In this document: positions 1-39,205 of the stretch, piece by piece | How the letters are laid out: each line of letters starts with the position of its first letter | How positions within the stretch are numbered: the stretch's first letter is position 1 | Origin: a virus | Lineage: Duplodnaviria; Caudoviricetes | Reading direction: 5' to 3' (one strand) | IMG/VR virus record: IMGVR_UViG_3300010398_000019 | Coordinates: 1-39,205 of that record | Length of the DNA: 39,205 bases | The notes under the pieces: generated by a model | The model's input: the letters and a program-made list of their open reading frames with translations, nothing else | Told to the model about the DNA's origin: nothing | Databases searched by the model: none | Program-made: the position numbers and the translations under genes

Positions 1-1089
1 CCCGCCCGACCCGTCCGAATGCTCCGGCGTCGGAAGCAAGACTTCGCCCTGCGGCCGGTCCGCGGCCGAAAACCGCCCGCCGAGCGCGTACATCGTCTCT
101 GTCCCGGACGCGCCGCGAGCCGCCCGCGGCGTCGGGAGAAGATCCGCGACGTCGGCGAGCGTCGTCCCGTCATGATGCGCCGACCCGTCCCGCCGCGGCG
201 ACGTCGTATTCCGCGACCCGCGGGAATCGGCGACGGTCGGCGTCGGGAGCCGCGTCTCGGCGCGTCCCGCGAGCGCGACGGTCATCGCGAGAGTCAGCCC
301 GAACCCGTTCCCGTTCTGTCCCTTCGCTAGCTCCCGCTCCCGGCGGGCGATAACCGTCTCCGGCTTGTCGCCGAAGCCGCCCGCGTCCGGGCTCGGGAGA
401 AGACCTATCGCCCGGTACGGCGACGGCGGGTTCGCCCGGTAGACCCGCCCGTCCCGCATCGAACCGGCGGTCGGGAACGTCCCGGCGTACTCGACCGGGC
501 CGAACAGCGTCTCCTGCGGGCGCATCCACCGGCCGGACTCGAGAATCGCGAACGGGAACCGGGACGGCGCCGGGGCGGTTACGACGTCCCGGCGGACCGC
601 GAGGATAAAGACGCGAGCCCGTTCGTGCGGCGCGCCGATATCCGCGGCGCGGACGACGACCCACCAGACGTCATAGCCGAGCCCGTCGAGGTCGCGGAGG
701 ACGACGTCGAAGCCGAGCGACAGGTGTCCCGAGACGTTCTCGAAGACGGCGAACTCCGGACGTAGAGCGCGGACCGCGACCGCTATCGACGGCCATAGGT
801 GCCGCGGGTCGTCGGTTCCGCGTCGCCGCCCGGCATGGCTAAACGGCTGGCACGGGTAGCCGCCCGTTACGGCCCGGACCCGGTCGAGCGCGCCGGAGTC
901 GAGCGCGCCGGCCCAGTCGATCAGCTTTATGTTTCCGAGGTTCGGGAGACCGGGGTAGCGGTGCGCGAGCAGCGCGGCGACGTCCGCGTCGTTATCGGCG
1001 ACCCAGCGGACTTCGCCGCCGAGAACATGAGCGACCGCGGCTTCAAGCCCGCCGTAGCCGGTACAGAGCGAGCCGGTCGCTACTGGCAC
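1..1089 (-). CDS. DNA (cytosine-5)-methyltransferase, 3'-truncated by the window edge
   Basis: Translated by hand from GTG at 1089: motif I SLCTGYGG, LGNI, catalytic AGYPCQPFS, FENVSG, APHERARVFI, then several LPTP/LPSP repeats; no stop before position 1. Confidence 0.93.
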   Translation of the reverse strand, partial: MPVATGSLCTGYGGLEAAVAHVLGGEVRWVADNDADVAALLAHRYPGLPNLGNIKLIDWAGALDSGALDRVRAVTGGYPCQPFSHAGRRRGTDDPRHLWPSIAVAVRALRPEFAVFENVSGHLSLGFDVVLRDLDGLGYDVWWVVVRAADIGAPHERARVFILAVRRDVVTAPAPSRFPFAILESGRWMRPQETLFGPVEYAGTFPTAGSMRDGRVYRANPPSPYRAIGLLPSPDAGGFGDKPETVIARRERELAKGQNGNGFGLTLAMTVALAGRAETRLPTPTVADSRGSRNTTSPRRDGSAHHDGTTLADVADLLPTPRAARGASGTETMYALGGRFSAADRPQGEVLLPTPEHSDGSGG

Positions 1090-1391
1090 ATCGCCACCGC
1101 CCGCCGGTACGCGACGGCGACGTCGCCGAGCGGGTGTTCGGACGGAAGGTCGCCGACCGGGCCGACGAGGATCCACGTCGCCGAGATCGGGTACGGCCAC
1201 TCGGGCTCTTGGAACGGCGGAGCGCCGAGCGGCGCGACGTAGAGAAGGTTCTCTTCGTTGTGCCCGAGATAGAAGACGATCCCGGAGTCGCCCGGGTAGG
1301 CCGGGATCCCGCGGGAGCCGAGAAGTAGCTCGCCGGGGCGGAGCCGGATCTTCGAGATAAACCCGCCCGGGCCGACGAGCCCGCCGTTCAC
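1080..1391 (-). CDS. Hypothetical protein (~103 aa)
   Basis: 3' part of track ORF 1080..1691; GTG at 1391 forms a GTGA overlap with the upstream stop; its stop overlaps the MTase start. Confidence 0.6.
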   Translation of the reverse strand: MNGGLVGPGGFISKIRLRPGELLLGSRGIPAYPGDSGIVFYLGHNEENLLYVAPLGAPPFQEPEWPYPISATWILVGPVGDLPSEHPLGDVAVAYRRAVAMCQ

Positions 1392-1588
1392 GTCGGGAGC
1401 CCTAGGTAGCGACGGCAGGAGCAGCAGGCGAAGCCGCGGACGTTCTTCTTCCATTCGTCGAAATCGGTCGAGTAGTCGAGCGACGGGCCGACGAGCCGCC
1501 CGCACGTCGTATAGCTCTGCGACGGGTGGGCGTAATGCTGCGCGATAATCTTCCGGACGCGGAGCGGCGACCGCTTCTTCGCGATCAT
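1388..1588 (-). CDS. Small Cys/His-containing hypothetical protein (~66 aa)
   Basis: MIAKKRSP...HYAHP...TTCG...ACCSC; ATG at 1588 in ATGA overlap with the HNH stop. Confidence 0.6.
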   Translation of the reverse strand: MIAKKRSPLRVRKIIAQHYAHPSQSYTTCGRLVGPSLDYSTDFDEWKKNVRGFACCSCRRYLGLPT

Positions 1589-2160
1589 GAGAAGCTCCAA
1601 GCGATCCGCCACCACCGGGCCGGGTTCCACCGGGCGCGCCGCTCGGCGGCGAAGATCTCCCGGGCCGTCGCCCGGTCCGACGTCTTCCCATGCTCGACGC
1701 CGCGGGCGTCTACCCAGAAGGTCATCTTCACTAGATTGTGCTCGCCGCATAGGACGAAGAGGTTCGGGAGCTTCGAGAGCCCGCCCCACGACCAAGGCGT
1801 CTTATGGTCGAGGTGTAGCTCGTCTACGACGACGACGAGCCCGCTCCCGCAGTAGACGCAGCGGGCGCGGTCGGCGAAGAGGACGGCCCGCCGGTACCGG
1901 GCCGGGATTCTCGACGATCGCTGCTCGTTCCGCGGCGGAGCGCCGTCCCGGTTCCGCCAGTCGGCGCGCCACGTCCGCGGGACGGTTAGCGCGAGCCAGT
2001 ACGGGACGCCGACCGCGACCGCGACGACGGCGAGCGGCCATAGGGAGAGCGCGAATAGCTCGGCGAGCGTAAGCCCGGCCCAGGAACCGGGCGTCCCGGC
2101 GTAGAGCCAGAGCCCGGCGGAGCCGACGACCGGGAGCGCGAAGGTTGACCCGCGGTTCAT
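1585..2160 (-). CDS. HNH endonuclease with N-terminal transmembrane segments
   Basis: Two hydrophobic N-terminal stretches, then RARCVYCG...LHLDHKTPWSWGG...NLFVLCGEHNLVK. Confidence 0.85.
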   Translation of the reverse strand: MNRGSTFALPVVGSAGLWLYAGTPGSWAGLTLAELFALSLWPLAVVAVAVGVPYWLALTVPRTWRADWRNRDGAPPRNEQRSSRIPARYRRAVLFADRARCVYCGSGLVVVVDELHLDHKTPWSWGGLSKLPNLFVLCGEHNLVKMTFWVDARGVEHGKTSDRATAREIFAAERRARWNPARWWRIAWSFS

Positions 2161-2184
2161 GGTTCACCATCCAGGATTTAGAGC

Positions 2185-2472
2185 TTAGGCGTCGGGCGGG
2201 CTCGGCGGAGAGACCCGGAACCCGGCATCCCGGACGAGGATCGTCTCGCCGCCGACCCGGACCTCCTGTGTAGCCCATCGGCCGGTCCGAACGAAGCGCC
2301 AGTAGTCCCAGCAGGCGAGCGCGTACCGGAAGAGAAGGTAGGCGCCGAGCAGCACGATCCCGGCGGCGAGAGCGACGCCGAACATTAGCGCGGGATGGTC
2401 GGCGAAGACGGCGAGGACGAGCGCGGTAAGGAACAGCCCGCGGGTACCCGCCGGGACTACCGGGCCGTTCAC
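2185..2472 (-). CDS. Small membrane protein (2 TM)
   Basis: Hydrophobic GLFLTALVLAVF and LMFGVALAAGIVLLGAYLLF; overlaps the HTH gene stop. Confidence 0.7.
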   Translation of the reverse strand: MNGPVVPAGTRGLFLTALVLAVFADHPALMFGVALAAGIVLLGAYLLFRYALACWDYWRFVRTGRWATQEVRVGGETILVRDAGFRVSPPSPPDA

Positions 2473-2714
2473 GTCTCCGCCTTAAGGATCTGGGAGAGCC
2501 GGTCTTCGCGGCCGAGTAGAGCCTTCGCGAGAGCCCGGGCGTACTTCGGGCTCGCGCCTTGGAGCCCGCGCTCGACGAGCCCGACGTGAACGTCGGAGTA
2601 GCCGGTCAGCCGCCCTAGCTCGGAGTAGGAGAGCCCGCGGTAACACCGGAGCCTACGGACTTCGGCCAGGTCGAGCGCGACGGACCGGTTCGGCCGTCGC
2701 CGTGTCGCTTCCAT
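2469..2714 (-). CDS. XRE/Cro-family helix-turn-helix regulator
   Basis: VRRLRCYRGLSYSELGRLTGYSDVHVGLVERGLQGASPKYARALAKAL matches the HTH_3 pattern; purine-rich RBS GAGGGGAG upstream. Confidence 0.9.
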   Translation of the reverse strand: MEATRRRPNRSVALDLAEVRRLRCYRGLSYSELGRLTGYSDVHVGLVERGLQGASPKYARALAKALLGREDRLSQILKAET

Positions 2715-2745
2715 CGGAATCTCCCCTCGTTCGGTTAGAACTTCT

Positions 2746-2810
2746 CCTAAGTTTAGCTGTCCGACTCGCCTAGCGCTATGTCCGACCCGCCGCGTAGACT
2801 TAGGTCTACG
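2746..2810. promoter_or_regulatory. Divergent promoter pair with candidate operator repeats
   Basis: TAAACTTAGG (minus, 2746-2755) mirrors TAGACTTAGG (plus, 2795-2804), both starting with a TANNNT -10-like hexamer; TGTCCGAC repeated at 2758 and 2779; inverted repeat CGTAGAC-N4-GTCTACG at 2793-2810. Confidence 0.55.
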
Positions 2811-2863
2811 GGACGAGCCGGGAACCGCCCGGGTCTCCTACCAGCAAGGATCGGTGAATCCAC

Positions 2864-3949
2864 ATGCCAGCCGAAGTCGATCAAATGTTCTCCGTCCGAG
2901 AGGTCCCGTGGCACCGGGAAGGCGAAGTCCTCGCCGACTACCCGAACTCATGGGAAGCGGCTCGGGTCCTGGCCGGTCTCGACTGGGATCCCGAGCCGTT
3001 CGACGTCTACCGGTCGGATCTCGACGACGACGCGCTCCGCGTCCAGATCGCTCGGATCATGCTCGGGACGGACGGTACCGAAGGCGAGAAGATCGACCGC
3101 GTCGTCCGCATGGTCCGCGAGACCGCCTACCCCGCTATCGACGGGTGGCAGCGCGTCGGCCGGGACGACGACCCGACGAAGACGCTCGCCTGTACGAAGG
3201 CGAGCTACGAGGTTATCCGTCACTCGGCGTTCGGCGAGATCCTCGAAGCGGTTCTCGAACAGGACCGCGATAACCTCCGCGTCGAGACCGGCGGGTCGCT
3301 CGCGGGCGGTACGAAGGTCTGGATGCTCGTCCGGCTCGACGAGCCCATCGCCGTCAAGGGCGACCGGTCGCTCACCATGCCCTATGTCGCGCTTACGTCG
3401 CGCCATGACGCGGGCGGTTCGACCGCGGCGCGGGCGACCATGGTCCGGATCGTCTGCGCGAACACGTTCCGGGCGGCCGAAGCGGAAGGCGACCGGACCG
3501 GTCTTACCTTCTCCTTCCGCCACACGAAGAACTGGCGCGACCATGTCGAAGACGCCCGGGACGCGATCCGCGGCGTCCGCCGGGAGATCCGCGAGTACGT
3601 CGAGATCGCGAACGAGCTTCTCGGGATCCCGGTTACGGCCGGCCAGACCGAACTGTTCGTCCGCGAGTTCATCCCGACGCCGCCCGAAGGTCTCATTACG
3701 GAGCGGGTCTCGCGGAACATCGAAGAGGCTCGGACCGCGCTCCGGGCGATTCTCGGTTCGACGACCGTCGAAGGAGCCGGGATCGACGGGACCGCGTTCG
3801 GGCTCATCCAAGGCGCGGTCGAGTATCTCGACCATGTCCGGACCGCCCGTACGTGGGAGACGCGGCTTAACCGGACGATCATCAAGCCGGAGCGGATTAA
3901 GGCGAAGGCTACGCGGCTCGCCCGCGAGGTCGCTCTCGCCGACGCCTGA
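2864..3949 (+). CDS. DUF932 / TIGR03299-type phage-plasmid protein
   Basis: MFSVREVPWH, AGLDW, ETGGSLAGGTKVWML, SRHDAGG, TMVRIVCANT, FRHT, GTAFGLIQGAVEYLDH. Confidence 0.88.
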   Translation: MPAEVDQMFSVREVPWHREGEVLADYPNSWEAARVLAGLDWDPEPFDVYRSDLDDDALRVQIARIMLGTDGTEGEKIDRVVRMVRETAYPAIDGWQRVGRDDDPTKTLACTKASYEVIRHSAFGEILEAVLEQDRDNLRVETGGSLAGGTKVWMLVRLDEPIAVKGDRSLTMPYVALTSRHDAGGSTAARATMVRIVCANTFRAAEAEGDRTGLTFSFRHTKNWRDHVEDARDAIRGVRREIREYVEIANELLGIPVTAGQTELFVREFIPTPPEGLITERVSRNIEEARTALRAILGSTTVEGAGIDGTAFGLIQGAVEYLDHVRTARTWETRLNRTIIKPERIKAKATRLAREVALADA

Positions 3950-3960
3950 CCGGTGGGTAG

Positions 3961-3986
3961 GCCGGACCCGCGAGCCCGGGTCCGGC
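3961..3986 (+). terminator. GC-rich hairpin downstream of DUF932 (possible terminator or processing site)
   Basis: GCCGGACCCG-N6-CGGGTCCGGC perfect 10-bp stem; no U-tract. Confidence 0.4.
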
Positions 3987-4037
3987 CCGCCGACCGGGAC
4001 AGTCGTCCCGGCGACCTAGGAGAAGGGACTAGGGACC

Positions 4038-4457
4038 ATGAATACGACGAGACCCTCGAACGGGCGGGAAGCCGCCGAACTGATCGAAGAAGCCGACTTC
4101 TGGCTCGACGCCGACTCCGGATGGAAGGGAAAGCTCTCCGGAGCGGAGCGGCTCGCCCGCCGGTCCGGCGACATGGAGAAGGCGCAGGTCCGGGCGACGC
4201 TCTATGTCGGCGACATGCTCGGACTCGTCGCCGAGCGGCTCGGGCTCCTGACCGAGTCGGTTAATGCGGCGTCCGGGACGCTCGAAGAGATCCGCGACCG
4301 GACCGACGACCGGCTCGGCGAGGTCGCCGGGACGCTCGATACCGGGCTCGACAAGATCTCCGAGACGCTCCCGGAAGGGACCGAGGTCGGGCGGCTACTC
4401 GACGGGATCGTCGAGTCTCTCGACCGGATCGACGCGAAGCTCGGGAACCTGTCATGA
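4038..4457 (+). CDS. Hypothetical helical/coiled-coil protein
   Basis: 139 aa ORF with phage-like codon usage and upstream AGGGA; ATGA-coupled to the next gene. Confidence 0.8.
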   Translation: MNTTRPSNGREAAELIEEADFWLDADSGWKGKLSGAERLARRSGDMEKAQVRATLYVGDMLGLVAERLGLLTESVNAASGTLEEIRDRTDDRLGEVAGTLDTGLDKISETLPEGTEVGRLLDGIVESLDRIDAKLGNLS

Positions 4458-4987
4458 CTACCGGAACCGCGGACCGGCCGGAGAAGACGGTCGCCGAGTT
4501 CGCCGACGACGTTATGGCCATGATCGCCGACCACCAGAAGCGCGGGATCCTCCCGGCCGAGCTACCGGACCTTACGACCGTCCATGACTACGTAGATGGG
4601 AATGTCTACCTGATCGACGCGCTCGAAGGCTACTTTCCCCGCGGCGACGAGACCGCGGAGGTCATGTTCGGCGACGAAGAGATCGCCGTCTCGAACGCCG
4701 TCTCCGAAGAGGTAGACCGGCGGCTCCGAGCCCGCTACGACGAGATCCTCGCCGGGCGCGGCGAGCCGCGGGAGGTCGAGCAGCTAGCCGCCCAATTCTG
4801 GGCGTCCGACGTCTCCGCGCATGTCCGCTACCCCGGGTCGGCGAGGTCGCTCGAACAGACGATCCGGCTCTGGCTCGCGTCCCGCGGGCACCGCTGGCCG
4901 GAGCGCGACTTCGACGCCCTGTTTATGGTCGTTCTCGACCGCTGGCCGGCCGACGACCTCGCGAAGTGGAAGGGTGAAAGCTCATGA
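4454..4987 (+). CDS. Hypothetical protein
   Basis: 177 aa ORF in an ATGA-coupled chain. Confidence 0.8.
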   Translation: MTTGTADRPEKTVAEFADDVMAMIADHQKRGILPAELPDLTTVHDYVDGNVYLIDALEGYFPRGDETAEVMFGDEEIAVSNAVSEEVDRRLRARYDEILAGRGEPREVEQLAAQFWASDVSAHVRYPGSARSLEQTIRLWLASRGHRWPERDFDALFMVVLDRWPADDLAKWKGESS

Positions 4988-5205
4988 CCCTAGGGCTCGA
5001 CTACTCGCTCGACGAGTGCCCGTACTGCCGGAAGCGGCTCGACTCGGCTCCGCCCGCCGACTGCCCGGACCCGGGCGGGCACCGGGCCGAGCGGGACGAG
5101 ATCCTCCCGGGACCGCGGCTCGGCTGCGGCTGCCCGACCGATTCCGGCTGTAACGGCCGGCATCCGGGCGCGCTCGGTTCCGCGTCCGGATACGACGAGA
5201 GATAG
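4984..5205 (+). CDS. Small Cys-rich hypothetical protein
   Basis: CPYC, CPDPGGH, CGCPTDSGCNGRH; ATGA overlap. Confidence 0.65.
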   Translation: MTLGLDYSLDECPYCRKRLDSAPPADCPDPGGHRAERDEILPGPRLGCGCPTDSGCNGRHPGALGSASGYDER

Positions 5206-5212
5206 GTGAACC

Positions 5213-6028
5213 ATGACTACGAAGCCCGACCCGGCGACGATGACCGGCGACGAGATACTCGCCGAGATCCGCGCCGCGCTCCCTGCTATCCGCGAGATCC
5301 CGACGAGCCCGTCCGACCCGGGCTGGCCGGGACCGGTAGCGTCGAACCTCGCGTCGCTGAACGAGCTAGTCGCCGAACTCGTCGGCGCGCTCGCCGACCG
5401 CGGGATCTCCGACCCGGAGTTCGCCGACATGGTCCGGCGGATCTTCCGGGATCATTCTCACCGGCTCGGGTTCGAGTTCCGCGGCGAGCCGTTCTTCGGC
5501 GACGGCGGCGACCTGCTCGACCGCATGGTCGAAGAGATCCTCGCCGTCTCGTCGCCGACCGGCGGGACCGACTACGAAGAGCAGAAGTGGAAGCGGGCCG
5601 TCCGCGGGATCGCCGCCCGGATCTTCCGCGCCGGCATGGCGTCCGGGTGGGATAAGCACCGCGCCGCGCCTCCCGCGGGCGACCGCGCCCGGGACCTCGC
5701 TAGCCAATGGGAAATGTCGGCGAGAGCCGCCGCGCCCGAACGCCGGGACGGCGAAGTCTCGACGGAGATCCGGTCGGCGACCGCGGCGACTTTCCTAGCC
5801 TGCGCCCGGGAACTCCGCGCCGCGTTCGGCCCGGCGGAACCGTTCGGCGTCCCGGACCTGGACTGCCGGACCTGCTCCGGCGCGGGCCGGATCCCGGTCG
5901 ATGCGAGCGTCGCCGGGTCGCCTACGCGGCGCTGCCCGGACTGTCCCGGTGACCCGGACGGCCCGGCCGGGCTCGGCCCGGGCGAAGCGTTCGACGCGGG
6001 ACGCGGGACGGGCGGGCCGACGTCATGA
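5213..6028 (+). CDS. Hypothetical protein with C-terminal CxxCxGxG...CxxC zinc finger
   Basis: CRTCSGAGRIP...RCPDCPG; AGGTG upstream. Confidence 0.75.
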   Translation: MTTKPDPATMTGDEILAEIRAALPAIREIPTSPSDPGWPGPVASNLASLNELVAELVGALADRGISDPEFADMVRRIFRDHSHRLGFEFRGEPFFGDGGDLLDRMVEEILAVSSPTGGTDYEEQKWKRAVRGIAARIFRAGMASGWDKHRAAPPAGDRARDLASQWEMSARAAAPERRDGEVSTEIRSATAATFLACARELRAAFGPAEPFGVPDLDCRTCSGAGRIPVDASVAGSPTRRCPDCPGDPDGPAGLGPGEAFDAGRGTGGPTS

Positions 6029-6210
6029 GCGCGCCGCTTCCCGGGATGCCCGAGTCTGCGAAGCCCGAACCGCAACTCGACGACCGGTCCGCGCTCGACC
6101 GGATCGCCGAAGCCATGCGCGGCGACGAGTGGAACTCCGACCTTTGGAACGTCATCGCCGACCTCGTCAACAAGACCGGCCGGACCGCCTACTACACCGC
6201 GGAGGATTAG
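6025..6210 (+). CDS. Hypothetical protein (61 aa)
   Basis: ATGA-coupled ORF ending just before a strong hairpin. Confidence 0.7.
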   Translation: MSAPLPGMPESAKPEPQLDDRSALDRIAEAMRGDEWNSDLWNVIADLVNKTGRTAYYTAED

Positions 6211-6225
6211 GAGCCTAGAACGGCG

Positions 6226-6267
6226 AGAAGCGCCCGCTCCCGGGACTAGCCCGGGGCGGGCGCTTCT
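6226..6267 (+). terminator. Intrinsic terminator-like hairpin closing the plus-strand operon
   Basis: AGAAGCGCCCGCTCCCGGG-actag-CCCGGGGCGGGCGCTTCT, about 18-bp stem with one bulge, 15 nt after the stop. Confidence 0.7.
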
Positions 6268-6421
6268 AACTGTTACGCGGCTCTGAGAGCCACGGAGACG
6301 GCTCGGGTTCCGTGGCTATGCCTCCGTATTGCCACGGTTCTACTCGCTCGGGCGCGTACAGCGCCGCGGCGGGCGCAGGGCTTCTAGTCTCGCTGCCCCC
6401 CTAGGGGAGACACTAGGGTTC

Positions 6422-6691
6422 ATGAGCCGGCCGCGGAAGTACAATCCCGCTCCCGGCGACCGCTACGGGCGGCTCGTCGTCATCTTCGCGCCGGACCCGG
6501 AGCCGGGTAAGGAGCGGCGGGTCCGGGTCCGCTGCGACTGCGGTAACGAGGTCTCGCCGCTCCTTAAGAACGTATGCCGCGGCCTAACCCGCTCCTGCGG
6601 CTGTCTACTCCGCGAAGTCGCGGCGAAGGCTGCGGCCGAGATGGCGACCGGCCGGCCATGGTGGGAGCGGCGCCGGGTTAGTGGACGTTGA
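6422..6691 (+). CDS. Stand-alone Cys4 zinc-ribbon protein (N-terminal module typical of phage AP2/HNH homing-type endonucleases)
   Basis: ATG at 6422; GDRYGRLVV...RCDCGNE...RGLTRSCGCL; no nuclease domain follows. Confidence 0.65.
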   Translation: MSRPRKYNPAPGDRYGRLVVIFAPDPEPGKERRVRVRCDCGNEVSPLLKNVCRGLTRSCGCLLREVAAKAAAEMATGRPWWERRRVSGR

Positions 6692-7034
6692 GGACGACCG
6701 CGTGTCCCGCGGCGAGCATCGTCGCGGCGAAGTCCCGGCCGTCCGCGAGCGTGATCGTCCCATCGAACCGGCCGCCGTACTTATCCCACCCGTGGGAGAC
6801 GACTTGGCAGCGGTCGCCCGGCTTAAGGAGCCCGCGGGCGAAGTCGAGCGCGTCGGTCCCGGGCGTCGTCGATAGCTCGGGCGCGTTGATGCCGAAGATC
6901 CGGCAGGCGAGCCGGGTCTTCCCGTCGAAGTCGGTCCCGGAGATCAGGTGATCGAAGCCGAGGTCGATATCGAGCGTGACCGTGTCGCCGTCGTGGACGT
7001 TGACGACGCGGGCCGGGTACGGGCCGAAGTCCAT
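6678..7034 (-). CDS. Thermonuclease (SNase-like) family nuclease
   Basis: VVNVHDGDTV, RIFGINAPEL, DKYGGRF, MLAAGHAV; RBS GAAAGG; no signal peptide. Confidence 0.9.
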   Translation of the reverse strand: MDFGPYPARVVNVHDGDTVTLDIDLGFDHLISGTDFDGKTRLACRIFGINAPELSTTPGTDALDFARGLLKPGDRCQVVSHGWDKYGGRFDGTITLADGRDFAATMLAAGHAVVLNVH

Positions 7035-7053
7035 AGTTAGACCTTTCGTTAGG

Positions 7054-7186
7054 GAGACCGATCCCGGCTCTCCGGCGCTTGGAGCGTGCCCCTATCCCGG
7101 CCGGAACCGGCCCGGATCGCCTACCGCTACCGGGCGCGGGCCGGGAGACTTCTCCCGAAGTGCTGAGGCTGGCCGGGACCGGTCTC
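7054..7186 (-). promoter_or_regulatory. Candidate structured RNA leader upstream of the thermonuclease
   Basis: 7054-7068 and 7172-7186 form a 15-bp helix whose single plus-strand A-C mismatch is a G-U pair on the minus strand; internal hairpins. Confidence 0.35.
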
Positions 7187-7316
7187 TACTAGTAGGTTCC
7201 GGATCCGGGACGTAAGTTCGACCCATGGACGGAAACTTTTTTAGCAACGGGAACTCGCTCGCCGCCGCGGGCAAGCCGATCTACGAGCCGCGGATCTTCC
7301 GGCGCTTCCGGCGCTC

Positions 7317-7511
7317 ATGACCGAGCCGGTCCCGGCGTCGATCTACGGCCGGGCCGTCGCCGCCGTAGATCAGCAGTACGCCGTACGGACGGCCGGTGAC
7401 CCGATGCCGTTCCGGGACCGCGCCGCGGCCGAGAAGTGGATCGGCGAGCATGGCGGGAAGCTCGTCGATCGCGTCGTCTACACGACCGAATGGTCTACGA
7501 CGCCGACCTAG
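7317..7511 (+). CDS. Hypothetical protein (64 aa)
   Basis: Phage-like codon usage; convergent stop overlap with 7508..8074. Confidence 0.6.
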   Translation: MTEPVPASIYGRAVAAVDQQYAVRTAGDPMPFRDRAAAEKWIGEHGGKLVDRVVYTTEWSTTPT

Positions 7512-8074
7512 ACCTCCTGTAGATCGAACCCGGCGCCCGCGGCTACCTTGTCGCCGATCCTCGCCTGATTCGACGTTCCGGCCGTCGTCGCGGTCCCGAC
7601 ACACGTCCACATCGCCATGGCTTCGACGAGCGCCTGTCCGAGCCCGGCGGGCGTCCCGGCCGGGACGTTCGCCTTCGTCGGGTTCGCGCCGCTCTTCGTC
7701 ACGTTCCCCCAAGCGGCGGTCGCCGGCGGAGTCCCGGCGACGCCCGCGTAGAAAGTGTCGGTGAACGTCCCGGAGAACGCTCCGGCGATCTGCGCGACTA
7801 GGACATTCTGAGCGCCGGTCGCCGTCCCGCGGTAGATCCGGATGCCGGTCGTCCCGGCCGGGCTCGCGCCGATTACCAAGTCGATGTGACCGCCCGCGGC
7901 CGGGGTAGCGTTCCGCTCGGTCGAGACGGCGGACTCGCCGCCGCCGCTACCGACGAGCGCGGTAATCACGTAGAACTGTTGCGTAGCGGGCATCGACCCG
8001 CCGCCCGCGACCGCCGTCGCGGACGTTAGCGTCGGCGCGGACGGCTGGACCTTCTTAAGCTGGCTAGTCGTCAT
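7508..8074 (-). CDS. Putative virion protein with FN3/Ig-like domain
   Basis: APTLT...FYVITAL...GESAVS...GIRIYRGT...TFTDT beta-sandwich pattern; ATGA-coupled to the holin. Confidence 0.6.
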   Translation of the reverse strand: MTTSQLKKVQPSAPTLTSATAVAGGGSMPATQQFYVITALVGSGGGESAVSTERNATPAAGGHIDLVIGASPAGTTGIRIYRGTATGAQNVLVAQIAGAFSGTFTDTFYAGVAGTPPATAAWGNVTKSGANPTKANVPAGTPAGLGQALVEAMAMWTCVGTATTAGTSNQARIGDKVAAGAGFDLQEV

Positions 8075-8331
8075 CGGTTCTCTATCTCCCCCTGGACCGG
8101 CGTTAGTGGCTCGGTGAGGTCGGGCCGGTGCGTATGCGGCGCATAGTACGCGGCGATAGCGGCGAGAACCGCGCCGACGACGACCGGGATCTGACCCTGT
8201 AGATCGGCCGGGACGTTGTCCTTAACACCCGGGACGAACGTAATAATCGCCCACGAGATATAGCCGACGAGCGCCGCGGTCGTCGGCCCGGCGACCGCCT
8301 TCGACTCGACGGGACCTCCTGCTCCTGCCAT
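8071..8331 (-). CDS. Holin (2 TM)
   Basis: VESKAVA, two hydrophobic helices, C-terminal YYAPHTHRPD typical of actinophage holins; follows the lysins. Confidence 0.8.
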   Translation of the reverse strand: MAGAGGPVESKAVAGPTTAALVGYISWAIITFVPGVKDNVPADLQGQIPVVVGAVLAAIAAYYAPHTHRPDLTEPLTPVQGEIENR

Positions 8332-8334
8332 GAC

Positions 8335-8880
8335 CTACCTACCCTTCTCCGGTTCGGCCGTCTGCCAGCCGGATTCGACGATCAGCGCGAGCCAGTCGCC
8401 CGGCGTTACCTCCCGCTCCCCGGGCGGGCAGGCGAGCCCGGCTTTCCGGTAGAGCCACGCCGCCGCGGACGAGCAGACGACCTGACCCGGTACCGTCCCG
8501 GACCTCCCCCACTTAAGCCGCCAGACGTGGTCGAGCCCGAACGCGCCCGCCGCGTCCCGGGCGATAGCTCCCCAGTCGTAGTCGGCGCCGAGCATCGCCC
8601 GAGCTTCGGCGACGATCTCCCGCCGCTGCTTAACCGTCTTCGCCTGACCCGGGTTCGAGACGGTCCACCGCGACGCCAGATAGGAACGGGCGTCGCGCCA
8701 GCCGAAGCCGCCCGGCCGCCCTTCCGCGCACCACGGGACGCCCGCGGCGTCCGTATGGGTGAAGATCGCGACATGATTAACGAGGTTCGGCCGGTCGCGG
8801 AACGCCGCGCCGAGCCGGATCATCGCCCCGGCGAACCCGGACGACCGGGTCAGTAGCAGGTCTCCCGGTTCCGGCCGCAC
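8335..8880 (-). CDS. Circularly permuted papain-like NlpC/P60 amidase (YiiX/YaeF, C92-like)
   Basis: PGDLLLT, NHVAI (His first), LGADYDW, VVCSSAAAWLYRKAG (Cys last), VTPGD. Confidence 0.82.
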   Translation of the reverse strand: MRPEPGDLLLTRSSGFAGAMIRLGAAFRDRPNLVNHVAIFTHTDAAGVPWCAEGRPGGFGWRDARSYLASRWTVSNPGQAKTVKQRREIVAEARAMLGADYDWGAIARDAAGAFGLDHVWRLKWGRSGTVPGQVVCSSAAAWLYRKAGLACPPGEREVTPGDWLALIVESGWQTAEPEKGR

Positions 8881-8882
8881 GG

Positions 8883-9719
8883 TCAGCCGACCCAGTAGAC
8901 CATGCCGGCGGGCGGGATCTTATCGAAGTCGTCGAGCGCTAGGAACGCCTCCTGCACCCGTCCCCAGTGCCCGGCCTTCTCCTTCGCCGGGTCATGCGCC
9001 ATGAGCCACAGCGCCCGGAGCGGCGTCGTCCCGTCCGCCTGGACGAGCTTCCGGAACGACCGTTTACCATCGGCGAGCTTCAACACCGGGGCGGCGGGCG
9101 GCTTCGGCGGAGGATCGGCCGCGACCGCCGGCCGCGGGAACTGGCCGAAGTCCGCCTTCATCGCCTCGTCGAAGTCCACCGAGACGCCGCCGACATTGAT
9201 CTGTAGATGCTGGCGGATATGCGCCCGCGGCTCCCATTGCCCGCCCGACCAGGCGACCGTCTGGCAGGCGAAGTGAGCCTTCCCCGCGTCGAGCGCCCGC
9301 TTGCACACGTAGAAGGAGCCGTAGATCCCGGTCCGGTTCCGGCCGACGACCGACGCCGCGCCGTCGAGATAGGCGTTAATCGGCGCCTGCTGCGCCGGGC
9401 TCGCGTCGAAGTCGGCCGCACAGTACATCGCGATCCCGCCGAGCTTCATCGCGCCGGCGACCGAATCGAAGTGCTTCGCGTCGGCGACGCCCGCGGCGTG
9501 CCCGCCGAGCATCCGTCCCGAGCCCTGCTCGGCGAACAAGACGAGCTCAATCCCGGCGGCGAGCAGCGCCTTGCATTCGGCCGGGACGAGGTTCTTCCCG
9601 TTCGTGTCGTTGACCGCGAGCGGCGAGACGTACCGGCCGGCCCAGTGGATCCCGGCGGCTTTCATCGCGGCCGGGCTCGGGTGCGGCAGGAAGGCGTAGT
9701 CGATCCCACGTATCGGCAT
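8883..9719 (-). CDS. Endolysin, DUF1906 / Rv2525c-like GH25-related glycoside hydrolase
   Basis: GIDYA, AGRYVS, KNL, LVLFAE, YCAADFD, YLDGAASV, TGIYG, QTVAWS, VDFD; Pro linker and C-terminal domain. Confidence 0.9.
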   Translation of the reverse strand: MPIRGIDYAFLPHPSPAAMKAAGIHWAGRYVSPLAVNDTNGKNLVPAECKALLAAGIELVLFAEQGSGRMLGGHAAGVADAKHFDSVAGAMKLGGIAMYCAADFDASPAQQAPINAYLDGAASVVGRNRTGIYGSFYVCKRALDAGKAHFACQTVAWSGGQWEPRAHIRQHLQINVGGVSVDFDEAMKADFGQFPRPAVAADPPPKPPAAPVLKLADGKRSFRKLVQADGTTPLRALWLMAHDPAKEKAGHWGRVQEAFLALDDFDKIPPAGMVYWVG

Positions 9720-9734
9720 GGTGGCCTGTCCCTT

Positions 9735-10886
9735 CTACTTCTTCTTCTTCTTCGTCGTCTTCGAGGTCGGGCGGGAGCGGACCGGGAGCGTATCGACGGC
9801 GGTCGCGAGCAGCGTCGAGAAGTCGTGGCGGATCGACTCGAACGGGGTAATCGTCGCGACGAGCGCGGCGTCGTCCCACTCGTAGGACCCGACTAGGAAC
9901 GTCGGCGACCCGTAGGCGATCTCGCCGCCGTAGGCGAAGTCGGCGAAGAGCAGCTTGCAAACCATCGGGAGACCATCGGCGTAGAAGACGCCCGGGTCTA
10001 CCGGGCTCCCGCCCATATTGAGCAGGTCGGCGGCTCCGGCGACGAACGGCTCGGTAAACGCCGCCCGCGTGAACCGCTTAAGGACGTTGTTCCCGACCGT
10101 CTGAGCGGAGCCGGAAGACATGGTCCCGGCGGACGAGAGGTCGGCGTAGTCTTCCCGCCGGCCGGTCGCGTCGATCATGGGCTGGTTGAGGACGCTCGTC
10201 GTCGCGTAGGTCGCGGGCGTCTTCGTCGTATCCCACGTCGCCTGATACCGGAGATAGATCACGTCCGCGCCATCGGTGACCGTCGTAGGGACGGCTCCGG
10301 TCGCGACGAGAAGCCGGTTCGCGACGGTCGGTAGGGCGAAGACGTAGAGATAGTTCCCGCCGGCGAGCGTCCGTACTTCCCAGGTGAGCCCGCCCTTATG
10401 GCAGACGGTAGAGAGGACGTCGCCGACGTTCGAGCTAGCCGAGTCCGGAGCTTGGCCGATCCACAGTCCGGAGACGCCGGAGATATCGGTTACCCGGATC
10501 CAGTCGAGCCCGCGGGTTATCGCCTGATCGACGACGTCGTTCGGGCTCGACGAAGCCCACGGCGCGGAGTAGATCGCCCGGTAGTTGACCGCTTCGCCGC
10601 CCGCGCCGTGCGCCTGTAGCTGCCAGCCGCTATCGGTCGGCTGCGGCTCGTCGAGCCAGCCGGACCATACGACCGACCCGCCGCGGATCGCCGCGAGCTG
10701 TCTCCCGTTCCGGATCGCCTCATGACGCCACCGGGGCGGCTTAAAAAGCGTCGCCGATAGCTGGGCACAGCCGCCCGGGATCGCCCACGAGTACCGGGGC
10801 GGCGAGACGTGCGCGAGCGTCGAGAGCGGGATCGGCGCTCCGCCCGCGGCCGGGTAGGTGACGAGCGAGGTTAGACCCGGGCGCAT
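9735..10886 (-). CDS. Minor tail protein (baseplate hub-like)
   Basis: Position after the tail genes; PGGC...W, RGGSVVWSGWL pattern; Lys-rich C-terminus. Confidence 0.7.
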   Translation of the reverse strand: MRPGLTSLVTYPAAGGAPIPLSTLAHVSPPRYSWAIPGGCAQLSATLFKPPRWRHEAIRNGRQLAAIRGGSVVWSGWLDEPQPTDSGWQLQAHGAGGEAVNYRAIYSAPWASSSPNDVVDQAITRGLDWIRVTDISGVSGLWIGQAPDSASSNVGDVLSTVCHKGGLTWEVRTLAGGNYLYVFALPTVANRLLVATGAVPTTVTDGADVIYLRYQATWDTTKTPATYATTSVLNQPMIDATGRREDYADLSSAGTMSSGSAQTVGNNVLKRFTRAAFTEPFVAGAADLLNMGGSPVDPGVFYADGLPMVCKLLFADFAYGGEIAYGSPTFLVGSYEWDDAALVATITPFESIRHDFSTLLATAVDTLPVRSRPTSKTTKKKKK

Positions 10887-11231
10887 TTAGAGCCCGACGA
10901 ACTTAACCGCGTGCTCGGCCGGTATCGGCGCGGTCTGCGACGCCGCCGCGGTCCCGGCCGTCCACCATGCGAGCAGCGTCGTCAGCATGTTTCCGAACGT
11001 GCCGATAGCGAACGCCTGATCGGCCGTATAGCCGAACCCGGGCGGGACCGCGTCCGGGGCGGCTTCGAGCGTCGCCGATGGTATCGACGCGATCGTCTCG
11101 GCGAGCCGCTTCGGCGCGTTCGTGTTGTTGAGGTACTCGCCGAGCCCGGCCGCGACGCCCGCGATTGCCTCGTCTAGCTGCTGCCGGGTTACCGACGAGT
11201 GTCCCGGCCCGATGATCGGCGGAGTGGTCAT
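10887..11231 (-). CDS. Hypothetical tail-region protein
   Basis: ATG at 11231 preceded by AGGAGG; MTTPPIIG... Confidence 0.7.
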   Translation of the reverse strand: MTTPPIIGPGHSSVTRQQLDEAIAGVAAGLGEYLNNTNAPKRLAETIASIPSATLEAAPDAVPPGFGYTADQAFAIGTFGNMLTTLLAWWTAGTAAASQTAPIPAEHAVKFVGL

Positions 11232-11233
11232 CG

Positions 11234-11749
11234 TTAGATCCTCCTGTAGAGCGCCATGCGCGAATTGGCTAGCGCGTGGGAGCTGGTACCGGTGTTCGTC
11301 CCGCACGCCCACCGCAGGGCGACCGTCCCCGGCGTAGCGATAACGATGTTGCCGTGCATCGAGATCCCATACGTCGTGCCTACGCCGTTGGTGTAGGCGA
11401 TGATCGACGATCCGCCAGTAGCGACGATCCCCTGATGGAGATTCCCGGCGTCCGACGCGAGCCGGACGATCCCCGAGAGGTTCGCGGTCGCCCCGCCCGG
11501 CGCGGTGATATGGAACTTGAAATCGCCTTCGTTCGCGCCGGACCCGCCGTCGTAAAGTAGATCCCAGTCAGCCATATACGTACCGGCCGGCACGTCGGCG
11601 AACGTCAGATCAGGGTCGTCGGCGAGAGTCGTAGACGTACGCCCGGTGTCGCCGCCCTTAATCGCCTCGAACGCGATCGTCCACCCTTCAACGACCTGAA
11701 CGGCGAGCCGCGCTTCGAGCGCGTACGCCTTCTCGCTCGCGTCGCTCAC
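11234..11749 (-). CDS. Minor tail / tail-fibre-associated protein
   Basis: GTG at 11749 in GTGA overlap; TTLADDPDL...GTY...GDFKF...GTVALRWA...NSRM pattern of actinophage fibre C-terminal domains. Confidence 0.7.
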   Translation of the reverse strand: MSDASEKAYALEARLAVQVVEGWTIAFEAIKGGDTGRTSTTLADDPDLTFADVPAGTYMADWDLLYDGGSGANEGDFKFHITAPGGATANLSGIVRLASDAGNLHQGIVATGGSSIIAYTNGVGTTYGISMHGNIVIATPGTVALRWACGTNTGTSSHALANSRMALYRRI

Positions 11750-14700
11750 TGGAGCCTGTCTTCCCACCAGTGCGGGTAGTAGGTCATCGACGCGCCCGGG
11801 TTCCCCTGCTGCGCGTAGACGAGCACCCGGTTATTAGCGTTCGGCATGACCGAGAGCGGGCCGCCCGAGATCCTCGTCGAAGCCGGGTCACAGTTCACGA
11901 GCCACGACCGGGCGCGGTCCCGGTCGGTATCGGACGCGAAGAACCCGCCCTGATCCCGGTCGAGGTCGGCGACGTCGAGCCAGACGTTATTCGCGAACGC
12001 CGTCCCGGTCGAGTTCAGTAGGACGGTCTGCCCTTGGGTATCGAGGAACAGGACGTCGTAGAACCGGTCGCTCGTGTTCGTGTCGTTGACCGAGACGGCG
12101 AAGTAGGAGTCGGTGTTCCCGGGCGCGATCTCGGCGAGCGGGAGCGAGATAACGCCCATCTCGACGTAGCCGTTAACGACGTCGTTGTTCGGGATCAGCG
12201 TCCGGGCGAGCGCCTGTGTCACGGACGGCCCGCCGGAGTAGGCGAACTGCTTAACCGTGACCGTGACGGTTCTCGAGTTCGCGCCCGTGTTCCATGTGTT
12301 CGCGATCAGGTAGACGGTATAAGACCCGTCGAAGCGGGCGGCGAGGTTCGCGACCGCCGGGACGGTGTAGTCGGTCGCGCCGTTCGGCGTATCGCCGCCG
12401 GTCCCGACCGCGCATAGCGGCGAGAGCCGCGGCGTCGCGTCCCGGCCTGGCATGTGGACGAGCACCGAAGCGAGCGGGAGGATCCCGGTCGCGCCGTACG
12501 TTAGGCGGATCTTCCCGTTCGCGCCGTTCGCGCCGGCGAAGCCGCCATTCTGGTCTGCGCCTCCGCCGCCGCCGCCGCCCGGCCCGGTCGTCGGGACGCT
12601 GCCCGCGCCCGGGCCGCCGCCCGACCAGCCGCCATAACCGCCCGGCCCGCCGCCGGTCGGCGGCGTAGCTCCATACCGGCTGGTCGCGCTCGCCCCGGCC
12701 GCGCCGGTCCCGGCGCTCGACCCGCCGCCGCCGCCGTAGTTGTGCTGTAGGTAGTTCGACTGGAATCCGTTCCCGCCGGCGTAGGCCAAGTCGGCGTCGG
12801 ACGCTTCGGGTCCGCCTTTACCGCCGCCCGACGTCGAACCCTGCCAGCCGCCGTTACCGGCGCTGGCGCGGGTCGTTACCCCGGCGTCGGCGACGAAGTA
12901 CGACGGGCTACCGCCTAGTCCCATGGTCCCGACCGCTCCGCCGGTCCCGCCGGTTCCGACGATCGGATGGTAGAGCGTCGAAGCGGTGATCGTGACGTTC
13001 CGCTTCATCGTGTAGGCTCCGCCGCCGCCGCCGCCGCCACCCCACGCGCCCGACCCGGTCCGGCCCGCTCCGCCGCCGCCGGCGCCCCACGCTTCGACCT
13101 TGTCGAGCTTCGTCACGCCGACCGGGCTCGTCCAGTTGTTCGACCCGGCCGTCGTGAACTCGACCACCGTCGAATAGGAGCTAAGACCGGGCTGTAGCTG
13201 AACGGCGAGCGGCGCCCGGGCGGTCCCGATGATCCCCGGGAGCGTGTACCAGGAGCCGCGGGTAACGGGCGACCCGGTCGCGGTCGCCGACGCGGTAACC
13301 GAGCACAGGTAGGCGGACGCTTCTAGCGTCGCCTGCGGGACCGTGGGATCCCACTGATTCCAGACCTGGATCTTGTACCGGGAAACCGTCGTGTAGTCGA
13401 AGTTAGGTATCGACTGCGGGATATGCGCGGTGATCAGTTGCCAGTACGGCTTAGCTAGGAGCGCCGAAGCGGCTACCTTAACCTGCTTGATCCCGAACGA
13501 GCACGGGTCGCCCTGCGCGTCGTAGAGCGTGATCGCGAACGACGCGGTCCCCTTATGCCAGTGCGCGTAACCGGTCGAACTCGTCGCGAGCCCGAGCCAG
13601 AAGGTCAGCTTCGTCCGGCCGGTGATATCGACGGCCGACGCTAGCGTGTGGTCGTAGACCGGCGAGTCGCCTAGGACGCGGAGCCAGCGGGCCGAGTTCT
13701 GACCCGAGACCGCGGTAATCGTCGAGAGCGCCCACGTCGCCGGGTCGTCGGCCGAGTAGACCGCGCCGCGGTTCATCGTCAGGTCGTCGAAGTAGTGGAC
13801 TTCGCCGTTCGCCGGCGAGACGACCTGCAGGCTCGCGACCGCCCATACCGCGCCCTGCGGAGCCGTTACCGAGCACGTCGGGTTAGTCGTGAAGTTCGCA
13901 TTCGAGTTCGTAACGTTAGACCCGCGGAGCGTCGAGCCGACCTGCGTCCCGGCCGCGTCCCAGAAGTCCACGCCGACGTTAACCGACCGGGCGGTCGTCG
14001 CGGCGCGGGAGAACGCGGAGACCGCGACCGTATCTCCGGGCAGGACGGCGAGCCCGCCGGTCATGATCCCGCTGGCGTCGAACGTCGCCGGGTTGCAATG
14101 CCGGTACTGCATAGTCGCCGCGGCGGTCGCGGTGACGGCGAGCGACGCCGCTCCGCCGTGGAACTGCGCGGTCGAGCGGGCGACGGAACAGTTCCCGGCC
14201 GCGAGGGTCGTCCCGATCCCGCCTTCGTACGTCGAGACGTCGCCGGTTAGGAACGACGTCGCGACCGTCATCCCGTCGATAGTCACCGACGCGGGCGGTT
14301 GGTCCCAGATCTGCGACGGCGCCGGGAAGACGAGAAGCTCGGCGTCGTCGGACCGGCCGTACGGGAGCGCCTCGAAGTCGATCTCGACGAGCGAGACGAG
14401 CGACCGGTGATAGATGAGCGAATGCTCGACCGTGATCGACGCGAGCCCTTGACAGTCGAAGACGAGCGGGAGCCCGCCGTCGCGGGTCCAGACGAGGGAC
14501 CACCGTTCCTGCGCGGTCGTCTGTAGGAGTAGTTCGCGGGCGGCCGAGAGCGTCAGCCGGTCGGCGACGAGGTCGCCCGTCGAAGGGACGTTGATAACGA
14601 CCGGGATCCGCGGCGCCCGGTTCCCGGCGCGTAGCTGCGTAATCTGCTCGCCCGCGAGTAGGAGCCCGGAGACCTTCTCCGAAGTCATCTGCGGCGCGGA

Positions 14701-14817
14701 GAGGTCGAAGTCCTTCCCGAGCCGGAAGATCGCCCCGGCGCACGACGGCTGCGTCGAAGGGACTCCGCCGCCGAGTAGCTCGATCACTCCGTTAACGACT
14801 AGGGAATCGCCGACCAC
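11746..14817 (-). CDS. Large minor tail protein (Dit-like N-terminus, CBM-like and glycine-rich domains)
   Basis: Directly follows the tape measure; jelly-roll-like segment (VDFWDAAG...APQGAVWA...HYFDD); glycine-rich GAGGGGAG...GANGKIRLTY block. Confidence 0.8.
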   Translation of the reverse strand: MVGDSLVVNGVIELLGGGVPSTQPSCAGAIFRLGKDFDLSAPQMTSEKVSGLLLAGEQITQLRAGNRAPRIPVVINVPSTGDLVADRLTLSAARELLLQTTAQERWSLVWTRDGGLPLVFDCQGLASITVEHSLIYHRSLVSLVEIDFEALPYGRSDDAELLVFPAPSQIWDQPPASVTIDGMTVATSFLTGDVSTYEGGIGTTLAAGNCSVARSTAQFHGGAASLAVTATAAATMQYRHCNPATFDASGIMTGGLAVLPGDTVAVSAFSRAATTARSVNVGVDFWDAAGTQVGSTLRGSNVTNSNANFTTNPTCSVTAPQGAVWAVASLQVVSPANGEVHYFDDLTMNRGAVYSADDPATWALSTITAVSGQNSARWLRVLGDSPVYDHTLASAVDITGRTKLTFWLGLATSSTGYAHWHKGTASFAITLYDAQGDPCSFGIKQVKVAASALLAKPYWQLITAHIPQSIPNFDYTTVSRYKIQVWNQWDPTVPQATLEASAYLCSVTASATATGSPVTRGSWYTLPGIIGTARAPLAVQLQPGLSSYSTVVEFTTAGSNNWTSPVGVTKLDKVEAWGAGGGGAGRTGSGAWGGGGGGGGAYTMKRNVTITASTLYHPIVGTGGTGGAVGTMGLGGSPSYFVADAGVTTRASAGNGGWQGSTSGGGKGGPEASDADLAYAGGNGFQSNYLQHNYGGGGGSSAGTGAAGASATSRYGATPPTGGGPGGYGGWSGGGPGAGSVPTTGPGGGGGGGADQNGGFAGANGANGKIRLTYGATGILPLASVLVHMPGRDATPRLSPLCAVGTGGDTPNGATDYTVPAVANLAARFDGSYTVYLIANTWNTGANSRTVTVTVKQFAYSGGPSVTQALARTLIPNNDVVNGYVEMGVISLPLAEIAPGNTDSYFAVSVNDTNTSDRFYDVLFLDTQGQTVLLNSTGTAFANNVWLDVADLDRDQGGFFASDTDRDRARSWLVNCDPASTRISGGPLSVMPNANNRVLVYAQQGNPGASMTYYPHWWEDRLQ

Positions 14818-14820
14818 GCC

Positions 14821-17379
14821 TCACCCCACCGAGTACCGGGCCGCGTAAGCGGCGGAACGGGAAGCTCCGTTAAGCGCGTCGCCGACCGCGGCGCCGGTCT
14901 GCGCGGCGTTCCGCTCGACCGCGGCGATCAGCCGGTCGAGCCGCTCTTCGAGCCGCCGCGTCGAGAACCGGCCCGGGACGACCGTCTCTTCGCCGGACTC
15001 GCCGAACGAGTACCGGCGCCCGGAGCGGCCGATCCCGAGAATCGGCTCCGTGATCCGCCCGCCGCCCGCGAACCCGCGGAACCCGCCCGGCGGGATCCCG
15101 GTGAACATGAGCGCCATAGACCGGAGCGGGACGTACTGAGGTCCGAGCCCGCCGCCCTGCGATATGACCATCCCATTACGGCCGACGATCGCTACGTGAC
15201 CCGGCGGAGGTCCGCCCGCGGGCGAGTTGTAGAACGCGAGCCCGCCCGGGATCGGCGGCGACTGCCGGACCCAAGCTCCCTGCGCCTCGGAGGTCCGCGG
15301 CGCCCGGATACCATGCCGGCCGTAGATCGTCTGGACGAACCCGGAGCAGTCGGCTCCGCCCGGGACGCGAGTCCCGCCCCAGACGTAAGGGATCTTCCCG
15401 ATCCAGCGCATCGCGTCGGCGACTATCGAGGCGCTCCCGGCGGGCCGGAGCTTCGCCGCCATCGCGAGAACCGCTTGGTTCACGATCCGGTTTACGACGC
15501 TCTGGGGCGGCGTATCGGCATGGACGCGGAGCCCGGCCGGCCCGCCTTCGGCCCGGTACTGGATGTCCGCCGTCCCGCGGTTAACGGCGTCCATCGCCGA
15601 CGACCCGTACTTCCGGTGCGACGAAGCGCGGACGACGTACTCGTCGTTCGACAGCGCGAAGAGCCCGGCCCGGTCGGCGGTCGGGCCGCCCGGCCCGGTG
15701 ATCGGCCCGCCCTTCGCCTTAAACCGCCGCGACGCCTGCCCGGAGAAGTACGCGCCCGATAGCTCCTTCCCGGAGAAGCTCACGCCGACCGTTACCTGTC
15801 GCCCGTTTATCCCGGTCAGGGAGTTATTGACGTTCTTCCGGAACGTGTCGAAGTGGCTCGCCGCGGTCTTTAGCTTCCCGCCGATCCCGGGTATCCACCC
15901 GAACGCGGTCGCCGCGGCGTGCAAGAGGTTGCCGAAGTAGCCGAGGACGATATCGACGAACGTCGCGAAGAACGCCCGCGCCGACGACCAGACGGCGGAC
16001 CACGCCTTACCGACGAGCGAGAAGTCCTTCCGCATGGACAGGGATAGGGCGAGCGAGAACTTCGCCAGTAGGACTATCGCCGGGCCGATCACATGCGAGA
16101 GGACCCAGCCGACGAGCCGGAGGACGATCACGAGCGCGGCTAGGGCGAGCTTAAGAACCGGCCCGACTATCGGAGCCCACGCCTTCCACAGCAGGACGAC
16201 CGCCGCCCATAGCTGCGTGACGAACTTCCACACGTCCCGCCAGATCGGCCACATCTGCGCGCCGACGACGACTAGCTGTCCCCAGATCCGGGAGACCCAG
16301 CCGAAGAAGACCTTTACCGCCGGGACGATATCGGTCAGGATCACGTTCCGGACGGTGAGTACCGTCTTCTGCCAGCCGGTAACCTCCGGCGGCTTCGCCG
16401 GAGCATGACCCGCCGGGGCGACCGGCCCGGGAGCACCCTTCGAGAGCAGGTTCCAAGCCTGACTAACGACGCCTATCGCCTTCTTCGCGGCGGGCGCGCC
16501 GACGTGCTTCCAGAAGTCGTCGAACCGCGGGATCCCGGTCGTAAGGATCCAGTTCGCGAGCCCGCTAAGAATCGGCATTAGCCGGAGCCCGACGTCCTCT
16601 TCGATGTTGTGGAACGCGGCCGAGAACCGCTTCAACGGGTCGGCGGTCGCCTTCGCGGCTCCGCCGAACTCGGACGTAAGCTCCCGGAGAATGATCTTCT
16701 GGGCGGCGAGGACGTTCCCGGTATCGACGAGCCGCTTTATCGTCTTGACCTGCGCGTCCGAGAAGGTGACACCGACGCGCTTAAGCGCCGACATGCCCTT
16801 AACCGGGTCGTTAAGAGCCTTCCCTAGCTGGATCGCCTGCTTCCGGAGGTTCTCCGCGTTGACGTCTCCGCCGCGCATCGCCGCCGTCATATCGACGAGA
16901 ACGGTCGTCGCCTGGTTAAAGACGTCGTTATTCTTCCCCTGGACGTTCCGGATGTTCTTAAACGTCAGGAGCATGTTAGCGCCGGCCTGGACGACGTCGT
17001 CTTCTATCCCGGACTGCTCGGATAGACGCTGCGATAGCTCGAAGACTTGCTTCGCCGTAACGTGCGCTACGCCGCCCGTGGACTTAATGACGGCTTCGGT
17101 TAGCCGGAGAACCTTACCGGCGTCGCGGGCGGCGTCGAAGACGTTCTTAAGCGCGACAACGGCGCCCGCGAGCCCGGCGGCGAGAATCGCGCCGGTCCCT
17201 ACGAGCGCACCTTTCATGAGCGACTTAAAGCCGGACGTGAACCGGCTCCCGAACTTCCGTCCCTCCTTATCGCCGACCCGGTCGAGCCGGGCGCGGCCGA
17301 TCCCCTCTTCGGTCTCCTTCGGGAACGTCTTAAGGTCGGGCTTGATCTTGACCCAGGCGGTCGCGAGCGGGATAGCCAC
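14821..17379 (-). CDS. Tape measure protein with C-terminal NlpC/P60 peptidoglycan hydrolase domain
   Basis: QLGKALNDPVKGMSALKRVGVTF core; Trp-periodic amphipathic repeats; PYVWGG...DCSGFV...PRTS...GHVAI. Confidence 0.93.
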   Translation of the reverse strand: MAIPLATAWVKIKPDLKTFPKETEEGIGRARLDRVGDKEGRKFGSRFTSGFKSLMKGALVGTGAILAAGLAGAVVALKNVFDAARDAGKVLRLTEAVIKSTGGVAHVTAKQVFELSQRLSEQSGIEDDVVQAGANMLLTFKNIRNVQGKNNDVFNQATTVLVDMTAAMRGGDVNAENLRKQAIQLGKALNDPVKGMSALKRVGVTFSDAQVKTIKRLVDTGNVLAAQKIILRELTSEFGGAAKATADPLKRFSAAFHNIEEDVGLRLMPILSGLANWILTTGIPRFDDFWKHVGAPAAKKAIGVVSQAWNLLSKGAPGPVAPAGHAPAKPPEVTGWQKTVLTVRNVILTDIVPAVKVFFGWVSRIWGQLVVVGAQMWPIWRDVWKFVTQLWAAVVLLWKAWAPIVGPVLKLALAALVIVLRLVGWVLSHVIGPAIVLLAKFSLALSLSMRKDFSLVGKAWSAVWSSARAFFATFVDIVLGYFGNLLHAAATAFGWIPGIGGKLKTAASHFDTFRKNVNNSLTGINGRQVTVGVSFSGKELSGAYFSGQASRRFKAKGGPITGPGGPTADRAGLFALSNDEYVVRASSHRKYGSSAMDAVNRGTADIQYRAEGGPAGLRVHADTPPQSVVNRIVNQAVLAMAAKLRPAGSASIVADAMRWIGKIPYVWGGTRVPGGADCSGFVQTIYGRHGIRAPRTSEAQGAWVRQSPPIPGGLAFYNSPAGGPPPGHVAIVGRNGMVISQGGGLGPQYVPLRSMALMFTGIPPGGFRGFAGGGRITEPILGIGRSGRRYSFGESGEETVVPGRFSTRRLEERLDRLIAAVERNAAQTGAAVGDALNGASRSAAYAARYSVG

Positions 17380-17687
17380 TACTCGTCACCCCAGCCTTGA
17401 AGGTTCCGCAGGAACTTCGACGTCGCCGCGGCGGTCCCTTCGAGTGGCTCGTAGAGCGCGGCGTCGAGCTTCTCCCGCGCTTCCGGGTCGCCCGCCGTCT
17501 GCCCAGCCAGCATCGAATAGACCACGTTGCAGAAGAGCCGGGCGGACATGCCGGTTAGCGGACTAGCTCGTCGATCGTTACTAGATCCTCCGCCCCAGGC
17601 GGAGCCCGCCGCGAGGACGAGCGCTCCTTCGATCTCGGCGAACCGTTCGGCGCCGGCTGCTGCGAGCCGGAGCGCCGACGTGTAGGG
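17379..17687 (-). CDS. Tail assembly chaperone C-terminal extension (gpGT-like, predicted -1 frameshift product)
   Basis: Frame reading PYTSALRLAAAGAERFAEIEG...RLFCNVVYSML overlaps the chaperone 3' end and is entered at CGC CCT ACA / CCC TAC. Confidence 0.6.
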   Translation of the reverse strand, partial: PYTSALRLAAAGAERFAEIEGALVLAAGSAWGGGSSNDRRASPLTGMSARLFCNVVYSMLAGQTAGDPEAREKLDAALYEPLEGTAAATSKFLRNLQGWGDE

Positions 17688-18262
17688 CGAGCGGTAACCG
17701 CCGTCATGACCTGCCGGACGACGTCGAAGAGGTCTTCCGCGTCGGCCGCATGGTCGAGCGCGGCGAGATGGAACGCCGGCCAGTCGCCCGGGTCGTAGGA
17801 CGCGCAGGACTCCGGGTCCGGCGTTACGAAGCTCCGGCATGGTTCGCAGAGCCCGCAGCGGTTACCGTCTTCGTCCGGGTCTTCGCACGGCCCGCCTTCG
17901 GTCCCGCGGCAGGTCTCACACCGCCGGCATGGCGGAGCGAGGATAAAGCAGCGCCACAGTAGTTCGCGCATCGCGTCGAGCGCGGCCGGGTCTTCGGTGT
18001 TCGAGCCCTTGTTCGCCTCGTGCGCGAAGTCGAGTAGAGGCATGTAGCCGATCTTCGGCGCGAGCCGGTACTTCTGCCCGTAGAAGCTGATCGCGTCGCC
18101 GATCTCGACGCCTTCGTACCGAGCCTGAGCTTCCCGCTCGGCGTCTTCGACGACGTCGGCGAGCGGGACCGCGGCTTCGCGTTCGAGGTCGCGGACCTCG
18201 CCGGGATCGGCCCGGCCGCGCCCGTTCGGAGACGTGCGAGGTCCCGCCTTCTTCGTTGTCAT
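17555..18262 (-). CDS. Tail assembly chaperone (gpG-like) with Cys-rich insertion
   Basis: Between major tail and tape measure; FYGQKYRLAPKIGYMPLLDFA, W..F, ARPT followed by a low-complexity tail. Confidence 0.8.
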   Translation of the reverse strand: MTTKKAGPRTSPNGRGRADPGEVRDLEREAAVPLADVVEDAEREAQARYEGVEIGDAISFYGQKYRLAPKIGYMPLLDFAHEANKGSNTEDPAALDAMRELLWRCFILAPPCRRCETCRGTEGGPCEDPDEDGNRCGLCEPCRSFVTPDPESCASYDPGDWPAFHLAALDHAADAEDLFDVVRQVMTAVTARPTRRRSGSQQPAPNGSPRSKERSSSRRAPPGAEDLVTIDELVR

Positions 18263-18272
18263 GGTTCCCGCC

Positions 18273-18854
18273 CTAGCCGCGGATCGTGCCGGCGGTGAAG
18301 TACTGGAATGGGAACCCGGACGCGGCGACCTCGCCGCGGAACTCGACGGGCAGGGTCGCGTTGTCGGCGCCCTTCTTCCGGTTAACCGCGAGCGCGCCGA
18401 TCTGGAAAGCCTGTTCCATAACGAGACGCTCGGTCCCGTCGTTGCCTTCCCAGCCGATCATGCAGCGGATCTCCGACCCGGGCGCGGGCGGCGTATAGGT
18501 CGAGAGCAGCGTCGTCCCGGAGCCGGTCGTCGTCAGCGACCCGCCGTTAAGGACCCGGCGCATGTTCGTTGCGTGGATCTGCTGTAGCTCGAACTTCATC
18601 CCGGCGGTACGCCCGGTCGTGACGTACTGGAGCGGGTCGAGGTATTCGGCGGCTTCGATCTGATCGACCGACAGTTCGTAGTCGAACTCGTGTCCCTCCT
18701 TCGTGACGCCGAGCAGGGCGTAGCCGCCCGGCCATGAGTCCGTGAAGACCGAGCCGACGACGGTGTTCGCCGGGAGCCCGGTGCCGAGCGCGGCGTAGAA
18801 GAGATATCCCGCGCCGAGCGAGAGCGCGTTCTTCGGGACGGTAACAGCGGGCAT
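18273..18854 (-). CDS. Major tail (tube) protein
   Basis: LGAGYLFYAALGT.LP, LGVTKEG, FELQQ, LPVEF; RBS GAAGGGG; canonical position. Confidence 0.88.
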   Translation of the reverse strand: MPAVTVPKNALSLGAGYLFYAALGTGLPANTVVGSVFTDSWPGGYALLGVTKEGHEFDYELSVDQIEAAEYLDPLQYVTTGRTAGMKFELQQIHATNMRRVLNGGSLTTTGSGTTLLSTYTPPAPGSEIRCMIGWEGNDGTERLVMEQAFQIGALAVNRKKGADNATLPVEFRGEVAASGFPFQYFTAGTIRG

Positions 18855-18888
18855 CGGATCCCCTTCGGGTCATGGGCGGGCAGTATCC

Positions 18889-19163
18889 AGCCGACGTAGC
18901 TCGGCTCTCGACCGCGGTAGCGGCCGGGCTTAGGGTGGACTCCGGTCCCTAGGCGGGAAACCGGTCGTCCGGGCTCGCGAGGTAACGGGCGGCGAGCGAA
19001 CGCCGAAGGTACGGCGGGCCGAGTACGTACGGCGGAGATATCCGCCGATCACTCGTATTGCGGCCAGCTTGGTAAGCGCGGAGCACGCCCGCCCGCCGTA
19101 CGGCCCGCGCACGGTGAACGGGCAGCCCGGCTCCGGCCGGGACGGCGGAGGTCAGTAGCGACC
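18889..19163 (+). ncRNA. Candidate structured non-coding RNA, antisense to the late operon
   Basis: 316-nt gap without a credible ORF; 11-bp perfect helix 19009-19019/19091-19101 enclosing nested stems; two cUCCGg and one GAAA tetraloop on the plus strand. Confidence 0.5.
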
Positions 19164-19170
19164 TAGGGAC

Positions 19171-19524
19171 CTAGGGGATACCTAGGATTTTGACGCAGCG
19201 GAACTCGATGTAAAGCCGGGTCGCGGTCTGCCGTTCGTCGATCCGCGTCCGGCGGATCGTCCCTAGGAACCGGCAGAGGTCCGCGCTCGCCCGGTCCGCT
19301 ATCCGGTGCGCCTCTTCCGCGTGCTGTGCCGCGGCTTCCGCCTTAACCGCCGCGGCGTTCGCCCGGCGGATCGCGTCGTCGGCCGCGGCCGACGTCCGGG
19401 TAATCGAGATCGCGAGCGCCGCGACGCCGACGATCAGCGCGGCCGCCGAGATCGTCAGGATCAGCCGGAACCGGCGGCGGGACCGGCGGAGCGCGGCGAG
19501 TCTCTCTTCGGCGGTCTCAGCCAT
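19171..19524 (-). CDS. Single-TM membrane protein with coiled coil and two C-terminal Cys
   Basis: ATG at 19524; RRSRRRFR then a 20-residue hydrophobic helix, Ala-rich coil, LC...RC. Confidence 0.75.
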   Translation of the reverse strand: MAETAEERLAALRRSRRRFRLILTISAAALIVGVAALAISITRTSAAADDAIRRANAAAVKAEAAAQHAEEAHRIADRASADLCRFLGTIRRTRIDERQTATRLYIEFRCVKILGIP

Positions 19525-19729
19525 GAGACCGGAGCCGTTCGTTCTCGGCCCGGCATTCGGCGAGTTGGCGCCGGAGTTCATCGCGCTCTTCCTGTAGCTG
19601 ATCGACTAGAAGCGACATGCCGGTGACGTCGGCGAGATGCGCGGGAGCCCGGCCGGTCCGCAGCACGCCGTAGAGCGTTAGAAGCGCGGCGAGCGAGATG
19701 CCCGCGAAGCCGAGTAGCGCTCCCAGCAC
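19517..19729 (-). CDS. Small single-TM coiled-coil membrane protein
   Basis: GGGGAG RBS; N-terminal TM, then LVDQLQEERDELRRQLAECRAENERLR. Confidence 0.75.
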   Translation of the reverse strand: MLGALLGFAGISLAALLTLYGVLRTGRAPAHLADVTGMSLLVDQLQEERDELRRQLAECRAENERLRSHG

Positions 19730-19790
19730 GGTACTCCCCCAAGTCGGACTAGCTCGATAGGATCACGTTGGGACGAAGCGGGGGATAACC

Positions 19791-20078
19791 GTGAAACATG
19801 CGCTACTGCTCGTCGCCGCGTTCGGGATCCTATGGCTCGCCGTCTCGCTCCTAGTCGGCCCGTTCGTCGGCGCGCTACTCGCCCGGGCGGCCGCCGAGCA
19901 GACGAGCCCGGTCCGCGGCGACAATGCGAAGTTCGTCGGCGGCGACTTCGACGGCTGGCGCGCCTACGTCGAACCCGGCGGGATCCTCCCGGACGGTTAT
20001 ACGTATATCGGGATCGACTCCGACGACGGGCTCCGCGTATATACGCATACGCCGCCCGGATATGCGTATAGCGGCTAG
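19791..20078 (+). CDS. Opposite-strand membrane-anchored hypothetical protein (moron-like)
   Basis: N-terminal hydrophobic helix, FVGGDFDG motif; upstream TAGGAT and GGGGGA. Confidence 0.6.
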   Translation: MKHALLLVAAFGILWLAVSLLVGPFVGALLARAAAEQTSPVRGDNAKFVGGDFDGWRAYVEPGGILPDGYTYIGIDSDDGLRVYTHTPPGYAYSG

Positions 20079-20446
20079 CCGCGGGCTTCGATATGCCGGA
20101 TGTCGCGGAGCGCCGGCCGTAGCGACCGGTGCGCCCGCCGGTCCCGGACCTTCCGCCCTTCGTGGACTATCGGATACGGGAAGCCCGTCTTCGGATTCCG
20201 GGCGGGCGACTCGACGGCGGTAAACAGTCCCTCGTCGTCGCGGTCAACGCGGAACGTAATCTCGTCCGCCATGCGCCCGGACCGGCGGAGCGCCCGCCGC
20301 TGCGCGCCCTTGACGACTAGCTCGCCGACCTTCGTCATCAACGTCCGGCCGAGTTCGCCGTCCGGCTCTTCTAGGAACTGCCGGACCTCCGCCTCGTTCC
20401 ATTCGAGGATCACCGGCCCGCGGGAGACGACCCGGCGGCGTCCCAC
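20075..20446 (-). CDS. HK97 gp10-like tail-completion/neck protein
   Basis: AQRRALRRSGRMADEI...YPIVHEG...SLRPAL resembles the gp10 pattern (P.RTG.L..SI, Y..VH.G, FLRPAL). Confidence 0.7.
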   Translation of the reverse strand: MGRRRVVSRGPVILEWNEAEVRQFLEEPDGELGRTLMTKVGELVVKGAQRRALRRSGRMADEITFRVDRDDEGLFTAVESPARNPKTGFPYPIVHEGRKVRDRRAHRSLRPALRDIRHIEARG

Positions 20447-20453
20447 GACGCGC

Positions 20454-20750
20454 CTACTTCCCGCCGAGCGCGATCAAGTCGGTCCGCGACATGTCCGCCG
20501 CTTCCGCCTCGGATACCTTCCCGAGCGAGACGACGTACGCCGCCCACGAAGCCTGACTCGCGTTCAGCGCCGGCCGCGGGATCTCGGCGCCCGGGCGGGC
20601 GGCGACGTCGGTCCCGACCGCGAGCCACGCGCCGTCGCCTTCGACGGCCGATTCGTGTACGAGCTCACCTTCGCGGTAGGCGAAGGCGACCGTATCGCCG
20701 GGCGCCGGTATGTCGCGGATCGCCGTGTACTTCATCCCGGGTGATTCCAC
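20454..20750 (-). CDS. Small protein with C-terminal helix-extension-helix (Rho-N/HeH-like) motif
   Basis: AAGGAG RBS; RPALNASQASWAAYVVSLG...ADMSRTDLIA. Confidence 0.7.
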   Translation of the reverse strand: MESPGMKYTAIRDIPAPGDTVAFAYREGELVHESAVEGDGAWLAVGTDVAARPGAEIPRPALNASQASWAAYVVSLGKVSEAEAADMSRTDLIALGGK

Positions 20751-20760
20751 CGGTCGCTCC

Positions 20761-21144
20761 TTATCCGTTAGCCGGGTTCGGGTAGTAGGGCGAGAGCCCG
20801 CCGCCGTGCCCGGGCGCGAAGATCCGCTTCCCGGCGACGGTGAACCCTTCCATAAGTTCGTGCCGGTCTACTAGCGCGACCTGCTCGAAGAGCCACCGCG
20901 CCCACGTCTCCCGGTTATACGACTCCGGCGGAACCCATAGGTAGTGGGTGACGGTGTACGGCTTCGCCGGGTCGAAGGCGTCTACGGTCTCGACCGTGAC
21001 GATCAGGGTTAGCCCTTCGGCTCCGGCGTGCCGCCCGCAGTGTTCGAGCCGGAAGGACCACTTCCGGAGATCATGAACTTTTAGCTCGGCGACGAGCGCG
21101 GCGAGGTCGTCCGGGTAGGGAGCTACCTGCCGCATGAGCGCCAC
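20761..21144 (-). CDS. Phage hypothetical protein
   Basis: WARWLFEQ...RHELMEGF...RIFAPGH; lies within the operon. Confidence 0.75.
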   Translation of the reverse strand: MALMRQVAPYPDDLAALVAELKVHDLRKWSFRLEHCGRHAGAEGLTLIVTVETVDAFDPAKPYTVTHYLWVPPESYNRETWARWLFEQVALVDRHELMEGFTVAGKRIFAPGHGGGLSPYYPNPANG

Positions 21145-21148
21145 GGGT

Positions 21149-21487
21149 CTACGCGCCGAGTACGAAGAACTTGACCTCCGACGCGGTCCCGTCGATCGTC
21201 AGCGCGCATAGCCCGTTAGCGTCGCCGAACTCGGCCGGAACTCGCACGGGGAGCCACTGTCCCGCGGTGATCGCTACGCGGCGCTTCCCGGGCGTCGCCG
21301 CCGACCCGGGCGAGAGGCCGTGGTACGTCGCATTGATCGTGATATCGACGTTATGCGCGCCCGCGCCCGTGTTCTGGAGCAGCAGTAGCGACCCGGCGGT
21401 TACGGCGTCGGCCGACGCGGTCCCGCTTCGGAGAGTCGCCGCGGTCGTACCCGCTTCGGTGACGAGATCGGGCGTGTAGTTGGTCAT
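21149..21487 (-). CDS. Small beta-sandwich virion protein
   Basis: GAAGGA RBS; Thr/Ala/Gly-rich with LLLQNTG...VDITI...VAITAG pattern. Confidence 0.7.
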   Translation of the reverse strand: MTNYTPDLVTEAGTTAATLRSGTASADAVTAGSLLLLQNTGAGAHNVDITINATYHGLSPGSAATPGKRRVAITAGQWLPVRVPAEFGDANGLCALTIDGTASEVKFFVLGA

Positions 21488-21500
21488 CCTTCTTCCCCTT

Positions 21501-22343
21501 CTAGGCGAACCCGGGTATCCGGTCGCTTTCGAGATATTCGAGCGCCCGGCCCGGGATCCGGTAGCTCGGGAGCGCTGCCTCGAACCCGGCGAGGTCGCCT
21601 AGCTCCGGGATATCCGAGTCGCCCGCTTGGTTCCGGTACGGCGCGAAGAGGTCCCAGAGGATCTCTTTCACGCCGGAGACGAGGTGCTCTTCGATAAGCA
21701 GCCGCCCGCCGACGTAGTCGATCCGCCACGGCCCGCCCCAGAAGGCGATCCGGTTAAGCGGGTAGACCGTCCCCGCTTCCGGGAAGACGTCGTAGTCGGC
21801 CGGGTTCCACACCGGCCCGCCGGTCGCCGTATAGATCGAACGGATCTGCGAGACCGACGTCTTCGACAGAACCGGCGGTCGCGGAACCCGGATAACCTCC
21901 CGGACGTAACCCGGGACGAACTCGTCGGTAATCGTCCGCGGGACGATCACCCCGACGACCGACTCGGCGAGCCTGGTCGCCGCCGCCATCATGCCGCGGA
22001 GCTTCTGATCGGTCAGCGTCGAGACCGCGCCGACGTACTCGCGGGCGTCGGCGAGCGAGAGGACGGAGACGAACGGCAGGACGTTCTGATAGTCGGTCGT
22101 CGCGACGCCCGGGACCTGGGTTACCCAGTCGAACCGGTAGAGCCCGGCCGTATCGAGCAACTTGTCGTAGGTGTACTTCCCCGTGCTCGGGTTCTGGATC
22201 GTCGGCAGCGAGAGGACGTCCGGCGCGACCGCCGAGCCGACCCGGGTAATCGTAAGCGTGACCGTGGTCGCGTTCGCTAGCTGCCCGGCCGAGTTCCGGA
22301 CTTCGACCGCGGCGGTATGAACCTGCCCGACGTCGTAGCTCAA
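21501..22343 (-). CDS. Head-to-tail adaptor (gp6-like) with N-terminal Ig-like domain
   Basis: N-terminal YDVG...VTLTIT...TGKYTY...GLYRFDW; then VLSLADAREY...AATRLAES...PRTIT...IDYVGG. Confidence 0.8.
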   Translation of the reverse strand: MSYDVGQVHTAAVEVRNSAGQLANATTVTLTITRVGSAVAPDVLSLPTIQNPSTGKYTYDKLLDTAGLYRFDWVTQVPGVATTDYQNVLPFVSVLSLADAREYVGAVSTLTDQKLRGMMAAATRLAESVVGVIVPRTITDEFVPGYVREVIRVPRPPVLSKTSVSQIRSIYTATGGPVWNPADYDVFPEAGTVYPLNRIAFWGGPWRIDYVGGRLLIEEHLVSGVKEILWDLFAPYRNQAGDSDIPELGDLAGFEAALPSYRIPGRALEYLESDRIPGFA

Positions 22344-24332
22344 CTAGACCACCCTTCCGCTTCCCGCCGACGCGCTCTCGTCGGCTGCGCTCGCGCTCGT
22401 CCCGCCCGGCCGCCCGGCCGCGCTCGACCCGGCCGGGATCCCTTCCGCCGACTCGTCTCCGAGACGTAGCGACGGGAACGGCGACGGGACAGACAGCGCC
22501 ACCGTCCCCGCCACTACCGCGGACCGGATATCGACGGTCGGGCTCCCGGCGGTACCGGCCGCTACTGCGGCCGGCGCGTTCACAGCGAGTCCGGCCGTTG
22601 GCGGGTTTGCCGTACCCGTCCCGGCCGCGATCCCCGCGACGACGACCCGTACGAAGAGAACGGTCGCCGGGTAGGCGGTCCCGGTCCCGGCCGCGGGGTT
22701 GGACGGCCGGGCCGAGATCCCTACTAGCGGGGTAGGAGCCGCCCCGGCTCCGGCCGCACTCGGAGCCGATGCGGCGACCTTTATCGACGGCGCGAGCGCC
22801 GACCCGGTCCCGGCGGCGAGCCCGGCCGGCGCGTTCGTCTGAGTTACCGTCGAGATCGTCGGCTGTAGAGCCGCCCCGGTCCCGGCCGCGGCGGGCGGGA
22901 AGACGATCACCGATGGCATCGGCGTAGGAGCCGACCCGGTCCCGGCGGCGTTCCCGGCGTTCGGGGCGACGAGCGCCGAAGGCTGCGGCGCGGACCCGGT
23001 TCCCGCGGCGAGCCCGGCGTTAACGCGGACCGACGCGGCCGGGGTAGGAGCCGAACCGGTCCCGGCCGCGGCCGGCGGGAAGACGGAGATCGCCGTCGAA
23101 GGCTGGTTAGCGGTCCCGGTTCCGAGCGCGTTCCCGGCGGGAGCGTTCGTCGCGTTCGCCGTCGAGACTGTCGGCTGCGGCGCGGATCCGGTCCCGGCGG
23201 CTAGGCCGGCGAAGGCGAAGACCGCGGCTATCGGCGCGGGAGCCGAGCCCGTCCCGAGCGCGTTCCCCGCGTTCGGAGCTATCGCCGTCGAAGGAGCCGG
23301 AGCCGCCCCGGTCCCGGTCGCGGCCGGAGCCTGCGGCCGGACGTTCGCGACCGGTTGCGGAGCCGCCCCGGTTCCGGCCGGGAGACCCGAGTTCGCCGCG
23401 ACGATTACCGAAGGCTGCGGAGCCGACCCGGTCCCGAGAGCGTTATCGGCCGGGGCGGACGTCCCGGCCGATACCGGGATATCGACGACCGGGACCGAAC
23501 GCCACGCCCACGGCCGGAGGACCGCCATCGGCGACTGCAACCCGGGCGGGACCGGCAGCGGCGGTGGCTGATCCGGCGGAGCTTCGGCCGGCGCGACGTC
23601 GAGCAGGTACGGGCGGGCGAACGCCTGTAGCGCCTGCGGCGACTGGCGCCCCGGCGGGAACGCCGGCGGCGCCGGCGGTATATCGAGCGCTACGCCCGGC
23701 TGTACCTCTACCGCGATAATCGCCCACGAACCCGAGTTCGAGAGCGTCCATGTATTGGTATCGGTACCGCCCGATGACGCCGCCGACGATCCGGCCGTGT
23801 TCCCCGCCGCTTGCGCGTTATCGCCCGGGTTGACGTTAAACCGGGACGTCCCGGCCGTAGAGGTAAGCGGCCAGGACGCGGTACAGAACGCGGCGACCAT
23901 GTTGCCGCTGACCGTGCCGGTGAACCCGAGCGACGCCGACGTTCCCGAGCCTCCGGCCGCGGTCTGCGGAGCCGAAGACTGCCCGCCGCCTGCGTAGGAG
24001 ATCGACCCGCCGTTAAGCCCGTTCGGGCCGCCCGGAGTGCTCGGCGTGACGACGACGTTAAGCGCCGACCCGGTCGGCGGGTTCTTCAGTTCCCAGACCT
24101 GCAGGAACCCGGCGGTCCCGTTCCCGGAGTGCTTAACCCCTAGCGACGTCATGCTCACGCCGTTATAGGTCGCGGTCGCCGTATAGCCGGTGTCCGGATT
24201 AACGTCGATCGAGCAGCCGACGAGAAGGTACGTATCGCCCGCCGCGCACGTATGCGACCACGTAAGCGCATTCCCGGTCGAGTTGGTAGCGCCCGCGGCG
24301 GACGGCCCGACCGCGCCGAAGGTGACCGCCAC
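22344..24332 (-). CDS. Putative head/collar fibre: N-terminal beta domain, Pro-rich hinge, repeat shaft
   Basis: TWSHT...TYNGVSMT...LKNPPTG domain; about 14-15 copies of a ~22 aa AxGTGxAPxPxV repeat. Confidence 0.7.
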   Translation of the reverse strand: MAVTFGAVGPSAAGATNSTGNALTWSHTCAAGDTYLLVGCSIDVNPDTGYTATATYNGVSMTSLGVKHSGNGTAGFLQVWELKNPPTGSALNVVVTPSTPGGPNGLNGGSISYAGGGQSSAPQTAAGGSGTSASLGFTGTVSGNMVAAFCTASWPLTSTAGTSRFNVNPGDNAQAAGNTAGSSAASSGGTDTNTWTLSNSGSWAIIAVEVQPGVALDIPPAPPAFPPGRQSPQALQAFARPYLLDVAPAEAPPDQPPPLPVPPGLQSPMAVLRPWAWRSVPVVDIPVSAGTSAPADNALGTGSAPQPSVIVAANSGLPAGTGAAPQPVANVRPQAPAATGTGAAPAPSTAIAPNAGNALGTGSAPAPIAAVFAFAGLAAGTGSAPQPTVSTANATNAPAGNALGTGTANQPSTAISVFPPAAAGTGSAPTPAASVRVNAGLAAGTGSAPQPSALVAPNAGNAAGTGSAPTPMPSVIVFPPAAAGTGAALQPTISTVTQTNAPAGLAAGTGSALAPSIKVAASAPSAAGAGAAPTPLVGISARPSNPAAGTGTAYPATVLFVRVVVAGIAAGTGTANPPTAGLAVNAPAAVAAGTAGSPTVDIRSAVVAGTVALSVPSPFPSLRLGDESAEGIPAGSSAAGRPGGTSASAADESASAGSGRVV
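22530..23460 (-). repeat. Degenerate coding tandem repeat (~66 bp unit)
   Basis: Recurring plus-strand CCGGTCCCGGC / CCGGTTCC encoding A-G-T-G on the minus strand. Confidence 0.8.
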
Positions 24333-24347
24333 AAGTACCTCCGCGGG

Positions 24348-24719
24348 CTAGGTAAGGGTTAGGCTCCCCCGGACCGCGACCGGCGCCCCGGCGACGGTAA
24401 GCGTTGCCCGTACCTGCCGGCCCGTCCCTGGCGCTAGGTCCACCCAGACGGTAGAGGTATTAGTGTCGGTTCCCTTGCCGGAGTAGACGCCGCCGACGAT
24501 CATCTCGGACGCCTTCTCGAACCATGAGCCGCCGCCGTCGTTCGACTGCTCGACCGCGATCTTCATCGTCGTCGTAGCGGGCTGCGCGTTAAAGCCGTTC
24601 GCCGGAGTCCGGTCGATCGCTAGCTCGGCTTCGCTATCGAAGTCGGCGAGAGCCGCCGGGCCGAAGTTCCGCGTCCCGACCGGGAGCGTAACGAGCGGGA
24701 TAGTCACCGAGCCTGGCAT
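24348..24719 (-). CDS. Putative beta-rich virion protein
   Basis: EQSNDGGGSWF (Asp-box-like), VRATLTVAG; tightly packed in the operon. Confidence 0.65.
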   Translation of the reverse strand: MPGSVTIPLVTLPVGTRNFGPAALADFDSEAELAIDRTPANGFNAQPATTTMKIAVEQSNDGGGSWFEKASEMIVGGVYSGKGTDTNTSTVWVDLAPGTGRQVRATLTVAGAPVAVRGSLTLT

Positions 24720-24723
24720 TGGC

Positions 24724-25275
24724 TCAGTTCCAAGACGTAACGATGAACGTCTGGCAGGTGATCGCGCCGAACGCCGCCGAGAGAGTCGCGGCGAGTTGGA
24801 GCGTAACGTTCGCCGTGTTATCGACCGCGGCGGACGTCATCGGAAGGTCGAGTACTCCGGCGTTAGCCGTCGTGAACGACGGAGCCGCCGTATTCGCGTA
24901 GAGAAGCGTCCCCTCGGTCTCTAGCGTGTTCCCGGTCGAAGCGATAGCTAGACAACGGATCCGCGCCCACATGTGCCACGGCGCGTTCGTGATCGACCCG
25001 GTCCCGAGCGCCATCGCCGGGGTAGTCGAGAGCGTCGTCGGCGTAGACGTCCGGAGTAGGACGGTTAGGTTCGACGCGGTACCGCCGGATGATAGCTGCC
25101 CGGACGCGAAGACCTTGATCGTCTTATTGATCCGCCACTCGGACGGCGGGATAACGTAGTCCTTCGCGCTCGTAAGCTGCGGCGAGATGACCGCCGTCGT
25201 CGCCGTATTAAGCGTCGTCCCGGCGCCGATCTGCCACTGATCGTTAAGGAGCGACACCCATCCCTGAGACGACAT
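24724..25275 (-). CDS. Putative beta-rich virion protein
   Basis: GGAGG RBS; Thr/Ser/Ala-rich, predicted all-beta. Confidence 0.65.
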   Translation of the reverse strand: MSSQGWVSLLNDQWQIGAGTTLNTATTAVISPQLTSAKDYVIPPSEWRINKTIKVFASGQLSSGGTASNLTVLLRTSTPTTLSTTPAMALGTGSITNAPWHMWARIRCLAIASTGNTLETEGTLLYANTAAPSFTTANAGVLDLPMTSAAVDNTANVTLQLAATLSAAFGAITCQTFIVTSWN

Positions 25276-25524
25276 CTAGACCTCCCGCATCGCGTCGGCT
25301 AGGGCGAGCCCGGGTAGCTTCCCGGCTTCTTCGCGGATCTTGTCGGCGACCTGGAGCGCGTTTCCCTTACGCAAGAACACGGTTAGCGTCGTCGAGTTCG
25401 TCCGGATCGTAAAGACGACCCGCGGACCGACCGGAGTCTCGACCGATTGGGTCGTAATCTGGCAGCCGGCCTCTTGGAGTAGCGAGTTCGCGGGATCCCA
25501 TGGCGCCCGGGTTAGCTCGGTCAT
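25276..25524 (-). CDS. Hypothetical protein (82 aa)
   Basis: ATGA-coupled; TIRTNSTTLTVFL. Confidence 0.65.
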   Translation of the reverse strand: MTELTRAPWDPANSLLQEAGCQITTQSVETPVGPRVVFTIRTNSTTLTVFLRKGNALQVADKIREEAGKLPGLALADAMREV

Positions 25525-26021
25525 GCCTGCGTAACCGTGATCCGCCAGATGCCGTTAACGTGCCAGACGACCGTGAACTGGCCATTTGTAACGCTCTGGG
25601 TCCCGCCGAAGTAGTTGTAGCAGATCCCGCAGTCGGCGACCGGAGTCGTAATCGTATCGTCGTAGACGAGGCAGCCGAAGACCGACGCGAGCGTCGCCGC
25701 GGTCCCGGACGCCGTATCGGCCGCGTCGTACCAGACGTTATCGGCGGTATCCGCGCCGTGCATCGCGATCGACGAGAGCGCGATCCCGCCCTGCGCCCAC
25801 TGCCCGGCCTGGAAGACCTCATTCGACGTATTGACCCACTGACCGCCCGCGCCGTTATAGGCGTTGTGGGCGGACGTGTCGTCGTTATCCGGGGTGATCG
25901 AGTTGTTGTAGAGCGCGACCTTCGGGACGTCCGCGCTCGACTGGCTCAGGTCTACCGCGGTCGTGTTCTCGATGACGTCGTCTACGAGCGACCGGAAGAT
26001 CGAAGATCCCGCCCATGCCAT
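25521..26021 (-). CDS. Phage virion structural protein (KVALY...GG..L...YDAAD...FGG...FTVVW type)
   Basis: AAGGAG RBS; motif series recognised from small phage fibre-associated structural proteins. Confidence 0.7.
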   Translation of the reverse strand: MAWAGSSIFRSLVDDVIENTTAVDLSQSSADVPKVALYNNSITPDNDDTSAHNAYNGAGGQWVNTSNEVFQAGQWAQGGIALSSIAMHGADTADNVWYDAADTASGTAATLASVFGCLVYDDTITTPVADCGICYNYFGGTQSVTNGQFTVVWHVNGIWRITVTQA

Positions 26022-26026
26022 CGGCC

Positions 26027-26407
26027 CTACTCCTTCCGGCTCGAAGCTTCGCCGCTAGCGAGCCCGGCCCGCGCCTCGGTCGTCTCCGCCGGCTCCGGCG
26101 CGGGTTCGCCGCCCGCTTCGGCCCGCCATCCGTCCCGGTCGGCTTCGGCCGCGGCGAGCGCCGACGCCGCGTCCGCCTCGTCGGCTAGGACTCCGTCGAG
26201 AAGCTCCCGGTACTTAGCGACCTTCGCGGTCGCGTTCCCGGCCGCGAGCACGGCAGCCGCGGCGACGGTCTCGGCATGAGCCGCCGCCGCCGCGGCGAAT
26301 CCCGGCCAGCTAGCGGCGAGTTCTTCGCCGGTCGCCGGATCCTGCCCGGCCGCTTCGCGGCTCGCCTGGATATGCGAGACGTAGTCGTCGAATCGGGTCG
26401 TCGTCAT
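26027..26407 (-). CDS. Ala-rich helical hypothetical protein
   Basis: ATG at 26407 in ATGA overlap; MTTTRFDDY... Confidence 0.65.
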   Translation of the reverse strand: MTTTRFDDYVSHIQASREAAGQDPATGEELAASWPGFAAAAAAHAETVAAAAVLAAGNATAKVAKYRELLDGVLADEADAASALAAAEADRDGWRAEAGGEPAPEPAETTEARAGLASGEASSRKE

Positions 26408-26724
26408 GTGCTGCCTACTCCCGTCGCGCACGGCGCATAGACCGCGCGATCCTCGCCGTCGTCGCGGGTGACCGTTACCGCCATGACCGGGCGGCCGGTC
26501 TCCGGGATCGTCTGGACGACGTCCTTCCCGACGTAGTCCTCCCGGTCGTGCGTCTCGACCTTGCATCGCGTCCCGGCCGGGACCATCGGGACCGATAGGA
26601 GCCCGAGTCCCGGGCAGGAATGAAACTGCGTATGCGGGAGCGCCGTCCGCGTAACCGCGGTCTGCGGACAGTTCGGGCACTCCCACCGCTCTTCGCGGAG
26701 TAGGAGCGGGACCGCGACCGTCAC
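26404..26724 (-). CDS. Hypothetical protein with CxxC...HxC motif
   Basis: RWECPNC...QFHSCPGL...REDYVG...RDDGED.AVYAPCA; GTGA-coupled. Confidence 0.75.
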   Translation of the reverse strand: MTVAVPLLLREERWECPNCPQTAVTRTALPHTQFHSCPGLGLLSVPMVPAGTRCKVETHDREDYVGKDVVQTIPETGRPVMAVTVTRDDGEDRAVYAPCATGVGST

Positions 26725-26975
26725 GTCTTCGCCGACCGCGGCGAAGCCGTCGTCCGGCCCTTCGGCGGCTCGGCGCGGGCTTCCGGACCCGGCCCGGCCG
26801 CGGCCTTCCGCTCCGCCGCGGCGCTCGGTGCGTCCGGGCCGGCGAGCGGCTTCCCGTTCGTCCCGTAACCGAGCGCGGCGAGTTGCTTCGCGACCCGGTC
26901 CGCCGTCGTCTGATGCTCCTGCGACCGGGCCGTCCGATACTCGGCGACGAGGTTCTCGACCGCTGTCCCAGCCAT
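26721..26975 (-). CDS. Small head-region protein
   Basis: GGAGG upstream; RVAKQLAALGY...PPKGR, the type of small gene usually found right behind actinophage capsid genes. Confidence 0.7.
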   Translation of the reverse strand: MAGTAVENLVAEYRTARSQEHQTTADRVAKQLAALGYGTNGKPLAGPDAPSAAAERKAAAGPGPEARAEPPKGRTTASPRSAKT

Positions 26976-26979
26976 GCCC

Positions 26980-27549
26980 TTACCTCCGGATCTGAGCGAA
27001 CGTCACCCCGCGTGGGGTGCGAAGAGTGAGCGCGTCGAGCTTCCCGGACGCGACGAGCCGGTCGAGCGAGACCGCCGCCGGGCGCCCCGGCCGCGTGTCA
27101 TGAATCCCGATCACCGCGCCCGGGCCGAGGTACGGCGCGACCGCGAGTAGCTCCTTCGCCCGGACCGCCGGGTCCGAGTCGATCCATACGAGCCCGGCCC
27201 ACGGGAGCCCGCGGAGCGCGCCCGCGTCGATCTCGTCGAGCGCCCGCCCGCGGACCACATGAACCGGGAGCCCGCGGCAGCGGGTAGCCGCCCGCGTCGC
27301 CCGCCGCCCGTCGATCTCGAACGTCGTCAAGATCCCATGGCCGTTCTTCTGTAGCGCCCGGCCGATAGCTTCCGACGTCTGCCCGGTATAGGTCCCGGTC
27401 TCGATAACATGCTCCGGCTGTAGCGCCCGCACGAACGCGGCGACGAGTTCGGAGACCTCCCATTCGGTCGCCTGATCGTCGTCCGCGTGCCAAAGCTGCG
27501 GGCTCCCGCACCACCCGTTAGGGCTCGAGAATCGGCTCTCCGGTCTCAT
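26980..27549 (-). CDS. Class I SAM-dependent methyltransferase (Methyltransf_24-like O-methyltransferase)
   Basis: VIETGTYTGQTS, TFEID, VWIDS, LGPGAVIGIHDT. Confidence 0.88.
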   Translation of the reverse strand: MRPESRFSSPNGWCGSPQLWHADDDQATEWEVSELVAAFVRALQPEHVIETGTYTGQTSEAIGRALQKNGHGILTTFEIDGRRATRAATRCRGLPVHVVRGRALDEIDAGALRGLPWAGLVWIDSDPAVRAKELLAVAPYLGPGAVIGIHDTRPGRPAAVSLDRLVASGKLDALTLRTPRGVTFAQIRR

Positions 27550-28097
27550 AGGTCGCCCGGCGCCGGATAGTTGACGTGGACCGGCGAGACGTCCCAGCAG
27601 AGCCGCGCTTCCCGCTCGACCTGGACATGATGCCAGCCGGAGAAGCCGATATCGGAGAACGGCTCGCCCGCGCCGGCGGCTTCGGCGCAGTACGCTTCGA
27701 CGAGCTTCGCCGGGAGGTAGACCATCCCGAAGCCGAAGAGATGCGCGAACTTGTCAGCCGTCGTGACGTACCGGGTCGCCGATCCTTCGTAGACGCGGCA
27801 GTTCCACACGGGCCGGGGTAGCGCCCGCCGTACCGTCCCGTGAAGCCCGCCGGGGTATTCGCGCATCGGCGCGACGAGAACCCGGTCGGGAGCTTCCCGC
27901 GCCCGGGCGGCGAAGCGGTCGAGGTCTTCCGGCGAGACCGCCGTGTCCCAGTCCAGATGGAGAATGTCGGCGCCGGCCGCGGCCGGGACGCCGAGCGGGA
28001 AGTAGTCGAAGTCCGCGACGTAGACCCGGGCGAACTGGTCTTCGACGCGGGCGTGTTCCGGCGGGACGAGAACCGGCCAGGACCGGAGGACCCTCAC
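27546..28097 (-). CDS. Divergent GT-A fold glycosyltransferase
   Basis: LHLDWD (DxD), FGFGMVYLP, FSDIGFS, VHVNY parallel the GT2 core motifs. Confidence 0.65.
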   Translation of the reverse strand: MRVLRSWPVLVPPEHARVEDQFARVYVADFDYFPLGVPAAAGADILHLDWDTAVSPEDLDRFAARAREAPDRVLVAPMREYPGGLHGTVRRALPRPVWNCRVYEGSATRYVTTADKFAHLFGFGMVYLPAKLVEAYCAEAAGAGEPFSDIGFSGWHHVQVEREARLCWDVSPVHVNYPAPGDL

Positions 28098-28738
28098 GGC
28101 GAGACGCTCCCGACGATCAGGCTCTTAACGTGGCCGGCCTGGACTCCGGTCGCGACATGAACCGGGATCCCGGCTTCGCCGAGCCGTAGGCAGAATGACC
28201 AGTCGTCGCCGATAAGCCCGCGGCCGGGAACCGGGATCGGGTCGAACCACCCGGAGCCGAGCTTCCCGAAGACGCTCCGGTGAACGAGTAGGCAGGCCGC
28301 GCCGCACGCGCCGACTTCGATAACCGCTCCCGGCTCCCACCGGAGAACGGGTGTAAAGCGGATCGTCGGCCCGTCGCCGTCTACCTCATGCATCGACGGG
28401 AGCCGCCCGCCGTTCGGCTGGAGGATATAGACGAGCCCGGAGACGACCGGCCGCCCGTCCGGGTCCGCCGCGGCTAGGAGCCCGCCGAGCGCGCCGAGCC
28501 CGAAGACGACGTCCGTATCGACCATCCACAGCCACTCGGCGGGCGACCGCAGGAACCGGGCGGCGAGCATGTTCCGCGCCTTACCGATCAGTGCGCCCGC
28601 GGTCTCGTCCGCGACCTCGCCGATCCGCGGATCCCGGTCCGGCCCGCCCGCTACGTCTAGAACCGAGCGCATGAACTCAGCGCGTACGGTTCCGGCGTGG
28701 ACGTAGCCGAGCATTACCGGCCCGGGATCCGCGCTCAT
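28094..28738 (-). CDS. GT2-like glycosyltransferase
   Basis: ARNMLA..FL, WLWMVDTDVVF, GACGAACLLVHRSVF, GDDWSFC, GHVK. Confidence 0.88.
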   Translation of the reverse strand: MSADPGPVMLGYVHAGTVRAEFMRSVLDVAGGPDRDPRIGEVADETAGALIGKARNMLAARFLRSPAEWLWMVDTDVVFGLGALGGLLAAADPDGRPVVSGLVYILQPNGGRLPSMHEVDGDGPTIRFTPVLRWEPGAVIEVGACGAACLLVHRSVFGKLGSGWFDPIPVPGRGLIGDDWSFCLRLGEAGIPVHVATGVQAGHVKSLIVGSVSP

Positions 28739-28760
28739 GTCAGGGCTAAGTTACTCCGGC

Positions 28761-30257
28761 CTAGAAGGTCGGGGTAACCATGCCGGTGCCCGCGACCTTG
28801 CCGAAGGCGTTCGAGTACCGCCCGAAGGTATAGGCGAAGTACTCCCAGACGACGAGGACGACCGCGATGTTCGGCGCGGCGACCTGGTCGGCCCGGATGA
28901 AGATAGGCGCGTTCGGGTCCTCCCAGAGATGCGCTTCCATCGCCGGGACGACGTAAAGCTCGTCCTGGTTGGTGCCGACTCCAAGGTTCGTCGCGATATT
29001 ATTATCGACGACGACTTCGAGCCCGATTGGGAGCGTACCGCGGACGCCGCGGTTATACGCGGACGCCGGGTTCGCGACTCCGGCGGACTGCGCCGGGTTC
29101 GGTCCCGAGTTGATGAACGGCCACGTCGAAGTGAGCGCGGACGCCATCCAGTACCAGCGGCGGGAATGCATGACCGCGTGCGTCGGGTAGCCGCGGGCGA
29201 GAAGCGCCGCTTCGACTCCGGCCGCGGCGCCCATGATCTTGGGATACATCTCCGGGACCGTAGGCGTCGTGTCGTCGTAGGTAACGCCGGTCGCGACCGC
29301 GGCGAGCCCGGTCGTCGCCTGCGTGATCAGCGTCGCGTCGAGCGTCGTCCCCAGGCTCGCGAAGAGATCCTGCATCAAGATGTCTTCGATCCCGGTTCCG
29401 CGGTCGATGGCCTGCCTGCTGACCTTCTGCTGACCCGCGGCGGTCTGGACCGGGATCGTCAGGAGCGTGTCGTCGGCGGAGGTCGCCGAAGCGGTGTCGA
29501 GTTCGTTCGCCTGTAGCGCCGTACTCGTCCCGGTCGTGATCCGGGAGATATCGAGCGCCATCCCATCGGGCGGGAGCGGGTGGGCGTTGCAGATGTCGGC
29601 GAACGGGCGGAGCGCCCGGGCGACCGGAGCGTAAAGCTCGACGAGGTACTGAGGGACGGTCAGGCCGGCCCAGTTCGCCGTAGTCGTATCGCCCGCCGCC
29701 CGCTCCTGGTAGCCGGCCTGCCGCTCGACGCGCTCTTCGGCCATGTGCCGCGCCAGCCGCGCCTGTGCGGCCGGGTCGGAGAAGACCTGACCGCGGGCGA
29801 CGTCGGTAAGGAACCGGCGCCCGTACGGATCGTTCCCGCGGTGGTAGGTCCGCTCTTCGGCGCCGATCCGGGCGGCGTGGTCGTACGCGGGAACCTCGCG
29901 GGTGCCGCGTGGGAGCGTCCCGGGAGCGGCGTCGCCGTCGCCGCCGACCGGTCCGCGGGCCGGGACGGACCGCTGCGACTCGGCGACGTAGGCGCGCTCT
30001 TCTTCTTCGAGGTCGGACAGGTTCGCGAGCTTCTGGCGGATCGCCGCGATATCCCGCCGCGCCGCGTCGCGGGACGTACGGGCGGCTTCGACGTCGGCCG
30101 TCTCCTGCTCGGTGAGCGCCGAGCGTCCCTCCTGGTTGGCCGTCTGGATGATGTACGCGACGCGGGCGCGAGCTACCTCGCGGCGGTGCTCCGCGGCCTG
30201 TAGCTCGACTTCCGCCTGTGCGCGGAGCGAGTCGGTCGTAATCGCTGATGCTGGCAT
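28761..30257 (-). CDS. Major capsid protein, HK97 fold, with N-terminal coiled-coil delta domain
   Basis: ATG at 30257 with GGAGG RBS (the track start at 30350 runs into the leader); GLTVPQYL, AGQQKVSRQAIDR, VMHSRRW, LEVVVDNNI. Confidence 0.92.
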   Translation of the reverse strand: MPASAITTDSLRAQAEVELQAAEHRREVARARVAYIIQTANQEGRSALTEQETADVEAARTSRDAARRDIAAIRQKLANLSDLEEEERAYVAESQRSVPARGPVGGDGDAAPGTLPRGTREVPAYDHAARIGAEERTYHRGNDPYGRRFLTDVARGQVFSDPAAQARLARHMAEERVERQAGYQERAAGDTTTANWAGLTVPQYLVELYAPVARALRPFADICNAHPLPPDGMALDISRITTGTSTALQANELDTASATSADDTLLTIPVQTAAGQQKVSRQAIDRGTGIEDILMQDLFASLGTTLDATLITQATTGLAAVATGVTYDDTTPTVPEMYPKIMGAAAGVEAALLARGYPTHAVMHSRRWYWMASALTSTWPFINSGPNPAQSAGVANPASAYNRGVRGTLPIGLEVVVDNNIATNLGVGTNQDELYVVPAMEAHLWEDPNAPIFIRADQVAAPNIAVVLVVWEYFAYTFGRYSNAFGKVAGTGMVTPTF

Positions 30258-30295
30258 GTCGAAAGACCTCCGGACATGACGAAGGAACGGTAAGG

Positions 30296-30405
30296 GTGTC
30301 CCGGCTCGCGGCTCCCGCTCCGATCTGGCGGGTAGCTCGCGGCGCGTCACGCCGGCCTGATCTATCCGGCTCCGGCCGCCCGGTCTGACTTCCGGGACGG
30401 CGGAC
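30296..30405 (-). promoter_or_regulatory. Three-hairpin 5' leader of the capsid gene with a shared loop motif
   Basis: Minus-strand loops AAGTCAGA, ATAGATCAGG and CAGATCGGA, each closed by a GC stem. Confidence 0.5.
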
Positions 30406-30410
30406 GTTCG

Positions 30411-31985
30411 CTAGGCGTCGGCCGCGTCGAGTTCGTTATCGAACTCTTGCTGCGCCATGACTAGCGACAATGACATTACCCGCGGACCGGCGGTACGGGA
30501 AGGAACTCCGGCCGGCCCGGGCGCGGCGGACCCGTGCTGGTGGTCGTGGCTATCGTCGCCCGCGTGGCTATGCATGTGATCGTGCTGAGCGTCTCCGCCC
30601 TGCGACCCGTAAGCCGGGTGGGCGTGGGCATGGTCGCCGTTATACGCGCCGTGAGCCGCCCGGTCTTCGCCGGTCTCGTCTTCGATACCCCAGGTCGCGA
30701 GGTCCGCGGCGAGGTCGGCGACCGTCGCGTCGCCGGCGACCGTCCCGGCGGGCTCGCCGCGTTCGGCGACCATGACCGCCCGGCCGTACTCGATAGCCGT
30801 CGCGCCCGTCCCGAACCGCTCCGCGAGTTGCCGGTACGCCGCCCGGGCGGCTCCCGCGGGAAGGTGGTCGAGCGCGGCGAGGATCTCCGGCGCCCGCGCC
30901 GCGATGGAGGTGTAAGGGTTCGCGCCGTAGTTGACGGCCGAGACGTCGCCGCGGTGGATATCCGCCTCGTAGATCGTGAAGTGATCGTAGTCCTCGTTCC
31001 ACCCGCCCGCGGTCAGGTAGAAGGCGAACGACATCTCGTCTACGAGCCCGTCGTCGATCGCCGAGACGATATCCCGGACGTCCTGCCGGTTCGCGTTCAG
31101 CCATGCCCGGGCGCCGAGCCCGGTCGAGTCGGCCCACAGTTCGAGCGTCTGATTCTTCGTCCGCGCCATCGTGACGCCCTTGTGGTTGACGAGCCACGCG
31201 ACGTCGAGCCCGTCCCGTTCGAGCGAAGCGTCGAAGGCACCCTTCTTCACCGTCTCGTCGTACGGGCCGAACATGTCATACATGGTGTAAGGCGTATCGA
31301 CGACGCTCGCGTAGCCTTCGACCTCGTAGAAGCTCTGCCCGTCCCGCGTGACCGGCTTCGCCCGGAGCTTCCCGGAGAACGACTGCAACCGGGCCGGGCC
31401 GAGCGGGATAAACCCGCGGCTCCCGTACGCCGAAGCGCGGTCCGGCGCGCCGTTCGTCTCATAGTCCGGGTTGATCTGCTTCATATGGTTCTCCAAGTGG
31501 GTACGCGCCGCGGCTTCGTTCGTAAGCCCTTGGGTCGTCGGGAGCCGGGAGAGCGCGTTCCGAGTCCCGGCCGCGTTCGGACCCTTCCCCGGGTAGTGAT
31601 GCGGGAGCGCATGAGCGGCCTGGGTCGCCGGGTCGCCCGCCTTCTTCCCGGCGCATATCGAGCCGTAGCAGCCCGCCGAGTCGTCCTTCGCCGCACATTG
31701 GGACATCGCCTTATCGGCGTCCCAGGCCGAGTTATCGACGTCGGCGCGGTAGTGGAGCGGGCCGGCCGCCCGCTCGGCGCATGGCTCGCAGTCCCAGGTT
31801 AGTTTCGCGAGTCCGCTCGACATCTTGGCTCCCGGTTCGTTCGCGTAGAGCGCGGCCATATGCGTCTCCGCTTCGGCTTTCGTCGGGTGACAGCCGCCCG
31901 GGACGACGTTCCCGGTCGCGTCGAGAATGACCCCCCACGGCTTCGACGCCGGACATTGCGCCGTCTTGCTCACATGCCACGGCAA
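30411..31985 (-). CDS. HK97-family prohead protease with two extra N-terminal domains and a His-rich C-terminus
   Basis: VEGYASV, ETVKKGAF, LVNH, DSTGL, EMSFAF, DVSAVNYGANPYT. Confidence 0.9.
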   Translation of the reverse strand: MPWHVSKTAQCPASKPWGVILDATGNVVPGGCHPTKAEAETHMAALYANEPGAKMSSGLAKLTWDCEPCAERAAGPLHYRADVDNSAWDADKAMSQCAAKDDSAGCYGSICAGKKAGDPATQAAHALPHHYPGKGPNAAGTRNALSRLPTTQGLTNEAAARTHLENHMKQINPDYETNGAPDRASAYGSRGFIPLGPARLQSFSGKLRAKPVTRDGQSFYEVEGYASVVDTPYTMYDMFGPYDETVKKGAFDASLERDGLDVAWLVNHKGVTMARTKNQTLELWADSTGLGARAWLNANRQDVRDIVSAIDDGLVDEMSFAFYLTAGGWNEDYDHFTIYEADIHRGDVSAVNYGANPYTSIAARAPEILAALDHLPAGAARAAYRQLAERFGTGATAIEYGRAVMVAERGEPAGTVAGDATVADLAADLATWGIEDETGEDRAAHGAYNGDHAHAHPAYGSQGGDAQHDHMHSHAGDDSHDHQHGSAAPGPAGVPSRTAGPRVMSLSLVMAQQEFDNELDAADA

Positions 31986-31990
31986 CGGGA

Positions 31991-33319
31991 TCAGGCTCCG
32001 GGCGGTCCGACCGCGGCCGGGCTCGGCGACGCCGGGCTCGACGGGCTCGCGGCCTTCGGCGGGAAGAACTGTAGAAGCTCGTCGATCTGCGGCTGCGTGA
32101 ACGGCGGGAGACCGTCGTTCTCGCGTAGCTCCGAAGGAGCGCGGAGCCGGGCGTCGATCAGCGTCTTAAAGTACGTCGCCCGGGTCGCCGGGTCCATCGC
32201 GAGAAGGTCGTCGGCGTCGAGACAGACGTACCGCGGCGCTTGGGTCAGCGTCGAGAGCGCCCACTCGCGGCGCCGGATCGCCGGGCGGAGGTGGACGATC
32301 AGGAACGATAGGTGTCGCTGCGTAATGTTCGCGTACGTGATCCGCGTCCCGTTATTGATCTCCGCTTCGATCAGGTCGGACGGAGCGCCGAAGAACCGGG
32401 CGACGTCGAGTACCCCGGACCGCTGCCCTTCGAGCCAGTCCGTCGAAGCCTGCTGCGCTTGTATGAGGTCGTACTCCCAGTCGTTCCCGAAGACGAACGG
32501 TTCGCCGGTCGCGACCGACGCCCGCCACGACTCCTTAACGATCGTCGCCTCTTTCGGGTTGATCGTCTTCTGCTTGTTCTGTAGCCGAGCCCGCGGGACG
32601 CCGCCGCCGACGAACCATTCGATAGCAAACCGCTCGATACTCTCCCACCGGCCGAGCGTAAACGCCGCGTAGGCGACCGGGGAGAGCCCGACCGGGAGCC
32701 CGGGAACCGGGAACTGCCGCTCATGCCAGATGACGTCCGGGAGATACTTCTTCCCGCCGATCCGGTAGCCGGAGAGCTTCCCGCCTTCGGTGAGGACAAC
32801 ACAGTTCATCGCCGGCTGTAGCTCGATTACCTTCGGGAGCCCGAGCCCGTCGAACTCGCGGATAATGCCGATGGCGTTCCCGGCCCGGTCGAGATCGACT
32901 TGCGAAGCGTAGAGCCATTCCGGGAGCCCGATCCGGCCGGCGCCCGCGTACGCCGTCCCGGGCGGAGCGCCGGACGGCCAGGACAGGACCGGCGGCGTCG
33001 TAACGAGGATCGGGATAACCGACCCGTCCGGCTGAACCGCCTTCCGGTAGACCGACAGCGGAAGCGACGAGACCATATCGGCGCGGAGCCGCAGACAGGC
33101 CCAGACCGCCGAGTTCCGGAGCGCCGTCTCCGGCGTCACGTACGGGATGCCGCCCCGGCCCGAACCCGGCCGCGGCGCGATCAGGTCGGTCCAGTTCGTA
33201 ATGCCGAGGTAGTCCCGGACCTGCTGCATATCGACGATCCGCCCGGCGAGCGAACCCTTCCCAGCCGGGACGAGAGCCGAGCCGGGAGACCCGAGCTTCG
33301 GCCCGGAGATCAGTCCCAC
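31991..33319 (-). CDS. Portal protein (HK97 family)
   Basis: ALRNSAVWAC...SLPL, GNA, GLSPV, VARFFGAP, TYANI, ELRENDGLPP. Confidence 0.95.
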   Translation of the reverse strand: MGLISGPKLGSPGSALVPAGKGSLAGRIVDMQQVRDYLGITNWTDLIAPRPGSGRGGIPYVTPETALRNSAVWACLRLRADMVSSLPLSVYRKAVQPDGSVIPILVTTPPVLSWPSGAPPGTAYAGAGRIGLPEWLYASQVDLDRAGNAIGIIREFDGLGLPKVIELQPAMNCVVLTEGGKLSGYRIGGKKYLPDVIWHERQFPVPGLPVGLSPVAYAAFTLGRWESIERFAIEWFVGGGVPRARLQNKQKTINPKEATIVKESWRASVATGEPFVFGNDWEYDLIQAQQASTDWLEGQRSGVLDVARFFGAPSDLIEAEINNGTRITYANITQRHLSFLIVHLRPAIRRREWALSTLTQAPRYVCLDADDLLAMDPATRATYFKTLIDARLRAPSELRENDGLPPFTQPQIDELLQFFPPKAASPSSPASPSPAAVGPPGA

Positions 33320-33322
33320 GGC

Positions 33323-33619
33323 TTACCGGATCCGCGAGTCGATCCGCAGGCAGAAGAGCCCGCCCGCGATCAGCCCGGCCCATACGCCGAAGCGGAGCGC
33401 GATCCCGGCGGAGATCAGCCCGGCGCCGGCGATCCCCGGGAGCGCGAGCCGGTACTCGGCGACCCGGGCGACCCGCGGCGCGAGCCATTCCCGAGCCCTA
33501 ACGCTCGCCGAGCTCAGAATCTCGCGGAGCGGCCGCCGGTCTGCAACCCGGCGGGCCGCCGGCTCCGGGATAATCTCCCGGATTACGCCGCCCGGGTGCG
33601 TCGCCGTCCCGTTCGCCAT
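33323..33619 (-). CDS. Small membrane protein preceding the portal
   Basis: GGAGGG RBS; C-terminal GIAGAGLISAGIA...WAGLIAGGLF hydrophobic hairpin. Confidence 0.75.
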   Translation of the reverse strand: MANGTATHPGGVIREIIPEPAARRVADRRPLREILSSASVRAREWLAPRVARVAEYRLALPGIAGAGLISAGIALRFGVWAGLIAGGLFCLRIDSRIR

Positions 33620-33629
33620 CAGGTCCCTC

Positions 33630-35345
33630 CTAAGTCCCGGCCCGGATCAGCGCCGAGTAGTCCCGGCCGGTCGCCTTATGTAGCTCGGTCAGCCCGCGGT
33701 CGTCGATCAGTTCGGCGGCGAAGAGCCGGGCGATATCCGCCGGGCCGTAGACGCCCATATTGCATAGCCGGATGATCTCGGTCAGGTCGAAGTGGACCGA
33801 GTCGCCGACGTCGTAGGAGTCGCCGCCGAGCTTCCGGTAAAGCCAGTGCGCGAGCGAGTACGCGACGAGCGGCGAGATATCGACGTCCGAGTTAACCCGG
33901 TCCCACGCGAGCCCATCGCCGAGCTTCCGCGTCGCCGCCCCGGCGAGCGCGACCGCGACCTCCTTATCCGTCGCGTGCGTCAGCGCGTCGTCGCGGAAGT
34001 CGTCGTAGATCCCGCCGAACGCGAACGCCATATCCCGCGCCGCGGGCTGGATCACGTTAAGCCCGCTCGCGATCATGTCGTCGATCAGCGTCCCGGCCGC
34101 GGCTCGCGGATCTACCGCCCACCCGACCGGAGACCAGCGGCGGTCGAGTTCGAGCGCCCGGTTAAGGAGCCACGACGTACCGGGCCGGTGGTCGGCGAGT
34201 TCGAGATGAACCTTCGCGACCGCCCGCGGGACTCCGCCGTCCGGATCGGGCCGGAAGACCTTCGACTCGCGGCCGGCTCCCGCGAGCGCGATCGACGAGA
34301 AGGTCCGCTTCGGCGTCGTATCTATCGCGAACGCCGGAGCGCCCGGCCGCGGGACCTCGTCGTTAGCCGTCGCCGTCCACCACCGTCTAGGAATGACGGC
34401 CCAGCCGTCTTTCGGCGCCGGATACGTCCCGACGTCGAGCCGCTCGACCGCGAACGATGCCGCGTCCATGCCGCGGGCTTCCCGCTCGACCGCTTCGAGC
34501 GTCAGCCCGGTCCCGTCCGAGTGGATATAGCCGAGACCCGGGTTCGCCTTGTAGTAGGACTCGACGTCGTAAACCTCGTCGTGTTCCCCACAGCCCGGCT
34601 CGCAGTACGGCGTGTGCGGGTCGATAGACCACTCGGCGAAGAAGAGCGCCGGGTCGCCGCCCGCGAGCCCGCGGGTCCGGATCAAAGCTAGCTGCGTCGA
34701 GACCGACCCGAGCCCGGCCGACGCCGTATACCAGACCTGCGTACCGCCCGCCGTCGCCATATTCCGCGCCGACATGGTCGGGAGCGACGAGCCGACGATA
34801 TCCGCCGACAGGATCATCGCCTCGTCGTAGACGAGCAGGTCGCAGGAGAACCCGCGAGCCGCCGTCTTCGACCGCGCCAGGAACCGGAGCCGCGTCCCGC
34901 CGCGGAACTCGATCCCCTCTTCGCCGTGCGACTCCGGCATCTTCATAACCGCCCGGTCGAGATCCGGCGTCGCCTCGATCAGCTTCCGGATACGCCGGAA
35001 CGCCTCCTGCGACGTCCGGAACTCATGCGCCGTATGGATGATCAACGTCTCGCCGAAGAGGACGAGCCCGGCGAGTTCCCGCGCCTCCAAGATCGCCGAC
35101 TTTCCGTTTTGCCTCGGAATGATCAAGCCGATCTCCCAGGCTGCCCACTTCCCGTCGCGCCGCTCCGCGAGCGCCCGGTCGAGTACCCACGCCTGCCACG
35201 GGTCGAGAACGAGCCCGGCGCGCCCGGCCAAGTCCACCGCTTCCGACCCGGCGGAAGATACGGCGGGCGGGACCGAGCACAACCGGGGCCGCGATTCACC
35301 AACCCTGAGCGCGGCGTCGCCGGTCTCGCCTAGCCGCGATCTCAT
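33630..35345 (-). CDS. terL: Terminase large subunit
   Basis: LDPWQ, Walker A IPRQNGKS, HTAH, RGFS, Walker B LVYDEA, ANPGLG, FAID, DISPLVA. Confidence 0.96.
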   Translation of the reverse strand: MRSRLGETGDAALRVGESRPRLCSVPPAVSSAGSEAVDLAGRAGLVLDPWQAWVLDRALAERRDGKWAAWEIGLIIPRQNGKSAILEARELAGLVLFGETLIIHTAHEFRTSQEAFRRIRKLIEATPDLDRAVMKMPESHGEEGIEFRGGTRLRFLARSKTAARGFSCDLLVYDEAMILSADIVGSSLPTMSARNMATAGGTQVWYTASAGLGSVSTQLALIRTRGLAGGDPALFFAEWSIDPHTPYCEPGCGEHDEVYDVESYYKANPGLGYIHSDGTGLTLEAVEREARGMDAASFAVERLDVGTYPAPKDGWAVIPRRWWTATANDEVPRPGAPAFAIDTTPKRTFSSIALAGAGRESKVFRPDPDGGVPRAVAKVHLELADHRPGTSWLLNRALELDRRWSPVGWAVDPRAAAGTLIDDMIASGLNVIQPAARDMAFAFGGIYDDFRDDALTHATDKEVAVALAGAATRKLGDGLAWDRVNSDVDISPLVAYSLAHWLYRKLGGDSYDVGDSVHFDLTEIIRLCNMGVYGPADIARLFAAELIDDRGLTELHKATGRDYSALIRAGT

Positions 35346-35754
35346 CTATAAAGCCCGCCTGTCGTTCTTCGCCGTCTCCGGACCGCTGCGCCTGGTCGAG
35401 CCCGAGCAGGCGACGGCGGGAGACCGAGATCCGCTGCAATCGGTCGATAGCCCGGAGCGCGAGCTTCGGATCCGGGAGCGGGCCGTTAACCGCCTGCCGC
35501 ATGATCATCTGTGCGGCTCGTTCGAGCCCGTCGAGCCGTTCGAGTTCGAGCGTTATCGCATGGTCGGCGAGCTTCGCGAGATCCGCGCCGCGGGCGGCGA
35601 GCGCCCGCTTAACGTCCATGCACGCCGCCGCCGCCGAGCTTAGATCCGGCTCCTGGTCGGCGATCTGCTGGAAAGTCGCCCCGGCCGCCCGCATCGCGAG
35701 AACCCGCGCCCGCCGCTCCGCGACCTGTGCCTGTTCCCTAGCCGACGCCGGCAT
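35296..35754 (-). CDS. terS: Terminase small subunit (N-terminal HTH)
   Basis: RRARVLAMRAAGATFQQIA...LELERLD...AIDRLQRI..RRRLLGLD...IDEIAARR; immediately upstream of TerL. Confidence 0.8.
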   Translation of the reverse strand: MPASAREQAQVAERRARVLAMRAAGATFQQIADQEPDLSSAAAACMDVKRALAARGADLAKLADHAITLELERLDGLERAAQMIMRQAVNGPLPDPKLALRAIDRLQRISVSRRRLLGLDQAQRSGDGEERQAGFIDEIAARRDRRRRAQGW

Positions 35755-36751
35755 TCCCGGCCCGTTCCGCCCGGCGGGCGACCTTCGCCGCGCAGTTCTC
35801 CCGGTGCTCCGCCATCACTTCGCCCGCTACCTCCCGCATCACGTCGGCCGCGGCGAGGTAGAGCGGCTCGTCGTAGACGGCGAGCGGCGTCCACGCCCAC
35901 GGCCGGAGCGTATGAAAGACCCGCGGTCCGCCGCGCCCGTTCGCATGCTTCGCCCGGACGCCGAGCTTTACCGCGTCCGGCGCGACCCGCTGAATCCCGA
36001 CCGTCCGCTTATGATCCGCGTACCCCGGGCGCATCCCGCCGCCGACCGACATGTCTTTCCGGTAGTGAAGCGGGAGGACGAGCGCCGCGGTCGCGTCGTC
36101 CGCGCCGGACCCGTACTGGTAGGCGTGCAAGATGTCCTCTTCTATCGGCCCGAAGTACGGTAGCCGCTCGTCTTCCCGGTCCGCCCGCTCGATAAAAAGC
36201 GAGTAGGGGAACCCGGCCCGGGCGAAGACGCCGACCTGCGAACCCGGGTGGACCGCGTCGAGTGACGCTCCCGTCATCTTCGAGTTAGTCGCGAGCGTCA
36301 CCGCGGCGAGGATATCGGCGTAGAACCCGAGCCCGCCGCGGCGCCGGACGACCTCTACCCCCGGCTGCCCGCCGAAGAACGCGCCGAGCCGGGCGAGGTT
36401 ATCGTCGAGTTGAAGGACGGCCCAGAAGCCGCGCTCCGCGGCGAGCCGGACCGCCGCTTCCCGCTCCGTGAAGCAGCCCAGGAACCCGCCCGGCCCAGCG
36501 TACGGGACGTCGCCGATCCAATGCCCGGCCGCGAACTCTTCCGCCCAATCCGCCGGGAACGTCGCGACCTCGAACCCGTCCCGGTCATAGCCGCCCGCCC
36601 GGTCGTCGCGGACGAGCCAGACCGGGTCGGCGGTCACGCCGACGAGCGACCCTAGGAACCGCGCCGTCTTCCGGTCGCGGAGCGCCGGCCGGTTCCCGGA
36701 GATCGCGACCGGGAGAATCCCGGCGAGCTTACCGGTCGGGGTAACGGACAT
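35738..36751 (-). CDS. TAGT/GREB1-like DNA-base glycosyltransferase (GT-A fold)
   Basis: ISGNRP...T, VWLVRDD...Y, R..A...A...G...LQLDDN, YSLF, EED, GGM...Y...P layout matches TET/JBP-associated glycosyltransferases; lies between ParB and TerS. Confidence 0.6.
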   Translation of the reverse strand: MSVTPTGKLAGILPVAISGNRPALRDRKTARFLGSLVGVTADPVWLVRDDRAGGYDRDGFEVATFPADWAEEFAAGHWIGDVPYAGPGGFLGCFTEREAAVRLAAERGFWAVLQLDDNLARLGAFFGGQPGVEVVRRRGGLGFYADILAAVTLATNSKMTGASLDAVHPGSQVGVFARAGFPYSLFIERADREDERLPYFGPIEEDILHAYQYGSGADDATAALVLPLHYRKDMSVGGGMRPGYADHKRTVGIQRVAPDAVKLGVRAKHANGRGGPRVFHTLRPWAWTPLAVYDEPLYLAAADVMREVAGEVMAEHRENCAAKVARRAERAGNAGVG

Positions 36752-37319
36752 CGACGACCCCAGCGATCTTCATGATCTCCGGCCCGGCCCGGTCCCGATC
36801 CTCCGCCGACGCGAAGAGAACCGTAACCGTATGCTGAACGCCGAAGAGCCCGGCCGCGTCGTCTTCGAGGTCGAGCGTCCCGGCCGGGAGCGCCTCGAAC
36901 CCGCCGATAACCTTCCGCCAGTCCGCGAGGTCGAGCACCTCGCCGAACGCGCCGTCGAGCCCGTCGAGTTCCCGCGCTAGAAGCCCGTAGTCCCAGACGG
37001 CGTAATCGTGCGTCCGGTTATCCGCGACCCGGTACGCCCGGACCTGCTCCGCCGAAAGATGCTCCGCGACGACGACCGGAGCGACGTCGAGCTTAAGCCG
37101 GATCGCCGCGAGCCGCCGGACATGCCCGACGATGACGACGAAGTCCGGATCGACGACTATCGGCTGTTCCCACCCGAACTCGCGGATCGACGCCGCCGTC
37201 TGAACGACCGCCTTATCCGAGATCCGCCGCGGGTTCCCCGGGTACGGCCGGATCGACCGGACCGGGACGACCCGGACCTCCGGAAGCGGAACGACCGCCG
37301 GCTCGCCCATGTCCGCCAT
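36729..37319 (-). CDS. ParB/Srx N-terminal domain protein
   Basis: IRPYPGNPRR, SIREFGWEQPIVVD, IVGHVRRLAA, AYRVADNRT, WDYGLL. Confidence 0.9.
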   Translation of the reverse strand: MADMGEPAVVPLPEVRVVPVRSIRPYPGNPRRISDKAVVQTAASIREFGWEQPIVVDPDFVVIVGHVRRLAAIRLKLDVAPVVVAEHLSAEQVRAYRVADNRTHDYAVWDYGLLARELDGLDGAFGEVLDLADWRKVIGGFEALPAGTLDLEDDAAGLFGVQHTVTVLFASAEDRDRAGPEIMKIAGVVDVRYPDR

Positions 37320-37710
37320 AGCTCGAACCCTTCCGGATGTTACAGATTAGATGCGCTAGCTGCCCGTTCGCTATCGTGTGCGCTCCGCCACGGGCGACCG
37401 GGACGACATGATCGAAGCTCGGTCCCATGAGCCCGGAAGGCTCGACGACCTCGAACCCGCATATCCCGCAGTCCGGGCCGTCCCGGTCGATAACCGCCCG
37501 GAGCCACGCTCGCGGGACCGGAGCCCGAGCCCGGGTATCGTCCCACTCGTCGCGGCATCGGTCCGAGCAGACGAACTCGTTCCCGGACGGGTAGAACTCC
37601 GTCCCGCAGACCGGGCATTCGGCGCCCGGCGGGACCGGCCACGCGAGCCGAAGGAACGGCCGGCACTTCCGGCACCCGCACGGACGGCCGGACTCGGGCG
37701 CGAGCACCAT
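37213..37710 (-). CDS. HNH endonuclease with N-terminal zinc ribbon
   Basis: CPVCGTEF...CSDRC; RDGPDCGICG...SFDHVVPVARGGAH...NGQLAHLICNIRKG; 3' end overlaps ParB by about 107 nt. Confidence 0.85.
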   Translation of the reverse strand: MVLAPESGRPCGCRKCRPFLRLAWPVPPGAECPVCGTEFYPSGNEFVCSDRCRDEWDDTRARAPVPRAWLRAVIDRDGPDCGICGFEVVEPSGLMGPSFDHVVPVARGGAHTIANGQLAHLICNIRKGSSYGGHGRAGGRSASGGPGRPGPVDPAVPGEPAADLG

Positions 37711-37759
37711 AGACCGAGGTTACGCGGCGTGTCGGACACCTTCGCCCGCTACGGACCGT

Positions 37760-38230
37760 AACGCGACACGCCGTAACCGCGCCGGTTACAGCGCGTAGGA
37801 GTGGAGCGCGCCGCCCACCGCCATTATTTGACCTATTCCTTACGCCCGCCCGTATAATGGCGCGAAGAATGGCCGTATAAAGAAATGCTAACACGTCGGG
37901 GAGAGAAATGAATAGACGAGTGCGTTCCTCAGCAATCCATTCTAGAAAAAACGCTGTTGTTTATGGGAATGGCAACAGCGCTGGTCACAGCCCTGAACTG
38001 CCATTCTTCGTGTTTGTGATCATGCTGCGGGAGGTCCCGGGAATGGTCGAAGAATGGTCAGCGCCTTTGTTCTGTTGCTGCTGCCTGTCAGGCTAGTGGG
38101 TGGTTGCTCGGCCGTGATTAATGGCGGCGTGTTTCTTTTATGGTGGCTAGGGTGGAGGATCATGCCCAGATTGGGGGCTGTTTCGTAGCTGTTGTGGAGG
38201 ACGTCCCCACGTTCCCTACTGGCTAGGTTG
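37760..38230. other. Lower-GC non-coding region, putative genome end / packaging (cos) region
   Basis: Between an HNH-like gene and the terminase operon; minus strand reads GTTTTTTCTAG...ATTTCTCTCCCC at about 37898-37952; composition differs sharply from the rest of the window. Confidence 0.45.
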
Positions 38231-38365
38231 GTTACTGTGGGGTGATGCGCCATGTGGCGCCGGGGTGGCCATGCTCCGGGCATGCCGGGGCGGTTACTAG
38301 CCAGCGCCTATCGGTGGATCTCGGGCAGAGGCAGGCCGGGACCGGGCGGGTAGCTGCCCATATGG

Positions 38366-38599
38366 CTAGGCCGATAGCGGCGGGCCGGGGCGGTTCGTCC
38401 GGCGGGTAGTTCCGATCCGAGCCCAGAGGATCCCGGCTTGCTGAGCGGTTACGCACCATGCCCGGCCTTCCCGGTCTAGGTAGTGGACATGTTCGCCGAG
38501 CAGGGCGGTTGCGATAGTAAGGTCGCGGAGCCATAGGGTCCGGCCGTTACGTCTCGATGCGGCGTAGGCGAAGCCGGGTGGGTTAGCCGCGTCTACCAT
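38366..38599 (-). CDS. Hypothetical protein (77 aa)
   Basis: GGAGAG upstream; overlaps the stop of the HNH-like gene. Confidence 0.45.
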   Translation of the reverse strand: MVDAANPPGFAYAASRRNGRTLWLRDLTIATALLGEHVHYLDREGRAWCVTAQQAGILWARIGTTRRTNRPGPPLSA

Positions 38600-38934
38600 G
38601 CTCTCCGCCGGGCCGGTCGTCTCCGTGGCTTGACGCTCCGGGCTACGGACGGACGGACGATCCCCATAGCCCGGAGTTGGTTACCGAGCCTAGCGCCGGC
38701 GGCTCGGTTACACCGGGCGTGGGCTAGGAGCTTCGTCGGTTCGATGACCCGGCCGGTCATGCGGGCGTATAGCTCGCAGAGGACTCGGGCCGGGAAGTCG
38801 TCGAGGTCGAGCCGGTGTCGCCTACGGTCCATCGGGCGCCGGCATCTTGGGCAGAGGTCGGTGCCGTCGCGGAGCCGTTCTAGCTGGCGGGCTCGTTCTT
38901 GTTCGTGGTCGTAGCCGAGCCCGGGATCGGCCAT
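38593..38934 (-). CDS. HNH-like protein (packaging-associated type), active-site His apparently replaced by Asp
   Basis: ATG at 38934; GLGYDH...CPRCRRPM...LDLDD...LAHARCNRAAGA. Confidence 0.7.
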   Translation of the reverse strand: MADPGLGYDHEQERARQLERLRDGTDLCPRCRRPMDRRRHRLDLDDFPARVLCELYARMTGRVIEPTKLLAHARCNRAAGARLGNQLRAMGIVRPSVARSVKPRRRPARRRAW

Positions 38935-38958
38935 CGTTAGTCGGCTATCGTCGGGTGC

Positions 38959-39192
38959 ATGAGGTCTATCCTCGCCGCCGTCGCCGCGGTCGTAGCGGTG
39001 GCTCTTGCCGTAGGTTGCGGCGGGTCGAAGCCGAAGCCGGACGTCGCGGCGTGTAAGTCGGCGATGAAGCACGCCTACGCTCAGGCGCTCTCGAACCCTT
39101 CGGCGGCTCCGGCGACCCGGCCGCCGGCGTGCGCCGGGGTGGACGACGCGACGCTACGGAAGCTCGCGGCTCAGATCCTCTCCGGTAACTAG
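38959..39192 (+). CDS. Small lipoprotein
   Basis: Signal peptide with lipobox LAVG-C; two further Cys (ACK...PPAC). Confidence 0.8.
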   Translation: MRSILAAVAAVVAVALAVGCGGSKPKPDVAACKSAMKHAYAQALSNPSAAPATRPPACAGVDDATLRKLAAQILSGN

Positions 39193-39205
39193 CCGCGTAG
39201 TCCGC

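What the first reader, a model, noticed from the sequence alone, without database searches (positions are those of the whole stretch)
1..37700. CpA/TpG depletion with TpA excess: a RIP-like footprint of cytosine modification at CpA?
Seen (hand counts, approximate): TG+CA occurs about 11 times in 4081-4320 and about 3 times in 23041-23280, against roughly 25 expected per 240 nt at 70% GC. In gene 4038..4457 Leu is CTC 16x, CTG 3x, CTA 1x, and no Val is GTG, although CTG and GTG are normally major codons in GC-rich actinobacteria. CA is also avoided across codon junctions by using T: the tape measure reads GCT CTT AAC GAC CCG GTT AAG near 16797-16820 instead of CTC AAC / GTC AAG. TTAA, CTAG and GTAA are conspicuously common, and CpG is abundant. 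Established: 5mC deaminates to T, so methylated CpA decays to TpA, and TpG on the other strand also becomes TpA. Inference: the phage's own C5-MTase (1..1089) may target CpA or a very short CA-containing motif, leaving a mutational scar. Alternatively, selection against a host system recognising CA/TG produces the pattern.
Basis: partly seen in the sequence, partly recalled or inferred. Interest (0 to 1): 0.8.

Follow-up and report, generated by a model that had tools for sequence, protein, structure and literature searches.

The report
Soil phage purged of CA dinucleotides
This soil actinobacterial phage carries half the expected CA/TG pairs, in a codon pattern that matches selection against the DNA word rather than methyl-cytosine decay, likely because an as yet unidentified, probably host-side, enzyme reads a two-to-three-letter target in phage DNA.

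Summary
Observation confirmed: CA/TG odds ratio 0.49, TA 1.16, at 69% GC, against 1.05±0.06 and 0.50±0.10 in 120 related loci. A relative at 82% identity shares it. The RIP-like reading fails. T is lost before G at four-fold sites (35 of 3192, versus 9-14% before other bases), where C→T decay would change the protein. T before A is not raised (ratio 0.88; simulated decay gives 4.5-5.2). Selection of about -2 log units per site fits. The target is roughly CAV/BTG, with CATG spared. The window's C5-MTase looks multispecific; four of its six repeats have close matches in sister phages that are not CA-poor. Sister phages lose CC instead, and an unrelated family holds CA-poor and CG-poor clades. 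The agent is not identified. Best guess: a host reader of a very short motif (0.45). Rivals: the phage's own CpA methylation with a per-site cost (0.25), or its ParB-TAGT cassette (0.12). Neither the literature searches nor earlier scan notes showed this pattern.

The parts
1..37850 (.). CA/TG-depleted genome body (coding and non-coding, both strands)
   Evidence: rho 0.35-0.59 in 1.5-kb windows; non-coding gaps 0.29-0.51; core and accessory genes and plus-strand genes alike
37850..38320 (.). Island without CA/TG depletion (55% GC, 52 TG and 19 CA on + strand), between two HNH genes upstream of ParB-TAGT-terS; likely genome-end/packaging region (inferred from position)
   Evidence: rho 1.23 vs maximum 0.75 elsewhere; contigs of run X2 match across most of it with 0-1 differences; no Rfam hit
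38320..39205 (.). Depletion resumes (HNH gene and contig end)
   Evidence: 0.65 in 38320-38592; 0.43 in the last 205 bases
1..1089 (-). C5 cytosine methyltransferase, cut by the contig end; full form 579 aa (P0099) with six tandem L[P/L][T/S]P repeats read as target-recognition modules
   Evidence: PF00145 E=2e-30; P0099; repeats compared
36729..37319 (-). ParB N-terminal-domain protein (196 aa), overlapping the TAGT gene
   Evidence: PF02195 E=4e-6
35738..36751 (-). TAGT-family GT-A glycosyltransferase directly upstream of terS; no TET/JBP partner found in the contig
   Evidence: PF20691 E=6.5e-10; model pLDDT 92.8 matches GT-A folds; PF12851 no hit, without a positive control
33630..35754 (-). 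Terminase small (assigned by position) and large subunit genes, used to place relatives
   Evidence: phrog_9 for TerL; 86% aa identity to L085

Best explanation
The phage's DNA is depleted of the double-stranded word CA/TG (roughly 5'-CAV-3'/5'-BTG-3', strongest as CCA, spared in CATG) in a codon pattern that matches per-site selection rather than C-to-T decay, and the selecting agent is likely a host-side enzyme that reads this very short motif in phage DNA. Shown: size of the effect (about 7-10-fold per synonymous site), its independence from strand, codon phase and protein consequence, and its soft flanking preferences. Inferred: each site carries a small cost, since about 2000 sites remain and an all-or-none cut would be lethal. 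That is how a partial nicking, phosphorothioate-type, modification-gated or PAM-type defence would act over long co-evolution. Inferred: different host lineages read different CpN words, which would explain why sister phages lose CC and an unrelated family has CA-poor and CG-poor clades. The window's multi-repeat MTase would be an ordinary anti-restriction enzyme, and might protect CATG. The agent and the host are not identified.
For: Conditional-logit fit on 10,690 synonymous choices: CA/TG -2.04±0.05, control +0.22; it is the first term chosen among all 2-6-mers. T before G at four-fold sites 35 of 3192 versus 8.7-14.1% before other bases, about equal for next residue A, G, V, D or E and similar in core and accessory genes. 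Simulation: decay strong enough for rho 0.5 predicts T|G ratio 0.7-0.8, T|A 4.5-5.2, TA 1.95-2.25; observed 0.11, 0.88, 1.16; selection S=-2 predicts 0.15, 1.5, 1.33. No single phage gene is shared by all CA-poor contigs as held: window and G001 share only ParB and TAGT; G035 has neither in its 17 kb. These phages are visibly shaped by host restriction: window GTCGAC 0 of 56 expected, CGCGCG 1 of 71, GGGCCC 0 of 19. CG-poor G056 still avoids GTCGAC (0/18), GCCGGC (4/72), CCCGGG (1/60), GGCGCC (4/70), GACGTC (0/11), sites that CpG methylation would block (blocking recalled). CA-poor G001 has 0 copies of 9 CA-containing palindromes expected 2-9 times each. So self-methylation is not protecting these words. 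Precedent for short-motif selection: PAM depletion (PMC4246573, passages); CCA-based Ssp defence (PMC13251355, passages).
Against: No host or defence gene was identified. A search of 401 genomes of the candidate host family with half the window gave prophage relatives; 8 short matches were checked and none lay in a CRISPR-like array. No Cas9 RuvC_III match in 301 genomes, without a positive control; no Cas9 over cut-off in 5. No described defence was found with a CAV target. Candidate host DNA is not CA-poor (0.99-1.14), so the host would need self-marking. Hexamer-avoidance profiles do not group the CA-poor phages tightly (window-G001 r=0.44, window-G058 r=0.43). Phases where C is free are 0.3-0.5 more depleted than the others, and in G001 the TA term is positive (+0.66 to +0.75), which points to some C-to-T input. 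In the G001 family the deficit goes with a small C5-MTase (see rivals). The contig is about 46% complete.
Confidence: 0.45

Rival explanations
1. The phage methylates its own CpA (through a small ~220-aa C5-MTase in the unassembled part, or through repeat 2 or 4 of its long MTase). Each methylated site is costly, for example to modification-dependent restriction, so sites are purged by selection with a small deamination component.
For: In an unrelated ~37-40 kb family, 6 of 8 contigs with the small MTase are CA-poor with high TA (0.57-0.83), 1 is CG-poor (0.70), 1 is GC-low (0.84); 0 of 4 contigs at least 70% complete without it are CA- or CG-poor (CA 0.91-1.08). Every depleted word starts with C (CA, CC, CG, CT). 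Mild phase asymmetry. Phage MTases with dinucleotide-like targets exist: GpC (PMC8256090, passages), CC-relaxed (PMC5537653, PMC3925955, passages).
Against: Only 6 of 71 small-MTase loci show the CA-low/TA-high signature, in two separate clades; six of the eight carriers were found by the MTase query and kin share traits. The gene is not in the window, and none of the best 120 of 7994 homologues lies on a 64,120-base contig. CA- and CG-containing restriction sites are not relieved. Two Aeromonas phages whose MTases are reported as relaxed have CC 0.94-0.95. The window's TA term (-0.3 to -0.4) is close to its sisters' (-0.4 to -0.6).
Confidence: 0.25
2. The ParB-TAGT cassette beside the terminase modifies a base in TG/CA, for example T of TpG after oxidation by a dioxygenase in the missing part, and the bulky mark costs per site.
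For: The closest TAGT among viral loci (62%, G001) lies in an otherwise unrelated CA-poor phage; 9 of 37 TAGT loci are CG-poor (below 0.8). A ParB-dependent phage T-dioxygenase prefers NTG, then NTA (PMC13229309, parts 1-3 and 5 of 7).
Against: 36 of 37 TAGT loci are not CA-poor, among them DelaGarza (0.94) and Lilbeanie (0.88). G035 and G053 are CA-poor with no TAGT hit in the parts held. No TET/JBP in 35 TAGT records or the window, without a positive control. The phase asymmetry runs toward C, not T, and CG is not raised over control after fitting CA.
Confidence: 0.12
3. Physical or replication constraints of the phage's own machinery select against flexible CA/TG steps, together with homopolymer runs.
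For: CCCC (-2.3) and AAA (-0.9) are also avoided.
Against: TA, the other flexible step, is not specially avoided; CATG is spared; close sisters lose CC instead.
Confidence: 0.08
4. RIP-like mutational scar: methylated CpA deaminates to TpA.
For: TA is 2.3 times the control median; C<>T differences to L085 are most frequent before A (15 of 206).
Against: T|G depletion and the missing T|A excess contradict the simulated process. C<>T before T is as frequent (22 of 317). Trp is not depleted (2.0% vs 1.7%).
Confidence: 0.04

Closest known systems
Restriction-site avoidance in phage genomes
   Same: Strand-symmetric selection against a DNA word, blind to protein consequence; this phage also shows it for hexamers.
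   Different: The word is 2-3 bases, non-palindromic, only partly purged (about 2000 sites left), with soft flanking preferences.
CRISPR PAM depletion in phages (PMC4246573)
   Same: Short motif, partial depletion, expected to differ by host; sisters lose CC/GG and AAG/CTTC-type words.
   Different: No spacer or Cas system was linked; no CA or TG PAM appeared in the passages read.
SspABCD-SspE phosphorothioate defence (CCA) (PMC13251355, PMC12914056)
   Same: Single-strand, high-frequency three-base motif; CCA is the most depleted context here (-2.7).
   Different: ACA, GCA and TCA are also depleted (-1.6 to -2.1); the passages read do not show that phage CCA is the cut site.
Fungal repeat-induced point mutation; CpG decay (recalled)
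   Same: CpA/TpG low and TpA high at the level of odds ratios.
   Different: No product excess, depletion at non-synonymous phases, genome stays 69% GC with intact genes.
Multispecific phage C5-MTases (M.SPRI, M.phi3TI type) and two-frame M.EcoHK31I (names recalled)
   Same: Tandem repeat modules between motifs VIII and IX; sisters G058 and G059 carry the repeats in an overlapping frame.
   Different: Here fused in one frame; targets unknown; no link to CA.
Phage C5-MT/5mYOX/GT and ParB-dependent T-dioxygenase pathways (PMC8256090, PMC13229309)
   Same: ParB and a GT-A glycosyltransferase beside the terminase; dinucleotide-level specificity.
   Different: No dioxygenase detected; the MTase is 35 kb away on the contig; solitary TAGTs are noted as unexplained (PMC13216743, passages).

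Membership tests
RIP-like / 5mC deamination scar | CpA/TpG deficit with raised TpA odds ratio | tested here: met
   0.49 and 1.16
RIP-like / 5mC deamination scar | Product excess (T before A) at synonymous sites | tested here: not met
   ratio 0.88; simulated 4.5-5.2
RIP-like / 5mC deamination scar | Little depletion where the decaying base is protein-constrained | tested here: not met
   T|G 35 of 3192; CAV at 2-3 -1.72
Motif avoidance under host defence (R-M, PAM, PT) | Strand-symmetric depletion independent of codon phase and protein effect | tested here: met
Motif avoidance under host defence (R-M, PAM, PT) | Host encodes a system with that target | tested here: inconclusive
   host unknown; no spacer or Cas9 found in the genomes searched
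C5 DNA methyltransferase (PF00145) | Catalytic motifs I, IV (PCQ), VI (ENV), VIII, IX-X | tested here: met
   Pfam hit; motifs read in P0099 (motif labels recalled)
CpA-specific C5 methyltransferase | Methylates CpA | not testable with these tools
   needs expression and sequencing; homologues lie in genomes that are not CA-poor
Multispecific phage C5-MTase | Several exchangeable target-recognition modules | tested here: inconclusive
   six repeats, four with close matches in G058 or G059; single-sequence model useless, pLDDT 33; activity untested
TET/JBP-TAGT hypermodification pathway | GT-A fold TAGT beside ParB and terminase | tested here: met
TET/JBP-TAGT hypermodification pathway | 5-methylpyrimidine dioxygenase in the genome | tested here: inconclusive
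   no PF12851 hit in the window or 35 TAGT records, no positive control, contig 46% complete

The most novel reading that the evidence does not exclude
Soil actinobacteria carry an undescribed defence that reads a switchable CpN dinucleotide (CA, CC, CG or CT) in phage DNA and penalises each site, a prokaryotic counterpart of the CpG suppression that ZAP imposes on animal viruses. Each phage's missing dinucleotide would then report the specificity of its host's system, and own methylation (CATG here) would mask the word.
Probability: 0.3. Interest if true: 0.85.

Novelty: new variant of a known kind. Interest (0 to 1): 0.66.

Why it matters
Known motif avoidance in phages concerns 4-8-base restriction sites or PAMs. 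A 7-10-fold per-site penalty on a dinucleotide-core word, switching between CA, CC and CG among related soil phages, points to a DNA-reading activity that is not catalogued. It makes a direct test possible: recoded reporter DNA, virion nucleoside analysis, and three named candidate enzymes. The codon-phase test used here separates methylation scars from selection in any phage genome.

Tried and rejected
Assembly artefact or chimera: rejected. L085 from another record shares the signature (CA 0.53, CATG spared), and run X2 contigs match, island included. Host-like composition: rejected for the candidate family (host stretches 0.99-1.14). A-to-G or T-to-C hypermutation: CG is not raised over control after fitting CA; the double-mutation simulation gave TA +0.55 to +0.73 and His 0.3%, unlike the window. 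Mutational-robustness selection: no dependence on amino-acid consequence or gene class. RNA-level cause: CA and TG both fall on the coding strand and in non-coding DNA. Polarised substitution spectrum: not obtainable; read laying lists only 40 differences and mixes organisms, and L085 has no usable outgroup. TAGT as a sufficient cause: rejected. The first TAGT scan with one sequence found nothing; the alignment did. Small MTase on the longer assembly: not among the best 120. Spacer search: none. ncRNA or repeats in the island: none notable. MTase structure from a single sequence: pLDDT 33, unusable. PDB sequence search with the TAGT profile: nothing. Run X3 holds a small share of words and was not used for habitat.
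Full report
What the window is. The 39,205 bases are the whole held record, a linear virus contig rated 46% complete, found in soil metagenome runs. It is an actinobacterial siphovirus fragment: terminase, portal, protease, capsid, tail, tape measure with NlpC/P60, Rv2525c-like endolysin. It ends inside a C5-MTase at position 1 and carries ParB plus a TAGT-family glycosyltransferase directly before the terminase genes. Prophage relatives (65-70% nucleotide identity in the capsid gene) occur in the family of a Trebonia MAG. A 64,120-base assembly encoding the same TAGT and the full 579-aa MTase exists but could not be read.

CA/TG is 0.49, TA 1.16, CG 1.44, GA/TC 1.44. 120 related loci of like GC give CA 1.047±0.064 and TA 0.50±0.10. 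Of 192 dereplicated groups, 3 fall below 0.6 and 8 below 0.8; two of those 8 have ordinary low TA. L085, 82% identical over 3.5 kb, has CA 0.53 and TA 1.03. Relatives at 57-61% terminase identity have CA 1.00-1.13, so the trait is recent in this lineage. One island (about 37850-38320) is exempt (1.23) and is confirmed by run X2. Its place between the last HNH gene and the packaging genes suggests a constrained genome-end region (inference).

Mutation or selection. If 5mC in CpA decayed, only phases where the C, or the G opposite it, is a free third codon base should be emptied, and T should pile up before A. I fitted synonymous codon choice given the protein (10,690 choices, 46 hand-picked genes; control 652 auto-called genes from 62 loci). 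CA/TG is the first term chosen, -2.04±0.05 against +0.22. All four phases are depleted: leaving out CAT, -1.72, -2.21, -2.31, -2.04. T before G at four-fold sites is 35 of 3192, against 193 of 1373, 200 of 1731 and 86 of 988 before A, C and T, and it does not matter which residue follows or whether the gene is core or accessory. Forward simulation shows that decay strong enough to give rho 0.5 leaves T|G at 0.7-0.8 of baseline and lifts T|A 4.5-5.2-fold; the window has 0.11 and 0.88; a penalty of -2 per site gives 0.15 and 1.5. The simulation lacks the TA avoidance seen in controls (0.41), which would lower its T|A. Of 2319 lost sites, TA gains 617, CG 1211, GA/TC 880. Against a pure-selection reading: the C-free phases are 0.3-0.5 deeper, and an earlier run with 3-fold decay plus selection matched that asymmetry, so a small C-to-T input is possible.

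The word. 5' context: C -2.7, G -2.1, T -1.7, A -1.6; 3' context: A, C, G -2.2 to -2.4, T -1.1. The relief is mostly CATG (+3.35; L085 +2.73; control -0.33) and CATA/CATT (+1.25). Only the base two places upstream adds more. This is a dinucleotide core with soft flanks, like a modifying enzyme, nickase or PAM, and unlike a Type II site (inference). Separate hexamer avoidance is strong (GTCGAC 0/56, CGCGCG 1/71, GAGCTC 3/35, GGGCCC 0/19), while CCGCGG, CGGCCG, CCCGGG, GACGTC, TCGCGA and TCCGGA are tolerated.

The named MTase. P0099 has the C5 motifs and six tandem repeats between them. Sisters G058 and G059 carry the same enzyme type with the repeats in an overlapping frame. Repeats 1, 5, 6 match G058 and 3 matches G059 (6 also matches G059); 2 and 4 have only weak matches. 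G058 has CA 1.11, G059 1.17-1.22, G063 1.11-1.14, Shauna1 1.15. I read it as a multispecific anti-restriction enzyme (family names recalled), consistent with the tolerated hexamers. Repeats 2 and 4 remain open.

Relatives show a switchable CpN. The seven closest sister loci lose CC/GG (0.61-0.71) and three others CT/AG (0.75-0.85). In an unrelated 37-40 kb family, separate terminase branches are CA-poor (G001 0.72, L246 0.57, L250/L254 0.68/0.72) or CG-poor (0.58-0.76) (tree of 37 rows, two short rows left out). G001 shares only ParB and TAGT with the window. TAGT is neither sufficient (1 of 37 loci CA-poor) nor evidently necessary. A small ~220-aa C5-MTase is shared by the CA-poor members of that family: 6 of 8 carriers CA-poor, 1 CG-poor, against 0 of 4 fuller non-carriers. 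But only 6 of 71 loci with that gene show the signature, 29 prophage loci with it in Streptosporangiales do not, apart from one 59%-GC locus, and it is absent from the held window. CG-poor G056 still avoids sites that CpG methylation would block, and CA-poor G001 lacks most CA palindromes, so these words are not protectively methylated (blocking recalled; for CA sites this test is soft).

Mechanism. I commit to per-site selection by a short-motif reader, more likely host-side (0.45) than the phage's own CpA methylation (0.25) or ParB-TAGT (0.12). The selection step is shown; the agent is inferred. Direct tests for a host agent were negative or empty: no spacer in 401 family genomes searched with positions 19300-39205 (8 short matches checked), no Cas9 domain in 301 (no control).

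Literature. Searches for phage CpA/TpG depletion or CpA-specific phage MTases listed nothing on this pattern; the library lacks most subscription papers. Read: PMC13229309 parts 1-3 and 5 of 7 (supplements, with the enzyme sequences, not read); passages of PMC13390438, PMC13216743, bioRxiv 2023.12.21.572611 (67), PMC8256090, PMC6536676, PMC3925955, PMC5537653, PMC13251355, PMC12914056, PMC4246573, PMC9433092. RIP, ZAP, multispecific MTases and restriction-enzyme methylation sensitivities are recalled. Earlier scan notes gave one unrelated CA/TG-rich island in another genome and no look-alikes.

Verdict. Real, extreme and lineage-specific; not a RIP-like scar. A new variant of motif avoidance with an unidentified agent. 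Interest 0.66.

Noticed in passing
L150-L156, L160, L162, L171, L249, L251, L253, L261, L350 (G002, G003, G013, G039, G056): CpG-poor (0.58-0.76) phages of 65-71% GC, which is unusual for actinophages; they still avoid CpG-containing restriction sites.
   Followed up: partly
L086, L089, L119, L145, L005, L007, L008: Closest sisters of this phage are CC/GG-poor (0.61-0.71).
   Followed up: partly
window 35738-37319; L150-L184, L001, L002: ParB + TAGT cassette without detectable TET/JBP or PF00145 MTase in 35 records, often directly before terS; acceptor unknown; isolated carriers exist (DelaGarza, Gingerbug, Lesiram, Lilbeanie) for direct nucleoside analysis.
   Followed up: partly
L230, L236, L237, L247, L256, L259, L262, upstream of or near terS: The slot before the terminase swaps between cassettes: ParB+TAGT; (ParB)+C5-MTase+second methyltransferase; ParB-N6/N4-MTase(-PALP); GTP cyclohydrolase I.
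   Followed up: no
L394:13583-15334 (-), L438:8809-10659 (-): C5-MTases whose repeat modules lie in an overlapping second frame; the window's form is fused in one frame and shares modules with both.
   Followed up: partly
L185:10084-10746 (-), L246:604-1302 (+), L307-L377: Minimal ~220-aa C5-MTase family with a tiny variable region, widespread in actinophages (310 records in the phage collection), specificity not found in my searches.
   Followed up: partly
window 37850-38320: Island with normal CA/TG, low CpG and strong strand skew at the likely genome end.
   Followed up: partly
window 35280-36930: Run X2 contigs match the window exactly over most pieces but carry many differences across terS, TAGT and ParB, suggesting exchange of this cassette.
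   Followed up: no
whole window: Strong avoidance of CCCC/GGGG, [CG]CCTC (GAGGAG 0 copies), CAGCTC and CA-N5-TG besides palindromes.
   Followed up: partly
window 26980-28738: Methyltransferase (PF13578) and glycosyltransferase-like genes within the head gene region, possibly for virion glycosylation (inference).
   Followed up: no
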